Both the position numbers and the translations under genes were made by a program. The notes beneath the pieces are model-generated. The model was not told the origin of the DNA. It did no database searches and saw only the letters and a list, made by a program, of their open reading frames with translations. A stretch of DNA of 64,000 nucleotides from Bryobacterales bacterium (lineage in GTDB: Bacteria > Acidobacteriota > Terriglobia > Bryobacterales > Bryobacteraceae): positions 136,825 through 200,824 of the forward strand of contig CAVPSN010000017.1 in NCBI GenBank assembly GCA_963708385.1, in the 5' to 3' direction. How positions within the stretch are numbered: the stretch's first letter is position 1; each line of letters starts with the position of its first letter. This document shows, piece by piece, positions 1-64,000 of this stretch.

Positions 1-143
1 CGCTCGGTTACTGTCTTCTGACTCAGGCGCGACTGCGGGAAACTCACAATAGAGTGGGCGGCGAGACTGGCGGAGCGATGGGCGGCATACTGAAACTCGC
101 CGCTCATCGCTCGCGTCCGTTGGAGGACTATTCCGGAGGCACT

Positions 144-898
144 TCAGGAACCGGGCTTCTCGCGCTTCTCTGGCGCCACCTCGACGATGACTTCCGGAGC
201 CGGCTTCTGCTTCGTCTTTGCCTTGTCCGGAGCTACCTCGACGATCGGCTTTTCGCGAGGTTCGGGAGCAACCTCGGGTTTAGGCTTGCGTTCAGGCGCA
301 ACCTCTACGATTACTTCGGGGGCTACTTCGGGCCTAATCTCCGGCCGGATTTCGGTTTTGATCTCTGGACCGATTTCGGGTCTGATTTCGGGCCGGATCT
401 CGGGTTTCACTTCGGGCCGAATTTCAGGTTTGATCTCAGGCCGAATCTCGGGCTTGATCTCCGGCCGGATTTCGGGTTTGACTTCAGGTCGGATCTCAGG
501 CTTGATCTCAGGGCGGATTTCGGGTTTGATCTCGGGCCGAATCTCAGGCTTGATCTCAGGGCGAATCTCGGGCTTGATTTCAGGCCGAATCTCGGGCTTG
601 ATCTCAGGCCGGATCTCGGGCTTGATCTCAGGCCGGATCTCGGGCTTGATCTCAGGCCGGATCTCGGGCTTGATCTCAGGCCGGATCTCGGGCTTGATCT
701 CGGGCTGATCTCGGGCTTGATCTCCGGGCCGATCTCCGGCCGGATTTCAGAAGGTCCTCCGGGTTTGGTCTCCGGCGCAACTTCGACTACGACCTCCGAG
801 TACGGCGCATCGCGCTTGACCCTCTCAGGAGCAACCTCTGGCCGCACATTGGGAGGCAGTTTCGATTTCTTTTCCTGTGGCTTCTCGTCTTCTTTCAT
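144..898 (-). CDS. Pro/Glu-rich tetrapeptide tandem-repeat protein, about 252 aa. It is split into ORF pieces 407..898 and 144..410 by a 1-bp gap in the repeat near 705 (ggctgatc versus the consensus ggcttgatc). N-terminus MKEDEKPQEKK..., core of about 30 PEI(K/R) repeats, C-terminus rich in PEVAPEV/IVEVAP.
   Basis: The minus-strand frame of the 12/24-bp tandem repeat reads PEIRPEIK without stops from about 746 down to 144. The ATG at 896-898 has a GGAG 8 nt upstream. The plus-strand 283-aa GLISGRIS ORF is the antisense shadow. There is no signal peptide. Confidence 0.55.
290..745. repeat. Coding tandem repeat with a 12-bp basic period and a 24-bp higher-order unit (ggcttgatctca ggccggatctcg). 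Copies are near-perfect at 600-700 and degenerate toward 290.
   Basis: Direct reading of the sequence. Four or more identical 24-mers, flanked by diverged copies. Confidence 0.85.
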
Positions 899-924
899 GG
901 CTTAATCTCCAAGCTCAACTCGGT

Positions 925-3837
925 TCACGACGCGATTGAATATGGCCCATTCGCACGGGCCGCCAGGGGTTCCTTGAACATACCGAAATGGGAATGAAGC
1001 TCGAGCACCGCGGCAAGCGAATGCTGCACGAAATCGAGGCGCACTTCGCTTGCGGTCAGGCTGCGCCGCAGGCCGCCCAGCGCGTAACTGGGACTGGGCA
1101 GCATGGCTCCGTGTTCGGGGCGAATCACCAACTGCCGCAGGAAACGAAAGCCATTCTCGCAGGCGCCGATGCAGGTCCGATAACGCTCGTTATCGCCGAG
1201 GTCATGAGCGAGACGGGCGGCTGCCGCGAGACCCTCAACGTAGAGTGCCGTTGTATAACCGGGACCGTCGTGCTGGTGCCGATTGATGAAGCCACCAGTT
1301 CGCTCGAGTTGGACTTCGCGAATCCAATCCGCAATTTCAAAAACTAACTCGGCCCACTCGGGTTGACGGGTAACTTCCCACCACAATCGTCCCGCCTGCA
1401 TCAGCCAGGAGACTTGCCCGAAATTCCGCTTATAGCGATACCGGTGTCTGTAATAGAGGAAAGCTCGACGGATCTTGGTCTCATCGCACGCGGACAGACC
1501 CGCCAGTACTGATGCCGCCAGCGCGAGCATGGTCTGGCCCGGGAAGTAATCCTGATATTCGTCGGGACCCGCGTCCTCTTCCCGATGCGTCGCGATGCGG
1601 CCGTGCGGGCCAATGCGGGACCACAACATGGCGGCGATTCCGGCGGCGCGAGTGCGTCTCTCGTCATCGAGACTGAGTTCCGTCAGAGCCAGCAGGACGA
1701 AGGATAGCTCCGAAACGGAAGGCGCATTGCCCTCCTGCTCCATCCAAAGCCCCGCCGCTGTTTCGTGGATTTTTGCGAGCTGGGAATCGAGCATCGTATC
1801 CGCGCTTTCAAAGGCCTTGCGCTGCGACAGCGCGCGCGCCGCCCGCATCAAAACCCAGGCCAGGTGCGCGTCGCGCGGGGCACTGTTCCCGCGGTAGATC
1901 CAGTTCTGGAAGGGCTCATAACAAGAGTAAGTCGCGCCCTCCGGCAGGATATTACGAATCAGATATGGAACCTGCCAATCCACAAGTTGGCGTAATGCGT
2001 CTTCGAAGCGGTACTCGCCGTCCGGTTGCCGGAAGCCGTGCTCCAGTACCTCGACGCCATGCCAATCGGCCAGCCAAGTAGCGCAATCGTACCGGATCCA
2101 TCGATAGGGCGCGCGCGTAATGCCGGCTTTATCGACCACTTCGGCGACGAAGCCTGCGGAACTGAGGCTATTCCGAATGGCGACGAATGGCAGCAACATT
2201 CCCCGGCGCGAATTCTGCTCCACCTCGAGCGCTTGATTGCCGAGACGGAAGCGAGGCTCCACTTCCTCCGGCGACATCTCACCCAGCACGAGGCGATTGA
2301 ACAGGAGAGATACGGTGACGGCAATACGTTCCGGCCGATCCCGTTCCGAGGTGTCGTTTTGCTCGAAGCGTTGGTCGTTCAGCGCGGCCTCCACAAGCAA
2401 TCGAAGATCGCGTTCGGGATCCGCGACAGCGGAGCCGGCGCATCCGGATAACCGGCCGTCAAGATAAACCGTGACATAAAGCGAGTGGAGCGCGCCGGGC
2501 AATAGATCGCGTGGAAGGGGTGGCTCCGCTTCAGGTGGTCCCAATAATATGGCTTGCGCCATGTCGCGGGCGCGCTGCGCAACCGTGCCGCCGATAGCGC
2601 GGCGCGCGTGCCATTCATGCCGTTGCGGAACGGGAACACCTGAGGGCTGCCAATTAACGCCTGGCTCAACGGCCTTCTGCAGATCGTGGCGGTACAACAC
2701 GTACGGCTCGAAGCTGTAAAGACGCGCGTTTTTCTCGTGTGCGTGGCGAAACTGCTCCCACTCATTGCCGATGCCGGGCATGCGCGGAAGAGCCCCGCCC
2801 ATCTGTGACGGGCGCTCACGGCTGCAGACTACGATTCCGTAACGGTCATTATCGAGCTGGCCTGGGTGGCATTCTTCGAGCGGCCCGAAGAACGTAACTG
2901 CGATGTGACTGCGCTCGAGAACGCTGAGCGCTTTGTCGGCGGCGCCCAGGGATTTGGCGGTCTTCAGCGCCGCCGTCAGAATGCTTTCCGGAGTGGGCGG
3001 CGAGGGTTCGCCGGGGAAGATCCAGAAACCGTCGCGCGCGTGGCGCAGATAGATTTCGTCGCGGTCGCGCAGGCTTACCCACGCGCCGCCGCGCGAATCG
3101 TAATCGCCGTCAAGGTACTGGGGAGCGCGAGGCAATCTGCCGCAACGGAGATAGGCATCCATGCCGAGCCGCGCCAGTTGGGCGGGGTGAAGACCATCCG
3201 GCGCCTGTTGATCGTCCCAGGGAATCTCATCGATATACCGCGTCGGGTTCCGGTCCACTTTTGGCTCATCGTCCATGTTTTCCATCACGTCCTGAAAAAC
3301 ATCGAAGACGGCTTCCATGTGATAGCCTCGTTCGCGCATACGCGCGAAGCCCGCGTCCCAACCGAAACGTACCAGGACAAGGCCGCCTTCGACCCGCAGG
3401 CCCGCTTCCTCCAGATACACCGTGCCTTCGCGCATGGAAAGTCCCGAACTTACGGAATCGTCCAGAAGGATGGCGGGTTCATCCAAATCGATGCGGCCCT
3501 CGATGCGTTTGACCGAGCCGTGAGCTTTCTTCTCCTTGCGAACGATTAGTCCGTGATAGCGATTCCCCGATTGCAGAATCACCGACTGCATCAGCGGAAT
3601 GCCAGTGGTTCCGTAGGTTGCGATCTGGCGGCCGTCGAACTTTTCCAGGAGCGCGAGAAGACAACGTCCCGCCAGAAGCGCGCCGCGCGGATTCATACTC
3701 ACCGAAAGGGTGTCCAGCATCCAGCGCGCGGAGGAGCCATCGCGCGAAAGTATAGGCTGAGTGGGAGAGCGGTGCAGGATCCCGTCCCGCAGGATTAACT
3801 GCAGCAGTTCGTCGCGTTCTGAAACGGCGTAGTTCAT
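925..3837 (-). CDS. 970-aa multidomain fusion. The N-terminus is a type I phosphoribosyltransferase-like domain, the centre an AMMECR1-like domain, and the C-terminus an alpha/alpha-toroid-like domain of about 350 aa.
   Basis: PRPP-loop-like motif AILLDDSVSSGLS. AMMECR1-like motifs LYVTVYLDGRLSGCAGS (compare LRGCIG), NDQRF (compare DPRF) and RGMLLPFVAI. The start is 3 nt after the stop of the upstream radical SAM gene. The ORF is uninterrupted over 2.9 kb. Confidence 0.65.
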   Translation of the reverse strand: MNYAVSERDELLQLILRDGILHRSPTQPILSRDGSSARWMLDTLSVSMNPRGALLAGRCLLALLEKFDGRQIATYGTTGIPLMQSVILQSGNRYHGLIVRKEKKAHGSVKRIEGRIDLDEPAILLDDSVSSGLSMREGTVYLEEAGLRVEGGLVLVRFGWDAGFARMRERGYHMEAVFDVFQDVMENMDDEPKVDRNPTRYIDEIPWDDQQAPDGLHPAQLARLGMDAYLRCGRLPRAPQYLDGDYDSRGGAWVSLRDRDEIYLRHARDGFWIFPGEPSPPTPESILTAALKTAKSLGAADKALSVLERSHIAVTFFGPLEECHPGQLDNDRYGIVVCSRERPSQMGGALPRMPGIGNEWEQFRHAHEKNARLYSFEPYVLYRHDLQKAVEPGVNWQPSGVPVPQRHEWHARRAIGGTVAQRARDMAQAILLGPPEAEPPLPRDLLPGALHSLYVTVYLDGRLSGCAGSAVADPERDLRLLVEAALNDQRFEQNDTSERDRPERIAVTVSLLFNRLVLGEMSPEEVEPRFRLGNQALEVEQNSRRGMLLPFVAIRNSLSSAGFVAEVVDKAGITRAPYRWIRYDCATWLADWHGVEVLEHGFRQPDGEYRFEDALRQLVDWQVPYLIRNILPEGATYSCYEPFQNWIYRGNSAPRDAHLAWVLMRAARALSQRKAFESADTMLDSQLAKIHETAAGLWMEQEGNAPSVSELSFVLLALTELSLDDERRTRAAGIAAMLWSRIGPHGRIATHREEDAGPDEYQDYFPGQTMLALAASVLAGLSACDETKIRRAFLYYRHRYRYKRNFGQVSWLMQAGRLWWEVTRQPEWAELVFEIADWIREVQLERTGGFINRHQHDGPGYTTALYVEGLAAAARLAHDLGDNERYRTCIGACENGFRFLRQLVIRPEHGAMLPSPSYALGGLRRSLTASEVRLDFVQHSLAAVLELHSHFGMFKEPLAARANGPYSIAS

Positions 3838-3840
3838 CGG

Positions 3841-5772
3841 TTAGGCGATGCGGACCAGGCGATCGTCACGATCCGGGCTATCTGACGTTGTAACTTCTGA
3901 CGAAGGAGCGATGGCGTTCAGAGATAAATCGAAATCGGGGTTTTCCGGAAGCGCGAGGCTGAGATAACGGCCGTCGAGGAATAGCATCAGGTCGAGAGAG
4001 AGAAATTCCGCGAGGGCCGCTTCGATCCAGGGCTCGGGGCCGAACTGCCGGTGAAGCTGTTGCATAGTCCGAGCGTCGGCGCAGAATTCGTAGAGATCGG
4101 CATTTTCATCGCTAAAACGCCACTCGCGAACCTGACGCGAGCGACCATCCTCGATGACGATGCTGGACCATGCTTTTCGATAACGCAGGAAGGGGCGCTT
4201 CGCTCTCACCGCCCACCGGTCCTGCCAGACTCCGACGCGCGCGAATAGCTCGTCGTACTCCTGGTCTGGAACCGTGGCTGTCATTTCGTGATCGAAGTAA
4301 TAAGAGACGCGCGTGAGATCGAATTCGCCTTGCGGAAAGATGTAGTCATAGCAGCGCGAGGGTGTCATCTTCACGATGCTTTGGGATTTCGGGTCCGAAT
4401 ACATGGGCGAGCCACGGTCGGCGCGCGCTTTGACGATGGCGTAGGGCGGCTGGAAGTGATGCAGCTTCGCGACGACCTTGCTCTGCAACTGGTAATCGTC
4501 CGCCGTCTCCCCTGGAAACTGTACCAGTATGTTATAGAGGTTATTAATACCGTAGTAAGTACACCACTTGACTAACTCTACATTGCGCATTCCGGTGGAT
4601 AGCTTGCGCATGATTTTGAGAATGTGGGTGGAAAAACTCTCAACGCCTGGCTGAACGGAATAGAGGCCGCCGCGCCGCATTCGGCCCAACTGGGTGCGGG
4701 AAAAGTTGGGCCGAATCTCATAATGCAGTTGGAAATCGCTGTTCGCGGCGGATAGTCTGCCGAATAGCTGTTCCGCATATTCGGGCGCCATGATGTTATC
4801 GATAGCGTTGAACTGAAAGACGCCATATTGGCGCGACAACGTTTCGATCTGTTCGATAACGCGTTCGGGGCTTTTGGCGCGAAACTCCATGCCCGAGCGA
4901 TTGAGACCGCAGAAGGTGCAATGATTCTTTTCGCCCCACCAGCATCCACGGGCGGCTTCAATCGGCAGCAGAACGTCGCGTGATCCATCGTACTGCTCGT
5001 AGCCGCCTTCGCGGCGCGCGTAAAAGTACTCGGTGAAATCCGGCGTAGGGGTTTCATCCATGGCGCTGAAATTCGGAGCCCGTCCCGCGAACTGGATTTC
5101 ACCGTCCTCGCGAAACATCAGGCCGCGCAATCCTCTTAGGGATTGACCTGCGTAGAGGCGCCGGACCATCTCTGGAAAGGAGATTTCGCCGTCGCCGCAG
5201 TGCATGTAGTCGATTTGTGGGCAGCGGCGAATCACTTCGCCCGCGATGTCGTCCTCGAGGCTCGCGCCGCCCATGATGACAGGCAGGTCGGGATGCTTGC
5301 GTTTCAGGGCGCGAGCGAGGGCGAGACTGGAAAGCAATTGCTGGAATACTACGCTGAAGCCAACCAATCCAAAGCGGCTCCAATCGATGGCGTCGACGCA
5401 GAAATCGATGAACGCGGGCGCCGCATGGTCCCGGATGGCAATCAGATCTTCGCGCGAGCAGCCGGCAGTGCGACAGATAGCGTCGAAGCTGCGGCTGTAG
5501 AGCCTGAAATATTCGTCGTCCTGCTCTTTTGAGGCTATTTCGCCGAAGGCAGCTTTACTCCAGATCCATTCGCCGGCCATGCAGGGCCAGACGTCCGAGA
5601 GAGCCTCGCTGACTCGCCACCCCACGTGCGCGCCGAAGTACATGAACAGGGAGAAGGCCTGGGCGGGAATGCCGGCCTTTTCGAGCGTCGGCTTCAATAA
5701 GGCGAGTTGGAAGGAGGGATACCTGGCGGACAACGCCGGCATGCTGATCAGCGCGACTGGCTTCGGGTCCAT
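3841..5772 (-). CDS. Cobalamin-binding-domain radical SAM protein (class B-like), possibly of the RiPP-maturase type.
   Basis: N-terminal Rossmann/B12-like domain (KPVALISMP..., VIMGGASLEDD), then the radical SAM core ARGCWWGEKNHCTFCGLN with unusual CX7CX2C spacing. No C-terminal Cys-rich SPASM region. The ORF is intact. Confidence 0.7.
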   Translation of the reverse strand: MDPKPVALISMPALSARYPSFQLALLKPTLEKAGIPAQAFSLFMYFGAHVGWRVSEALSDVWPCMAGEWIWSKAAFGEIASKEQDDEYFRLYSRSFDAICRTAGCSREDLIAIRDHAAPAFIDFCVDAIDWSRFGLVGFSVVFQQLLSSLALARALKRKHPDLPVIMGGASLEDDIAGEVIRRCPQIDYMHCGDGEISFPEMVRRLYAGQSLRGLRGLMFREDGEIQFAGRAPNFSAMDETPTPDFTEYFYARREGGYEQYDGSRDVLLPIEAARGCWWGEKNHCTFCGLNRSGMEFRAKSPERVIEQIETLSRQYGVFQFNAIDNIMAPEYAEQLFGRLSAANSDFQLHYEIRPNFSRTQLGRMRRGGLYSVQPGVESFSTHILKIMRKLSTGMRNVELVKWCTYYGINNLYNILVQFPGETADDYQLQSKVVAKLHHFQPPYAIVKARADRGSPMYSDPKSQSIVKMTPSRCYDYIFPQGEFDLTRVSYYFDHEMTATVPDQEYDELFARVGVWQDRWAVRAKRPFLRYRKAWSSIVIEDGRSRQVREWRFSDENADLYEFCADARTMQQLHRQFGPEPWIEAALAEFLSLDLMLFLDGRYLSLALPENPDFDLSLNAIAPSSEVTTSDSPDRDDRLVRIA

Positions 5773-6242
5773 AACCGATCGACCGCACTGGGCGCCGCGC
5801 AATTCGATTGGGTCCCGGCGCAGCGTAAATTAGTATAGTTTCGGGCCGATGCGAATGCAATGATCTTTTGGACTGGGATGCCGAGGCGATTAGACCGGTC
5901 CCGGACGCGAGCCGCGGCCGGCGCCGTTTGATGGGGAGCGAGGCTCTGTGCACTTCACTTCATGACGGCGACTCGGCGCAGTTGTGAGATTGGAGCCCAT
6001 GCTCCTGCGCAGGGCCTTCGCGGGTGCTGAGAACGGAAAGGGGCAAGGTACGATTCCATACACGTGCCATCGAGCGGAGCATCATGGCATTGAATTGAGG
6101 GCGTTAGAAAACTTGCCTCCGCTCTGTTTGCGCATTGCTTCTTCCATCGGCTAAAGCTTTAAGGTGCTGCGCAGCACCCATCGGCTCTTCTTTTACGAGG
6201 ATCCCGTTTTGTGTTTTCGCGCGCTGTACATTCGTAACCGCA

Positions 6243-6291
6243 ACGTACTGCATATAGATAAAATTCTTGACGGGCCCCTATATATTGGGGC
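6243..6291 (+). promoter_or_regulatory. Putative nrdJ promoter/operator. TTGACG at 6267-6272 is followed by the 16-bp palindrome CCCCTATATATTGGGG (NrdR-box-like). A second imperfect ATATAG element lies about 29 bp upstream.
   Basis: AT-rich island in a GC-rich genome, directly upstream of the nrdJ RBS GAAGGAG. The palindrome resembles the NrdR box consensus, which is centred on TATATA. Confidence 0.35.
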
Positions 6292-6333
6292 AAGATTACG
6301 AAGTCGTCTCGTTTTGAGAGGAAGGAGCATTAC

Positions 6334-9178
6334 ATGGGACAACTGGCCGTCGGACTTGCGAAAATGGAAGTATTGGAACCGCAAACTACAACAAAAACAA
6401 AGGCCGGAATCGCGTTTCCGCGCTATTTTACCGCCCGCTTGGAAGCCGGCAAGACGCCCTACGACGAGGTGCAGTGGGAAACCCGCACCGCCTCGATCGG
6501 CAACGATAAAGGCTCGGTGATCTTCGAGCAGCGCGACATGGAGGCTCCCGCCGACTGGTCGCAGACCGCCACCAACATCGTCGCCAGCAAGTATTTCTAC
6601 GGCAAGCTCGGGTTCGCCCGAGCGCGAAACGAGCGTGGCGCAACTGGTGGAGCGCGTGGTGGACACCATCGCCGACTGGGGCAAGAAGGACGGCTATTTC
6701 AAGACCGACGCCGACGCCGAGAATTTCCGCTTCGAACTGGCGCACCTGATGCTCACGCAGAAGGCGTGCTTCAATTCGCCGGTATGGTTCAACGTGGGCG
6801 TGAAGGAGACGCGCGGCTACGGCTGGATCTACGACCAAGAAGCCGACGCGGTGAAGAAGCTGGAATCGGGCGAGCTGCGTCCGCAATGCTCGGCGTGCTT
6901 CATCGTTTCGGTGAAGGATTCGCTGGAATCGATTCTCGATCTGGCCAAGACCGAGGGCATGCTCTTCAAGTGGGGCTCGGGAACGGGCACGAACCTCTCG
7001 GCGCTGCGCGAGGAGGATGCGGTGCTTTCGGGCGGCGGGCGCGCCTCGGGACCGCTCTCGTTCATGAAGGGCTTCGATGCGTTCGCGGGCGTGATCAAAT
7101 CGGGCGGCAAGACGCGGCGCGCGGCCAAGATGGTGATCCTCAACGCGGACCATCCGGACATCGAGAAGTTCATCTGGTGCAAGGCGAAGGAAGAGAAGAA
7201 GGCCTACACGCTGGTGGAGGCGGGCTACGACTCTTCGCTCGATGGCGACGCCTACAGCTCGATCTTCTTCCAGAACGCCAACAATTCCGTGCGCGCCACC
7301 GACGAGTTCATGGAAGCGGTGGCGACGGACGGCGAGTGGTGGACCAAGGCCGTGGCCGGCGGCGAGCAAGCTGAAGCGCTATCAAGGCGCGCGACCTGAT
7401 GCGCCAGATCGCCGAAGCCACGCACCAGTGCGGCGACCCCGGCATGCAGTTCGATACCACGGTGAACCGCTGGCATCCGTGCAAGAACACGGCGCGGATC
7501 AACGCTTCGAACCCGTGCTCGGAGTACATGTTCCTGGACGATTCGGCGTGCAATCTGTCGTCGCTGAACCTGATGAAGTTCGTGGGGCCGGACGGCCAGT
7601 TCGACGTGGAGGCGTTCCGCCACGCGGTGGATACGATGATCATGGCGCAGGAGATCATCGTCGATAACGCCAGCTATCCGACGCAGAAGATCGGCGAGAA
7701 CTCGCACAACTTCCGGCCGCTGGGGCTGGGGTTCGCGAACCTGGGCGCGCTGCTGATGTCGATGGGCATTCCCTACGACAGCGACCAGGGCCGCGACATC
7801 GCGGGCGCCATTACGGCGGTGATGTGCGGCCAGGCGTATCTGACCAGCGCGCGCATTGCCGGAACCACCGGGCCGTTCCCCGGCTATGCGGAGAACGAGC
7901 AGCCGTTCCTCGAAGTGATCCGCATGCATCGCGATTCGGTGAGCCGCATCAACCGGCGCAACGTCCCGACGGCGCTTTATCAGAGGCGCGCAGCAGTGCT
8001 GGGACGACGCCTACGAATCGGGCCGGCGCAACGGCTATCGCAACGGCGCAGGTGACGGTGATCGCGCCGACCGGGACGATCGGCTTCATGATGGATTGCG
8101 ACACGACGGGCATCGAGCCCGATCTGGCGCTGATCAAGTACAAGAAGCTGGTGGGCGGCGGCGTGATCAAGATCGTGAACAACACGGTGCCGCAGGCGCT
8201 GATCAAGCTGGGCTACTCGCCGGAGCAGGTGGAGCAGATCGTCAGCCACATCGATTCGACGGGGACGATCGAGGGCGCGCCGCACTTGAAGACCGGAGCA
8301 TCTGGCGGTGTTCGATTGCAGCTTCCGGCCGCAGAACGGGACGCGGTCGATCCACTACATGGGCCACGTGCGCATGATGGCGGCGGTGCAGCCGTTCATT
8401 TCGGGCGCGATTTCGAAGACGATCAACATGCCCGAGGAGTGCACGGTGGAAGAGATCATGAGCGCCTACACCGAGAGCTGGAAGCTGGGGCTGAAGGCGG
8501 TGGCGATCTACCGCGACAACTCGAAGAAGGTGCAGCCGCTGAGTTCGGGCGCGGGCAAGGGCGAAAAGAAGGCCGCCACAGTGGCGGCGCCGACCGGGGC
8601 TACGGCGGACGAGGTCGTCGAGAAGGTGGTGTACCGGCCGGTGCGGCGCAAGCTGCCGGATGAGCGGCGGTCGATGACGCATAAGTTCTCGATCGGCGGC
8701 CACGAAGGCTACATCACGGTTGGCATGTACGACGACGGCGCGCCGGGCGAAATCTTCATCACGATGTCGAAGGAAGGCTCGACGATTTCGGGCCTGATGG
8801 ATGCGTTCGCGACGGCGGTCAGCTTCAACCTGCAGTACGGCGTGCCGCTGAAGTTCCTGGTGGACAAGTTCGCGCACGTGCGATTCGAGCCGAGCGGATG
8901 GACGGGCAATCCGCAGGTTCCGTACGCGAAGTCGATCATGGATTACATCTTCCGCTGGCTGGGCGCGAAGTTCCTGGGCGCGGAATACGCGGCTGACGGA
9001 AGCGGGCGAGACGCCGGCTGCTGCGGCCGACGGAGCCGGATCCGCAGCAGGCGCTGCCATTCGCACACCGGCGGCGGTGACGGATGCGCCGCTGTGCGCG
9101 GAGTGCGGGTCGATGATGACGCGCAACGGGAGTTGCTATAAGTGCGGGAACTGCGGCGGGACTAGCGGGTGTAGCTAG
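6334..9178 (+). pseudogene. nrdJ: Class II (adenosylcobalamin-dependent) ribonucleotide reductase NrdJ, readable only across six or more frameshifts (near 6620, 7375, 7990-8040, 8295 and 8995).
   Basis: Consecutive ORF pieces carry IVASKYFYGKLG, PQCSACFI, NPCSEY, APTGTIGFMMDCDTTGIEP, ISKTINMP and a C-terminal CxxC...CxxC zinc ribbon. Every frame switch falls within conserved sequence. Confidence 0.75.
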
Positions 9179-9298
9179 AGGCTAACTGACTCAATGCGGT
9201 GAGATCCCGACCTCGTCAGACAATGGGCGCGTTAATGTGGCCTCCTCATATCAAATGCTCCCAGTGGGGTATGTAGAATGGGAACACGAAGCTGAGGG

Positions 9299-9517
9299 AT
9301 GCGGATGCAGACGGATCTCGGGTTACAAAAAGAGTGGGAGGCTGAGTTCGAGGCGGCTGCCAAACGGCCTCTCCAACATCGCATGCGCTATGCATTCATC
9401 CACACGTATAAGCCTGTATTAGACGACGCCCGCTTCCGCGCTTTCGACACGATGGAGGAGTATCGCCAATGGTGTGACGCCAATCTGCCCGATTGGTTGG
9501 GTTATGGGCGCGTTTGA
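9299..9517 (+). CDS. Hypothetical small protein (72 aa). It could instead be joined to the open 90-aa extension upstream of the UxaA-family gene.
   Basis: ORF only; no motif recognised. Confidence 0.2.
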
Positions 9518-9743
9518 TTATCGCCAGGCTGAAGAGATTCGCGACTCATTCGCGCGCCACGCGGTCCGGTATTTATTCATAGGTAAATCCGGAGCCATTC
9601 TGTCAGGTTATCCCGACACCACTCAGGATGCGGACGGTACGTCGAGAAGGAAATCACGCCGATTCGCTCAATCGGCTTCGCTGCCTTCCACACAACCGGC
9701 TTCGCCATTGTCCAATGCGTACAAGGGCGTTAAAGTAGTCTCG

Positions 9744-11225
9744 ATGTTCATCCGCGTAAATTCCGGCGACAATGTCGGCATTATCGTAGACCCGGAGGGC
9801 TTCATCGCGCGCGAGCGCATTCCGCAAAGCCACAAAATGGCGTTGCGCGTGATTGAGGCCGGCGAGCCCGTGGTCCGCTATGGACATAACATCGGCCACG
9901 CCAACCGGCGCATCGAGGAAGGGGCGTGGGTACGCGAAGAACTGGTGGATCTGCCGGCTCCGCCCTCGCTCGACCATCTCCCCCTCGCAACAGATGTCCC
10001 AGCGCCGCTTCCGGCGCTGGATGGTTTCACCTTCGAAGGTTACCGGAACTCCGATGGCAGCGTAGGTACTCGCAACGTTCTCGGCATCGCGACCACCGTG
10101 CAGTGCGTCGCGCCGACGGTGGAGTACGCAGCGCGCCGCATCCGCGCCGAGTTGCTGCCGCGCTTTTCTAATGTCGACGACGTCGTAGCCATCACCCACT
10201 CTTACGGCTGCGGAGTAGCGATCGATGCGCCGGGCGCCGCGATCCCGATTCGAACGCTGAAGCATATTTCGCTGCACGCCAACATGGCCGTGCGACCACT
10301 GGTTGTCAGCCTGGGTTGCGAGAAATTGCAGCCAACGCGGTTGCTGGGTAGCGATCTGCCGATTCTCGGGGAAGGGAACGTGATCCGCTTGCAAGACGAG
10401 CGCGGCTTCAGCGAGAGCGTTGCGGCGATTCTTCGCGGCGCGGAAAAGCGCCTTGCGGAGCTCAACGAGCGCCGCCGGGTCCCGTGCGCCGCCGCCGATC
10501 TGGTGGTGGGGCTGCAATGCGGCGGCAGCGATGCGTTTTCCGGCGTGACGTGCAACCCAGCCGTCGGGTACGCGGCCGATTTGCTGGTCCGCGCGGGCGC
10601 CACTGTGATGTTCTCCGAAGTCACTGAAGTGCGCGACGCAGTGCACCTGCTGACGCCGCGCGCGGCCACTCCCGACATCGCCCGCGACCTTATCCGCGAG
10701 ATGCGCTGGTACGACGAATATCTGGCGCGCGGCTCGGCCGACCGCGCCGCCAACACGACTCCCGGCAACAAACGCGGTGGATTAGTCAATATCGTCGAGA
10801 AAGCGCTTGGCAGCGTCGCTAAAGCGGGCAGCACGGCTCTGTGCGCTGTCGCGGGCCACGGCGAGCGAGTCACGGCAAAAGGCCTGGTCTTCGCCGCTAC
10901 CCCGGCGAGCGATTTCATTTGCGGCACGCAGCAACTGGCGTCGATGAATCTGCACGTGTTCACCACCGGCGAAGGCAGTCCCTACGGACTTTCACTTGTT
11001 CCGGTGATCAAAATCTCTTCGCGAACAGCGCTTGCCGAAAAATGGAGCGACCTCATCGACATCGATGCCGGACGTATCGCCACCGGAGCGGCTACCATCG
11101 AAGAAATTGGATGGCAGATCTTTCGCTATCTTCTGGATGTGGCGAGCGGACGCAAACGGACGTGGGCGGAACACTGGGGATTGGGAAACGCGATGGCGCC
11201 GTTCAATCCCGGCCCTGTGACATAA
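9744..11225 (+). CDS. UxaA-family sugar-acid dehydratase (altronate/galactarate dehydratase-like).
   Basis: SAF-like N-terminus [14 protein letters not shown] plus a long UxaA-type C-terminal domain. The ORF is open from 9474, but that extension is not typical of the family. Confidence 0.75.
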
Positions 11226-11235
11226 CGTCTTCGGC

Positions 11236-12054
11236 CTATATAACCGTCTGAAGGCTGGTCAAAGCGCCGCGCATCGCTTCCAGGTTCCGGTCGGCGCCAG
11301 TTGTGTAATCCGCAATGCGAGAGATAACCTTTTCGTGCAAGCGGAGAAAAAGCCCTGCGATCTCCGGATCGCGCCAGCCTCGCTCCGTTTCCTCGCGCAT
11401 AATTCGCAAAGCCTCGTCGCGGGAGAGCGCCGGCTTATAGGGACGAGGGCTAATTAACGCATCGTAGATATCGGCTACCTGGACAATTCGCGCCAACAGC
11501 GGAATCTGATCCCCGCGCAACCCATCGGGATATCCACTGCCGTCCCAACGTTCGTGGTGGTGGCGAATAATCGGCAACACGGGCTGCAGAGAGGCAAGCG
11601 GGCGGCAGATCTCTTCCCCGCGTACGGTGTGGCTGCGCATTGTGACCCATTCCTGCGCGGTCAATTTGCCCGGTTTAAAGAGAATGGAATCGGGGATTCC
11701 GACCTTGCCGATATCGTGCAGATATCCTCCGCGGTACAGCGTTAGCAGTTGCGAGCGATCCAGGCCTATCGCCATCCCTAACGCAACGCCGATGAAGGCG
11801 AGCCGTTCGCAGTGCCCGGCGGTCTGGTGGTCGCGTTGCTCCACCGCTTGCGCCAGAGCGAAGAGAATACTTTCGGTTGGGTCGATGGCAAATTCGTTGC
11901 GGGCCTGAGGAGCAGTTTTCTCGGTGAAATCACGCGACCCCTCGAACAGGTCTTGCAATACCGCTACGCTCTTTCGTTCGGCGACGCTCGCCACGACAGG
12001 CTTGCATCCGATTCGCCCTCCGGCATAGGACTTTGGTGCTTTAGTGTAGCGCAT
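11236..12054 (-). CDS. HD-GYP domain phosphohydrolase (c-di-GMP phosphodiesterase type).
   Basis: HD...GYLHDIGK...HHERWDGSGYP motifs. Confidence 0.8.
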   Translation of the reverse strand: MRYTKAPKSYAGGRIGCKPVVASVAERKSVAVLQDLFEGSRDFTEKTAPQARNEFAIDPTESILFALAQAVEQRDHQTAGHCERLAFIGVALGMAIGLDRSQLLTLYRGGYLHDIGKVGIPDSILFKPGKLTAQEWVTMRSHTVRGEEICRPLASLQPVLPIIRHHHERWDGSGYPDGLRGDQIPLLARIVQVADIYDALISPRPYKPALSRDEALRIMREETERGWRDPEIAGLFLRLHEKVISRIADYTTGADRNLEAMRGALTSLQTVI

Positions 12055-12123
12055 GGCTCCTACTACTGCTATATCGGCGCGCCCATCGAAACGCTTGAGT
12101 ACTACGTCGAAAAAATTTGGCTC

Positions 12124-13674
12124 TTACTGGCTCCGCACCACCGTGACCGCCCGCCAGCCCGCGTTCCCGGCCGCGTCGTACGCGCGCACGGTTACCACGT
12201 TGGTACCCATTAGCAATGGAATTGCCGCCGACCATTGAGTGGTTCCGTAAGCGGTTCCCGACCCGCCGGTGGATGTGGTCCATTTGATTGCGGTAACGCC
12301 GACATCGTCAGTCGCTGTTCCGCTGAAGACAAGAGTAGAGGAATACGCCGAGACGATGCTCGAACCGGGGGAGACAATCGTGACCGACGGTGGCGTCGTG
12401 TCCGGCGCGCCAGGTTGTGTTGGATTGGTGGGCTGTTCCGGCTGCGTGGGTTGCGCCGGCTGCGAAGGTTGACTGGGCCGCACGGGCAGCGTCGGCGCCG
12501 GCGTTGGCGTACTCGGCGGAATTGGCGCATCCGGCGCGGGCGTTGACGACGCCGCGCCATATAGCGATTGAATTGCCGCTATGTCGTCGCTGGTCAAGCC
12601 CGTCTGTTGCCGGTAATAGGGATACATCACGGCGGACGGACTTGTCGAGTGCGCGAGTCCCAGCGCATGCCCTGCTTCATGCAGAGCGACGGAGAACAGA
12701 TCGACGCCAGTTCCCACTCCCCAACTTTCAGAATCGTCGAAATGCATGTCGCCCGCGAGAGGCTCGTTGTTCAGCGGGAAGGGGTAGAAGGTGTGGGCCA
12801 GCACGCCGCCCGGCCCATCGAACGGATACGGATCGCCGTGCGAATAGGCGGCAAACAGCAGATCGGCGCTGCGCGGTTGGGCGGCTTGAGCAACCGCCGT
12901 AATTGTCACGTTGGCGTACTTCATCCACTGCGCAAAGGCCAAAGCGATCTGCCCGGCTTGAGTGTTCTGATCGATCTTGGCGGTGAAATCTCCGAAGTGG
13001 TAGCCGATGGATACAGCGCCTGAGGAATCCTTCGACCAACTGGCGCCGCTGGTCGCGTATTCCGCGATCACTCCGGCCTCGGTGAGCGGCCCCGGACAAA
13101 CGTAAGGGCGCCGCCTCGCGCCCATATCGGTATCTGCAGCCATGATGAAGGCCACTTCGTCCCGATCCGCCAACGCGGGCAGGGCGCCGTAGTTTGCGGC
13201 GACCAGATAGTGGTTCGGCAGCAGTGAGGGTGCATCCAGCCGCTGAAAAGCCTGCAACAGTTCGACGGCGCGGCCTGGCGCTACGTCGCGATGAAAGATT
13301 ACCAGGAAAGCGCGTGCGCCATCCAACCCTATGCCTTGACGGTCCTGCGGTTGCAACTGTCCCGCCCACAATGCGTGCATGCCTGTCAGGTTCGGCGCGC
13401 GGGAAAACGAAACCATCAGAGCCGCATCGGGTATGTAATTCAAAATGCGTGCGCCGCGCCGCATCAACTCTGTCCGGATCGCGGCATCGGGGAACTTGGA
13501 GAACTGGAGGATCCAGTGTTGGCCGGGGCCGCCCGCGAGTGGCAGCGTGGCGATTTCTCCGCTTCCATCCGTTCGAACCGTTCGGTTTTTCAGATGAAGC
13601 ACGGCTGCTGCGGACTCGGATTGCAACAGAAGCAACCCGAGGAAGGCTATCCGAGCTACCTTCGCGGCGACCAT
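12124..13674 (-). CDS. Secreted M10 (matrixin-like) zinc metalloprotease with a Pro/Thr/Gln linker and a C-terminal Ig-like domain.
   Basis: [12 protein letters not shown] zinc motif with a Met-turn region. Signal peptide [24 protein letters not shown]. Confidence 0.8.
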
Positions 13675-13753
13675 GAATATCTTTTCGGCTGCGGAATGAG
13701 AATTTTTCGGTGCTCGATGCACTATCTCTTCGAGGAAAGGTGATATCCCTCTC

Positions 13754-16498
13754 ATGAAACGAGTCGCAGGTATTCTCGTCGCGACGGCTTTGGGAATGCG
13801 CGCGCAGGCTCCGACGGTCGCCTACCGCATCGATACCGTGGCCGGCAGTTCCTTCAATGGCGATGGCGGCCCGGCTCTTGCTGCGCAGCTCGGAAACATT
13901 CAGGGCATTACGGTAGACCGGTCGGGTAATACGTATCTTTCCGACACCGACCACAATCTCATTCGAAAAATCGACGCCAAGGGAGTTATCACTACGGTTG
14001 CGGGTGTGGGCGCGGCCGGATTCAGCGGCGATGGCGGCCCGGCGTCGGCGGCTTCTGTGAACCTGCCCTATGGCGTTGCGGCCGATTTGGCGGGCAACGT
14101 CTATATCGCCGATCTGGGTAACCAGCGGGTGCGCCGCATCGCGCCCGACGGCACGATGAGCACGCTTGCCGGCACGGGAGTGAAAGGCTCGTTGGGTGAC
14201 GGAGGGTTGGCTATAAATGCGCAGTTGATGTCGCCGCGCAATGTCGCGGTGGACGCCGCCGGCAACCTCTATATCTCCGAATTCGAAGGTCATCGCGTTC
14301 GCCGCGTAACGCCTGACGGAAAGATCTCGACGTTCGCCGGCACGGGGATCGCCGGATTCCGCGGCGATGGCGGCCTCGCGGTTAACGCGCAGATCGGGTT
14401 CCCGGCGGGCCTCACTGTGGACCGTGCTGGAAATGTGTATCTGGCCGATTCGCAGAACCAACGTATTCGGAAGATCATTCCTGGCGGCATAATTTCCACG
14501 GTTGTGGGGGGCACGCAAAGCGAGCCGCTGCTGACTCCGGTGGCCGTAGCGATCGATAACTATGGAAATATTTATGCCGGCGATACCAGCGGCGTAGTAC
14601 ACGAGGCCACGCCGGCGGGCGCGTGGATCGTGGTAGCGGGGACGGGGTCGCCGGGGTTTTCCGGGGATGGGGGTCCCGCGTCCAAGGCGCAACTTACCGC
14701 GTCGCGCGATGTGGCCGTCGATCTGACGGGCGATCTCTTCATCGCCGATGGCATTCGCATCCGCGAAATTAATCAGCAGGGCATCATCTCAACCATGGCG
14801 GGCGATGGCTTCGCGCACGCCGTAGGCGACGGCGGTGCGGCTACGAAGGCGATTCTGAATCAGCCGATGAGTGTGGCGCTAGACCGGTCCGGTAACTTAT
14901 ATATCGCGGACACGGGGACTCAGCGGGTGCGCATGGTGGCGCCTTCGGGCGTGATTTCCACGCTAGCGGGAACCGGGGCCGCCGGGTTCAATGGCGACCA
15001 GATTCCGGCCGCCACCGCGATGTTGTACTCACCCATGGGGCTTTTTGCCGACGTCTACGGCGACGTTTATATCGCCGATACGTACAACCATCGGATTCGT
15101 GAAGTGGCCGCGGCTGGACGAATCTCCACCTTCGCCGGTACCGGCACGGGGGGTGAGGGGCCGGCCGATCTACTGGCGGCGCAGACCGAATTGCGCGGCC
15201 CGCGCAACGTATGCATCTCTCTCACGGGCACAATCTACATCGTGGATACGTCGAATCATCGGGTGTTAAGCGTTCTTCCCGGCGGCTACGCCGCGACCTT
15301 CGCCGGCAACGGAACTGCAGGCCTGGGCGGCGACGGCGGCCCAGCACATACAGCGGAGCTCAACCAGCCGGAAGCCTGCACTGTGGATTCGATAGGCAAC
15401 GTCTTTATAGCCGATACCCTTAACCATCGCATTGCCAAAGTGGATACCGGCGGCGTGATCACGACGGTCGCGGGAACCGGACAGGCCGGTACGAGCGCCG
15501 ATGGCGTCACCGCCGCGGGCGCTGCGCTGAATTCCCCGGCGGGAGTTGCCGTGGATGGTAACGGCGATCTTTTTGTGTCAGATACAGGCAATAATCTCAT
15601 CCGTCAAGTGACATCGAGCGGAATCATTTACACCATCGCAGGGAACGCCAAGGCAGGCTTTTCGGAAGACGGCGGCCTGGCGCTCGCCGCGGAGATCGAC
15701 GCGCCGGCTGGAATCGTGATGGATGGCTCCGGCGCTCTTTATTTTGCCGATAGCGGGAGCAATCGCGTGCGGCGGCTGTCTCCGCAAGCGATTCCGCCGC
15801 CAACCATAGCGCCGATCACTGCGCCTGCGCCGGTCTCGGCCGTCAGTGCGGCAAGTCTGTTGGGAGGGGCCGTTGCGCCAGGCGAGATCGTGACGATCTA
15901 CGGCTCGGGACTCGGTCCAGTGCAGGGAGTATCTGGTGCACTGAACTCAACCGGCTTGTTATCGAATCTGGTCGGCGGGTCGGAAGTCCACTTCGATGGG
16001 GTAGCGGCGCCAATCTTTTATACCCAGGCAGGCCAGGTGAATGCGCAGACGCCCTACACCGTCGCGGGCCAGTCCATCACGCACGTGGAGGTGTTCTATC
16101 AGGGGCAGATCGCCGGCGCGTCGGATGTGCCCGTTGCCGCCGCGGCGCCGGCGCTATTTCCCACCGTGTTGAACCCGGATGGATCATTGAACAGCGCTTC
16201 GAACCCGGCGATCCAAGGGTCCACGCTGACCTTCTTTGGGACAGGTGAAGGATTGACCAACGGGGCGAATGTCGCGGGACAACCGGCGTCTCCGCCTTAT
16301 CCACAGCCACTGTCGCCGGTATCGATTACCATCGGAGGCACGACGGCCACGGTACTCTACGCAGGCGAGGCGCCGGGGCTGGTAGGGATGTTGCAGGTAA
16401 ATGCGATGGTTCCGGCAGGCACGGCATCTGGCGGCGTGAACGCGGTGCTAACTGTGGGTCTGACGCCTGCGCCGGCCGTGAGCTTGTGGGTGCAGTAA
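13754..16498 (+). CDS. NHL-repeat beta-propeller protein with a C-terminal Solibacter-type Ig-like module (TIGR03437-like).
   Basis: About 15 repeats of the form GDGGPA...P.GVAVD..GN.YIAD..N.RIR. N-terminal signal peptide. C-terminus ...[29 protein letters not shown]. Confidence 0.85.
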
Positions 16499-16641
16499 CG
16501 GAGGATCGCAGGCTTAGTATAGAAGATCTTCGAGGCTAACCACAGGCTCGGCAGCATCTGGCGACAGCATCCTCACCGCGCCGGAATGTGCGCCTCAAGG
16601 CCCGCGCACCTCAGATTCCGAAGCCGCCGTCTTTGTAGGTT

Positions 16642-17733
16642 CTAGCTCATCTGATCAACGGCCTGAATCAGTGCGCGGATATAGCCGTATGCGAACGCGA
16701 ACGATTGCAGTCCACCGGGATCCGCGGCTGCTTGCGGCACATGGTCCGGCATCAGCAGATATTGGTACCCGACCTCTTTGTAGACCTGGATCGCTTTGAC
16801 GAAATCGACGTCGCCTTCGTCCGGGAAGACCTCGATGAAATCGTTGCGATGCCCGCGGATATTGCGGAAGTGCACATTGAAGATCTTGTCGCGAGTTCCG
16901 AAATAGCGGATCACGTCGAAGATCTCCTTGCCCGGGTCCGCAAGCATTTCCGAAACCGTGCCCTGGCAGAAATTGAGTCCATGATACGGGCTTTCTTGAA
17001 TGGTGATGAACTTCTTCAGCCCGTCCACCGTGCCGAGCACGCGGTTGACGCCCTGATAGCCTTCGGGCGGAACGCCCGGGTCGTGCGGATGGCATGCCAT
17101 GCGGATCTTGTACTCGTTGGCCACCGGAATGATGCGGTCAAGGAAGTAAGTGATGCGCTCCCAGAAAGCGTCGGCGTCCACTTTGCCCGCGCGCGTCAGC
17201 GGCGTCGCCGGTTTGGCGTCGCGTAGCCTCCAAGTGCTGTAAGTGGCATCGCCGCGTCCGGGGTCGCGGCCCGGAGCGCAGCACGCCCAGGATGCTCATG
17301 TTGTATTTGATCGAAGGAATGCCGGCTGCGGCGCAGTTCTTGATGAGTAGTCTGAAGCTGCTCGATGTCGCGGTCGCGCTCCGGGCTCTGCGCCAGCATG
17401 ATGGCGCCATGCTTCTCGCGGTCGATATGGCTGGACGTGAGAATAGGCGCGGCGATGCCTTCGAGGGTGATGCCGTTCTTTTGCGCGAGATCCTGGATGG
17501 CCTTCAGCTCGTCCACCGTGGCATAGACGCGGTCACCCTCGATGTGCGGATAGCCAGTGATGTCGCTTGACGCCGTAACGCGCCAGGTATTTCAGATGAA
17601 CGTCGTTGGTGGGAGCGCTCTGGCAGCCCAGGCGCATCATCGCGCGCTTAGTGGGTGCGGCGGGAGCGGGAGGAGCGGCCGCGGCTGCGAGAGCCGCGCC
17701 AGACGTGGATTGGAAGAATCTTCGGCGATTCAT
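16642..17733 (-). pseudogene. uxuA: Mannonate dehydratase (UxuA) family TIM-barrel protein with an N-terminal twin-arginine signal. It is broken into four frames near 17520, 17350 and 17235.
   Basis: Tat-like N-terminus MNRRRFFQSTSGAALAAAAAP. Pieces carry [62 protein letters not shown] and [11 protein letters not shown]...MPDHVPQ (compare UxuA VRMAVHPDDPP...MRPDHGH). Confidence 0.6.
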
Positions 17734-18198
17734 AATCTTGCCGGATAGTATACCGGAGTTTACCGATAAAGGAAGGCTCCAACAGCGCCATGGGTTGCCA
17801 TGGGCTGCCCTTCGCCCGACCGAATCGCAGTAATCCTTGTCCTCGTTCCGTCATGACCTCTCCAAGTTGCGCGCCAACGGTCTGGCCAAAAAAAAGGTGC
17901 CCCGTTCCCTCCGCTATCGACTCGAACGACAAGGGCTATTCTATCTGCGTCGTGATCCTCAAACTGTTCGAAAGTCTACGCACCTCTCTCTCAGCGGGCC
18001 TGTTGACGCAATTTCCGCAACCACGCGCTCGCCTAAGAGAAACGTTCTCAACTTGACCGCCTGTCGACGCATCTGCGACGACCTGGATGCGTTCCTCGGC
18101 GCGGTCGGCTTCAAAGTTATTGCTTGCCCTTATGACGGGAACTAAATGCTCGATGGACACCTCAATCTAAGATATTATTCTCAAGGAAGGGCCTCGCC

Positions 18199-21100
18199 AT
18201 GAAACTCCTTATCACACTCACCTTCTTCGCCGGCATCGCAGGCGGGCAATCGATATCCCCAGTAATCGCGTTGGTGGCGAATGCCGAAGGAGAGAACCCC
18301 ATCATCGCTCCCAATACATGGGTAGAGGTGAAGGGCCTTGGGCTGGCGAAGAACGGCGATTCGCGCATTTGGCAAGGGTCAGATTTCGTCAACGGCCAGA
18401 TGCCGACAAGCCTCGACGGCGTCAGCGTGACAGTGAACGGCAAGAGCGCCTACGTCTACTACATCAGCCCAACGCAGGTGAATATTCTGACTCCGCCCGA
18501 CGCCCTGCAAGGTGCGGTTGTCGTCCACGTCAACAACAATGGGGCCATCAGTCCCGGCTTCTCCGTGCAGGCCCAGGCGCTGTCGCCATCGTTTTTCGTA
18601 TTCAACGGTGGGCCTTACGTAGTGGCGCAGCACGCGGGTGGGGCCCTCCTGGGACCTGCGAGCCTGTTTCCTGGTTCCACTACGCCGGCGAAGCCTGGCG
18701 AGACGGTGGTGCTCTACGCCAACGGATTCGGGCCCACCTCGCCGCCAGTGGTGAACGGATCGAGCGTGCAATCGGGGACGCTCTCGACTCTGCCGTCGGT
18801 CACCATCGGCGGGCTTCCTGCGACGGTGACGTTTGCGGGACTGGTCTCGCCAGGGTTGTTTCAGTTCAACGTGGCAATACCCGTCAACGCGCCAAGCGGC
18901 GACAATGCCTTGATCGCAACTTACAATGGCGTCGAAGCCGCGCCGGCAGCGCTCATTACTGTACTAGGCTCCACGGCGGCGCCCACATCGGTCACCTTCT
19001 ACGTCGCGCCGGGCGGCAACGATTTCTGGAGCGGTACGCTGTCCGCTCCCAATTCCGCGAAGACGGACGGTCCGCTTGCGACCTTCGACCGCGCCCGCGC
19101 CATCCTGCAGTCCGTCGCCAAAGCGGGATTGAGCCAGATCAACGTTCAATTCCGCGCGGGTACCTTTTACCTGCCCGCGACGGAGGTGCTCACCGCGGCC
19201 GATTCGGGTTCAGCAAGCACCAAGATCGTGTACCAGAACTATCCGGGCGAAGCCCCCGCGATCAGTGGGGGAGTGCGAGTGCAGAACTGGACGAATGTGA
19301 GCGGCGACATATGGAAGACTACGCTGCCCGCCTCAACACAATACTTCGAGAACCTGTTTTATAACGGGATACGGCGGCTTCGGCCCCGGCTGGGCGGAAC
19401 TCTGGGCACGTTTTACCGGATCGCGAACACGATCTACCTGAAAGGGGCCGCGCCCCCCGCAGCCGCGCCGAATGCCAATTGTTCGGTCTACATCGCCGGC
19501 AGCGGATGGGAATGCTTCGACCGCTTTCAATACAGCAAAGCCGACCCCATCGTGAATACGTGGAAGAATCTCGCTCCAGCCGCGGGTAACCCCTGCGGCC
19601 AACCCGCCGGGAATCCGGCGCTGGCCGGCGACATCGAGTTGCTAGTTTTCGAACAGTTCAGCACCTCCAAACTGCGCATCAGTTGCATCGACACGGCAAA
19701 TCAGATCTTGTATCTAACGGGACCCACGGGATATCCCAGAACAATGCCAGTGAGGTCGGCTTCATCGCCGGCAACCGGTATCTGGTGGAGAACGTTCAGG
19801 ACCAGCTCACCCAGCCCGGCCAATGGTTTCTGGACCGGTCCACCACGCCCTGGACGCTGACCTATCTGGCCAACAGCGGCGAGAACCCGAACAATGACAC
19901 TGTCATCGTTCCGCAACTCTCGCAGGTGCTGGTGGCTTCGAATCTGCAGTACGTGACATTTCAAGGATTGACCTTCGAGCACGACAACTACACCCTGCCC
20001 GCCGCCGGACATGTATCATCGGAGTTGGAAGCGGACATCGGCGCGGCCGTGTCATTTCAGAACTCGCAGCACATCACGTTCGATTCGGGAACCGTGACCC
20101 AGACTTCGGGCTCGGGCCTGGAGTTTATTCCCTGCCTCAACGGATCGTCGCCGGCTTACTGCTTGTCCAACAATACCGCCGCTATTGTCACCGGCAACCT
20201 TATTGAGAACAGCGCCTTCTACGATATTGGCGCCGTGGGAATACGGATCGGGAACCCGTATCAGGGGGCGGATACCGACGCTAACGTGCCGCAATTGACC
20301 ACTGTCGAGAACAACGTGGTGGAAGGCTACGGCCGCACGATTCCGGCCTCCTTCGGCATCGGCCAGGGCATGGGACACGACAATCTTTACACGCATAACG
20401 ACGTTTACGATGGCTATCACTGCGCCATCTCGACTTCCCAGAGCATTGCCGACATGACGAAGCCCAGCGGCATCGGGAACGCCAACAATACCATCTCCTT
20501 CAATCACGTCTACAACCTGTTGCAGGGAATCATGAACGACGGCGGCTCCATACGGATCGATGGAGGAAACCAAGTCTTCACGGCCGCCGGCAATAAGATT
20601 TTGAACAACAAAATTCACGACGTAACCGACGCGTCGATTATGGATTCCAATGGCTACGGAGGCCATGGAATCTATATGGATGACAATACGGGCCTGGTAG
20701 ACGTAGAGAACAATCTGGTCTATCGCGTCTCGGGATTCGCCGTGTATACGCCCCACGGTCCCGCAGCGCCTAATGAAGCGAATACCATCCAGAACAATAT
20801 CCTGGCATATCCGCGTCTGGCGATGGTGGCCGTTACCTCCCCTTATCAGAACGGGGTGCCTTCCACCGTTCCGCAAGTCTATGCCGTCACCAACAATCTG
20901 TTCTATTTCGACCGGACCACCGCTTCCGGCCCGCCATTCCGCGTGCAAGGTGGATGTCCGTACAGCGGCGGCTTTCCATTTACGGCGTTTCAGCAGTTCA
21001 CCAGCAACCTCTATTGGCGTACCGATGGCGCCTTCGCCAGCGATGCGCAAGCGTTCCACATACAGCCCGCGCCCGGCCCCGGCCCCGAAGCGCCCTGTTC

Positions 21101-21365
21101 CGATGACAAGACCACATGGACTTTCTATACATTCTCGGGGTGGCAGCAGACGGTGGGCGAAGACCTTCACAGCGTGGTGCAGAATCCCGGGTTCAACAAC
21201 CCGGCCTATCCGGTGGACGATTATTCGTTACCCAAAGGGTCACCCGCGGTGGGGTTCGTAGTCTTCGATCCCGGACAGGCTGGGCGCTCGAGCCCCATCC
21301 TCCATCCGCCCGCGGTTGCAGCGACGTTCCCGACGAAACTTTTCAACCCAGCAACGGACTACTAG
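18199..21365 (+). CDS. Secreted protein of about 1055 aa with two Solibacter-type Ig-like modules followed by a right-handed parallel beta-helix (pectate-lyase-fold). There is one frameshift near 19735.
   Basis: Signal peptide MKLLITLTFFAGIAGGQS. The two N-terminal modules end in ...LPATVTFAGLVSPGLFQFNVAIP. Beta-helix repeats include NNKIHD, NN.V and IYMDDNTG. The 18199 and 19683 ORF pieces join at ...QILYLTGP/HGISQNNASE. Confidence 0.65.
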
Positions 21366-21456
21366 GTCTTTGAGCGTGTAGCAAGTCACCCGCACTCAGT
21401 CATCTTCTTTGCGGTCACACTGTAGTTGAAGGAAGGCAGTTTTCGCAGGTCGGAGG

Positions 21457-21478
21457 GCTGGCAAGGGCAGCTGCCAGC
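21457..21478. terminator. Possible bidirectional hairpin (GCTGGCA-agggcagc-TGCCAGC) between the convergent beta-helix gene and fabG.
   Basis: 7-bp stem with an 8-nt loop and no U-tract. Confidence 0.25.
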
Positions 21479-21484
21479 AGATCG

Positions 21485-22219
<735 letters not shown>

Positions 22220-22282
22220 ATATCTCCCGCCAGGCTGGATGCCGGCGCCACTCTGTTACTGTTAAAGAACTCAATCATAACT

Positions 22283-23744
22283 ATGGCCTATCGCGACCTG
22301 CGCGAATTCATTCGCGCGCTGGAAAAGAACGGACGAACTGAAGCGCATTCCCGTTCGAAGTGGACCCGGTGCTCGAGATCACCGAGTTCGCCGACCGCGC
22401 CGTAAAACAGGGCGGACCCGCGCTGCTGTTCGAAAAGCCGAAGGGCTACTCGACTCCGGTGCTGATCAACGCCTTCGCCTCGATGCGCAAGATGGAGATC
22501 GCGCTCGAGGTGGAGTCGGTGGAGGAGGTCGCCGCGCGCATCGTCGAGTTTCTGGAAATGCGCATGCCCGAAGGCATGCATGGGCAAGCTCAAGATGCTG
22601 CCGAAACTGGCCGAGATGGGCGCGTTCTTTCCCGAAGATCGTATCCAAGGGCCGATGCCAGGAAGTGGTGCGCACGCGAAGGCTTCTCGCTGCTCGACTA
22701 TCCCGTGCTGCAATGCTGGCCGGAGGACGGCGGCCGCTTCATCACGCTGCCGCTGGTGTTTTCGCGCAATCCCGATACCGGCAAGCGCAATTGCGGCATG
22801 TACCGCATGCAGGTTTTCGACGAGCGCACCACCGGCATGCACTGGCAGACGCACAAACAGGGCGCGGAACATTATCGCCGCATGCAGCACGCAGGGGCGC
22901 AAGCGGATGGACGTCGCGGTGGCGATCGGCGCCGACCCGGCCACCATGTACTCGGCGATTCTGCCGCTGCCGCCCGATCTCGACGAGATGATGATCGCCG
23001 GCTTCCTGCGGCAGAGCCCGGTGGAAATGGTGAAGTGCCAGACCTGCGACCTGGAGGTGCCGGCGCAACGCCGAGATCGTGCTCGAAGGCTACGTGGAAC
23101 TGGGCGAACTGCGCACCGAAGGCCCGTTCGGCGACCACACCGGCTTCTATTCGCTGGCCGACGAATACCCGGTGTTCCACGTCACCTGCGTGACGCAGCG
23201 CAAGGACCCGATCTACGCCACCACCATCGTGGGGCCGCCGCCGATGGAAGACTACTACATGGGCAAGGCGATCGAGCGCATTTTCCTGCCGCTGATGCGC
23301 CTGCAACTGCCGGAGGTGCGCGATATCGCGATGCCGGCCGAGGGCGTGTTTCACAACCTGATTCTGGTGTCGATCCGCAAATCGTATCCGGGCCACGCGC
23401 GCAAAGTGATGCATTCCATCTGGGGCACGGGGCAGGCGATGTTCTCGAAGTGCATCGTGGTGGTGGACGAAGACGTGGACGTGCAGAACTACCGCGAAGT
23501 GGCATGGAAGGCGCTGAACAATATCGATCCCGAGCGCGACATCCAGTTCGTGCTGGGGCCGGTCGATTCGCTCGATCACTCCAGCCGGCTGCCGAACTAC
23601 GGCTCGAAGATGGGCATCGACGCCACGCGCAAATGGCCCGGCGAAGGCTTCACGCGCCCGTGGCCGGGCGTGATCGAGATGCCCGCGGAGGTGAAAAAGC
23701 GGGTGGATGAGCTGTGGAAACGTGCGGGACTGCCAAAGAGCTAG
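22283..23744 (+). pseudogene. ubiD: UbiD-family (de)carboxylase (3-octaprenyl-4-hydroxybenzoate carboxy-lyase-like) with seven or more frameshifts (22335, 22352, 22575, 22640-22665, 22895, 23070).
   Basis: MAYRDLREFIRALEKNG..., VLEITEFADRAVKQGGPALLFE, ...CWPEDGGRFITLPLVFSRNPDTGKRNCGMYRMQV... and ...DHTGFYSLADEYPVFHVTCVTQRKDPIYATTIVG are spread over three frames. Confidence 0.75.
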
Positions 23745-24014
23745 CCCGAGGCTGTCCAGTTCACTTAGGTAGTCAAGTAGCCGTATGCCTCCCCGTCGTC
23801 GCCCGAGAACCAAGGGAGCGGCTCTCAACCCGGGCTGTTTCACAATTTCTTGGAGCATCTCCATCGATAGGCCCAACGATCCTTTCAGGGCGCAGTTCTC
23901 AGGGCGCAGTTCTCCCGAAATTATAGATTCTCAGAACAGAACGACGTTGCTGAAGAAGGTCATCGAGCGTCCAGGCACTCAGCAGCTTCGAGACGTTACA
24001 ATCTAGGATCTTCG

Positions 24015-27000
24015 ATGAAGGCCATCCTTAAGTACGCTGCAATATTACCTCTCAGTTGCGCTCTCTGTTACGGCGCACGTGAGAATCTCCCGATCTATTT
24101 CATTACTAGCAATTCCGCGGCGTCGGGTTGCCAACTGTTGAATATGACCGCTTCACCTCATATCACGTCCAACAGTCTCGAGTTTCCAGAAGGCCAGCGT
24201 ATCGATTTCCTGAACGCGCGATCCGACGTCACCTGCGCGGCTGAAGAGACCGAGAACCGGCTTAGCATTTTCACCGGACAGGATTCTTCAAAATGGCGTT
24301 CGCATCTACCGTTATCGCGCCGGGTTCGCTTCCATTCAGTCTACCCGGGCATCGATCTCATCTATTACGGGAATGGACCGCATTTGGAATACGATTTCGA
24401 AGTTGCGCCGCGAACCGACGCATCCCGGATTCGCTTGGGCTTTGGCAAAAACGCCGCGTTGAAACTCTCGCCCCGGGGAGATCTGCTGGTAACTGCGAAC
24501 GGTTCCACATTGATCCAACACCGGCCTCGCGTCTATCAGGGAGCCCGCCAGATCGACGCGACCTACGTAATCGACCAGAACGGCACACAGGTGCGGATCA
24601 TACTGGGGAAATACGATCGCTCGCAGCGGTTGATCGTCGATCCCGTGCTCGCCTGGCAGGCGTCGTTCTATCGCGGAGGCAGCCTGGCGAATACAATCGC
24701 AGTGGATCCCGGCGGCAACATGTGGATTCTCTCCGATTTTCCGGGACAGGGAACTGGGTTCACGAATAGGTTTGGTGGTGGTGGCGGATCCCGGGACGTC
24801 CTGTTGTTCAAGGTCGATCCGACCGGCGCCAAATTGCTCTATGCGGTGCTACTGGGTGGCGCCGGGAATGACTTCGCGAACGGCCTTGCCATTGGAAATG
24901 ACGGTAGCGCCTACATCGTAGGAATAACCGGTTCCCTGGATTTTCCCGTGACCGCGCAGGCGTTTCAGACATCCCTCCCCAGTATTAACGCAGGCGCCGC
25001 ATTCGTAACCAAGCTCTCGCCGCAAGGCGATTCTCTGGACTATTCCACCTATCTGGGCAGCACGGGCGGAGCAAACGCTACGGCCATTGCGGTGGATCGG
25101 GACGGGAACGCCTTTGTTGCCGGTACGCCGGGTGCTCCGGATTTCCCGCTTACCACCGGTTCCTGGGAGGATCATTTCAGCTATTATCCGTTGGACTCCG
25201 CCTACGCCCTGAGACCCATCGCAGGTGGATTCGTCGCAAGGCTCAACACCACAGGAACAGCCTTGCTCTATTCCACGCTGGTTGACGAAACGCCCGAGGC
25301 CCTGACGATCAATTCCGCCGGCGCCGCTTACGTCTTTGGCGCGGTCTTTCCCAATTGGAGCCCAACGAACCAATACACGCTCCAAGTTGGTGATTCGCCG
25401 ACCACGATCGTGACGCGATTGACCCCCGACGGAACTCAGGCGGACATAACCATTGCACTCAGTTGCATGGGTCCACTCTATGCACAAGCGGGTCTGATCG
25501 CATTGGATTCCAGGAATAATATCCTGGTAGCTGATTCTTCCGGATGCGCTACATTCCCGGCCGGAACTACCGGCGCCTTCCAGCCCCAGCACACACCCAC
25601 GACACCGTATGATGGCCTCATCGTAAAGATTGCCGCGGATGCCTCCGCGGTGTTGGCCGCAACTTTTGTTGGCGGCAGCGATGTGGACCAGATTGAGGCG
25701 ATTCGCGTCGCCTCCGACGACTCCGTCATGATTGCCGGCGGCACGTCGTCCAGAGACTTCCCGGTGACTTCGGATGCGCTGAACTCGAAGTACGGGGGCG
25801 GAGCGCTTCCAAATGCGAATCTAATGGGCGATGGATTCTTCGCACAGCTCAGTCCCAACCTTGATCGGCTAATTTATTCGACGTGGCTGGGAGGGAAGAA
25901 TGCGGACAATATCACCGCGCTTGCTCTCGATCTGGCTGACAACGCGTACCTCGGAGGTTCCACCCTCAGCGGACTCGAGTCACCTGGCGTATTCACATTC
26001 AACGGCACAGGGCCGCTGTGGGCCATGAAGCTGGCCCGCGATGCGGGCACGCCGCCGGTAATCACGTCGGTCACGCCCGCGACCCTCCAGGCGGGGGCAA
26101 ACGACTCTCCGATTCAAATCACCGGAGCCAATTTCTCGGGGAATGCGGTTGTTCTTGTAAACGGAGTGCCCGTGCCAACAGTACTCACGAGTTCGACCCA
26201 ACTCACTGCCACCGTGAGCGGCGCTATCCTGGCCGCTACCGCTTTGCTTGAGTTAAGAGTTCTGAATCCGAGCAGCGCGGCATCGGATCGATTCCTCCTG
26301 CCAGTTGTCACGCCGGCCGGAGCCAATCCGAATCCCAGCATCCAGAGCCTGTTGCCGAACGGTTTGCCCGCCGGCAGTCCTGGTGGAAACATCATCGTAA
26401 CGGGCTCAGGCCTCCTGGCCTCCACCACGGCGGCGATCAACGGAAATCCGCGCTCCGCGTCGTTGAATGCGGATGACACGCTCACTGTTGCCCTTACCCA
26501 AGGCGACCTGTCCACGGCCGGAACTTTGACTGTAACAGTGACTAACCCATCACCTGGCGGCGGTGTTTCCGCCCCGGCTTCCTTTCTGGTGGCGCCCGCA
26601 CTTGTCCCGCGGCAGCCTCCCGGGTTGTCGTCAGTCGGACCTTCGAGACCGGGCAGTTTCACCGATACCGCTATAGGAATCACTGTTTCCGGACTAGGAC
26701 CGTCAGCGGTAGCTCGATGGAACGGCGCGGATCGTCCCATCGATTTCGTCCACAGCACATTCACAGCGTCGGCAACGGACCTCGCCCATGCCGGCACGGC
26801 AGAGGTAACCATCTTCGATCGGGCGACCGGTTTGGAATCCAATTCCCTGCCGGTCTGGATCCCATTTGCCACAGCCGGCGCGGATATGGCTTGGAACGCT
26901 AATAACAGGCGGCTTTACCTTTCCACTGCCAATTCGGTGATTGTCGTCAATCCCGATACCGGCGATGCCGAAACTACCATTCCGACCGATATCTCGATCA

Positions 27001-29111
27001 TCCGGTTAGCGATCTCACCGGATGGCGGTTACCTCTTTGCGATGTCGTCTTCTACCGGCACGTTGCGTCGCTACCAAATTCTTACGGTTGCGCCTTGGCT
27101 GGCGAGTCCTTTGGATTATTCCATATCCGGGATCGTCGACTTTGCCCCGCTTCCCGGAAGTCCTGGATCTGTCGCGGTGTATTCCAATACCGGTCTTGTG
27201 AATGAGATCGCGATCTACGATGGCGCCATCAAGCGTCCTACCACCGCTCCGATGCCAAGGATTAACCAGGGGATGGCGCAGCGAGGACTGCAATTTTCCG
27301 GCGACGGCACGACGCTTTACTATGTCTTCGGCTATTCCACCGTGACGTTTATCAGCATGCCCGTGACCAGCAGCGGGCTTGGCCCGGCGGTTACGAAGGC
27401 ATCCGCCAACCCGACGGAACCCGACGCATTTAGCCCCGCCCGATACTTTCAAGGGCGCATATATACAATTTCCGGCGCGGTCTTCGACGCCGCCACAATG
27501 GCCCACGTGGGAAATGTACCGGCTTCGAGCTATATGCTGCCGCTGGTGAGCCCGACCAGCCTGATCATGCTCACATCGAGCCAGTATAACTGTTCGTTGC
27601 GAGCATACGATCCGGTTACTTTCCTGCCGCTGTGGGAAGAATACACCAGCCCCAGTTGCGACAGCACTTCCTATTCCTACAGCGACATATTCGACGTTGG
27701 AGGCGGGCGCGTTGCCTTCCGCATGACGAATGCGTATCTCGTTAAAGAGCCTACGCAAGCGCTTCAGTTTTCCCTCTACCCGGTAAACAGCGCGTTCCAG
27801 GCAACAATCGAACTGGGGGCAATTGACTACGCTCCGGATAATGAACTAGAGGTGCTAAGCAAGCAAACTGGTTTGCCGGGAGCGGCGATCCTTTTGCCGG
27901 ACCAATCCAGCGGTCTAGCGCTGGGAGCAGGCTACCAAGCTAATCGATACGCGCCTTTTCAGATTCCAGGCGCCCTCGACTTCGAACCAACGAATACGCC
28001 CGCGCCGGGGGACTATTTCACCGGCCACGTCGCGCTTCTGATCTCGAATACAGCTAATCCGCCGGTGCTGGCGCCGTATCGAATATCTTTCGTGAATCCA
28101 TATCCTCTACAGGCTTCGGTAAGTTCCCTTTCCTTCACGTGGCGCATCGGTGATCCCGTTCCCGCGGCGCAGTCCTTCGCGCTGACGAAGCAGGGCAAGC
28201 CGCTTGCCGCCTCATTCGCGGGTTTACCCTATCCAAGCTGGCTCACCTTTTCGAGCAGCGCTAACAGCCCGCCGGAAATCGTTGCTATTGGCGTGAGACC
28301 GGCTGGCTTGGTTCCCGGGACGTACACGGCGTCTGTAGGGCTAGGATATTCTGGGTCGTCTGCCGGAGGCGTGACTGTGCCTGTCACGCTTACCGTCGCC
28401 GGAACCGGTCCCCCATCCATAGCGAGTGTGCAGGATGCGGAGAGCGCCAACACGACGGTGGTTCCTGGGGAATGGGTGGCCATCTACGGCGCCAATCTGG
28501 CCGGCACGGCGCGAATCTGGGGGGCGAATGATTTTGGATCCAACGGCACGTTGCCAACGCAGCTTGACGGCGTCGGCGTCCAGTTCGGCGGACTGCCCGC
28601 CGCCGTGTATTATGTGAGTCCTGGGCAAATCGACGTACAGGTTCCAAGCGGACTTTCCGGCAGTGTCCCAGTTGTCGTGACGTTCCGGGGTGCGTCCACC
28701 GCGCCCTTCACTGTGAACGCCGGAACACACGCGCCATCTTTGTTTGTCTATATCGCGGGTTCCAATGTGTATCCAGCCGCGACTCATGCGGACGGCAGCC
28801 TGATCGGAGATCCGGCGATTCAGGCCGGTAGCAGTAAAGCGAAGCCGGGTGAATCGATCACGCTCTACGTCAATGGACTGGCGCCATCCCAAGGGGGAGT
28901 GCTCATTGGGGCGCCAGTGCCCTACGCCGATCCCGTCACTGTCACGATAGGGGGCATGAATGGGAGCGTCAGTTTTGCTGGACTCGTCGCTCCCGGGCTA
29001 TTCCAGCTTAATGTCCAGGTGCCGCCGAACATCACTACCGGGGACTATCCTCTGACCATAACCTCTGCGGGCCAGTCGTCGCCGGGACGGGTTATCTTGC
29101 CGATTCAATAG
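24015..29111 (+). CDS. Giant (1698 aa) secreted cell-surface protein with beta-propeller-type repeats, multiple Ig/IPT-like domains and a C-terminal Solibacter-type module.
   Basis: N-terminal signal peptide. SBBP-like repeats (GGAGNDFANGLAIGNDGSAYIVG...). C-terminus ...TIGGMNGSVSFAGLVAPGLFQLNVQVPPNIT. Uninterrupted 5.1-kb ORF. Confidence 0.8.
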   Translation: MKAILKYAAILPLSCALCYGARENLPIYFITSNSAASGCQLLNMTASPHITSNSLEFPEGQRIDFLNARSDVTCAAEETENRLSIFTGQDSSKWRSHLPLSRRVRFHSVYPGIDLIYYGNGPHLEYDFEVAPRTDASRIRLGFGKNAALKLSPRGDLLVTANGSTLIQHRPRVYQGARQIDATYVIDQNGTQVRIILGKYDRSQRLIVDPVLAWQASFYRGGSLANTIAVDPGGNMWILSDFPGQGTGFTNRFGGGGGSRDVLLFKVDPTGAKLLYAVLLGGAGNDFANGLAIGNDGSAYIVGITGSLDFPVTAQAFQTSLPSINAGAAFVTKLSPQGDSLDYSTYLGSTGGANATAIAVDRDGNAFVAGTPGAPDFPLTTGSWEDHFSYYPLDSAYALRPIAGGFVARLNTTGTALLYSTLVDETPEALTINSAGAAYVFGAVFPNWSPTNQYTLQVGDSPTTIVTRLTPDGTQADITIALSCMGPLYAQAGLIALDSRNNILVADSSGCATFPAGTTGAFQPQHTPTTPYDGLIVKIAADASAVLAATFVGGSDVDQIEAIRVASDDSVMIAGGTSSRDFPVTSDALNSKYGGGALPNANLMGDGFFAQLSPNLDRLIYSTWLGGKNADNITALALDLADNAYLGGSTLSGLESPGVFTFNGTGPLWAMKLARDAGTPPVITSVTPATLQAGANDSPIQITGANFSGNAVVLVNGVPVPTVLTSSTQLTATVSGAILAATALLELRVLNPSSAASDRFLLPVVTPAGANPNPSIQSLLPNGLPAGSPGGNIIVTGSGLLASTTAAINGNPRSASLNADDTLTVALTQGDLSTAGTLTVTVTNPSPGGGVSAPASFLVAPALVPRQPPGLSSVGPSRPGSFTDTAIGITVSGLGPSAVARWNGADRPIDFVHSTFTASATDLAHAGTAEVTIFDRATGLESNSLPVWIPFATAGADMAWNANNRRLYLSTANSVIVVNPDTGDAETTIPTDISIIRLAISPDGGYLFAMSSSTGTLRRYQILTVAPWLASPLDYSISGIVDFAPLPGSPGSVAVYSNTGLVNEIAIYDGAIKRPTTAPMPRINQGMAQRGLQFSGDGTTLYYVFGYSTVTFISMPVTSSGLGPAVTKASANPTEPDAFSPARYFQGRIYTISGAVFDAATMAHVGNVPASSYMLPLVSPTSLIMLTSSQYNCSLRAYDPVTFLPLWEEYTSPSCDSTSYSYSDIFDVGGGRVAFRMTNAYLVKEPTQALQFSLYPVNSAFQATIELGAIDYAPDNELEVLSKQTGLPGAAILLPDQSSGLALGAGYQANRYAPFQIPGALDFEPTNTPAPGDYFTGHVALLISNTANPPVLAPYRISFVNPYPLQASVSSLSFTWRIGDPVPAAQSFALTKQGKPLAASFAGLPYPSWLTFSSSANSPPEIVAIGVRPAGLVPGTYTASVGLGYSGSSAGGVTVPVTLTVAGTGPPSIASVQDAESANTTVVPGEWVAIYGANLAGTARIWGANDFGSNGTLPTQLDGVGVQFGGLPAAVYYVSPGQIDVQVPSGLSGSVPVVVTFRGASTAPFTVNAGTHAPSLFVYIAGSNVYPAATHADGSLIGDPAIQAGSSKAKPGESITLYVNGLAPSQGGVLIGAPVPYADPVTVTIGGMNGSVSFAGLVAPGLFQLNVQVPPNITTGDYPLTITSAGQSSPGRVILPIQ

Positions 29112-29247
29112 CCCCACTTTATGGATAGGCGCCAAGTCGCTCGAATCGGGCGCCGTCCGGATCGGGCTACCCAACCGCGATGTCGTTAGAGTTCACCCGT
29201 GCGTTGGCGACCACGCGCGAACCAAGGCGGTAGTTTCTTGGCCACGA

Positions 29248-29866
29248 CTATCTCACGGTCCTCAGCTTTCCAAGCCAAATGATCCGATATCTTCCACTCT
29301 CCGGTCTCCACATATGCTGTGCCGGAATGTCTGTCTCGAAGATGCTGATATCCTCCTCAATCACATACTGCTCTCCCAGGGCCGGAATGCCGCCATCAGC
29401 GCTGTTCAAAAAGGCCTTTCCATTCAGGAAACCGAGCTCTAAAGGAGTAGCGGGCTCTTTAATGCTGGCATACCCAACGCTGCTAGGGTTGTGCGGCCGC
29501 GCGCCGCCTTTTGCGTAGACACGTATCTCATATTTCACTCCGATGCTCATGTTTTGGTCTACAGCGACCTTCACTCTTCGCGAAGTGACAAGATCGAAAC
29601 CGACGGACAGACGGTTCGGCTTTCGTTCAACGCTCAGGTGGTTGGGCATCGGAATTACGACTTCATGGCGAACGGCGGGCGCGGCGTCTGCATGCCCCGA
29701 ATATCCGGGCGGATGCGGTGCAGTTGCCGTATTCTGAAAAGCCGGGTCCGATTTCACGGTTTGAGCACACGCGAGCATGCCCTGGTAGTTCTGGGTGAGT
29801 GCTACGAAGATAAGCCCGGCCACGCAACGGGCGACAGTTTGGAAGCTCAGTCGCGCGTTCATGACT
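29248..29866 (-). CDS. Hypothetical secreted or lipoprotein-like protein of about 206 aa. Local GC is lower than the surroundings.
   Basis: Hydrophobic N-terminus MNARLSFQTVARCVAGLIFVALTQN. No recognisable family. Confidence 0.4.
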
Positions 29867-30071
29867 GAATCATACCCTAGGGTGGATTGAGCGTGCGGCG
29901 CATGAATGCGAGCGCAGCGAGCGGGATATCGAATATCGAAGCGATCGGCCTCGACATCCCCGCCCATCTCCCGTTCGATCGTGCCAAGTGTACGCGGCAA
30001 TATTCAGCCTGGCACGTACCCGTCGGTTCACCCCCGAGCGCAACCCCCTGGAAACATTACGAAATCTCCTC

Positions 30072-30103
30072 TTGACGGCGATTGCAAATTGCCATAATAT
30101 AAT
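30072..30103 (+). promoter_or_regulatory. Sigma70-like promoter for the XRE regulator: TTGACG, a 17-nt spacer, then TAATAT.
   Basis: Positions 30072-30077 and 30095-30100, about 24 nt before the ATG at 30124. Confidence 0.4.
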
Positions 30104-30123
30104 CACAGATTGCGATATGATGC

Positions 30124-30648
30124 ATGCAAAGCAATATGAAACTCGGCGAAAAAATTCGCTACCTGCGGGAGGTCGAAGGGACGCTTCGCGGTCTCGACCG
30201 CGAAATCTCCCAGCTCGAGCTCGCTCGTCTGATCGAAAAGGAGTCGGGCAAATCGATCAGCCAGAGCTATCTGTCGCAGATTGAAAGCGGCGCGCGGCCG
30301 CATCTTACCAATGCCACGCGCATGCTGCTGGCGCGCTTTTTCAAGGTGCATCCCGGCTATCTGGTGGACGACCCGGAGGGTTTCCAGAACGAGCTGATCT
30401 CAGATGTCGGCGCGCTCGAAGACAAGCTCGATCTCTGGCTGGTGAGCGGCGCGGAGCGGTTCCGCACGCGAGCCGGCATTGCACCATGCGCTGCTCGCCA
30501 TCGCGCAAGCACAACGATTCGCGCGCGTGCCTGGTGCTGCTGGCGAACGATTCTGGAAAACCCGGGGCTGGCCGAACGGCTGATGGAAGTTTTGAAGCCG
30601 GAGACGCCAAGGCAAGAGGTCCCACGCAAAAACGGGAGGCGTTCATGA
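30124..30648 (+). CDS. XRE-family helix-turn-helix transcriptional regulator.
   Basis: HTH ISQLELARLIEKESGKSISQSYLSQIESG. Its TGA overlaps the ATG of the next gene (ATGA). The middle of the C-terminal half may carry an indel pair. Confidence 0.6.
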   Translation: MQSNMKLGEKIRYLREVEGTLRGLDREISQLELARLIEKESGKSISQSYLSQIESGARPHLTNATRMLLARFFKVHPGYLVDDPEGFQNELISDVGALEDKLDLWLVSGAERFRTRAGIAPCAARHRASTTIRARAWCCWRTILENPGLAERLMEVLKPETPRQEVPRKNGRRS

Positions 30649-31242
30649 ACTGGTCGGATTTTTATCTCGTGTGCTTTCTTGTCGGATTCGGCTTGAGCGT
30701 ACTGTCGCTGTTGGGCGGCAGCGCGCACCTGCACTTGCCGCATCTGCACTTGCATCACGGCGCGCACATGGGCCGCGGCGGAAACTCGTGGTTCAATTTC
30801 GGCACCATCGCCGCGTTTCTCGCCTGGTTCGGCGGCACGGGCTATCTGCTGGAACACTATTACGGCGTATGGTTCGTGCTCGCGCTGGGTATTTCGATCG
30901 TCAGCGGCATCGGCGCAGCGGCGGTGGTGTTCTGGTTTCTCGCCAAGGTGCTGATGTCGCGCGAGGCGCCGCTCGACCCGGCCGATTACGACATGGTCGG
31001 CGTGCTGGGAAGCTTGAGCTGCCCATCCGCGCGGGCGGCACCGGCGAATTGATCTATTCGCAGGAGGGGACCCGCCGCGTGCGCCGGCGCGCGCAGCGAA
31101 GATGGCGAGGCCATCCCCAAAGGCAGCCGAAGTGATCGTCACCCGCTACGAAAAAGGCATCGCCTACGTGCGCCCGTGGGACGATTCGCGGCCGGCATTG
31201 CCGGATCGCCAGAATCGCAGAGTAACTAAAGGAGAAGAGTAA
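30645..31242 (+). pseudogene. NfeD-like membrane protein (partner of SPFH/flotillin proteins), frameshifted near 31020 and 31075.
   Basis: Multi-TM N-terminus (MNWSDFYLVCFLVGFGLSVLSLLGG...). The C-terminal OB-like part ...IRAGGTGELIYSQEGTRRV... / ...EDGEAIPKGSEVIVTRYEKGIAYVRPWDD lies in other frames. The RBS GGGAGG precedes the ATG. Confidence 0.6.
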
Positions 31243-31262
31243 GTCGAAACGGAGTAACTTTT

Positions 31263-32707
31263 ATGGACAACCAAGTGTTCGTGATCGGCGGCTGATGTAC
31301 TCGTCGCTGCTGTTTCTGATGGCCATGTTCGCCAGGCTGTACCGCAAGGCGGGGCCGCACGAGGCGCTGATCGTTTACGGCTTCCGCGGCACGCGCGTCA
31401 TCAAGGGCCGCGGCACCGTGATCTTTCCCATGGTGGAGAGCTGCCGCGGGCTGTCGCTCGAACTGATGTCGTTCGACGTCGCGCCGCAGCAGGATCTCTA
31501 CACCCGGCAGGGCGTCGCGGTGACGGTGGAAGCCGTGGCGCAGATCAAGGTGAAGTCGGATCCGGAATCGATCCTCACCGCCGCCGAGCAGTTCCTCACC
31601 AAGCCGCCGCAGGAGCGCGAAGGCCTGATCCGGCTGGTGATGGAAGGCCATCTGCGCGGCATCATCGGCCAGCTGACGGTGGAAGAGATCGTCAAGCAGC
31701 CGGAAATGGTGGGCGAGCGGATGCGCTCCACCTGCGCCGACGACATGAACAAGATGGGCCTCGAAGTGATCTCGTTCACCATCAAGGAAGTCCGCGACAA
31801 GAACGAATACATCACCAACATGGGCCGGCCCGATGTCGCCCGCATCAAGCGCGATGCCGACGTCGCCGCCGCCGAAGCCGATCGCGACACCGCCATCAAG
31901 CGCGCCGAGGCGTCGCGCGAAGCCGCCGTCGCCAAGGCCCAGGCCGATCAGGAGCGCGTGCTCGCCGAGACGCTGTCGCAGGCCAAGCAGGCCGAAGCGC
32001 AGCGCGATCTCGAAATCAAGAAGGCCGAATATCTCGAAACCGTCAAGAAGCAGCAGGCGCAGGCGGACAAGGCCTACGAGATCCAGACCAACATCATGCA
32101 GCAGCAGGTGCGCGCCGAGGAGGTCACGATCCACCAGGTGGAGAAGGAGCACGAGGTCAAGGTGCAGGAGGCGGAAATTCAGCGCCGCGAGCGCGAACTG
32201 ACCGCCACCGTGCTGAAGCAGGCCGAGTTCGAGCGCCGGCGCATCGAGACCCTCGCCGAAGCCGAAAGCCAGCGTACCGATCATCGAAGCCGAAGGCCGC
32301 GCCGCCGCCATCCGCGCGCAGGGCGAAGCCGAAGCCGAGATCATCTTCAAGAAGGGCGAGGCCGAAGCCAAGGCGATGAACGTGAAGGCCGAGGCCTACC
32401 AGGAGTTCAACCAGGCGGCGATCGTCGACAAGCTGATCACCGCCATGCCGGAAATCGTGCGGGCGCTGGCGGCGCCGCTCGCCAACGTGGACAAGATCAC
32501 GATCGTCTCCACCGGCAACGGCGACTCCGCCGGCATGCAACAAGATTACCGGCGACATCACGCAAGATGGCGGCGCAGATTCCCGCGCTCTTCGAGACGC
32601 TCTCGGGCATGCCGATGAGCGAACTGTTCGCGAAGATGCGCACCATCGGCGACAGCACGCCCAAGCCCGACGATAAGTCGAAGGGCGCGAGCGCACTAAG
32701 ACGATAA
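31263..32707 (+). pseudogene. Flotillin-like SPFH/band-7 protein with frameshifts near 31290, 32275, 32540 and 32575.
   Basis: SPFH core (ALIVYGFRGTRVIKGRGTVIFPMVE...), then a coiled-coil Ala/Glu-rich region. Individual single-base insertions can be seen by comparing frames (atgCaacaag, caaGatggcg). Confidence 0.7.
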
Positions 32708-32718
32708 GGAAGAAGACT

Positions 32719-33383
32719 ATGGCACTTTTGGAACGCGTTGCCACACTGGTCCGGGCCAATCTCAACGACCTGATCGATCAGGGCCGAAGAGCCGGAAAAA
32801 ATGATCAAGCAGGTGATTCTCGACATGGAGAACCAGCTGCTCCAGGTCAAGACGCAGGTGGCGATCTCGATCGCCGACCAGCACGTGCTCGAGAAGAAGC
32901 TGCAGGAAAGCGAGGAGAACGAGAAGCAATGGATGCGCCGCGCCGAAATGGCGGTGGACAAGAAGGACGACAATCTGGCGCGCGCGGCGGTGGAGCGCTC
33001 CATGAGCTATCAATCGATGACCGCGAGTTTCCGCCAGCAGGTGGAGGATCAGAAGACGCAGGTGGAGAACCTGAAGACGGCGCTGCTCAAGCTGCAGCAG
33101 AAGCTTGAAGAAGCCCGCGCCAAGAGCCATACGTTGATCGCCCAACATCGCCGGACGCGCGCCGCGGAAAAGGCCGGCCGCGGCCGGCGTGCATGTGAAC
33201 GGCGGCGCGAACGCCGCGGCGTTCGACCGCATGAAGGAGAAGGTGCGCCACACGGAAGCCACCGCCGCCGCGCAGGCCGAACTTGTGGCCGACGACGTAG
33301 AAGAGCAATTCGCCAAGCTCGAAAAGGAAGACGAGATCAATCGCTTGCTGGCGGAGCTGAAATCGAGGCGCAAAGCCAGCTGA
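32719..33383 (+). pseudogene. pspA: PspA/IM30 family protein with frameshifts near 32780 and 33180.
   Basis: MALLERVATLVRANLNDLID... continues in another frame as ...KMIKQVILDMENQLLQVKTQVAISIADQHVLEKKL.... The C-terminus ...FDRMKEKVRHTEATAAA... follows. Confidence 0.65.
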
Positions 33384-33402
33384 TTCAGGCGGAGAGGCAT
33401 TT

Positions 33403-33801
33403 ATGACCTACAAAGGACGGAACGACCTCTGGTTCATCGCATCATTCGCCCTGGCCACGGCCGCACTGCTCTTCATGGGTAAGTATTGGATCGGCGGCCC
33501 GCTGCTTCTCGTCTTCACACTGTGCGTGCTGCCGCAGACTTACGAGGTAGCCTCCGACGGCGTACACATCCGCGCCGGATTGGTGCGGCGCTACATTCCA
33601 TACAATGTGATCACCTATGTAGGCCCATGCGGCGGCGGACAAAATCTGGCGTTAACGCTCGACGGCGTCTGCCTCCGCTACGGCCTGAACTCCGAGATCC
33701 GCATCGCCCCCGCCGACGCGCCGGGTTTCATCGCCGATGTAGCCAGCCGCACTCCACACCTGGTGAAGCGCGGCACGAACCTGGTGCTGACTCCAGCGTG
33801 A
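33403..33801 (+). CDS. Small membrane protein with two N-terminal TM helices and a PH-like soluble domain.
   Basis: Hydrophobic segments LWFIASFALATAALLFMGKYWIGGPLLLVFTLCVL. No motif recognised. Confidence 0.45.
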   Translation: MTYKGRNDLWFIASFALATAALLFMGKYWIGGPLLLVFTLCVLPQTYEVASDGVHIRAGLVRRYIPYNVITYVGPCGGGQNLALTLDGVCLRYGLNSEIRIAPADAPGFIADVASRTPHLVKRGTNLVLTPA

Positions 33802-33886
33802 GAACGACGGGCCTCCGGCCTGTCGACGCGCGAAGGCGCAGGCTCTGACACGATAAAGGTGGAGGAAATCGTGAACGAAGAGCCGC

Positions 33887-34039
33887 CATGGAGGATGGAA
33901 CGGTCTTCGAGATGAAGGCCGGCGACCTTTTCTACATTCCGCCCGGGCACGATAGCTGGGTTATCGGCGACGAGCCCTACATATCGATTCATTTGATGGG
34001 CGCGAGCGATTATGCCAGTCACACAGCTACAGTGAAATA
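33887..34039 (+). pseudogene. C-terminal remnant of a cupin-fold protein (about 50 aa).
   Basis: ...FEMKAGDLFYIPPGHDSWVIGDEPYISIHLMG is typical of a cupin beta-barrel C-terminus. The N-terminal half is missing. Confidence 0.3.
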
Positions 34040-34040
34040 G

Positions 34041-34510
34041 ATGAACCTGTCGTCACTGAGATCGACGGCGATCCTACTGGCCGCGGCTATTGCCATCGCG
34101 GCGTCCCAATCGCTATCTCGATTTTGAAGTAGCGTCGGTCAAACCTTCCGGCCCCAAGAGCGTCCGTGGAGAGAGCGGCGGGCCGGGAAAAAAGGATCCA
34201 ACCCTCTATCGTTATGTTAACCCGCTTGCGGGCGCGGCAGGAGCCGTTTTCTGTGCTGGCGGACATTCTGCACACGCCGGGAGACGAACGGGTTGTCGAT
34301 AAGACCGGCGTCACCGGCAAATACGCTTTCACGCTCGAGTGTGGCAACGAGATGCCGGGCGTCTCCCGCGGAAGCGACGCTTCGACGCCCATCGCCGCCA
34401 GCTTCTTTACCGCTTTACCCCAGGAACTCGGTTTGCAACTGATCGCTAGGAAACTGCCGTTCGACGTGGTGGTGGTCGACTCCGTAGACCGCGCGCCGGT
34501 CGAGAATTAG
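34041..34510 (+). pseudogene. Decayed member of the Solibacter paralogous family (TIGR03435-like), with an internal stop and a deletion.
   Basis: Signal peptide MNLSSLRSTAILLAAAIAIAASQS, then ...FEVASVKPSGP... in a second frame and ...DKTGVTGKYAFTLE...LPQELGLQLIARKLPFDVVVVDSVDRAPVEN in a third. The total is far shorter than an intact member. Confidence 0.45.
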
Positions 34511-34513
34511 TTC

Positions 34514-36145
34514 TTACCGCGCCGCAACGGGCGCCGGCATCGTCTCCTTGTTGAATCGCGGCATCATCTGATCGCGATTGGCGACAAACCACACGGCTGC
34601 GGCCACTTCCGCGGAGGCTTCCTTCACGTCATCGGGAATGATGCGTTCGTAGGTGTCGAGGTTGGTATGGTGCGTCATGCTGCCGTATTCGATCGGGTCC
34701 TGGCGGAAGCCGATTCCGGGCAGGCCGGCGTTATTGTATGAAGTGCTGTCGGTTCCACCTGTAGCGCGGCTGGTAGTGGTGGTCACTGGGCCAAAGCCCC
34801 AATCCTTGAAGAGCGCGAACACCGGCTCCAGAATGGTCGCTGCTTCGGGTGGTCCGAAGATCCCTGCGCCGCGCAGGCGCCCGGTGCCGGTATCCACATT
34901 GAAATAGCAATCAAGCTTAGCGAATTCGGGTTTGGGATTTTCGAAGGTGCCAAAGTGCGCCTTCACATAAGCGAGCGACCCGAGCAATCCCTCTTCTTCG
35001 CCCGACCACAGCGCCACGCGAATCGTACGTCGGGGCTTGAGGCCAAGGGTTTGAATCAGCCGCGCGGCTTCGAGCATGATCGAGGATCCGATGCCGTTAT
35101 CGGTGGCGCCAGTCGCAGCGTGCCACGAATCGAGGTGCCCGCCCAGCATGACGATTTCGTCCTTCTTATCTGAGCCAGGGATCTCTGCCACCACGTCGTA
35201 GCTGGTCTTGCCCTCGGGAAAGATCTTATTCTCGATGTTGAACTCGAGCTTGACGTCGTCTTTGTCGTCGAGTAATCGCTCGATGCGGCCGTAATCGTCG
35301 TTGCGCAGGATGACGGTAGGCACGGTCTTTTCGGGCGCGTAGTTCGGGTTCTGTTGTGCCACGATGATGCCTTGGCCGCGCGCCGCATCGTTAATGCGCA
35401 CCAATGCGCCGCTCGCGAGAAGCATCGTGTCGATGGCATCGGTGACATGGCGCGCGGTGAGCCGTCCGTCGTTTACGGCGGGGCCGCGTCCGCCACCGCC
35501 GAAGTTGCCGCGGCCTCGTCCGCCGGCGGCGGGGTCGTCAGGCAAACGCTTCTGCGGAGGGTTGAAATCGACGGGAATCACGGCGGCTTTGCCGATCAGC
35601 ACCATCTTGCCTCGCACGGAGCTCTTCACTTGTGCGATCCACTGATCCATCTGGGCCTGCGTCGGGCCGAGGAATTGCGGACCGCCGCGTCCCCCGAATC
35701 CCCCGCCTCCCGCTGCGGCATTGGCCGGCGCGGGAGCTTCCGGACCGCGTGGCGGAATCAACTGAATCGCCGAGCCGGTGACGGTTCCCTTGGTTGAGGG
35801 CGTCCAGGCGAGCACTTCGAACTTCAGGTTCTCTTTGACCGGCGCCGTAATGAATCCGGAGGCGCGCTCGTTGAGCCAGCCGGGATGGCCGAAGTCCCAC
35901 GCTTCCTTGTGGGCGTTCTTCATGCCCCACGCGGTGGTCTCTTTGATGACCCAATCGACGGCGGCTTCGTGGTTAGGCGTACCCGTCATGCGCGGACCGA
36001 AGCGGTCAGTGAGCATGTGCTCAGTGTGCATGATCATGGAGTGTTCCAACTCTTCGCTGCGGATGCGCGCGGAGGTGGCTTCATCGACTTTGTCCTGCGC
36101 CGCGAGGACACAGGTGAAAGCAAAGACGAGGGGCAATTTCTTCAT
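34514..36145 (-). CDS. Secreted M28-family zinc aminopeptidase.
   Basis: Signal peptide MKKLPLVFAFTCVLAA. M28 metal-ligand motifs HLDSWH, GATDNGIG and EEEGLLGS. Confidence 0.8.
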   Translation of the reverse strand: MKKLPLVFAFTCVLAAQDKVDEATSARIRSEELEHSMIMHTEHMLTDRFGPRMTGTPNHEAAVDWVIKETTAWGMKNAHKEAWDFGHPGWLNERASGFITAPVKENLKFEVLAWTPSTKGTVTGSAIQLIPPRGPEAPAPANAAAGGGGFGGRGGPQFLGPTQAQMDQWIAQVKSSVRGKMVLIGKAAVIPVDFNPPQKRLPDDPAAGGRGRGNFGGGGRGPAVNDGRLTARHVTDAIDTMLLASGALVRINDAARGQGIIVAQQNPNYAPEKTVPTVILRNDDYGRIERLLDDKDDVKLEFNIENKIFPEGKTSYDVVAEIPGSDKKDEIVMLGGHLDSWHAATGATDNGIGSSIMLEAARLIQTLGLKPRRTIRVALWSGEEEGLLGSLAYVKAHFGTFENPKPEFAKLDCYFNVDTGTGRLRGAGIFGPPEAATILEPVFALFKDWGFGPVTTTTSRATGGTDSTSYNNAGLPGIGFRQDPIEYGSMTHHTNLDTYERIIPDDVKEASAEVAAAVWFVANRDQMMPRFNKETMPAPVAAR

Positions 36146-36390
36146 ATAGGCATACAGTATAACTGGGAGCGTCGGCTGAATCGGCGCGTGGCGAAGGTCG
36201 TGAAAGCGGCAGCCAGACGATATCGAGCCGCGTACTTAATTCCGGAGATATCGGAGCCGGAGAACGCCGAATCGCCGCGAAGCGCTTTTGCTGGCGAACC
36301 CGTTCGGCATAGATGGAAGGCTGGGTTTCCAAATAGAAGGAAGAACTTGGCTCAGCGCCAGCGCTGCGATTTATCTCTACGATTGCGCCT

Positions 36391-37260
36391 TTACCCCACC
36401 ACTTCCAGAAATGCCTTCGCTGCATGGCTCAGCGCGCGTCGCGTCGGGTAGACAAGCCGAATCTTGCGTTCGACGTGTAACTCATCCACCTTAACCTCGC
36501 GCAGCAGTTTCTGTTCGATCTCCTGCTCGACGCACATGCGCGGAAGGAACGCCACGCCCATGTCGTTCTGCACCAGCTTCCGGATCGCCTCGATGGTCGG
36601 CATCTCCATCCACATGTTTAGCGGGACCTTGTGCGCTTGGAACTCGCGCAGCACCAGGTCGCGATATGGCGAAACCACGTTGTGCGCAATGAAGTTCTCT
36701 TCCCCGAGTTCGGCGATGGGTACGGTCTTGCGGCGCGCCAGGCGATGGCGCGGCGAAACGATCAGCGCTAGAGAATCGGTGAAGATCACCTTGCTTCGGA
36801 TGCGTTCGTCGCCAGGATCGTAACTGATTACGCCCAGCTCCAGGTTGCCGTCGATCAGTTCGTCTGGAATCTTGCTCGATAGACTCCGCCGCACCTGTAC
36901 CTTCACCTTCGGATATAGCTCGCGATAGCGCTCGATATGCTGCAGCAGATAAAGAGTCGTCGATTCGTTGGCTCCGATCGAGAGGCGGCCGGCGGAATTA
37001 TCGCGCAGCTCGGCAAGCGAGTTATCCATTTCGAGCTGCAGGCTCTGGAAGCGGCGAGCGTACTCTAGCACTGTGCGTCCGGCGTCGGTCAAAAGCAGGT
37101 CTTTGCCGGTTCGGTCGATAAGCCGCTCGCCCAATTCGAGCTCCAGGCGCTGCAAGGCGAGCGAAACCGCGGGCTGTGTGCGCAACAGCTTCTCGGCCGC
37201 GCGAGAGAAGCTGCGCTCATTGGCCACCGTCAGGAAAACCTGTAGAGTATGGAGTTCCAT
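36391..37260 (-). CDS. LysR-family transcriptional regulator, divergent from the leu genes.
   Basis: N-terminal HTH MELHTLQVFLTVANERSFSRAAEKLLRTQPAVSLALQRLE plus a LysR substrate-binding domain. Confidence 0.8.
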   Translation of the reverse strand: MELHTLQVFLTVANERSFSRAAEKLLRTQPAVSLALQRLELELGERLIDRTGKDLLLTDAGRTVLEYARRFQSLQLEMDNSLAELRDNSAGRLSIGANESTTLYLLQHIERYRELYPKVKVQVRRSLSSKIPDELIDGNLELGVISYDPGDERIRSKVIFTDSLALIVSPRHRLARRKTVPIAELGEENFIAHNVVSPYRDLVLREFQAHKVPLNMWMEMPTIEAIRKLVQNDMGVAFLPRMCVEQEIEQKLLREVKVDELHVERKIRLVYPTRRALSHAAKAFLEVVG

Positions 37261-37335
37261 GCTATAATTACAATTAATATTGTCCTCCAAGATTATAAAT
37301 TTGCCAAATCTTAAACGTAAGGCCATACTGACTTC
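37261..37335. promoter_or_regulatory. AT-rich divergent promoter/operator region between the LysR gene and the leuA-like gene.
   Basis: 75-bp region at about 25% GC (gctataattacaattaatattgtcctccaagattataaatttgcc). It contains TATAAT-like hexamers and T-N11-A-type dyads. Confidence 0.5.
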
Positions 37336-38508
37336 ATGAGCGACCGCGTATACATTTTCGATACGACCCTGCGCGATGGCGAACAATCGCCAGGATGCAG
37401 CATGACGGTGCCCGAAAAGCTGCGCATGGCGCGCAAACTGGTTGAACTGGGCGTCGACATTCTGGAGGCCGGCTTCCCCATCGCATCCGATGGCGATTTC
37501 GAAGCAGTAGACGCGGTGAGCCGGGAATTCTCCTGGGCAAGCGTTGCCGCGCTGGCGCGATGCTGCACCCTCGATGTGGAGCGCGCCGCGAAGTCGCTGA
37601 GCCACGCCAAACGGCCGCGCATCCATACTTTCATCGCCACCAGCGACATTCACTTGCAATACAAGTTGAAGCGCTCGCGCGAGCAGGTTCTCGACGATGC
37701 GGTGGCAGCGGTGGAACTCGCGCGCCGGCACGTGGACGACGTGGAGTTCTCCGCCGAAGATGGCGCACGCACGGATCCAGATTTCCTCGAGAAAATTTCG
37801 CGCGCGGTCGTGGCCGCGGGCGCCCGAACCGTGAACATTCCCGATACCGTTGGTTACTCCGTGCCGTCAGAATACGCCGCGCTGATTGGACGTGTTGCGA
37901 AGGCGTTAGGCGATAGCGCCGTAGTAAGCGTACACTGCCATGACGATCTGGGTCTCGCAGTGGCGAATTCAATCGCAGCCGTAGCCGCCGGTGCGCGTCA
38001 GATCGAATGCACCATCAACGGAATTGGCGAACGCGCCGGCAATTGCTCGCTCGAAGAAGTGGTTATGATCCTCAAGACACGCCAAGATGCGTATCCTTAT
38101 AAGACCGGTATTCACACCGAGCATCTCTTTGGCGCCAGCGAACTGCTGAGTTCGATCATCACTTTCGGGCCGCAACCCAACAAAGCCATTGTGGGCAAGA
38201 ATGCATTCGCTCACGAGGCCGGCATTCATCAGGATGGCTACCTGAAAAACAAGTCGACTTACGAAATTATCGATCCTCAATCGGTGGGCGTGCCCGAGGG
38301 CCGTCTGGTTCTGGGTAAGCACAGTGGACGGCACGCCCTGAATCAACGTGCCAAGGAACTGGGCTTCGACCTGAACCGCGAAGAACTCGACCGCCTTTAT
38401 CATCGCTTCACAGCCGTCGCGGACCACCGCAAGAAGGGCCTGATGGATGAAGAGATCGCGGCCCTGGCAAAGGAGTGCCAGACGGCCGTGGCGGCAGCGG
38501 CAAACTAG
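37336..38508 (+). CDS. Short-form 2-isopropylmalate synthase / citramalate-homocitrate synthase family protein (390 aa, without the LeuA C-terminal regulatory domain).
   Basis: RDGEQSPG...[13 protein letters not shown]...HEAGIH motifs. It heads the leuB-leuC-leuD run. Confidence 0.75.
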
Positions 38509-38547
38509 CAGTGTAGGCGCCTGTGCGGAGCCCTTTACCTAAATCTC

Positions 38548-39635
38548 ATGGACCTCAACATACTGGTTCTTCCCGGCGACGGTATCGGAACCGAAGTAAC
38601 CCGCGAAGCCGTTCGCGTGCTGCGGCGCGTCGCGGAGAAGTGGAATCACAAACTTCATCTGACCGAAGGCCTGCTCGGCGGAGTGGCGATTCATAAGACT
38701 GGCTCTCCGTTTCCCGATGAAACCGCGCGGTTGGCCTCGGAGGCGGACGCGACTCTGCTAGGCGCTGTGGGATTGCCCGAGTTTGATTCGGCGCCGCCGG
38801 AAAAGCGTCCGGAAAAGGGCCTGTTGGGCATTCGCAAAGCGCTGGGCGTATATGCGAATTTGCGCCCGGTGCGCGCGTACGCATCGCAACTCGATTCTTC
38901 GCCCTTGAAGAATCACCTGGTGGAAGGCGTAGATCTGATTATCGTCCGCGAACTGACGGGCGGAATCTACTATGGAACGCCGCGCGGCATCTCTGGAGAA
39001 GGCGCGGCGGAGCGAGGAGTCAATACCATGACTTATACACGCGCCGAAATCGAGCGCGTTACTCGCATGGCCTTCCACCTGGCGCGCGCGCGAAGGAAGA
39101 AAGTAACTTCGGTGGATAAGTCGAATGTGCTCGAAACCTCACAGTTATGGCGGCGAGTAACCATCGAGATTGCGAAAGATTATCCCGATGTGGAGCTCGA
39201 TCACATTTTGGTCGATAACTGCGCGATGCAGTTGATTTTGAATCCGCGGCGCTTCGACGTGCTGCTGATGGAAAATATGTTCGGCGATATCCTGAGCGAC
39301 GAAGGCGCGGTGTTGGCAGGCTCGATCGGCATGCTGCCTTCGGCCTCTATCGGCGACCGCCGTCCGAATGGCGTGTGGGTGGGCCTATATGAACCGGTGC
39401 ACGGATCCGCGCCCGGACATCGCGGGTCAAAACAAAGCCAACCCTCTCGGCGCCATCGGGTCGGCTGGGCGCTATGCTGGAATATAGCTTCGGATTGAAG
39501 GAAGAGGCCGCCGCGGTGGATCGCGCGATTGAAGCCGTGCTGAAGAGCGGCCGCGTCACGGCCGATTTGAAGCCCGCGGGCAAGCCGGCGACGACTGAAG
39601 AAGTGGGCGAAGCGGTCTGCGCCGCAATTGGATAA
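38548..39635 (+). pseudogene. leuB: 3-isopropylmalate dehydrogenase LeuB. The C-terminus is reached only across two indels near 39413 and 39468.
   Basis: LPGDGIGTEV, ...NLRP..., ...DKSNVLETSQLWRR... The true C-terminus ...AMLLEYSFGLKEEAAAVDRAIEAV... lies in a third frame. Confidence 0.75.
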
Positions 39636-39638
39636 GTT

Positions 39639-41039
39639 ATGCCAAAGACAATTATCGAGAAGCTTTGGGACGCGCACGTCGTACATGAACAAGCGGGTGC
39701 GCCTACGCTTTTGTTTATCGACCTCCACTTAGTACACGAGGTCACTTCGCCGCAGGCTTTTGACGGCTTGCGCGCGCGCGGCATCAAAGTTCGGCGTCCC
39801 GATCTCACCATTGCGACAGCCGACCACAGCATCCCCACCACGGATCGTTCACTGCCAATTCTCGACCCCATCGCGGCCAACCAACTCGCTCAGCTAGAGA
39901 TCAATTGCAAAGAATTCGGCATCCGATTGTTGGGAGTCCACAGCGATAAACAAGGAATCGTACACGTGATAGGCCCGGAACTGGGACTGACCCAGCCCGG
40001 AATGACCGTAGTCTGCGGCGATAGTCACACAGCGACGCACGGCGCGTTCGGCTCGCTGGCGTTCGGCATCGGTACCAGCGAGGTGGAGCACGTGCTGGCC
40101 TCGCAATGCCTGCTGCAGCGCCAGTCGAAGACGTTTCAGGTGCGCGTGGATGGCGCGCTTCGGCCGGGCGTTTCCGCCAAGGACATTATCCTCGCGCTGA
40201 TCGCGCAGATCGGCATCGGCGGCGGGACGGGAAGCGTTTTCGAATACACGGGCAGCGCCATCCGCGCGCTTTCCATGGAAGAGCGGATGACCGTGTGCAA
40301 TATGTCGATCGAGGGCGGCGCCCGGGCCGGCATGGTTGCGCCGGACGATACGACGTTCCAGTATCTGGCGGGACGGCCGCATGCGCCGAAGGGCGCGGCA
40401 TGGGAGGCCGCCATCGCGCGGTGGAAACAGTTACCCACGGATGACGGCGCCACTTACGACAGCTCCGTTGCGATCGACGCTAATGCGCTCGAACCGATGA
40501 TCACGTATGGCACCAACCCGGGCATGGGCGTGGCAATCGGCGCGCCGGTTCCGGAGCCATCGAAGCTTTCCGACCCGATGCAGCGCGAGTCGGTCGAGAA
40601 AGCGCTGAAATACATGGGCATTGAGGGCGGGAAGCCGTTGCTCGGGCACGCCGTCGATGTTGTATTTATCGGAAGCTGCACCAACTCGCGCATCAGCGAT
40701 CTGCGATCGGCCGCTCAGGTCCTCAAAGGCCGGAAAGTGAGTCCGAATGTGCGGGTAATGGTGGTGCCGGGTTCACAGGAAGTGAAGCGACAGGCCATTG
40801 CCGAAGGATTGCCCGAGCTATTCCGCGCCGCGGGATGCGAGTGGCGCGAGCCCGGCTGCTCGATGTGCATCGCGATGAATGGCGATCAATTGACGCCGGG
40901 GCAATACGCCGTATCCACCAGCAATCGCAACTTCGAAGGACGGCAGGGCAAGGGCGGGCGTACATTTCTGGCTAGCCCACTGACGGCTGCGGCAAGCGCG
41001 CTTGCCGGCGCGGTCGCCGATGTGAGGACCATTTTATGA
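39639..41039 (+). CDS. leuC: 3-isopropylmalate dehydratase large subunit.
   Basis: Aconitase-family motifs, including the Cys ligands (GSCTNSR..., CSMCIAMN). Intact. Confidence 0.85.
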
Positions 41040-41638
41040 AGCCGTTCACGAACTTCGAAAGCCGGCTGGTGAAACTGCGGATGAATAATATCGACACCGA
41101 TCAGATTATTCCGGCGCGCTTTCTGAAAACTACGTCGAAGATCGGGTTGGATAAAAACCTCTTCTACGACTGGCGCTACAACGCGAATGGCGAACCGATT
41201 CCGTCGTTCATCCTGAACAAACCGGAATCTCAAGGTGCGCAGGTCTTGCTCGCGGGCGATAATTTCGGCTGCGGAAGTTCGCGCGAGCATGCGCCATGGG
41301 CGCTGACGCAGTTCGGATTCCGCGCTGTCATCAGCACCAGCTTCGCCGACATATTCAAGCAGAATTCGCTGAAGAACTCCTTGCTGCCGATTGTGGTCCC
41401 GGCGGAAGTCCACGCGGTCTTATTCGCCGCGCCGCCTGATGTCATGGTCCAAATCGATCTTGCGAAACAAACCCTGACGACGCCAGACGGCCGCGCCGTG
41501 GAGTTTCCCATCGACGAATTCTCGAAGCACTGTCTGCTCGAAGGGGTCGACGAACTCGGTTACATCCTACACCAGGATGCGGCGATCGCAGCGTATGAAA
41601 CCGCGCACCCAGCCATTATCAACGCGTTAGTAGGATAG
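41036..41638 (+). CDS. leuD: 3-isopropylmalate dehydratase small subunit.
   Basis: Aconitase swivel domain ([17 protein letters not shown]). Overlaps leuC by 4 nt. Confidence 0.85.
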
Positions 41639-41670
41639 GCTTCCAGCCTGTCCCGGCAAACAAAGCGCGC

Positions 41671-42567
41671 CTACTTCCGCTCATACAACGCCAACGCCTC
41701 CTTCGCTCCAGGCAAATCTAAACCGCCGGCCTCTACTAAACTGCGAAGGAACGCAACGGCCTTCTCCTGCCGCGACGCCCCCAACGCGCGCAACACGGTC
41801 TTTCGAAAGTAAGGCTCTACCGCGTGCGGCAAGGCCTCCAACAAGATATCGACAGCCTCCGCATTTCTCGACGCCCCGAGCGCCAGCGCCGCCTCTTCCT
41901 TCAATTCCGGCGGACCGCCCTCAAGATAGCCCTTCACCAACGGCAGCGCCCGCGCGGGTTCCAAACGCAGCAGCGAATCGAACACCTGACCTGTCACCGC
42001 CGGTTCTTTATCGCCCATCCGCGCTTTCAGGCGCAACAGGAGCGACGCCTCTTCTCCCTCCATCTCGGCAACCGCCCGGAGTGCTTCCACCCGCACCACC
42101 TGTGCTTTATCCGCCATCGCGTCCACTAGAACCCGGAAGACCTCCGCCCGCGGAAGATCGTTGCACGAAACCAGCGCCAGCAGACAAATTCCCCGCAGCG
42201 TTTGCGCGGTATCCTCCTGCCCGTTCCATACCGCTTCCAGTTGCACGTGCCGCGCACCCATCAAAAACGGAGCGTGCTCGCGATAATCGAGATCCACCAG
42301 CGTCTGCGCGATGGCGTTCTTCGCCCAACACTGCGGGTCGCGCTCGACCGGCTTGACGAAAAGGCGATCGAAAGCGCCGAGCAGGTCGGGAATGAGCTGA
42401 CGCAGTTGCAACTCGGCTGTAATCTTCGCGGCCTTTGCCGCAACGAGGTTTACGCGATCGGCAAGACCTTCGCGCAATCGCGGGGCGGCATGCTCGGGTG
42501 AAACGTCACGGAGCGCACTAACTGCATCGACCGCCGCCTCTATGTTGCGTTTGGCCATCGAATCCAT
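41671..42567 (-). CDS. HEAT/PBS-lyase-like repeat protein.
   Basis: Repetitive alpha-helical pairs (...[36 protein letters not shown]...). Confidence 0.55.
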
Positions 42568-42591
42568 CCTAGAATACAAAGGGAGGCATTA

Positions 42592-43017
42592 ATGAAGCGA
42601 ACGGCAAACGCGCAGTGGCAAGGCGATCTGAAATCGGGCAAGGGCAACATCTCGACGGCCAGCGGAGTGCTGGACAAAACGCAGTATTCGTTCAGTACTC
42701 GTTTTGAAGAGGGGAAGGGAACCAATCCCGAGGAGCTGCTGGCGGCCGCTCACGCAGGGTGCTTTACGATGGCTGTTTCCGCGCAGTTGGGTCAGGCCAA
42801 TCTGACCGCCGAGAGCATCGAAACCCAATGCTCCATCAGCCTCGAAAAGCAGCCGGATGGTTTTTCGATTACCGAAAGCCATCTCGATCTCAAAGCAAAA
42901 GTGCCTGGCGCCACGCAAGAGCAATTCGACAAAGCCATTCAGGCCGCGAAGACGGGTTGCCCGGTGTCGAAGCTGTATAAGACCAACATTACGCTGACCG
43001 CGCAGTTGCTATCGTAA
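42592..43017 (+). CDS. osmC: OsmC/Ohr-family peroxiredoxin-like protein.
   Basis: Two conserved Cys (AHAGCFTMA..., TGCPVSK). Strong RBS AAGGGAGG. Confidence 0.8.
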
Positions 43018-43033
43018 AGCGAAAAAGGAACGC

Positions 43034-43441
43034 ATGGCGCTCGACATACAGGAAAATGATCGCGAAGGGATAGCTGTTTTGGAGCTTAAAGGGCGTATTG
43101 TGGTCGGCCCGGAGGCGAGCGCCTTGCGTGAAAAAGTGGCGGCTTTGAACGAGGCCGGCAAGCGCAACCTGGTGCTGAACATGGCTAACGTCGATTTCAT
43201 CGACAGTACCGGTCTGGGAGCGCTCGTGATCTGCGCAACCAGCTTGCGCAAGCACCAAGGCAACATTAAGCTGGTGAACCTGAATCGCCGCAATATCGAA
43301 CTGCTTGTGATGACCAAGTTGGCGACGGTTTTCGAAATCTTCACGGATGAACAGGACGCAGTCAGCAGTTATTATCCCGACCGTAAGATCCAGACATTCG
43401 ACATACTCAGTTTTGTGCAGCATATGAAGAAAGACGAGTGA
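43034..43441 (+). CDS. STAS-domain anti-sigma-factor antagonist (SpoIIAA-like) with a roughly 25-aa C-terminal extension.
   Basis: FIDSTGLGALV phospho-acceptor motif. Confidence 0.7.
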   Translation: MALDIQENDREGIAVLELKGRIVVGPEASALREKVAALNEAGKRNLVLNMANVDFIDSTGLGALVICATSLRKHQGNIKLVNLNRRNIELLVMTKLATVFEIFTDEQDAVSSYYPDRKIQTFDILSFVQHMKKDE

Positions 43442-43443
43442 TC

Positions 43444-43932
43444 ATGGGGACGAGGCACAACCTCACGCCTCTCGAAGCGGGCGCGCCGGCCCCGGAGTTC
43501 CGTTTGCCGCGGCTCGATGGCGGCGAGACATCGCTTGCGGAAATCGAAGCCGCGGGGCTGGCGCTGCTGGCGTTCTTTAAGATTTCGTGTCCGGTTTGCC
43601 AGCTTGCCTTTCCGTTTCTCGAACGTCTGCACCGGCCGGGGACGCTGCCGGTTTACGGCGTCTCACAAAACAACGCTCACGATACGCGTGAGTTTGCGAA
43701 GCGGTATGGCGTTACGTTTCCTATGCTGCTCGATCTCGAAAGCTCCGGGTTTCCTGTGAGCAACGCGTATGGCCTCACCAACGTTCCGACGCTCTATTTG
43801 ATCGAGCCAGACGGATTGATCGCGCAAACCATTCACGGCTGGAACAAACAGAAAATGGCGGCGTTGGGCGCAACCAGTGGCGTGAGCGTGTTCCGGCCTG
43901 AGGATAACGTGCCGGAATGGAAGGCCGGTTGA
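43444..43932 (+). CDS. Thioredoxin-fold AhpC/TSA-type thiol-disulfide oxidoreductase.
   Basis: CPVC active site in [10 protein letters not shown]. Starts 3 nt after the STAS stop. Confidence 0.7.
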
Positions 43933-43996
43933 GGCTCGCGCAACTAGGCGCCCGGCGGGCGCCCCTCCGAAAATAGTAACCTTAAGTTTCACTCAT

Positions 43997-45439
43997 ATGG
44001 CTGAATCTCCCATTACGCCTCGCGGCGAGGACTTTGCCTCCTGGTATCAAGACGTCGTTCTGCAAGGCGATATGGCGGAGCCCGCCGAAATCGTCAAAGG
44101 CTGCATGGTTATCAAGGCCAACGGCTACGCCGTTTGGGAATTGATGCAGCGCCAATTCGACGATCGCTTCAAAGCCACCGATCACCAGAACGTCTACTTC
44201 CCTCTGCTGATCCCGCAGAGCTTTCTGCGCAAGGAGGCCGAGCACGTGGAAGGTTTCTCGCCCGAGCTCGCCGTCGTGACCATCGCCGGAGGCAAGGAAC
44301 TGGAAGAGCCGTACGTGATCCGTCCGACTTCCGAAACCATCATCGGCCACTTCTTCTCGAAATGGATTCAGAGCTGGCGCGATCTGCCCGTGCTTGTGAA
44401 CCAATGGGCCAACGTTGTGCGGTGGGAGCTGCGCACGCGCATGTTCCTCCGTACCACGGAGTTCCTCTGGCAGGAAGGGCACACCGCGCATTCGAACCAC
44501 GAAGAGGCCCTGGAAGAGGTGCTGCGCATCCTCGATATCTACGCCGATGTGGCGGAGAATATTATGGCCATGCCCGTCATCAAGGGCGCCAAGACGCGCG
44601 CGGAAAAGTTCGCGGGCGCGCTGCGCAGTTATGCCATAGAGGCCATGATGCAGAACGGTCTCGCGCTCCAGGCGGGTACCAGTCACGACTTAGGACAGAA
44701 TTTCGGCAAAGCGTTCGACGTGAAGTTCCAGAGCAAGGAAGGCCAGCTCGATTATGTCTGGCAGACCAGTTGGGGAGTGAGCACGCGGCTGATCGGCGGA
44801 CTGATCATGACGCATTCCGACGATAAAGGTCTTGTCCTGCCGCCTAAGCTTGCGCCCGTGAAGGCGGTGCTGGCGCCGATTTACCGCAAGGATCAGGAGA
44901 AGGAGGCCGTGCTCGAAGCGGCCCACCGCATCGCGAAGGACGTGGGCGCGAAGGTCGATGCGCGCGAGGGCCTATCGCCTGGGGCGAAGTTCTATCACTG
45001 GGAGCGCCGCGGCGTGCCGGTGGTGTTGGAACTGGGTCCGCGCGATCTGGCATCGGGCAACGTAGTGCTGAAGCGGCGCGACACGGGAACGAAAGAGATC
45101 GTTCCTCAAACTCAGCTCGCGACACGTCTGCCCGAGGTTCTCGATCAAATGCAGAAGGATCTCTACGCCGCCGCCAAGCAGCGCCAGAAGGAAAACACGG
45201 TGCTGGCGAATTCGGTGGAGGAAGTCGAAGAAATTCTTCGCGAAGTGAGCGCCGAAAAAGGCGGCGGGAAGTTCGTGATGGCGCACGTTAAAGACGACCC
45301 TTCCGTCGACGCCCGCATGAAGGAGTTCAAAGCCACCGTGCGCTGTATCCCGATGACGGACGAATTCGACGGCGCTGGGAAATGCATCGTGACCGGAGAG
45401 ACGGTGGATCGGCGCGCGGTGATCGCCAAGGCGTATTGA
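43997..45439 (+). CDS. proS: Prolyl-tRNA synthetase, archaeal/eukaryotic-type class II.
   Basis: Class II motifs ([26 protein letters not shown]) and a C-terminal zinc-binding-like domain. Intact. Confidence 0.85.
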
Positions 45440-45713
45440 GAACGAGCTGCGTTATCTAACGGAACCGGCCAGCTCGGACGCATCCAGTCCCGCCGCTCGT
45501 TCCCGTTTGATCTTGACCGAAATCCCGCAGCCAATTTGGAGCCGACAGAGCCAAGCTGCCGGATCAGATCGCGCCCTTCGTCGCACGGGAAATCGTTTGT
45601 TCAGCCTCCCGAAGCCCAAGAACCGCGCCATCGCCTCTCAGCATCTCCGCGTTGGACGGACGTCCCCTATACCACTACGCCATTTCCGCTACACTGATCC
45701 TCCAGAGGTTCCC

Positions 45714-48700
45714 ATGCGACATCACCTACCTTCAGCGTTCAGCGCCGCCCTCTTCCTGGCTGCCGGTGCATTCGCCCAACCCGCCACCCTACACCTTCTG
45801 CAGAAGCCGGCGATGAACAAAGATCTGATCGTCTTCTCGTACGCCAGCGATCTCTGGAGCGTACCGCGCGTCGGCGGACTTGCCCAGCGTCTTACCAGCG
45901 GCCAAGGCTTCGAAAGCGACCCCGCGTTCTCGCCCGATGGTTCTACCATCGCGTTCAGCGGCGAATACGACGGCAATACCGATGTCTTCACCGTACCGGT
46001 TGCCGGCGGCATTCCCAAGCGCATCACCTACCATCCCGATGCCGACCGCGTCGCCGGCTGGACCCCCGACGGCAAACGCATTCTTTTCCGCTCCAATCGC
46101 CTCAGCCAATCGCGCTACACCCAGCTCTTCACCGTCGCCGCAGATGGAGGTCCGGCCGATGTCTTGCCGCTACCCATGGCCTGCATGGGCGCTTATTCGC
46201 CGGACGGCAAACGCATGGTCTACGCCCCGCTCGATGGCGGACAGTTCGCCCCCGGTTTCACCAACTTCGTGGCCTGGAAGCGGTATCGCGGCGGCGAAGC
46301 AAGTTACCTGTGGCTGGTCGATTTAGCCGGCCTGAACACCACCAAGCTGCCTCGCACCGATTCCAATGACATCTACCCCATGTGGATCGGCGACAAAATC
46401 TATTTCCTCTCTGATCGCGATGGCCCCATGACCCTTTTCGATTACGATCCCGCGTCGAAGCAGGTCAAGAAACTGATCCCCAACACCGGTAAAGACATCA
46501 TGTCCGCCAGCGCCGGGCCCGGCGGCATCGTCTATGAGCAGTTCGGACAGATTCATATCTACGATATTTCAAGCGGCAAGGAACACGCCGTGCCAGTTCA
46601 AATCGCGGCCGATCTCACCGAGGTCCGGCCCCGCTTCCAGAATGTCGCATCCCAAATTGTCAATGCCAGGATCTCCCCCACCGGCGCCCGCGCCGTCTTC
46701 GAGGCGCACGGCGAGATCGTCACCGCGCCCGCCGAAAAAGGAGATCTCCGCGATCTCACCAACACCCCCGGCGTCATGGAACGGACCCCCGCCTGGTCGC
46801 CCGATGGACGCTCTATCGCTTATTTCTCGGATGAATCCGGCGAATACGCCTTGCACATCAAGCCGCAGTCGGGTGAAGGCGATGCGCGCAAGATACCGCT
46901 CGCCGGTAAGTCGGCTTTCTACTTCAACCCGAAATGGTCGCCGGATAGTAAGTACATTGCGTTCAACGATAATCAACTCAATATATGGTCGCTCGAAATC
47001 GCATCCGGCAAACTGACTAAAGTCGATACCGATTACTTTCACGAATTGCAGCGCGATTTCTCCTGGTCGGGCGATTCCAAGTGGATAGCCTACGCGCGCT
47101 CCCTCCCCAATCGTCTCCACGCCATCTTCGTGTATTCGCTCGACGACGGCCAGACGCATCAGGTCACCGACGGCCTCAGCGACGCCCGCCATCCCGCCTT
47201 CGATCGCGACGGTCAGTATCTCTACTTCACGGCCAGCACCAACTTCGGTCCGACGTCGAGCGGTCTCGATATGACCAGCGATGAGCATGAAGTCACCAGC
47301 AACGCTTACCTCGCAGTTTTGCCCAAAGATTTGGCCTCGCCGCTCGCGCCTGAGAGCGACGAAGAAAAACCGGCTGGCGAAGCCGCTGCCGATGGCGCCG
47401 CGGCAGGAGGCAGCCGTGGCGGTAGGGGTGGACGCAGCGGCGCCAATGCGGCTCCCGAAGCGCCGCCCAAACCCGTCCACATCGATTTCGACAAGCTCGA
47501 GCAGCGTATTCTCGCTCTTCCGGTTCCCGCGCGCAATTACACTACGCTCGCTACCGGACGCGCCGGCGTCGTCTTTCTCGTCGAAGCCGGAACCGGCGGC
47601 GGTGGTGGCGGTCGAGGCGCGGGCGGCGGCGGAAGTACGCTCGTCCGGTTCGATCTCAAAACCCGCCGCTCCGAAAACCTTGCCACGGGCGTCGCCAGCT
47701 TCGATCTCTCCGCCAACGGAGATAAGATGCTGCTTCGTCTGGGTGGCGGCGGCGGAGGCCGCGGTGGGCGTGGCGCGGGAGCCGGCGCCGCAGCGGGTCC
47801 TCAATTCGCTATCGTCTCCTCATCGGCTCCGGTAAAGGCCGGCGAGGGCGCGCTCCACTTGACCGATGTCGAAGTGAAGGTCGATCCTGTCGCCGAGTGG
47901 AAGCAGATGTATCACGAGGTGTGGCGCATCGAGAAAAGTTACTTCTACGATCCGAACTTACACGGTGTCAATGTCGCCGATAACGAAAAAGCGTACGAGA
48001 AGTATCTCGATTCGCTTTCCTCGCGCAACGATCTCAACTATATCTTCCACGACATGCTGAGTGAGATGACAGTCGGTCACTTGCGCGGCGGTGGCGGTAA
48101 CATCCCCACCGCGCACGCCATTCCCGGTGGATTGCTCGGCGCCGATTTCGAAATCTCGAACAATCGCTACCGCATCAAGCGCATCTACACTGGCGAAAGT
48201 TGGAACCCGCAGTTGCAAGGCCCTCTCGCCGCGCCTGGCCTCAACGTGTCCGAGGGCGATTATCTGCTCGCCATCGGTGGGCAGGACCTTACCGCTGGCA
48301 CGGATATCTCTCAGTTGCTCGAGAATACGTCGGGCAAGCGCGTCACAGTACGCGTTGCCAAGGACGCAGCCGGCGCTGGCGCTCGCGAAATCACGGTGGT
48401 GCCCACCGGCAACGAACAACAGTTGCGCCATCAGGCGTGGGTGGAGGATAACCGCCGTAAGGTCGAGCAACTCAGCGGCGGCAAGTTGGCTTATGTTTAT
48501 ATGCCCGATACCGGCCAGGGCGGACTCACCAGCTTCACCCGTTATTACTTCGCGCAGACCGATAAGCAGGGCCTGGTGCTCGATGAGCGCTTCAATAGCG
48601 GCGGCCAGGTAGCCGACTATGTGATCGAAGTGCTTAACCGCGAATTACTCGGCTGGTGGAGCCCGCGTTACGGCGCCATTTACCGCTCCCCCGCGGCGGC

Positions 48701-49130
48701 CATTCTGGGCCCGAAGGTAATGGTGATCAACGAAATGGCTGGTTCGGGCGGCGATGCCATGCCCTGGATGTTCCACCACACGAAGACCGGAACGTTAGTC
48801 GGCAAGCGAACCTGGGGCGGCTTAGTCGGAATTGGAAGTTATCCTCCGCTTATGGATGGAGGAACGGTAACGTCGCCCGATTTCGGCTTCTTCAATCCTG
48901 ACAATCAGTGGGACGTCGAAAACAAAGGCGTCACCCCCGATATCGAAGTCGAAATGGATCCCAAAGCCGTCCACGATGGCCACGACCCCCAACTCGAACG
49001 GGCCGTTGCGGTCGCGCTCGAACAACTGAAGCAACATCCCGTTCCGCAGCCCACGCGCCCCGCATATCCGAACTATCAGCACCCAACCGGTACGGGCACG
49101 GCCGCTAATGGCGGAGGCCAAGTGCGATAG
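45714..49130 (+). CDS. Tricorn-protease-like S41 peptidase with an N-terminal beta-propeller, a PDZ domain, and Gly/Arg-rich low-complexity insertions.
   Basis: Signal peptide MRHHLPSAFSAALFLAAGAFAQ. WD40-like/TolB-like repeats. GSGGD catalytic Ser region. Intact over 3.4 kb. Confidence 0.75.
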   Translation: MRHHLPSAFSAALFLAAGAFAQPATLHLLQKPAMNKDLIVFSYASDLWSVPRVGGLAQRLTSGQGFESDPAFSPDGSTIAFSGEYDGNTDVFTVPVAGGIPKRITYHPDADRVAGWTPDGKRILFRSNRLSQSRYTQLFTVAADGGPADVLPLPMACMGAYSPDGKRMVYAPLDGGQFAPGFTNFVAWKRYRGGEASYLWLVDLAGLNTTKLPRTDSNDIYPMWIGDKIYFLSDRDGPMTLFDYDPASKQVKKLIPNTGKDIMSASAGPGGIVYEQFGQIHIYDISSGKEHAVPVQIAADLTEVRPRFQNVASQIVNARISPTGARAVFEAHGEIVTAPAEKGDLRDLTNTPGVMERTPAWSPDGRSIAYFSDESGEYALHIKPQSGEGDARKIPLAGKSAFYFNPKWSPDSKYIAFNDNQLNIWSLEIASGKLTKVDTDYFHELQRDFSWSGDSKWIAYARSLPNRLHAIFVYSLDDGQTHQVTDGLSDARHPAFDRDGQYLYFTASTNFGPTSSGLDMTSDEHEVTSNAYLAVLPKDLASPLAPESDEEKPAGEAAADGAAAGGSRGGRGGRSGANAAPEAPPKPVHIDFDKLEQRILALPVPARNYTTLATGRAGVVFLVEAGTGGGGGGRGAGGGGSTLVRFDLKTRRSENLATGVASFDLSANGDKMLLRLGGGGGGRGGRGAGAGAAAGPQFAIVSSSAPVKAGEGALHLTDVEVKVDPVAEWKQMYHEVWRIEKSYFYDPNLHGVNVADNEKAYEKYLDSLSSRNDLNYIFHDMLSEMTVGHLRGGGGNIPTAHAIPGGLLGADFEISNNRYRIKRIYTGESWNPQLQGPLAAPGLNVSEGDYLLAIGGQDLTAGTDISQLLENTSGKRVTVRVAKDAAGAGAREITVVPTGNEQQLRHQAWVEDNRRKVEQLSGGKLAYVYMPDTGQGGLTSFTRYYFAQTDKQGLVLDERFNSGGQVADYVIEVLNRELLGWWSPRYGAIYRSPAAAILGPKVMVINEMAGSGGDAMPWMFHHTKTGTLVGKRTWGGLVGIGSYPPLMDGGTVTSPDFGFFNPDNQWDVENKGVTPDIEVEMDPKAVHDGHDPQLERAVAVALEQLKQHPVPQPTRPAYPNYQHPTGTGTAANGGGQVR

Positions 49131-49164
49131 GCCTCCTGGCCTGTCGACGCGCCGAAGGCGCGGG

Positions 49165-49932
49165 CTAGCCGCTGACGAAGTTGCGCGCCCAATAAACCCG
49201 AGTCTCATACTCCATTACGATATGCCCCTCCAGCGCATAGGCCCGAAACACCCGCCGCAGCTCCGCCATCATCGCCGCATACCGCTCATCCCCCGGCAGC
49301 GGCGATCGCGAACACGATTCCACGCGCCGCAGCAGCGTCTCTTCATTCAACGGCAGCGGGTTTGGAATCGTAGCCATTCTCCACTCCCCATGCCCGAAGA
49401 ACGCATCGAACTCCGCCTCGCCAGGATGCGGCCGCTCCACGGCAAACCGGTTCTGCACAACATCATAATCGGCCATGAATCCGGGCGTATGCCGTCTCTC
49501 ATTCCAAGCCAGAACCACCCACCCGTCTGGCCGCAAAATCCGCCGAAATTCCGCTCGCGTGCCTTCTGGCTCGAACCAATGAAATGCCTGCCCCGCCGTC
49601 GCCAAATCGAACTCGCCGCTTGCAAGTCCGGTGGCTTCCGCACGCCCATCTACGCTACGGAATCGCGGCTCGCCGCGAAGTTCGCGTTCCCCGGCCGCGC
49701 GCATCTCGACGTTTGGCTCCACGCCAAACACCTCGCAACCGAAGCCGAGAAACAGCCGCGCCAGCAGACCGGTCCCGCTGCCGATATCCGCCACGCGCCA
49801 CGTGGGCTTCAGCCCGCACTCGCGCTCCAGGAGCGCCAGTATCTCGCGCGGATATCCGGGCCGCGCTCGCGCGTACGCTTCTGCCCGCGAAGAAAACCGC
49901 TCGGTTGGCGCCAGATCCATATCCTCGATCAT
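49165..49932 (-). CDS. Class I SAM-dependent methyltransferase.
   Basis: VADIGSGTGLLARLF motif I. Confidence 0.7.
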   Translation of the reverse strand: MIEDMDLAPTERFSSRAEAYARARPGYPREILALLERECGLKPTWRVADIGSGTGLLARLFLGFGCEVFGVEPNVEMRAAGERELRGEPRFRSVDGRAEATGLASGEFDLATAGQAFHWFEPEGTRAEFRRILRPDGWVVLAWNERRHTPGFMADYDVVQNRFAVERPHPGEAEFDAFFGHGEWRMATIPNPLPLNEETLLRRVESCSRSPLPGDERYAAMMAELRRVFRAYALEGHIVMEYETRVYWARNFVSG

Positions 49933-49946
49933 AAGGGAATCCCGTC

Positions 49947-50885
49947 ATGACTCGGCAACCTCACGTAGCAGTGGTTGGCAGCGCCAACATCGATCTCACC
50001 ACCTTCACCGACCAATTCCCCCGCCCGGGCGAAACCATTTTCGGCCGCGCTTTTAAGCTCGGCTTCGGCGGCAAAGGCGCGAACCAGGCCGTCGCCGCGG
50101 CGCTCTGTGGGGCCGACGTCTCCATGGTGGCGCGCGTTGGTGACGATCTCTTCGGCCCCGCCACCGTGGAGAACTTCCGCTCCAAAGGTATCGGCGCCAG
50201 CCACGTTTTGATCACCAAGGGCCAGTCGAGCGGCGTCGCGCCCATCTTCGTTGATAGCGCGGGCCAGAACCGGATCCTGGTCGTCAAAGGCGCCAACGAC
50301 GCGCTCACCCCAGCCGATATCGACAATGCCTCGGACCTGCTGATCTCTGCCGATTGCATCGTGCTCCAGCTCGAAGTGCCGGTCGAAACCGTATACTACG
50401 CGCTCCGGTTTGCGCGCGACAGCGGCGTTCGCACCATCCTTAACCCCGCTCCTGGTCAGAAGCTCGACCTGCGCCAGGCCGCGCTTGCCGATTATCTGAT
50501 CCCCAATGAGACCGAAGCCGAAGCACTTACCGGATTGCCCGTGACAAATCTGGACGAAGCGCACATCTGCGCGCGCCATCTGATCGGCGAGGGATTCCGC
50601 AACGTCGTGATCACACTGGGCTCGAATGGCGCGCTGGCCGCAAACGCGGCGGGCGAAGAGCACATCCCGCCACACCCGGTCGAACCCGTCGATACCACCG
50701 GCGCGGGCGATGCCTTCATCGGCGCCTTCGCTTACTTCCTGGCCGGTGGCCGCGCGGAAAGCGAGGCCATCGCGCGCGCCAATGTCTATGCCGCTCTATC
50801 CACCTTAAGCGTCGGCACGCAGATGTCGTTCGCTACGAAGAAGCAGTTTGAGTCTGCGTGGGCCGCGGCTGCAGGACGCCGTTGA
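49947..50885 (+). CDS. PfkB-family sugar kinase (ribokinase/2-keto-3-deoxygluconate-kinase-like).
   Basis: VVGSANIDL and DTTGAGDAFIGAF motifs. Confidence 0.75.
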   Translation: MTRQPHVAVVGSANIDLTTFTDQFPRPGETIFGRAFKLGFGGKGANQAVAAALCGADVSMVARVGDDLFGPATVENFRSKGIGASHVLITKGQSSGVAPIFVDSAGQNRILVVKGANDALTPADIDNASDLLISADCIVLQLEVPVETVYYALRFARDSGVRTILNPAPGQKLDLRQAALADYLIPNETEAEALTGLPVTNLDEAHICARHLIGEGFRNVVITLGSNGALAANAAGEEHIPPHPVEPVDTTGAGDAFIGAFAYFLAGGRAESEAIARANVYAALSTLSVGTQMSFATKKQFESAWAAAAGRR

Positions 50886-52434
50886 CCAGACGCGCGATTC
50901 CCGCCGGGTTGCCGTCGCGCAGTTCTTCGGGTAATATCGCGGCTGGCGCATCCTGATAACAGACCGCGCGCACAAAGCGATCGACGGCGCGGCCGCCTAC
51001 TGAAGTGCTGCGCCCGTCCGAAGTGGATGGATATGGTCCGCCGTGCACCATCGCCTGGCACACTTCCACGCCGGTGGGGTAACCGTTGAAAACGATGCGT
51101 CCCACCCGCGTTTCAAGCGCCGCGATTAACTTCGCGCAATCGGCCTCGTCGCCGGGTGCGTGATGGATGGTCGCCGTCAGGTTGCCTTCCATCGTGTGCG
51201 CCAGCTGGAGCGCCTGCTCGATGCCCTTGTATCGCACCAGGATCGAGGCCGGCCCGAACATCTCTTCGGAGAGTTCCGGCGTCTTGAAAAACGTCTCCGC
51301 GTCGGCTTCGAAGAGCGCGGCCGAAGCGCGGTTAGCGACAGCGTCGGCGACCGCGACGGCTCGTACGTGCGAATCGCTCATCCGCGCGGCGACCACCTTG
51401 GCGTAGCTGCCCAGGATGTGCGAATTCAACATTGCGGCTGGCGCGGTGGCGCGAAGCTTTTCGCCCAGTTCCGTGGTCAGCGCATCGCCGTTCGCGCCCG
51501 CGGGCGCGGCTACGATTCCAGGGTTAGTACAGAATTGGCCCACGCCGAGCGTGATGGAAGCGGACAGGCCGGCAGCGATCTGCGCGCCCCGATGTTCGAG
51601 AGCGTGAGGAAGAATGAAGACCGGGTTGATGCTGCTCATCTCGGCATAAAACGGGATAGGCTCGGGGCGCGATTGCGCGATCTCGAGCAGCTTCAATCCG
51701 CCGGCGCGCGAGCCCGTAAACCCACCGGCCTTAATGGCCGGATGCGCCACCAATGCCTGCGCGATCTCATGGCCGCTGGTAAAGAGAAGGGAGAAGATGC
51801 CTTCGGGCATGCCGGTCTGCTCGGCGGCGTCGCGAATCGCCGTGCCGCACATCTCGGCTGTCCCTAAATGAGACGAATGAGCCTTCACAATCACGGGACA
51901 TCCCGCGGCCAATGCGGATGCGGTGTCGCCGCCGGCCACCGAAAACGCCAGCGGAAAATTGCTGGCGCAGAAGACCGCCACCGGTCCAAGCGGACGCAGC
52001 ATCGAACGGAGATCGGAGCGTGGAAGAGGCTTACGATCCGGGTCGGCGAGGTCCAGCCGCGCGTCAACCCAGGAACCCTCCTCCGCTATGCCGGCGAAGA
52101 AGCGCAACTGTCCGCAGGTGCGCCCGAGTTCGCCGCGCACGCGTCCCTCGGGTAGCGCGGATTCCGCCATCACGCGGTGAATCAATGCATCGCCGAGACC
52201 TTCGAGATTGCTCGCGATCTGCCGCAGAAAGCTCGCCCGTTTGCCGCGAGCCAGTGCTCGATATTCCGGAAACGCGGCGGCCGCCAATTGCGCGGCGTTT
52301 TCCAGGTCCGCGGCGGTCGCGCCGTGAAACCCCGGTTCCAACGGCTCGCCGCTGGCGGCGTCCACTGCATGAAACGGTTTGCCAGACGCGGCGGCTCGGC
52401 CGCGTCCAATGATCGATGTGCCTTTAAGGTTCAT
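50833..52434 (-). CDS. NAD(P)-dependent aldehyde dehydrogenase of the alpha-ketoglutarate-semialdehyde (2,5-dioxovalerate) dehydrogenase type.
   Basis: N-terminus MNLKGTSIIG... The catalytic Cys lies in VGQFCTNPG. The 3' end overlaps the convergent kinase gene by about 50 bp. Confidence 0.7.
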   Translation of the reverse strand: MNLKGTSIIGRGRAAASGKPFHAVDAASGEPLEPGFHGATAADLENAAQLAAAAFPEYRALARGKRASFLRQIASNLEGLGDALIHRVMAESALPEGRVRGELGRTCGQLRFFAGIAEEGSWVDARLDLADPDRKPLPRSDLRSMLRPLGPVAVFCASNFPLAFSVAGGDTASALAAGCPVIVKAHSSHLGTAEMCGTAIRDAAEQTGMPEGIFSLLFTSGHEIAQALVAHPAIKAGGFTGSRAGGLKLLEIAQSRPEPIPFYAEMSSINPVFILPHALEHRGAQIAAGLSASITLGVGQFCTNPGIVAAPAGANGDALTTELGEKLRATAPAAMLNSHILGSYAKVVAARMSDSHVRAVAVADAVANRASAALFEADAETFFKTPELSEEMFGPASILVRYKGIEQALQLAHTMEGNLTATIHHAPGDEADCAKLIAALETRVGRIVFNGYPTGVEVCQAMVHGGPYPSTSDGRSTSVGGRAVDRFVRAVCYQDAPAAILPEELRDGNPAGIARLVNGVLQPRPTQTQTASS

Positions 52435-52439
52435 GGGAT

Positions 52440-53889
52440 TATGATGACAATACTCGGAACGTCTATGAAATTCATCTTCGCACAGCTTGCCACTATTACC
52501 CTCATTGCGCTCCCCGCCGCCGCGCAACCCGTCTTCACCAATGTCTTCCCGCCCGATGAGTACGCCATGCGGCGCGCAAAGGTGATGGATAAGATCGGTG
52601 ACGCGGTGGCGATCATGCAGGGCACCACCGAACGTCCCGGCGAGCAACCACTACGCCAGAGCAACCAATTCTTCTACGTCAGCGGCGTGGTGGAACCGCG
52701 CGCGCTGCTGGTCATCGACGGGCGCACAAAGAAATCGACGCTTTTCCTCAACCCGCGCAACGAAACCCGCGAGAAGCGGATGTTCGGCCCCGGTCTTTAT
52801 CCCGGTGACGAAGCAGTCAAAGAGACCGGCATTGAAGCGGTACTGCCGCGCGACGATTTCAAAGGCATGCTAGAACAATTCGGCCGCGACAAGCGCGTAA
52901 TCTACACGCCGTTCCGCCCCGAAGTGCTCGGCTCGGCTTCGTCCAGCGATCCCGTGACGCTCGCGCGCAATACCAAAAACGATCCCTGGGACGGCCGCAT
53001 CTCGCGCGAAGAGCAGTTTCGCGCGAAGTTGAAAGAGTTCGCGCCCGATTCCGAAATCAAAGACCTCGACCCGATCCTTGATAATCTCCGCGGCACAAAG
53101 GACGCTCGCGAGATCGCGATTCTGCGCGAGGCCACGCGCATCGCGGGGCAGGGAATCATGGAGGCCATGCGCGACGCTCGCCCCGGCATGTTCGAATACG
53201 AGCTACAGGCCGATTGCGAGTTCGTTTTCAAGAAGTTCGGCTCTTACGGGGCCGCTTACTTCGCCCTCATCGCCACCGGCCCGAACACTTACTACTCGCA
53301 CTATCACAAAGACACGGCAAAGCTCCAGGATGGCGACTTAGTCCAGCTCGATTACGCTCCGGATTACAAGAACTATACGTCCGATGTAACCCGCGTCTTT
53401 CCCGCCAATGGCAAATTTACTCCGCGCCAGAGAGAGTTCTACGGCATCTATCTCAAGCTCTACCAGGCGTTAATGACCTCGATCGAAGTTCACAAGACGC
53501 CGGCCGAGATTGTGAAGAACGCCGTGGTGAAGATGGACAACATTATGGGCAGTTATCACTTCACAGACGACAAGATCAAAACGGCCGCTACTAACTTCGT
53601 CGAAAACTATCGGAAGTTCCGGCCCGCCGGAACCCTAGGACACACGGTCGGAATGGAAGTCCATGACGTTCGCTACCCCACGCCTACGCTCGAGCCTGGC
53701 TACGTCTTCACCATCGAACCGGCCATGCAGATTCAGGATGAGCACGTGGGCATCCGGTTGGAAGATATGTTGCTGATTACCGAAAGCGGATACGAGAATC
53801 TCTCCGCGTTCGTGCCCGTCGAGATCGCGGATATCGAAAAATTGATGGCGAAGCATCGCGGCCTGAGCGATGCCATGGGCGGCCACTAA
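52440..53889 (+). CDS. Secreted M24-family Xaa-Pro aminopeptidase or prolidase (creatinase-N plus pita-bread domain).
   Basis: Signal peptide. Metal-ligand pattern (DGDLVQLDYA...H...E...E). The start may instead be the ATG at 52467. Confidence 0.7.
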
Positions 53890-53891
53890 AC

Positions 53892-54950
53892 ATGCGATTT
53901 TCCAACATGATCACCGCCGTGGACGCCCACGCGTGCGGCGAACCCGGCCGCGTCATCACCGGCGGCGTGCTCAATCCGTCCGGCGCCACCATGTTCGAGA
54001 AGATGAAGTATTTCGAACGCCACGCCGACCACATCCGTCTGCGCATGTTGCGCGAGCCGCGCGGCTATCCGGCCGCCAACTGCAATATAATCCTGCCTCC
54101 CACGCATCCCGAAGCGGACGCCGGCTTCGTGATCATGGAGCAGGTCGAGTATCCGCCCATGTCCGGCACCAACACCATCTGCGTGGTCACCGTGCTCATT
54201 GAAACTGGCATGGTTCCTGTTGTCGAGCCGCTGACAAAGCTGAAGCTCGATACGCCCGCAGGGTTGATCTCGGTCGAAGCTGAGGTCTGCAATGGCAAAG
54301 TCAGGAAGGTCACCTTTCGCAACGTCCCCGCCTTCGCTGCGCATCTCGATGCACCCGTGGAGGTGCAGGGTTTGGGTACGGTGACGGTGGATGTGGCCTA
54401 CGGCGGGATGTTCTACGTCATTGCCGACGCCGCTCCGCTCGGGTTTCGACTCTCGCCCGACGAAGCCCGCGATATTGTCCGCGCTGCCGAGATGATCAAG
54501 GCCGCGGCGCGCGAGCAGTTACCCGTGTCGCATCCCGAGAACCCTGAAATCGCCGGCGTTACCATCGCGCAACTTTCCGGCGAGCCATCGACGCCAGGAG
54601 CGCATCGCAAAAACACGGTCGTCGTTTCGACCGGCACGCTCGATTGGTCGCGCCCCGCCTCATGGACGGGCGCGCTGGACCGCTCGCCCTGCGGCACCGG
54701 AACCTGCGCCAAAATGGCAGCGCTTCACGCCAAAGGCAAGCTGCCGCTTCACCAGGATTTCGTACACGAAGGCATCCTGGGAACGACGTTCACTGGCCGG
54801 CTGATCGAAGAAACTCGCGTGGGCCCCTACGCGGCAGTTGTGCCGACTCTCTCCGGACAGGCTTGGATCACCGGTTTCGCGAATTATGTGGTGGATCCCG
54901 AAGATCCATTCCCGAACGGATTCACCGTGGGAGACATCTGGGCTTCGTGA
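53892..54950 (+). CDS. Proline-racemase-family enzyme (4-hydroxyproline 2-epimerase-like).
   Basis: DRSPCGTGT second-site motif. First-site region MSGTNTIC. Confidence 0.7.
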   Translation: MRFSNMITAVDAHACGEPGRVITGGVLNPSGATMFEKMKYFERHADHIRLRMLREPRGYPAANCNIILPPTHPEADAGFVIMEQVEYPPMSGTNTICVVTVLIETGMVPVVEPLTKLKLDTPAGLISVEAEVCNGKVRKVTFRNVPAFAAHLDAPVEVQGLGTVTVDVAYGGMFYVIADAAPLGFRLSPDEARDIVRAAEMIKAAAREQLPVSHPENPEIAGVTIAQLSGEPSTPGAHRKNTVVVSTGTLDWSRPASWTGALDRSPCGTGTCAKMAALHAKGKLPLHQDFVHEGILGTTFTGRLIEETRVGPYAAVVPTLSGQAWITGFANYVVDPEDPFPNGFTVGDIWAS

Positions 54951-55057
54951 AACTCCGCCGCGAACCATCGCCGCCGGCACTCAACAACGTAGCCCAATAA
55001 TTTGACACACGCCTGTTCGAGAGAGTACGCTCTCAGGCGACCTTGTGAGGATTGGTT

Positions 55058-55765
55058 ATGCGTATCTCGCTGCTGATGTTGATGGCACTTTTTTCGATCT
55101 CCGCTTTTGCTGACCCAATAATGGGCGGCCCGTGTGTGGATGGAACCGCAGCCCAATATTTCGCGTTAGGGCTCGCCGGCTGCAACGCAACTGTCGGCCC
55201 ATACACGCTCAATGTGGAATTGGCCGGAACCGGATCAGGAACCAATACCCCGGGGGCGAGTTACCCGAGTGACCTTACGGACATCACGATTCATCCGTCC
55301 TTCGCGTTATTGCCGGATGGGTTCAGCGAGGATTTCCAGCTCTCGTTCGTATCGGGGTCATGGATGGGAATTGTCGGCCAAAGCCTTGGGTTCAGCGCGT
55401 CCTTTATAACGCAAGTGAACCAGCCGGTCACGATGATTCTAAATCAGGTAACGACCGCCGAATCCGGTGATGTCACCGCTGGAATTTGTCCCGGCGTTTA
55501 CATCTTCGCGTCGCTCTGTAGCACCGAGTATTCCACTACCTCGGCTGGGAATTCCGCGACCGCGGTCGCCGCCCCAGCCAACGCACTCACCCTCTTCGGT
55601 GTGCGTGGCGAGTTCGACGGCTCATTATCCGATGGAAGCTTCAACGGACTATCGATTCACGCGGACGCTACCGTTCCTGAACCTCGCATCTCGCTAGTGA
55701 CCGCTCTCAGTTTATTGACGTTGCTTTCCGGTGTAATGAGAGGGAGGCGCTCCGCTAAATTGTGA
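55058..55765 (+). CDS. PEP-CTERM sorting-signal protein (exosortase substrate).
   Basis: Signal peptide. C-terminus VPEP-RISLVTALSLLTLLSGVM-RGRRSAKL. Confidence 0.7.
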   Translation: MRISLLMLMALFSISAFADPIMGGPCVDGTAAQYFALGLAGCNATVGPYTLNVELAGTGSGTNTPGASYPSDLTDITIHPSFALLPDGFSEDFQLSFVSGSWMGIVGQSLGFSASFITQVNQPVTMILNQVTTAESGDVTAGICPGVYIFASLCSTEYSTTSAGNSATAVAAPANALTLFGVRGEFDGSLSDGSFNGLSIHADATVPEPRISLVTALSLLTLLSGVMRGRRSAKL

Positions 55766-55806
55766 CTCCCGTCCGCCAGCGCATCACCTCAAGTAAGATA
55801 GCTGCG

Positions 55807-56382
55807 ATGAGCGTGACTCAGTGGCTGAAACTCTACTGGGTGGGAGCTTCGCTCTGCATGGGCCTCTTGCTGTTGACGCTGGCGCCCATTTTCGATCTGC
55901 GTGGCGACCTCTTTCTCCTGCTCGTATATCTGCACACGCCGGTCTACATGCTGCACCAGGTTGAAGAACACACTGGCGACCGTTTCCGCGAATTCGTCAA
56001 CCGGCGCATGTTTCACGGGGTAGAGGTTCTCAGCAGCACAGCCGTATTGGTGATTAATCTGCCAGGAGTCTGGGGAGTCACTATCCTCTCGTTGTACGCG
56101 GCTGTGTACATCGCCCCTGGCTGGGGATTGCCGGCGGTGTACCTGGTTGCGGTGAACGCGCTGATTCACGTTGCCGGCGCCGCGGCCTCTCGCGCCTATA
56201 ATCCCGGCCTCTGGACCGCGATCGCGCTATTTCTGCCGCTGTCGGCGCTCTCCCTCTGGCAATCCGGCTTGAATCCCTCGATCGATTGGCGCTATCACGC
56301 GTTCGGCCTCGCTCTCGCGCTCGTGATTCACGCCGCGATTATCGTTTATGTGAAAGCGCGTGCCCGCTCGCTTGGAGCCTGA
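55807..56382 (+). CDS. HXXEE-domain integral membrane protein.
   Basis: HQVEEH motif plus five or six TM segments. Confidence 0.6.
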   Translation: MSVTQWLKLYWVGASLCMGLLLLTLAPIFDLRGDLFLLLVYLHTPVYMLHQVEEHTGDRFREFVNRRMFHGVEVLSSTAVLVINLPGVWGVTILSLYAAVYIAPGWGLPAVYLVAVNALIHVAGAAASRAYNPGLWTAIALFLPLSALSLWQSGLNPSIDWRYHAFGLALALVIHAAIIVYVKARARSLGA

Positions 56383-56403
56383 AAGCATCCCCGCAGGATC
56401 AGC

Positions 56404-58146
56404 CTACGGCATGTCGTCGTTAGCGCAGCGCATCCCCGTCCCCTGATCGGGACTCCCCGGCGGCGCCGGATATCGCAACGACACTCGAACATCGGAGGGA
56501 TCGCGCATCCATGATCCCCCGCGCAGCACCCGGTATTCGCCCGCTTGAGGCCCTCGCGGATCGCTCGCTGGACTGGCGCGATAGAAATCACGACCGTAGA
56601 AATCCGCCGTCCATTCCCAAACGTTCCCCAACATGTCGTATAAGCCGTATGCATTCGGAACCAGCGTCTTCACCGCGTGCGTGTGCGCGCCGCTGTTAGC
56701 CTTGTACCAGGCGATCTGCTCGAGCGCCCCGTAGCGCAACTGATCCGAGCCGCCGCGCGCCGCAAACTCCCACTCGGCTTCGGTGGGAAGGCGACCGCCG
56801 GTCCACGTGCAATAGGCGCTGGCCGCGGTCCACGAGACGTTCGAAATCGGCATCGATTCATCCTTCCAGTCGGGATTGTCGTCAGGCGCCTTCGGCATCG
56901 CCGCTTCCGTAGCCAGGGCGAAGTGACGGAACGGTTGCGCCGTGACCTCGGTTTGCCCAATCCAGAAGCCGCGTGTCAGAGTGACTTGGTGTGGCGTTTC
57001 GTCGTTGCGGCAGGCGGCATCCACCTGCGAACAGCCCATGCGATACGTGCCCGCGGCAATCCATATGTAAGTCAGATCGTCTCGGCGGTTCACTCGGGTC
57101 TGGCCCGTCTTGAGCGACGGGTCCACAGCCAGAAGCGTTCCAACCATGGAGGGCTGCGGATTCAGCACCCGTTTCGCGAGCGTCCCTGGAAGCTTCGGCA
57201 GCATGGACGCGAACGCCGCGCAAGCCAGTAGAGCCGCCGCCAGAGTGAGCCCGGCCCACAATCCCAGGCGCGCCCGCTTCTCCCGCGGCGCGGATTTCAT
57301 CGCGAAGGGACTTGCGGGCTCGGTACCAGCCGCCGCGGCGGCAAGCGCCTCCACGAACGCCGTGCAGGTTTCGAAGCGATCTTCCGGCGCCTTGCTCAGC
57401 GCGCGCTGAAAGACAATGCGCGCAGCCGAGGGAATCCGCGCATCGAGTTCGCTCGGGTCGCGCGGCTGCGCCGAAAGGATCTTCTGGAACAGCGCCGCGA
57501 TCGAATCGGAGTCGAACGGCTTCTGTCCGGCAAGTAGTTCGTAGGCCGTTACCGCCAGGCTCCATTGATCGGCTCTCCCGGTAACGGAACGCCCTTCGAT
57601 TTGCTCCGGCGACATGTAGTGCGGACTGCCGAGCACGCTCGAGCTCATCGTGATCGACGCGCCCAAAGTGGCCTTCGCGATGCCAAAGTCGGCGATCTTC
57701 GCCCCGCCGCCTTCACCCGGCAGCAGCACGTTCGCAGGCTTGATATCGCGATGGATTACGCCGCGGCTGTGCGCGTAATCGAGCCCCGCTGCGATCTGCC
57801 GCACGATGGTGAGCGACGTTTGCAGACTGGGCCGGGGCCCGTCCGACATCAGTTTATGCAGCGCGCTTCCCTCGACGAACTCCATCACGATGAACTTGTG
57901 ACCGCCGATCTCGCCGCGCTCATACGAGGCGACGATGTTGGGATGGTTCAGAGCCCCGGCCGCCTGCGCTTCACGTTCGAAGCGCCGTTCGATCTCTTGC
58001 ATTTGTGCGGGTTCTAGTCCCGCATCCAGGCGCAAGACTTTCAGCGCGATGTCGCGCGCCATTGCCGGATCGTGCGCGCGGAACACTACGCCCATTCCAC
58101 CGCGACCCAGCTCTTGTAGAATCTCAAAACGGCCGAACGTACTCAC
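56404..58146 (-). CDS. Ser/Thr protein kinase fused to a C-terminal FGE-sulfatase (SUMF1/formylglycine-generating-enzyme-like) domain. GTG start.
   Basis: GRGGMGVV...HRDIKPANVLL...DFGIA kinase motifs. TM segment. C-terminal ...GNVWEWTADFY...RGGSW... motifs. Confidence 0.8.
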   Translation of the reverse strand: MSTFGRFEILQELGRGGMGVVFRAHDPAMARDIALKVLRLDAGLEPAQMQEIERRFEREAQAAGALNHPNIVASYERGEIGGHKFIVMEFVEGSALHKLMSDGPRPSLQTSLTIVRQIAAGLDYAHSRGVIHRDIKPANVLLPGEGGGAKIADFGIAKATLGASITMSSSVLGSPHYMSPEQIEGRSVTGRADQWSLAVTAYELLAGQKPFDSDSIAALFQKILSAQPRDPSELDARIPSAARIVFQRALSKAPEDRFETCTAFVEALAAAAAGTEPASPFAMKSAPREKRARLGLWAGLTLAAALLACAAFASMLPKLPGTLAKRVLNPQPSMVGTLLAVDPSLKTGQTRVNRRDDLTYIWIAAGTYRMGCSQVDAACRNDETPHQVTLTRGFWIGQTEVTAQPFRHFALATEAAMPKAPDDNPDWKDESMPISNVSWTAASAYCTWTGGRLPTEAEWEFAARGGSDQLRYGALEQIAWYKANSGAHTHAVKTLVPNAYGLYDMLGNVWEWTADFYGRDFYRASPASDPRGPQAGEYRVLRGGSWMRDPSDVRVSLRYPAPPGSPDQGTGMRCANDDMP

Positions 58147-58381
58147 AGGTCCTCAGTTGTCCACGGCACTATTGCCGAATAAAAGTCGTCGGGAGTTTAA
58201 CCCGAAATACTACCCACAACATATCGGCCGCGTTCCGGATTTGCTGACTCGCCCGACGCCTCCAACGTTCGCATTCGCATGCCACGCCGCTTTTAGGGTC
58301 ATGAATCGCACCACTGGCGCCTGAGCTTCTGATGTCGTGGAAGTGGAATTGCGGCGATTATAGCTGCGAGGCGCCGCATCT

Positions 58382-59185
58382 ATGAAGCCGGTATATATCG
58401 CGTTGGCACTGTTCTCGGCGTGCGCATTATGGAGCGCGAACTCGGCGCCGGATAGGACCCAAGAGATTGTTGAGCGATCGGTCGCAAACACCAATGCCGA
58501 TTGGGCCGCAGCGCCGCAATTCGATTTTACGGAACGGGACGTCATAACCCGGCACGGAACCCGTACCGCAAAGTCTTACCAGGTAATGATGATCGATGGC
58601 TCTACATACAACAAGCTAATCGCCCTCAATGGCCAACCTCTTTCCCCGAAACAGGCGGCCGAAGAGGAGCGCAAACTTGCGGACGAGACAAACCGGAGGC
58701 GCGGCGAATCCGCCGCGGCGAGACAGAAAAGGGTAGCTCAATACCAAAGGGAACGCCGTCAGGATCACGCGCTAATGGGCGAGATGGTAAAAGGGTTCGA
58801 TTTCAAATTGGCCGGCGAGGACACAGTCGACGGCCGCCGATGTTTTGTATTGGATGCCACTCCAAAGACCGGCTACAACCCGCCAACTCGCGAAACGCGG
58901 GTTTTAACTAGCATGCGCGGAACGATGTGGATCGATATGCAGGCATATCAATGGGCGAAGGTGCACGCCGAAGTGTTCCGTCCAGTGGCATTCGGGCTGT
59001 TCATCGCTACGGTGAAGCCAGGAACGCAGTTTACTTTGGAACAGAAGCCTATGCGGGGAAATCTATGGCTCCCGAGCCATTTCTCCATGGCGGTAAATGC
59101 GCGGGTGCTCCTTTCCTCGCGGCATTCCACTGATGACGAGACCTATTCTGACTATCATCAAGCCAGCGGCTCGGCGAGCAATTAG
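58382..59185 (+). CDS. Hypothetical secreted protein, possibly a LolA-like fold.
   Basis: Signal peptide MKPVYIALALFSACALWSA. No motif recognised. Confidence 0.45.
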   Translation: MKPVYIALALFSACALWSANSAPDRTQEIVERSVANTNADWAAAPQFDFTERDVITRHGTRTAKSYQVMMIDGSTYNKLIALNGQPLSPKQAAEEERKLADETNRRRGESAAARQKRVAQYQRERRQDHALMGEMVKGFDFKLAGEDTVDGRRCFVLDATPKTGYNPPTRETRVLTSMRGTMWIDMQAYQWAKVHAEVFRPVAFGLFIATVKPGTQFTLEQKPMRGNLWLPSHFSMAVNARVLLSSRHSTDDETYSDYHQASGSASN

Positions 59186-59189
59186 GTTG

Positions 59190-60010
59190 ACCTGAGCTAC
59201 AGTAATCAACCGGGAACGCGGGTGGCAGCCAATTATTGCTCAGACCAAACAAAAAAGGTTCCAAGTGACTTTAGGGCAGCATAGCTCATCGCCGGCATGC
59301 ACGGCACTGAGCATCGCATTACGAAGCGCCGGACGCTTCGCCTCCCTACTCCACCGGAACCGTTTTTGCCGGCTCCGGCTTCATCGCCTGGAGGCGCGCC
59401 GCGTGCATCTTCATAACGGGACCGTTCACTCGCGCCGAAGTTTTCCTCGCCCGCAACGGTTTCCGCTTACGCGAATTCCGTTCCGGGGTCCATGGTCCTC
59501 CCCTGACGCTTCGCTCACTCACAAATCGGCTAATATTACTCGTTCGGCCTTTTAGCTCCGCTACCTGCCGCCGGTTTGCCCCGACGGCCGGAGGCATCCA
59601 CGCCTCAGACCCGTTGCACTCTGCCGATTCGTTCTTCAGGCCGCGCCACCAACCTCCACTCCCCTTATGGGAATTTTCGCTCCCTCAGGATCAAAGCGTT
59701 CGATTGGTTACCCGGTCTTCCGGTCCGCCTTCCAGACTCGCCCGATCTTCGTTCGCTCCCCGCAGCCGCCTATCTCTATTTGGCTGCGGATCGTCGTTCC
59801 CGATCCGCTACGTTTCCGGAGGCTTGCTGTTCCTCAAACCTCTTGGAACCTTCCTCACTATGCTACTAAGCCGAGTTACCGTCAACGAATTTCTCCAGAG
59901 ATTCGACCCTTTTCAACAATTTCTTTCACACGCATTTCGAATGAGTTACAGATAGAAAACGTGGATCGCTTGTGAATAAAACGTGCGCCGCCAAATTTGT
60001 TGAAGCTGTG
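59190..60010. other. ORF-free 0.8-kb region rich in local hairpins. It could be a structured ncRNA or a fully decayed gene.
   Basis: No ORF longer than about 110 codons in any frame. Hairpins include CCGCAGCC-N14-GGCTGCGG and CGAAGCG-ccgga-CGCTTCG. Confidence 0.25.
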
Positions 60011-60028
60011 GCATGATGGAGAGCGCCG

Positions 60029-60496
60029 ATGCCGTCCCCTTCCGCCATGTTCAGAGCCGCGAAGACGATCCTTCTCGCCGGATTCGTGTGCGGCGTGCTG
60101 GATGGCATCGGCGCAATCGTCCTGACCAAGGCTCTTGGCGGCAGCACGGTGCGCATGTTCCAGGGCATCGCGCGCGGCGTACAGGGCGCCGTCGCGTTTC
60201 AACAAGGCGCCAATTCCGCGTTGCTGGGCGTGGCGCTCCACTTCGCCATCGCCTTCGGCGCCGCGGCCGTGTATTATCTGGCGAGCCGCGTTCTGCCCGT
60301 GCTGGTCCGCCGCGCGCTTCTTTGCGGCGTCTTGTACGGCGTCGCGGTCCACCTCTTCATGAGCTTCGTGGTGATTCCGCTATCCGCCATCGGCCCTCGT
60401 CCGTTCGCGCCGCGCACGTTCTACATAATTCTCGCCATTCACATGGTTGTGGTCGGGCCTTCCATTTCGCTGATTGTGCGGAGGTATTCGCCGTAA
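60029..60496 (+). CDS. Small integral membrane protein (4 TM), hypothetical.
   Basis: Four hydrophobic helices. Confidence 0.45.
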   Translation: MPSPSAMFRAAKTILLAGFVCGVLDGIGAIVLTKALGGSTVRMFQGIARGVQGAVAFQQGANSALLGVALHFAIAFGAAAVYYLASRVLPVLVRRALLCGVLYGVAVHLFMSFVVIPLSAIGPRPFAPRTFYIILAIHMVVVGPSISLIVRRYSP

Positions 60497-60516
60497 CCCG
60501 CTACGAGGCAGCCAAA

Positions 60517-60864
60517 ATGACCGCCAAGGATTTCCGCCGCATCGCACTCAGCCTCGAAGGCGCCGAGGAAGGTTCGCACTTCGGCGCAGTCGATTTCCGC
60601 GTGGGCGGCCGCATCTTTGCCACGCTCGCCGCCGTCAAGCAAGGTTACGGAAACCTGATGCTCACGCCCGAACAACAGGCGGAATTCGTCGCCGAGCAAC
60701 CCGAGTTGTTCCTGCCCATCCCCGGCGGATGGGGAAAGAGCGGAGCGACGCATATCCGTCTTTCCGAGGCTAACGAAGATGTTCTCTCCGGCGCGCTGCG
60801 CGCGGCATGGATGGTTCGCGTGGACAAGAACCGTAACGCGCGGGGCAGGAAGCCGAAAAAGTAA
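60517..60864 (+). CDS. MmcQ/YjbR-family protein.
   Basis: MTAKDFRRIALSLEGAEEGSHFG...FRVGGRIFATL... Confidence 0.55.
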   Translation: MTAKDFRRIALSLEGAEEGSHFGAVDFRVGGRIFATLAAVKQGYGNLMLTPEQQAEFVAEQPELFLPIPGGWGKSGATHIRLSEANEDVLSGALRAAWMVRVDKNRNARGRKPKK

Positions 60865-60891
60865 CTTCCTCGTGCCATACTGAACCAGAAT

Positions 60892-62141
60892 ATGAAGATT
60901 CTATTCCTCCTCGCATCGGCCTCTCTGGCCCTGTTTGCCCAGACCCCGCCCATCGAAGAGCTTATCCAGGCCGCACGCGGCGGCCCGGCCACTCCCGGGC
61001 TCAAAGACATGATCGTGAAGACGCTCGGCGCGCACGGCGGTCAAAACGTCTGGGGCCAAGATTACATCTTCGTCGCCGATTCCCCAACGCCCGTCACCGT
61101 CTCCATCGATCAACTGCCAGCCCGTCCCCATGGCTCAGGTCGAGGGCTCTACGTTCTGGATGCTTCTCAAAAAGATGCGCACCGGCGTCACGCATTCATT
61201 CCAGTACTATGCAGCGGGGAAGCCGCTGGGCGCGCGCGGCGATGCCATCGGCTATAATCCCGATTCCTACCCTAAGCCCGGCGTTCCGCATGGCAAAGCC
61301 AGCGAAAAGCTTACCATCGTCAGCAAGATCTACGATGGCATGAAGTCCGACTATTGGATCTACGCCTCTCCCGGCGTCGACCCCTCGGTCCCTTCGCCCC
61401 TCATGGTCTGGCAGGATGGCCAGGGTCTGGTCGGCGATTTCTCGCGTCGCCGCCTTTTCACGGTCACCGAGAATCTGGTGCAGCAGAAGCTGCTACCGCC
61501 CATCGTCCACGTGCTGATCGCACCCGGGACTTCAACCGATGGCCGCGCCATGCGCTCCATCGAGTACGACACCGTCAGCGACCGCTACCCGCGCTTCCTG
61601 ATGGAAGAGGTGCTGCCCGAAGTCGAGAAGACCTACAAGCTCCGCCCGGATGGCTATAGCCGCGCTATCGCGGGCGAATCCTCCGGCGGCATCTGCGCCT
61701 TCAACGCCGCCTGGCTGATGAACGATCATTTCAGCCGCGTCCATTCAGCGGTCGGCAGTTTCACCTCCATCCAATGGCATCCGGAGGAAAAGCTCGAAGG
61801 CGGCAACGTCTATCCGTTCAAGGTGCGCAAGGAACCCAAGCGCAACATCCGCGTCTGGATGAGCGATGGCTCCGACGATCTCGAGAACCAATTCGGCTCC
61901 TGGCCCATGCAGAACATCCAGATGGCGAACTCGCTCAAGCTTCGCGAATACGATTTCCATTTCCGTTTCGGCACAGCCGCGCATGGCGGTGCTCAAGCGG
62001 CGCTCGATCTGCCCGAATCGCTGGCATGGCTCTGGCGCGATTACGACCCGCACGAAGACGTCGCAGGAATATCAGATGGACCCTGCCGAAAAGGACAAGC
62101 CGTTCTTCCGCGTAACCATCACCAGCCGCGACGCCTGGTAA
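60892..62141 (+). pseudogene. Secreted alpha/beta-hydrolase esterase (enterochelin-esterase-like) with an N-terminal extra domain. Frameshifts near 61122 and about 62065.
   Basis: Signal peptide MKILFLLASASLALFAQ. The nucleophile elbow is GESSGG in IAGESSGGICAF. The two ORF pieces join at ...DQLPARP/MAQVEGSTFW. Confidence 0.6.
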
Positions 62142-62146
62142 CCGAG

Positions 62147-63945
62147 ATGCCGAAATCGCGCCGTCAATTTCTCACCCGCGCCTCTATCGGCTTCTTGGTC
62201 ACATCGGCCGGATGCCGCAAACCCGTCGAGCAATCGAGCGAACTACCGCCTGGCGCTCCTCCCGCATTCGGAACCGCGCCCGATGTCGGGCCGCCAGTCT
62301 CCACCGCAACCTTCGCCGAGGCCGAAAAGCTGGTCCAGTTTCCGCTCACCGCGCCCGAACGGGAAACCGCCGCTGGCAATTGGCGCAAATCCATGGCGCC
62401 GGTTTACGAACGCCGGACTGGGCCGCGCAAACTCGCCATCGAACCATCGGTTGCGCCCGCCACGCAATGGAATCCCGCGATTCCCGGCGTGCGCATCGGC
62501 CCGGAGCGCGACCGGTTCGTCCGCAGCAAGCCCGATCCCGGCCCTCTGCCCGCGAACGACGCCGATATCGCGTTCGCGCCTGTCACTCAACTCTCGCGTT
62601 GGATCGAGACACGGGAAGCTCACTTCCGAGCGACTCACCGCGATCTATCTCGATCGCCTGCAGCGCTTCGATCCCAAACTCCACTGCGTCATCACGCTCA
62701 CCGCGATCGGCCTCGGCGCAAGCCAAACAAGCCGATGCCGAAATCGCCGCCGGCAAATATCGCGGCCCGCTGCACGGCATTCCGTTCGGCGTGAAAGACC
62801 TGCTCGATACCGCCGGTATCCCCACCACCTATGGCGCGGAACCCTTTCGCAACCGCGTTCCCGACGCACGATGCCGCGGTGGTCAAGCGCCTGCATGAAG
62901 CCGGCGCCGTGCTGGTGGCAAAACTGAGTCTGGGCGCGCTCGCGCTCAACGATATCTGGTTCGGCGGGCAGACCATGAATCCCTGGCTGCTGGAAGAAGG
63001 CGCCTCCGGTTCGAGCGCCGGTCCTGGCGCGGCCACCGCCGCGGGACTGGTTGGCTTTTCCATCGGCAGCGAGACCGGCGGCAGCATCGTCAGTCCCTCG
63101 ATGCGCTGCGGCATCACGGGACTGCGCCCCACCTACGGCCGCGTGCCGCGCACCGGCGCGATGACGCTGTGCTGGTCGCTCGATAAACTCGGCCCCATGA
63201 CGCGCGGCGTCGAAGACGGCATGCTGGTCCTGCAAGCCATTTCCGGTCCCGACGCGGGCGATCTCGCCAGCGTCCCCGCGCATCTCGATTTCGACGCCGC
63301 CGCGCCCGTACAGGGCTTGCGCGTCGGCTACTTCCCCGCTTGGATGAAGGAAGCGCCGGCGACCGATGTGGACCGCGCCGCGCTCGAGCTGTGCAGAAAA
63401 CTCGGCATGATTCCGACCGAAGTGTCGCTTCCCGATTGGCCCTACGACTCCCTCCAATTGATCCTCTTCGCCGAAGCCGCCGCGGCGTTCGAAGAGCTCA
63501 CGCTCGGCGGCGGACTTGCGCCAACTTAAGGCGCAGGTTCCCGACGCGTGGCCCAACCTCTTCCGGCAGGCGCGGTTTCTCTCGGCCGTGGATTTCGTCC
63601 AGGCCGACCGCATGCGGCGCAAAGTGGCGCAGGAGATGGCGCGTATCTTCTGGCGAGGTCGATCTGCTGCTGGTTCCCGTCGCTGCGCGACGAGATGCTG
63701 ACTATCAGTAACTTCACCGGGCATCCGTCGCTCACATTGCGCGCCGGGTTCGTCGAAGTCTCCGAAGCGCGCAGCGATTGGGCGCCCGACCCGGCGCATC
63801 CCTGCCGAAGTTCTCTCCGCCGCGCCGCGTGCCGCACGGAGTCACGCTGATCGGGCGGCTGTTCGAAGAGGGCACGTTGGGCAGTGTGGGAATCGCGCTC
63901 GAACAGGACCTTCATGTTGTTTCAGAGAGGCCGCCGGGGTTTTAG
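62147..63945 (+). pseudogene. Tat-signal amidase (amidase-signature family), broken by six or more frameshifts (62605, 62705, 62860, 63525 and further 3').
   Basis: MPKSRRQFLTRASIGFLVTSAGC Tat/lipobox-like N-terminus. Gly/Ser-rich amidase-signature stretch GASGSSAGPGAATAAGLVGFSIGSETGGSIVSPS. The pieces are spread over four frames. Confidence 0.65.
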
Positions 63946-64000
63946 CGAGCGAGGCTCGTTAGTTTGTAGCCTTCCAAGGGTCGTTGGCTTTCGCCTCGTA

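What the first reader, a model, noticed from the sequence alone, without database searches (positions are those of the whole stretch)
144..5802. Candidate undescribed modification system: non-canonical B12-type radical SAM + PRTase-AMMECR1-toroid fusion + PEI(K/R) repeat protein in one tight operon
Three same-strand genes are spaced 3 nt and 27 nt apart, which fits one transcript. Gene 1 is a cobalamin-binding-domain radical SAM enzyme whose cluster motif is C-X7-C-X2-C (GCWWGEKNHCTFCG) rather than CX3CX2C. Gene 2 is a 970-aa fusion I have not seen described. It has a type I PRTase-like domain, a linker containing a weak MEMO-like SHIAVTFFG stretch, a clear AMMECR1-like domain (LSGCAGS, NDQRF, LLPFVAI) and an alpha/alpha-toroid-like C-terminus. 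Gene 3 is a roughly 250-aa intrinsically disordered protein of about 30 PEI(K/R) tetrapeptide repeats between unique N- and C-terminal regions, with no signal peptide. AMMECR1 proteins are known partners of radical SAM enzymes in the AmmeMemoRadiSam system, but there the rSAM is a small PflA-like activase, not a B12-domain enzyme. B12-rSAM enzymes are known to install C-methyl and other marks on ribosomal peptides. A repetitive Pro-rich polypeptide encoded immediately downstream is an obvious candidate substrate for iterative modification of its repeats.
Basis: partly seen in the sequence, partly recalled or inferred. Interest (0 to 1): 0.78.

Follow-up and report, generated by a model that had tools for sequence, protein, structure and literature searches.

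The report
Conserved repeat-protein modification gene cassette
A three-gene cassette found in many soil bacteria pairs a protein made of Pro-Glu-Ile/Val-Lys/Arg repeats with a PoyC-type methylating radical SAM enzyme and a large uncharacterised four-domain enzyme, and it probably chemically modifies the repeat protein in a way not yet described.

Summary
The three minus-strand genes are real, with spacers of 3 and 26 nt. Three corrections apply.

1. Gene 1 is a full-length TIGR03975 "RiPP maturation radical SAM C-methyltransferase". Its CX7CX2C motif is the known PoyC hallmark and is kept in 75/75 cassette homologs.
3. Gene 3 is broken here by a 1-nt frameshift near 702-713. Two close relatives are in frame. 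Restoring one base gives 251 aa with 36 tetrads.

In 82 loci from at least four phyla, 67 carry a same-strand, flanking or intervening (P/T/V)-E-(I/V)-x repeat gene. The other 15 are cut at a contig end where it is expected. The genes occur in three orders.

Distant fusion homologs swap the rSAM for a Memo-TauD fusion or for lanthipeptide-type enzymes. They keep an acidic, Pro-rich repeat protein.

Best reading: a protein/RiPP-like modification system defined by the fusion enzyme, with the rSAM C-methylating Ile/Val (or Pro). No modification has been demonstrated, and I found no description in the searchable literature.

The parts
3841..5802 (-). Gene 1: B12-binding radical SAM enzyme of the PoyC type (TIGR03975). 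The ORF runs from TTG 5802; the probable start is ATG 5772 (643 aa).
   Evidence: TIGR03975 scores 525 bits (cut-off 282) over model positions 1-606/606. Pfam Radical_SAM is above its threshold; B12-binding is a sub-threshold hit at 27.1 bits against a cut-off of 32.1. Relatives are called at 642-643 aa.
4909..4944 (-). [4Fe-4S] cluster motif C-X7-C-X2-C (CWWGEKNHCTFC, residues 287-298)
   Evidence: Coordinates. The motif is kept in 75/75 cassette rSAM homologs. The same motif is reported for PoyC.
3241..3837 (-). Gene 2, residues 1-199: type I phosphoribosyltransferase (OPRT-like) domain. The PRPP loop ILLDDSVSSGLS lies at 3436-3471.
2608..3240 (-). Gene 2, residues 200-410: first, divergent AMMECR1-fold domain. 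It lacks the GC motif and keeps GGALPxxPG.
2023..2607 (-). Gene 2, residues 411-605: canonical AMMECR1 domain (LSGCAGS at 2431-2451, NDQRF, LLPFVAI)
   Evidence: PF01871 scores 49.9 bits (gathering threshold 25). 1zq7, 1vaj and 1wsc are hit by profile and by fold.
973..2022 (-). Gene 2, residues 606-955: (alpha/alpha)6 toroid. It is closest in fold to the AGE-superfamily sugar epimerases/isomerases and has no Pfam family.
144..898 (-). Gene 3: Pro/Glu/Ile-Val/Lys-Arg repeat protein (251 aa after correcting one base). It is interrupted in this window.
   Evidence: The intact ortholog in L001 is 246 aa. The 5' part is in frame in L090.
309..739 (-). Run of 36 tetrapeptide units (15 PEIR, 14 PEIK, 2 PEIG, 2 PEVK and others), encoded by 12/24-nt DNA repeats
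   Evidence: TRF finds periods of 12 and 24.
702..713 (-). Defective 11-nt repeat unit that causes the frameshift in gene 3
   Evidence: Alignments to L001 (gaps of 3, 23 and 12 nt) and to L090 (an 11-nt insertion in the window).

Best explanation
The locus is one copy of a widespread, uncharacterised three-gene cassette that post-translationally modifies a ribosomally made, leaderless, intrinsically disordered repeat protein.

Shown:
- The three genes are adjacent on one strand, and the set is conserved across phyla despite gene-order shuffling.
- The repeat proteins share a period-4 unit (P/T/V)-E-(I/V)-x. This appears as PEI(K/R), as PEV(V/I)TE(V/I)AP, or as both.

Inferred from family membership: the PoyC-type cobalamin/radical SAM enzyme iteratively C-methylates an unactivated carbon in each unit. 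The most likely site is C-beta of the conserved Ile/Val. Pro is an alternative.

Inferred from comparative genomics: the PRTase-AMMECR1-AMMECR1-toroid protein is the class-defining partner of the repeat protein. It is the constant element when the tailoring enzyme changes (B12-rSAM, Memo-TauD, kinase/HopA1/LanC, an added 2OG oxygenase, or none).

Speculative: the fusion binds the repeats and uses PRPP, or a related phosphoribosyl ligand, to modify or activate the conserved acidic residue. Its sugar-epimerase-like toroid might then process the sugar. Removing the Glu charge and methylating Ile/Val/Pro would turn a neutral polyampholyte into a cationic amphiphile.

The copy in this window carries a 1-nt frameshift in the substrate gene. 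This is either an assembly error or a recent inactivation.
For: Gene 1:
- Full-length TIGR03975 match.
- CX7CX2C kept in 75/75 homologs.
- PoyC has this motif and beta-methylates Ile/Val.
- B12-rSAMs beta-methylate Pro/Val/Ile in the cationic clavusporin peptide.

Co-occurrence:
- Of 82 loci, 73 have the rSAM next to the fusion.
- 67 have a same-strand, flanking or intervening repeat ORF.
- All 15 loci without one are truncated on the side where it is expected.
- Gene orders are PRF 40, PFR 12, RFP 4 plus the window, and RFPR with a second rSAM.
- No other gene is shared by more than 25 loci.

Repeat motif:
- 76% of all Glu residues are followed by I/V.
- A spacing of 4 residues dominates.
- Variation among units is synonymous.

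Partner and motif co-vary:
- E-(I/V) repeats go with the rSAM.
- (V/I)x(A/Q)DGxP repeats go with Memo-TauD (L085, L089).
- CP-rich/PETG/(EG)n repeats go with APH-kinase plus HopA1-LanC (L086/87).
- 25 loci add a P4H-like 2OG oxygenase directly upstream of the repeat gene.

Fusion protein:
- The four-domain architecture is kept down to 26-30% identity, in 209 clusters at E<1e-30.
- The PRPP loop and the GGALPxxPG motif are kept in all subfamilies examined.
- There is no signal peptide or TM segment in the repeat protein, which fits modification by a cytoplasmic rSAM.
Against: - No modification has been observed. The substrate relationship rests on gene neighbourhood and on analogy.
- The cassette has no leader peptide, RRE domain, protease or exporter, unlike most RiPP clusters.
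- The Thiothrix locus L070 has the repeat gene and the fusion but no rSAM within 8 kb, so the rSAM is not obligatory.
- No precedent was found for a PRTase acting on a peptide. The PRTase domain could be regulatory.
- PE/PK-rich low-complexity linkers are common in unrelated proteins.
- Gene 3 is frameshifted in this window.
Confidence: 0.6

Rival explanations
1. Multi-copy precursor of a small product. Each tetrad, or each E-(I/V) pair, is modified and then excised by unlinked peptidases. This would yield dozens of copies of a small modified peptide, amino-acid derivative or cofactor-like molecule, rather than a modified full-length protein.
For: Up to about 40 near-identical units per protein. 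There is precedent for repeat-motif precursors thought to give several identical products (TigB/TvgA). The nucleotide/sugar-type domains in the fusion would suit small-molecule building.
Against: No protease or exporter is conserved in the cassette. The units are heterogeneous within one protein (PEIK/PEIR/EVAP mixes). The flanking non-repeat parts also carry the E(V/I)AP motif.
Confidence: 0.15
2. The repeat protein is not the substrate. The rSAM and the fusion act on a small molecule or nucleotide-sugar, and the disordered acidic/basic protein is a scaffold, regulator, chaperone or structural partner that is merely co-expressed.
For: PRTase and AGE-like toroid folds normally act on small molecules. 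AMMECR1 has no known substrate: literature searches returned no biochemical study. The repeat protein lacks a leader.
Against: Characterised TIGR03975 members act on ribosomal peptides. The partner enzymes in the other subfamilies are peptide-tailoring types such as LanC/HopA1/kinase and P4H-like 2OG oxygenase. The repeat motif changes together with the partner enzyme, as expected for a substrate.
Confidence: 0.12
3. In this particular genome the cassette is decaying. The frameshift in gene 3 is real, so no PEI(K/R) protein is made, or only a 163-aa product with an out-of-frame SPRS/GLRS tail.
For: The frameshift is in the sequence as given. The base is lost from an AA dinucleotide (AAG to AG), not from a long homopolymer run.
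Against: Genes 1 and 2 are intact and 99.3% identical to L090 with no indels. Both close relatives are in frame at the site. Tandem 12-nt repeats are error-prone in assembly, and many related contigs break exactly there. The window has another locally error-ridden stretch, the RNR gene.
Confidence: 0.2
4. The repeat ORF is a non-coding tandem DNA repeat that happens to be open, and the trio is a coincidence.
For: 12/24-nt tandem repeats. Several overlapping ORFs are open on both strands.
Against: The same amino-acid motif recurs with different codons and unit lengths across phyla. It is always on the enzymes' strand and next to them. Variation is at third codon positions. A GGAGA sequence lies 9 nt upstream of the ATG.
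Confidence: 0.02

Closest known systems
PoyC/PoyB-type B12-dependent radical SAM C-methyltransferases of proteusin RiPPs (NCBIfam TIGR03975)
   Same: Gene 1 is a full-length, above-threshold family member. It has the same CX7CX2C cluster motif. PoyC beta-methylates Ile and Val, the residues conserved in every repeat here.
   Different: There is no NHLP/Nif11 leader precursor and no epimerase or other proteusin enzymes. The substrate candidate is a 150-430-aa repeat protein, and the obligatory partner is the PRTase-AMMECR1-toroid fusion.
Clavusporin (Mpc) system: cobalamin rSAMs that hypermethylate a Pro/Val/Ile-rich cationic peptide surfactant
   Same: B12-rSAM C-methylation at unactivated carbons of Pro, Val and Ile in a peptide that also carries Lys/Arg. 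The composition resembles the P-E-I/V-K/R units.
   Different: The Mpc precursor has a leader, a 13-residue core, a follower and a dedicated protease. It has no repeats, no Glu in every unit and no AMMECR1/PRTase enzyme. I did not test the sequence relationship between MpcB/C and gene 1.
TvgA/TvgB and TigB/TigE poly-cyclopropylglycine RiPPs
   Same: The precursor is built from a short repeated motif with a conserved Val/Ile, which a radical SAM enzyme modifies in every repeat.
   Different: Those enzymes are rSAM-SPASM cyclopropyl synthases, not B12 methylases. Their precursors are about 60 aa with about 5 repeats, and no fusion-type partner is present.
AmmeMemoRadiSam system (TIGR04335/04336/04337)
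   Same: An AMMECR1-domain protein is genomically coupled to a radical SAM enzyme. In distant branches of the fusion family the partner is a Memo domain protein fused to TauD.
   Different: The TIGR04335 score is below its cut-off (50.7 against 99). The rSAM is a 640-aa B12 class B enzyme, not the small activase-like one. There is no Memo gene in this cassette. The AMMECR1 domain is duplicated and fused to PRTase and toroid domains.
Orotate phosphoribosyltransferase (type I PRTase)
   Different: TIGR00336 scores 50.6 bits against a cut-off of 106.8, so this is not an OPRT ortholog. It is the N-terminal domain of a 970-aa protein in a peptide-linked operon, and its acceptor is unknown.
AGE-superfamily (alpha/alpha)6 sugar epimerases/isomerases (cellobiose 2-epimerase, YihS, mannose isomerase)
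   Different: Identity is only 10-15%, with no sequence-profile or Pfam match. I could not check the catalytic residues.

Membership tests
TIGR03975 RiPP maturation radical SAM C-methyltransferase (PoyC type) | Full-length HMM match above the curated cut-off | tested here: met
   525.4 bits against a cut-off of 281.85, covering model positions 1-606/606.
TIGR03975 RiPP maturation radical SAM C-methyltransferase (PoyC type) | CX7CX2C [4Fe-4S] motif plus an N-terminal cobalamin-binding domain | tested here: met
   CWWGEKNHCTFC at residues 287-298, kept in 75/75 homologs. Pfam B12-binding scores 27.1 bits, which is sub-threshold, but the region is covered by the full-length TIGR match.
TIGR03975 RiPP maturation radical SAM C-methyltransferase (PoyC type) | C-methylation of a ribosomal peptide | not testable with these tools
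   This needs co-expression and mass spectrometry.
Proteusin RiPP cluster | Precursor with an NHLP or Nif11-type leader | tested here: not met
   No NCBIfam or Pfam hit for gene 3 in either frame. The N-termini of 67 repeat proteins are short, hydrophilic and not conserved.
RiPP (general) | A ribosomal precursor gene adjacent to its modifying enzymes | tested here: met
   67 of 82 loci meet this; the remainder are contig-truncated.
RiPP (general) | Leader/core organisation with proteolytic release and export | tested here: not met
   No conserved protease or transporter in the cassette and no leader.
AmmeMemoRadiSam system | AMMECR1 protein matching TIGR04335 above its cut-off | tested here: not met
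   50.7 bits against a cut-off of 99.
AmmeMemoRadiSam system | A Memo-family protein and a small activase-like rSAM in the same system | tested here: not met
   There is no Memo gene in this cassette, and the region proposed as MEMO-like is an AMMECR1 fold. The rSAM is a B12 class B enzyme. Memo-TauD partners occur only in distant branches.
AMMECR1 domain (PF01871) | Pfam match above the gathering score, and the AMMECR1 fold | tested here: met
Type I phosphoribosyltransferase | PRTase fold with an acidic PRPP-binding loop | tested here: met
Type I phosphoribosyltransferase | PRPP-dependent phosphoribosyl transfer | not testable with these tools
   This needs a PRPP-consumption or PPi-release assay.
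Orotate phosphoribosyltransferase (pyrE) | Equivalog HMM above its cut-off | tested here: not met
   TIGR00336 scores 50.6 bits against 106.8.
LanC-like cyclase toroid | Closest fold or sequence match to LanC | tested here: not met

The most novel reading that the evidence does not exclude
The PRTase-AMMECR1-AMMECR1-toroid enzyme catalyses a new kind of ribosomal protein modification: a PRPP-dependent (phospho)ribosyl-type modification or activation of the conserved Glu/Asp in each repeat. Variable tailoring enzymes (B12-rSAM, Memo-TauD, Lan-type, P4H-like) then decorate the product. This would give AMMECR1 (and by extension Memo-AMMECR1-rSAM systems) their first biochemical role as peptide/protein-modifying machinery.
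Probability: 0.2. Interest if true: 0.9.

Novelty: new variant of a known kind. Interest (0 to 1): 0.75.

Why it matters
From my own knowledge, AMMECR1 is conserved from archaea to humans and lies in the AMME deletion region. The papers my searches returned were almost entirely clinical, genetic or gene-expression studies, and none was a biochemical study of its function.

This cassette gives AMMECR1 domains a concrete candidate substrate, a simple repeat protein, within a compact set of three genes. The family is large: 209 clusters at E<1e-30. The cassette also occurs in two cultured genomes, Blastococcus deserti CGMCC 1.15935 (L066) and Mycobacterium sp. OAS707 (L069), so the question can be tested directly.

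It would also extend PoyC-type C-methylation from leader-guided toxins to leaderless, protein-sized repeat substrates. It introduces a PRTase and a sugar-epimerase-like toroid into peptide modification. It may also point to an abundant modified polyampholyte or amphiphile made by soil Acidobacteriota.

Tried and rejected
- Sequence-level test for an internal AMMECR1 duplication (hhalign, residues 200-410 against 411-605) found only a 16-residue match at probability 0.8%. The duplication was shown only by fold.
- A database search with the intact repeat protein returned only compositional matches to PE/PK-rich linkers in SpoIIIAH, SLH, ATP synthase b and similar proteins. It could not size the family.
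- PADLOC gave no defence-system match for the enzymes.
- Rfam gave nothing in 1-10000, so there is no cobalamin riboswitch.
- The promoter and terminator scans were at chance level and say nothing about the transcript.
- Literature searches for AMMECR1+rSAM+RiPP, for the repeat motifs, for PRTase+RiPP and for AMMECR1+BGC found nothing relevant.
- The Burroughs 2019 paper on Memo-AMMECR1 systems is not held.
- I first read the RNR frameshifts as showing a generally error-prone assembly. I withdrew this because the indels and the 8% divergence are confined to the RNR gene, while its flanks are 99.3-100% identical to L090.
- A LanC-like identity for the toroid was rejected.
- A MEMO identity for the middle region was rejected.
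Full report
**Observation**

The minus strand of window 144-5802 carries three consecutive ORFs:
- 5802..3841, 653 aa from a TTG. ATG 5772 gives 643 aa, the length called in close relatives.
- 3837..925, 970 aa.
- A repeat gene starting at ATG 898.

The spacers are 3 nt (TAA-ccg-ATG) and 26 nt.

Gene 3 is not intact here. The ATG-initiated ORF leaves the PEI(K/R) frame at a defective 11-nt repeat unit (AAG to AG) near 702-713. It then ends at 407 in an SPRS/GLRS frame. The PEI(K/R) frame is open from about 707 to the stop at 144.

Restoring one base gives a 251-aa protein with these properties:
- 36 consecutive tetrads: 15 PEIR, 14 PEIK, and a few PEIG, PEVK, TEIR, PEVA and PEVI.
- Seven E(V/I)AP motifs in the flanking parts.
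- No hydrophobic run of four or more residues.
- P:E:(I+V):(K+R) = 55:55:55:55.

Among the 36 DNA units, the Pro, Glu and Ile codons vary almost only at the third position. This is the signature of selection on the protein.

**Is the frameshift real?**

Two close relatives are in frame at the site.
- L001 is 90% identical over the cassette and encodes an intact 246-aa ortholog.
- L090 is a syntenic JGI contig, 99.3% identical in genes 1 and 2 with no indels. It reads PEIGPEIKPEIKPEIKPEIKPEIR straight through, and the window has 11 extra bases there.

I cannot tell an assembly error from a recent mutation. Tandem 12-nt repeats are hard to assemble, and many related contigs end exactly in this gene.

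**Gene 1**

- It matches NCBIfam TIGR03975, "RiPP maturation radical SAM C-methyltransferase", end to end at 525 bits against a cut-off of 282.
- Pfam Radical_SAM is above its threshold. B12-binding is a sub-threshold hit at 27.1 bits against a cut-off of 32.1.
PoyC is the polytheonamide enzyme that beta-methylates Ile and Val (PMC11285071).
- The motif is present in all 75 cassette homologs that cover the site.
- Public annotation already calls these proteins RiPP maturation C-methyltransferases.

Gene 1 on its own is therefore a new member of a known family.

**Gene 2**

An AlphaFold2 model built on 39 homologs is confident (pLDDT 85, pTM 0.80). The protein has four domains.

| Residues | Domain | Main evidence |
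|---|---|---|
| 411-605 | Canonical AMMECR1 | PF01871 at 49.9 bits |

- PRTase domain: it is not an OPRT ortholog, since TIGR00336 is below its cut-off.
Sequence-profile comparison of the two AMMECR1 halves does not detect the duplication. In homolog P0291, Pfam AMMECR1 matches both regions (two stretches), and the best-scoring stretch is the equivalent of this first domain.
- Toroid: the best matches are cellobiose 2-epimerase, mannose isomerase and sulfoquinovose isomerase. GH76/GH88 hydrolases and terpene cyclases follow. LanC is not among the top 60.

The fusion family is large.
- More than 836 hits in the 90% clusters.
- 2133 representatives at E<1e-3 and 209 at E<1e-30.
- The full roughly 950-aa architecture is retained down to 26-30% identity.

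I analysed 82 non-redundant loci. Most are Acidobacteriota (Blastocatellia/Pyrinomonadaceae, Terriglobia, Thermoanaerobaculia). Others are Actinomycetota, including two cultured genomes, Blastococcus deserti CGMCC 1.15935 and Mycobacterium sp. OAS707. Myxococcota, Thiothrix and an Omnitrophota MAG are also represented.

- 73 loci have a gene 1 homolog directly beside the fusion.
- 67 have a same-strand, flanking or intervening ORF rich in PE(I/V) or E(I/V)AP motifs.
- All 15 loci without such an ORF are cut by a contig end within 0-300 nt of where the gene is expected.
- Gene order varies:
  - Repeat-rSAM-fusion: 40 loci.
  - Repeat-fusion-rSAM: 12 loci, mostly Actinomycetota and Myxococcota.
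  - rSAM-fusion-repeat: 4 loci plus this window.
  - rSAM-fusion-repeat-rSAM2: Candidatus Angelobacter and Terriglobia loci. The second rSAM is a 33%-identical paralog and the repeat is RPIVEVVAEI.
- No other gene is shared by more than 25 loci, so the conserved unit is these three genes.

Conservation of the set through order shuffling and across phyla is strong evidence of a functional link.

**The repeat proteins**

Across 67 proteins the common element is a period-4 unit (P/T/V)-E-(I/V)-x.
- 76% of all Glu residues are followed by Ile or Val.
- A spacing of four residues accounts for 941 of the E(I/V)-to-E(I/V) distances.

It appears as PEI(K/R), as PEV(V/I)TE(V/I)AP, or as a mixture. The window protein has both.

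N-termini are short, hydrophilic and unconserved, and there is no NHLP/Nif11 leader. This is unlike classical RiPP precursors. It is more like the repeat-motif precursors TvgA and TigB, whose conserved Val/Ile is modified in each repeat by a radical SAM enzyme (PMC10878394).

**Variation in partner enzymes**

| Loci | Repeat protein | Partner enzymes |
|---|---|---|
| 25 Pyrinomonadaceae-type loci | E-(I/V) type | 2OG-Fe(II) oxygenase (PF13640) directly upstream of the repeat gene, in addition to the rSAM |
| Thiothrix L070 | PE(I/V)K type | None; no rSAM within 8 kb |
| L085, L089 (about 30% identity) | (V/I)(M/I)(Q/A)DG(E/A/P)P motifs | Memo-TauD fusion protein |
| L086/L087 | Cys-Pro-rich, then PETGPETGPETG, then (EG)n | APH-type kinase domain fused to the enzyme; HopA1-LanC-like protein downstream |

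The fusion and an acidic, Pro-rich repeat protein are therefore the constant pair. The tailoring enzyme changes together with the repeat sequence. This is what one expects if the repeat protein is the substrate and the fusion is the class-defining enzyme.

Across all these subfamilies several motifs are kept. These are the PRPP loop DDS(I/V)(S/G)(S/T)G, the VR..(R/K)K..G loop, and the GGxWVSxR and GGALPxxPG motifs of the first AMMECR1 domain. This argues that the PRTase domain binds a real ligand.

**Mechanism, with levels of support**

- Shown: the gene arrangement, the domain identities, co-conservation, motif conservation, and the absence of a leader, exporter or protease.
- Inferred from family membership: the rSAM uses SAM, a [4Fe-4S] cluster and methylcobalamin to C-methylate an unactivated carbon in each unit. 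The conserved Ile/Val C-beta is the most likely site, by analogy with PoyC. Pro is possible, by analogy with clavusporin biosynthesis, where B12-rSAMs beta-methylate Pro, Val and Ile of a cationic peptide (PMC10849626).
- Speculative: the fusion recognises the repeats and uses PRPP to modify or activate the conserved Glu/Asp. The epimerase-like toroid may act on the sugar. I put this at about 0.2. I found no precedent for a PRTase in peptide modification.

**Rivals**

- A multi-copy precursor of a small product (0.15).
- The repeat protein as a non-substrate partner of small-molecule enzymes (0.12).
- A genuinely inactivated copy in this genome (0.2; this is independent of the system's nature).
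- A non-coding repeat (0.02).

**Comparison with known systems and novelty**

- Gene 1 is a member of the PoyC family.
- The cassette is not a proteusin cluster, because there is no NHLP/Nif11 leader.
- It is not an AmmeMemoRadiSam system: TIGR04335 is below its cut-off, the rSAM is of a different class, and there is no Memo gene.
- The toroid is not LanC-like.
- NCBIfam release 20 has no model for the fusion or for the repeat protein.
- Full-text searches found no description of the cassette.

I file it as a new variant of a known kind: radical-SAM-linked ribosomal peptide/protein modification, with an unprecedented partner enzyme and substrate type.

**Verdict**

- Interest 0.75.
- Confidence in the best explanation 0.6.
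- The most novel reading not excluded is PRPP-dependent modification of Glu/Asp by an AMMECR1-containing enzyme. Probability about 0.2, interest 0.9 if true.

Noticed in passing
window 6334-9180 (+): The class II (B12-dependent) ribonucleotide reductase gene changes reading frame at least five times. Against the syntenic contig L090, where the gene is an intact 945 aa, this stretch is only 91.7% identical with 13 gap columns. Most of these are 1-nt insertions outside homopolymers. The flanks are 99.3-100% identical. This is either a local assembly problem or a pseudogene.
   Followed up: partly
window 73-5875 vs L001 5953-11751; window 101-432: The cassette is 90% identical to L001, but the sequence on both sides is unrelated. 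The 3' third of gene 3 is 100% identical to L001 while the rest is about 90%. This suggests that the cassette has been transferred or has recombined between genomes.
   Followed up: partly
L008 4434-5075 and 24 other loci: A P4H-like 2OG-Fe(II) oxygenase (PF13640) sits directly upstream of the repeat gene on the same strand. Identity among the copies is 44-89%. The window has no such gene.
   Followed up: partly
L085 7621-9183; L089 3205-4740: Distant fusion homologs (about 30% identity) are followed by a Memo-TauD fusion protein instead of an rSAM. Their companion proteins carry (V/I)x(A/Q)DGxP repeats. This links AMMECR1 to Memo outside the classical AmmeMemoRadiSam trio.
   Followed up: partly
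L086 1348-7803 (and L087): A 1370-aa version of the fusion carries a C-terminal APH-type kinase domain and is followed by a HopA1-LanC-like protein. The upstream 199-aa protein is Cys-Pro-rich with PETG x3 and a long (EG)n run.
   Followed up: partly
L053 5250-6704, L008 1639-3183 and 13 other loci: A TIGR03913 'GDL motif peptide-associated radical SAM/SPASM maturase' (650 bits against a cut-off of 592) lies within a few kb of the cassette. Its position and strand vary. It is probably a separate neighbouring peptide-modification system.
   Followed up: no
L070 6993-14081 (Thiothrix): The repeat protein here has a long Ser/Gln/Asn-rich N-terminal part with an LNILQQLLASL helix, similar to the N-terminus of the L085 companion protein. 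There is no rSAM nearby, and an AcrB-type transporter follows the fusion gene.
   Followed up: no
window 54-905 (+) and 187-708 (+): Long antisense ORFs across the repeat region (LDLRPD and GRISGLIS repeats) are mechanical consequences of the 12-nt repeat. They are not evidence of genes.
   Followed up: no

Follow-up and report, generated by a model that had tools for sequence, protein, structure and literature searches.

Gene content of the window and distribution of the indels

The window, i.e., the whole stretch of 64,000 nucleotides that was analyzed, genuinely belongs to a 363-kb (363,343 bp) metagenome contig of a soil Bryobacteraceae bacterium, deposited at NCBI and ENA. It carries, among others, nrdJ, a UxuA-like gene, fabG, ubiD, an NfeD-flotillin-PspA module, leuB, leuC, an esterase gene and an amidase gene. 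Scanning the window against Rfam and for tRNAs gave no hits.

Frameshifts were first picked up by frame analysis and then placed base by base against references from the same population (L085 for positions 3742-26519 and L167/L170 for 29187-64000; 57.4 kb compared). A total of 68 indel events was counted. Of these, 65 were 1 bp in size (50 insertions and 15 deletions) and 3 were longer. The excess of one-base insertions over one-base deletions is significant (P = 2e-5). The deposited sequence does contain the frameshifts. About 58 of these events fall within 12 genes (Table 1), and the number of at least 30 given in the initial annotation is therefore an underestimate. A candidate frameshift at about 60476, proposed by a codon-usage Viterbi pass, was found to be an ordinary boundary between two genes.

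The patchiness described in the initial annotation was confirmed. Eight patches with a total length of 12.5 kb hold 60 of the 68 indels (binomial P = 2e-31), corresponding to 4.8 events per kb inside and 0.18 per kb outside. In the same-population comparison, 904 of 1070 mismatches were also located in the patches, where the substitution rate is 3.7-8.5% versus about 0.4% elsewhere. Outside the patches, about one homopolymer error was found in 45 kb, and the consensus there is of high quality and essentially error-free. The inserted base equals a flanking base in only 5 of the 50 one-base insertions, compared to 44% expected (P = 2e-7), and 29 neighboring indels are at most 60 bp apart versus 15.5 ± 2.8 expected inside patches. 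The insertions thus avoid homopolymers and the indels tend to be paired, as had been noted before.

Table 1. Blended patches and the isolated deletion in the window, with the genes affected.
Feature	Position	Strand	Gene(s)	Substitutions	Indels	Indels per gene
Patch 1	6201-9153	+	nrdJ (B12-dependent ribonucleotide reductase, 6334-9178) and leader	8.0%	9 one-base insertions (6311, 6610, 7366, 7381, 7980, 8047, 8291, 8995, 9016); deletion 9066; 3-bp insertion 6326	NrdJ 9
Patch 2	16782-17485	-	UxuA-like/AP_endonuc_2 gene (16642-17640)	3.7%	insertions 17350, 17565 (17565 at patch edge); 2-bp loss 17274-17276	UxuA-like 4
Patch 3	21451-23757	-, +	fabG (21485-22219, minus); ubiD (22283-23744, plus)	8.3%	14 one-base insertions; 2 deletions	FabG 6; UbiD 7
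Patch 4	30214-33643	+	HTH_3 regulator, NfeD, flotillin, PspA	8.5%	13 one-base insertions; 4 deletions; one 2-bp insertion	HTH 3; NfeD 4; flotillin 8; PspA 2
Patch 5	39263-39557	+	3' end of leuB (38548-39635)		insertions 39411, 39466	LeuB 2
Patch 6	40384-41134	+	leuC	37 mismatches (4.9%)	none	
Patch 7	61187-62069	+	esterase gene (60892-62141)	4.2%	insertions 61124 (patch edge), 62054	esterase 2
Patch 8	62655-63857	+	amidase gene (62147-63945)	6.1%	5 one-base insertions; 4 one-base deletions	amidase 10
Isolated deletion	19727	+	TIG-domain gene, 1055 aa (18199-21365)		GGGG to GGG homopolymer; gene split into two ORFs	TIG 1

LeuB is cut to 316 aa by its two insertions, and the 316-aa product was deposited from the 363-kb contig. 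The HTH gene is still open, because the insertions at 30469, 30505 and 30549 restore the frame after a garbled stretch of 80 nt. The amidase gene contains a sixth insertion at position 62617, just beyond the border of patch 8. In leuC a patch of substitutions occurs without any indel, so that the gene reads intact, yet its sequence is blended.

The uninterrupted stretches reported in the initial annotation could be reproduced, as no indel was found in any gene of the regions 9.5-16.5, 23.7-26.5, 33.4-39.2 and 39.7-61.1 kb. Between 26.5 and 29.2 kb, outside the base-level comparison, an ORF of 1698 aa runs through without interruption and agrees in length with the gene called in the reference. 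The proposed contrast between broken housekeeping genes and intact lineage-specific genes did not hold. The genes for ProRS, LeuD, the Tricorn protease, a LeuA-like protein and others are conserved, yet intact, and the lineage-specific TIG gene is broken, though by another class of error. The lesion at 19727 is a plain G-homopolymer deletion and differs in class from the patches; the truncated 553-aa TIG product was deposited from the source contig.

Comparison with independent assemblies of the same population

For comparison, six loci of the same population from four samples or assemblies were available (L003, L085, L167, L168, L170 and L171; JGI 3300086555, 3300079560 and 3300086547 as well as the NCBI MAG GCA_049578745.1). 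These are mutually 99.8-100% identical with zero gaps, patches included, and every gene in them is intact. NrdJ, for example, is intact in L003 and L085 (923/945 aa), which are 99.8% identical without gaps. No lesion of the window was found in any other same-population assembly covering the respective site. Furthermore, once the indels were reversed, none of the 12 genes contained an internal stop. The removal of single bases, proposed in the initial annotation as a way to restore the reading frame, was thus successful in each of them. In addition, matches to short Logan contigs (ERR11563127) were obtained for two clean parts of the window. All hits of a JGI scan with flotillin were relatives of 80-90% identity, and none was a contig of the same population.

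Origin of the patch substitutions and inserted bases

Third codon positions account for 68-88% of the patch mismatches, and synonymous codon changes far exceed non-synonymous ones in all 12 genes (180 versus 33 in NrdJ). In ubiD, 128 of 129 window alleles are also present in relatives, and at 111 of the 135 sites where the window departs from its own strain it carries the plurality allele of the relatives. Among 82 sequences, the window has the highest mean identity to all relatives as well as the highest plurality-allele agreement, and the best relative match to its ubiD does not exceed 92% identity. In all five genes tested, the mean identity to relatives is 3-4 percentage points higher for the window than for its own strain; in fabG and pspA the window is shifted toward the family centre, yet not top-ranked for closeness. 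As judged from these alignments, the patch substitutions are natural alleles that pull the window toward the most common allele of the family. The UbiD scan of the genome collection returned 80 relatives and did not return the window's own contig, whose score was probably lowered by the frameshifts.

The inserted bases show a related pattern. In 27 of 32 testable insertions, the inserted base and its neighbor are the two alleles of one polymorphic site in relatives, whereas 5.8 of 32 are expected by chance and 27 was reached in 0 of 2,000,000 simulations; in the remaining 5 this tandem-allele signature was not found with the relatives compared. The test was based on the 4-5 closest relatives, after a first run with all of about 80 relatives had given a null rate of 0.5-0.6, which was too high to discriminate. 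The 32 testable insertions leave out those of the esterase, amidase and leuB genes, for which diverse relatives are needed. Since the inserted bases are alternative alleles of the adjoining site, the indels are tied to allele mixing and do not represent independent errors.

Related genomes and patch borders

At 16.6-17.6 and 21.4-23.8 kb, the patches begin and end where homology to a relative of the L005 type does, and the lineage-specific TIG gene located between them has no such patch. One JGI sample contains the same population (L167) together with a relative of 83-89% identity (L004). Identity to L004 was considered as a predictor of the patches; it accounts for nrdJ but not for the region 9.4-12 kb, which is 84-89% identical to L004, yet clean. 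A patch can therefore not be predicted from identity to a single relative, and the abundance of cross-mapping relatives, taken together, must be invoked. L001 and L002, the closest NrdJ matches on long contigs, have no synteny with the window and were used as allele sources only. The short-read MAG contig L003 stops exactly at the end of nrdJ.

In L173, an ENA contig of a related species, the same genes are shattered, with 47 one-base insertions versus 10 deletions. The error is thus probably not a one-off, L173 being damaged likewise and more widely. Related ENA contigs bear Flye-style names, and many of the relatives are Microflora Danica nanopore MAGs.

Interpretation and alternative explanations

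Taken from sequence comparison, the frameshifts are very probably an assembly artefact, in which the consensus was blended with DNA of related bacteria in about eight short patches; the twelve genes affected are intact in every other covering assembly. The patches would be segments in which co-occurring related Bryobacteraceae share about 88-93% nucleotide identity. At consensus calling, the organism's own reads may have been pooled with those of the relatives or with a repeat edge that had collapsed in the assembly graph. Where the commoner foreign allele won at a polymorphic column, the resulting sequence would lie 4-8% off the real one, toward the commonest allele of the family. Where two competing alleles were both kept in series, one extra base unlike its neighbors would result and shift the frame. 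We infer a long-read metagenome assembly as the source, probably nanopore-only and of the Flye plus Medaka type, with pooling through cross-mapping or repeat collapse; cross-mapping, coverage spikes and inserted bases without read support are what we infer at the level of the reads. Of the three causes listed in the initial annotation, the chimeric consensus fits the blended patches and the allele origin, but not its attribution to strains, as the comparisons support species- or genus-level relatives (8-10% divergent) as the admixed sequences.

Sharply bounded tracts in conserved genes that carry natural, mostly synonymous alleles also resemble genuine homologous-recombination imports from related species, and related populations do co-occur; the frameshifts would then be separate sequencing errors on top. 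This is unlikely, as all eight tracts are absent from every other population assembly covering a patch and the frameshifts, which are almost confined to the tracts, break reading frames at bases that are alternative alleles of the adjoining site. In real inter-species mosaics the tract can be assigned to a donor lineage and the frame is preserved, whereas the tracts found here are pulled to the family centre and its commonest sequence, no single donor being recognizable (no relative above 92% in ubiD). The insertion-biased damage in a related assembly also argues against imports. It is barely conceivable that the patches are real in the strain, with conserved genes having undergone several rounds of gene conversion by DNA of several co-occurring Bryobacteraceae species and faulty processing of heteroduplexes rich in mismatches leaving tandem alleles as +1 insertions; if true, core genes would be inactivated by a localised mutational process coupled to recombination.

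Residual errors of long reads, occurring at random in patches of low coverage, were another cause considered before and would be in line with the length of the source contig (363 kb), the clustering of the errors and the classic homopolymer deletion at 19727, which is the sole indel fitting this class. This explanation is very unlikely for the patches: their mismatches are natural, mostly at third positions and nearly all present in relatives (128 of 129 alleles in ubiD), the insertions shun homopolymers and mostly carry the tandem-allele signature (27 of 32), and the flanking sequence is essentially error-free. Real pseudogenes or a localised mutational process in a particular strain can be assigned next to no probability. 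Although the frameshifted genes do stand in the deposited record, essential genes carry 2-9 frameshifts each (nrdJ 9, fabG 6, leuB 2) and yet synonymous changes dominate, the indels share a single size and nearly a single sign, the bases inserted represent alleles from other species, and none of the changes occurs in near-identical genomes from another four samples or assemblies. The initial view that genuine decay is implausible is therefore upheld, and its suggestion of a localised mutational process is not. Programmed ribosomal frameshifting or recoding was rejected, since the orthologues (including 80 UbiD and 80 flotillin loci and 120 NrdJ proteins) are all single-frame and the window has several shifts per gene at sites common to no orthologue.

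Comparison with known error modes and significance

In metagenome assembly, conserved genes act as inter-genomic repeats, at which short-read contigs break. The blended patches resemble such a collapse in that long-read contigs cross the shared regions with a pooled consensus. The usual outcome is fragmentation or gross chimeras, whereas the present contig is correct in its contiguity and synteny, the error being restricted to the base-level consensus within the shared segment.

In the parts of their preprint considered here, Trigodet et al. (bioRxiv 10.1101/2025.04.22.649783) describe SNVs and INDELs in long-read metagenome contigs that are backed by no read at all and disrupt the ORFs of thousands of genes, as well as chimeric constructs where subpopulations have loci in common; metaFlye and metaMDBG were the worst for unsupported SNVs and INDELs. 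That study is a PacBio HiFi benchmark in which errors were described via read clipping, whereas the present analysis used comparative genomics without reads. The mixing found here involves species-level relatives at conserved genes, which differs from the cases in those parts of the preprint, and the one-base insertion with both alleles in tandem was not met in the same parts. Nanopore homopolymer indels likewise lead to protein truncation, which shows up in length tests of the IDEEL type (Sereika et al., 2022; PMC9262707). Such a case is the deletion at 19727, in contrast to the other approximately 57 coding indels, which lie in blended patches only, are biased toward insertions and do not involve homopolymers.

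The value of the finding is that of a data-quality warning. The error mode hits conserved genes that serve completeness scoring, phylogenomic placement and metabolic inference. Contiguity and synteny remain perfect, and such patches would escape chimera checks that rely on GC content, coverage or marker duplication. Blended genes without a frameshift, such as leuC, look normal, and their pull toward the family average could distort trees and ANI values. A one-base insertion of the tandem-allele type within a patch of raised synonymous divergence might serve as a read-free screen of public long-read MAGs. For the organism itself the biological interest is low and nothing new is added: nrdJ, fabG, ubiD, leuB, the flotillin/PspA module and the remaining affected genes are intact in all other covering assemblies of the population.

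Source of the Contig and Same-Population Assemblies

By exact-protein look-up, several products of the window were found on a single contig of 363,343 bp at NCBI and ENA, including a truncated LeuB of 316 aa and a truncated TIG-domain protein of 553 aa. Since these truncated products are part of the deposited contig, the frameshifts belong to the public record and were not created in making the window. The NrdJ protein stitched from the broken frames had its best matches (85-94% identity) in MAGs of Bryobacteraceae/Solibacteraceae (Acidobacteriota) from soils and peat. In the 64-kb window neither tRNA genes (tRNA scan) nor Rfam families at gathering score were detected, and the 555-bp non-coding leader of nrdJ (5774-6328) is without a recognised RNA element.

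Assemblies of the same population were also recovered by exact-protein look-up (Table). All genes in question are intact in every one of them. In the regions they share, these assemblies are 99.8-100% identical to one another without a gap, and this agreement extends across nrdJ, leuB-leuC and the esterase-amidase pair.

Table. Reference assemblies, patches and individual sequence differences in the window.
Feature	Window position	Description
L085 (JGI 3300086555)	3742-26519	Same-population assembly spanning this part
L167 and L170 (single 52.8-kb contig, JGI 3300079560)	29187-64000	Same-population assembly spanning this part
L168, L171, L003, L172 (NCBI MAG GCA_049578745.1), two short Logan contigs		Partial coverage of the window
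Patch 2	16782-17485	UxuA-like gene
Patch 3	21451-23757	fabG, ubiD
leuC patch	40384-41134	No indel; 37 mismatches (4.9%) vs own population, most of them at third codon positions
Insertion	8047	Window CG; relatives A, G or C
Insertion	8291	Window GA; relatives A or G
Insertion	23066	Window CA; relatives A or C
Single C insertion	9718	vs L085; intergenic, surrounding sequence identical, located about 25 bp before the GD_AH start (9744)
10-bp tandem duplication (GCCATGGGTT)	17787-17796	vs L085; intergenic, upstream of the TIG gene
One-base deletion (GGGG to GGG)	19727	vs L085; breaks the TIG-domain gene (1055 aa) into two ORFs, 18199-19860 and 19683-21365

Distribution and Repair of the Indels

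The frame switches described in the initial annotation were reproduced by frame analysis and by a Viterbi pass based on codon usage. They affect nrdJ, the UxuA-like gene, the TIG gene, fabG, ubiD, the HTH/nfeD/flotillin/pspA cluster, leuB, and the esterase and amidase genes. While the description of the frameshifts holds, the count of at least 30 was too low: comparison with the same-population references revealed 68 indel events, of which 50 are insertions and 15 are deletions of one base and 3 are longer. About 58 of the 68 lie inside 12 genes (the above genes, with HTH, nfeD, flotillin and pspA counted singly).

The patchiness that had been noticed was also confirmed, as 60 of the 68 events fall into eight patches with a total length of 12.5 kb out of 57.4 kb compared (binomial P=2e-31). 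The indel density is 4.8 per kb within the patches vs 0.18 per kb outside. Likewise, the reported pairing of indels exceeds what clustering alone would give: 29 neighbours are at most 60 bp apart, which is about twice the 15.5 ± 2.8 expected even within patches.

After reversal of the indels, the check proposed at that time, none of the 12 genes had an internal stop. The repaired proteins were found to be 91-99% identical in amino acid sequence to the proteins of the own population.

Substitutions Inside the Patches

The indel patches are substitution patches as well. Outside of them the window shows 0.37% mismatches to its own population, with many 250-bp bins having none, whereas inside it differs by 3.7-8.5%. 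Third codon positions account for 68-88% of the patch mismatches, and the codon changes are predominantly synonymous (180 vs 33 non-synonymous in NrdJ). Judged by this pattern, the mismatches are not noise.

The origin of the alleles was analyzed for ubiD with 80 relatives. Nearly all window alleles differing from the own strain (128 of 129) were found among these relatives, where their mean frequency is 0.62 vs 0.23 for the own-strain allele. At sites where the own strain carries the plurality allele of the relatives, the window deviates in only 15 of 1229 cases; at those where it does not, the window matches the plurality at 111 and the own strain at 82. As a consequence, the window ubiD comes first among 82 sequences, whether these are ranked by mean identity to all relatives or by agreement with the plurality alleles. 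For flotillin, fabG, pspA and HTH/nfeD, the window is 3-4 points closer to the family centre than the own strain. For ubiD, no single relative comes close to the patch sequence, the best reaching 92%.

The leuC gene has raised substitutions without any indel (Table); although its reading frame is intact, its sequence is probably blended, and the artefact can thus escape frameshift checks.

Alleles at the Inserted Bases

The inserted base equals a neighbouring base in 5 of 50 cases vs 44% expected (P=2e-7); homopolymers are avoided. In alignments, the inserted base together with its neighbour usually corresponds to two alleles of one polymorphic column in the relatives (examples in the Table). 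Using the 4-5 closest relatives per gene and 32 insertions from genes with diverse relatives, a set to which leuB, esterase and amidase do not belong, such tandem alleles were identified at 27 insertions, compared to 5.8 expected for random ones. None of 2,000,000 simulations reached 27, the maximum being 18. The excess of one-base insertions over deletions (50 vs 15) is significant (P=2e-5). Keeping two competing alleles adds a base, which accounts for this bias as well as for the avoidance of homopolymers.

Origin of the Patches

The patch structure, the provenance of the alleles, the tandem-allele insertions and the intact genes in the other assemblies are direct results. They strongly suggest that the patch consensus was computed from a pool of the organism's own DNA and that of related genomes. 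Pooling probably occurred either in the assembly graph, through collapse of an inter-genome repeat, or during polishing, through cross-mapped reads.

The ends of patches 2 and 3 coincide exactly with the ends of homology to a relative of the L005 type, a Microflora Danica MAG of 90-93% identity. The lineage-specific TIG gene between them is absent from this relative and has no such patch. For nrdJ, 89-91% identity extends across many relatives. The JGI sample 3300079560 contains both L167 (own population, about 99-100%) and L004, a syntenic relative on a 254-kb contig with 83-89% identity, which directly demonstrates the co-occurrence of closely related Bryobacteraceae. Identity to one relative is not sufficient for a patch, since the region 9.4-12 kb is 84-89% identical to L004, yet clean. 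We infer that the summed abundance of cross-matching relatives compared to the organism's own coverage is the decisive factor.

The source assembly was presumably a long-read metagenome. Its contig size of 363 kb is in line with this; moreover, related ENA contigs are named in the style of Flye, and many of the relatives are Microflora Danica nanopore MAGs. The latter were assembled by Flye with one Medaka round and no short-read polishing (PMC12313526). ORF-breaking INDELs without support in any read are among the errors described for metaFlye and metaMDBG contigs (bioRxiv 10.1101/2025.04.22.649783).

Genuine recombination imports with independent errors on top would also bring in natural alleles; this explanation fails because the other assemblies lack the tracts, the tracts are drawn to the centre of the family and inserted bases are tied to neighbouring alleles. 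Random error at low coverage does not account for mismatches that are natural alleles, nor for insertions outside homopolymers. Pseudogenes or a local mutational process are contradicted by the predominance of synonymous changes and by near-identical genomes without any of the lesions. Even taken together, these three explanations are improbable.

A pooled consensus may have affected other assemblies as well. In L173, a contig of a different, related species (ENA ERZ25039465 contig_56535, 162 kb), the locus 5891-16823 is syntenic with 34.5-45.4 kb of the window. Its LeuA-like, LeuB, LeuC, LeuD, ProRS and M28 genes are all fragmented, and comparison with L167 shows 47 one-base insertions and 10 one-base deletions. 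Hence, the contig of the window is not the only one with this error mode, which is more widespread in L173.

Other Differences in the Window

The deletion at 19727 lies in surroundings (19.2-21.2 kb) of about 1% divergence. It is either a common homopolymer error, a class unlike that of the patches, or genuine variation. Because of the insertion at 9718, the window ORF 9474-11225 seems to exceed the real gene by 90 codons.

About 17 tandem copies of a 24-bp repeat (328-740) are located in a gene for a 228-aa hypothetical protein (about 151-896, minus strand). The region 400-1400, outside the range considered in the initial annotation, is about 7% divergent from the same-strain L003; deletions lie at 520 (3 bp) and at 705 (1 bp, shifting the frame). 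The cause may be a repeat array that varies or was collapsed, and not blending across genomes.

Between the M28 peptidase and LysR genes (36145-36440), about 520 bp of L167/L168 including a 96-aa DUF433 gene are missing. The divergent remnant of about 150 bp contains a small mismatch cluster and an insertion at 36209. The loss may reflect a genuine difference between strains or a further collapse in the assembly.

The L003 contig (JBAUMQ010000896.1, GCA_049578745.1), a short-read-style MAG, terminates exactly where nrdJ does at its 3′ end. Short-read assemblies usually break in this way at inter-genome repeats. The contig of the window crosses this point with a blended consensus.

Both the contig and the clustered lesions are real, but the feature is not biological. 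It serves as a data-quality warning and possibly as a means of detecting, without recourse to reads, conserved genes that are blended in long-read MAGs.
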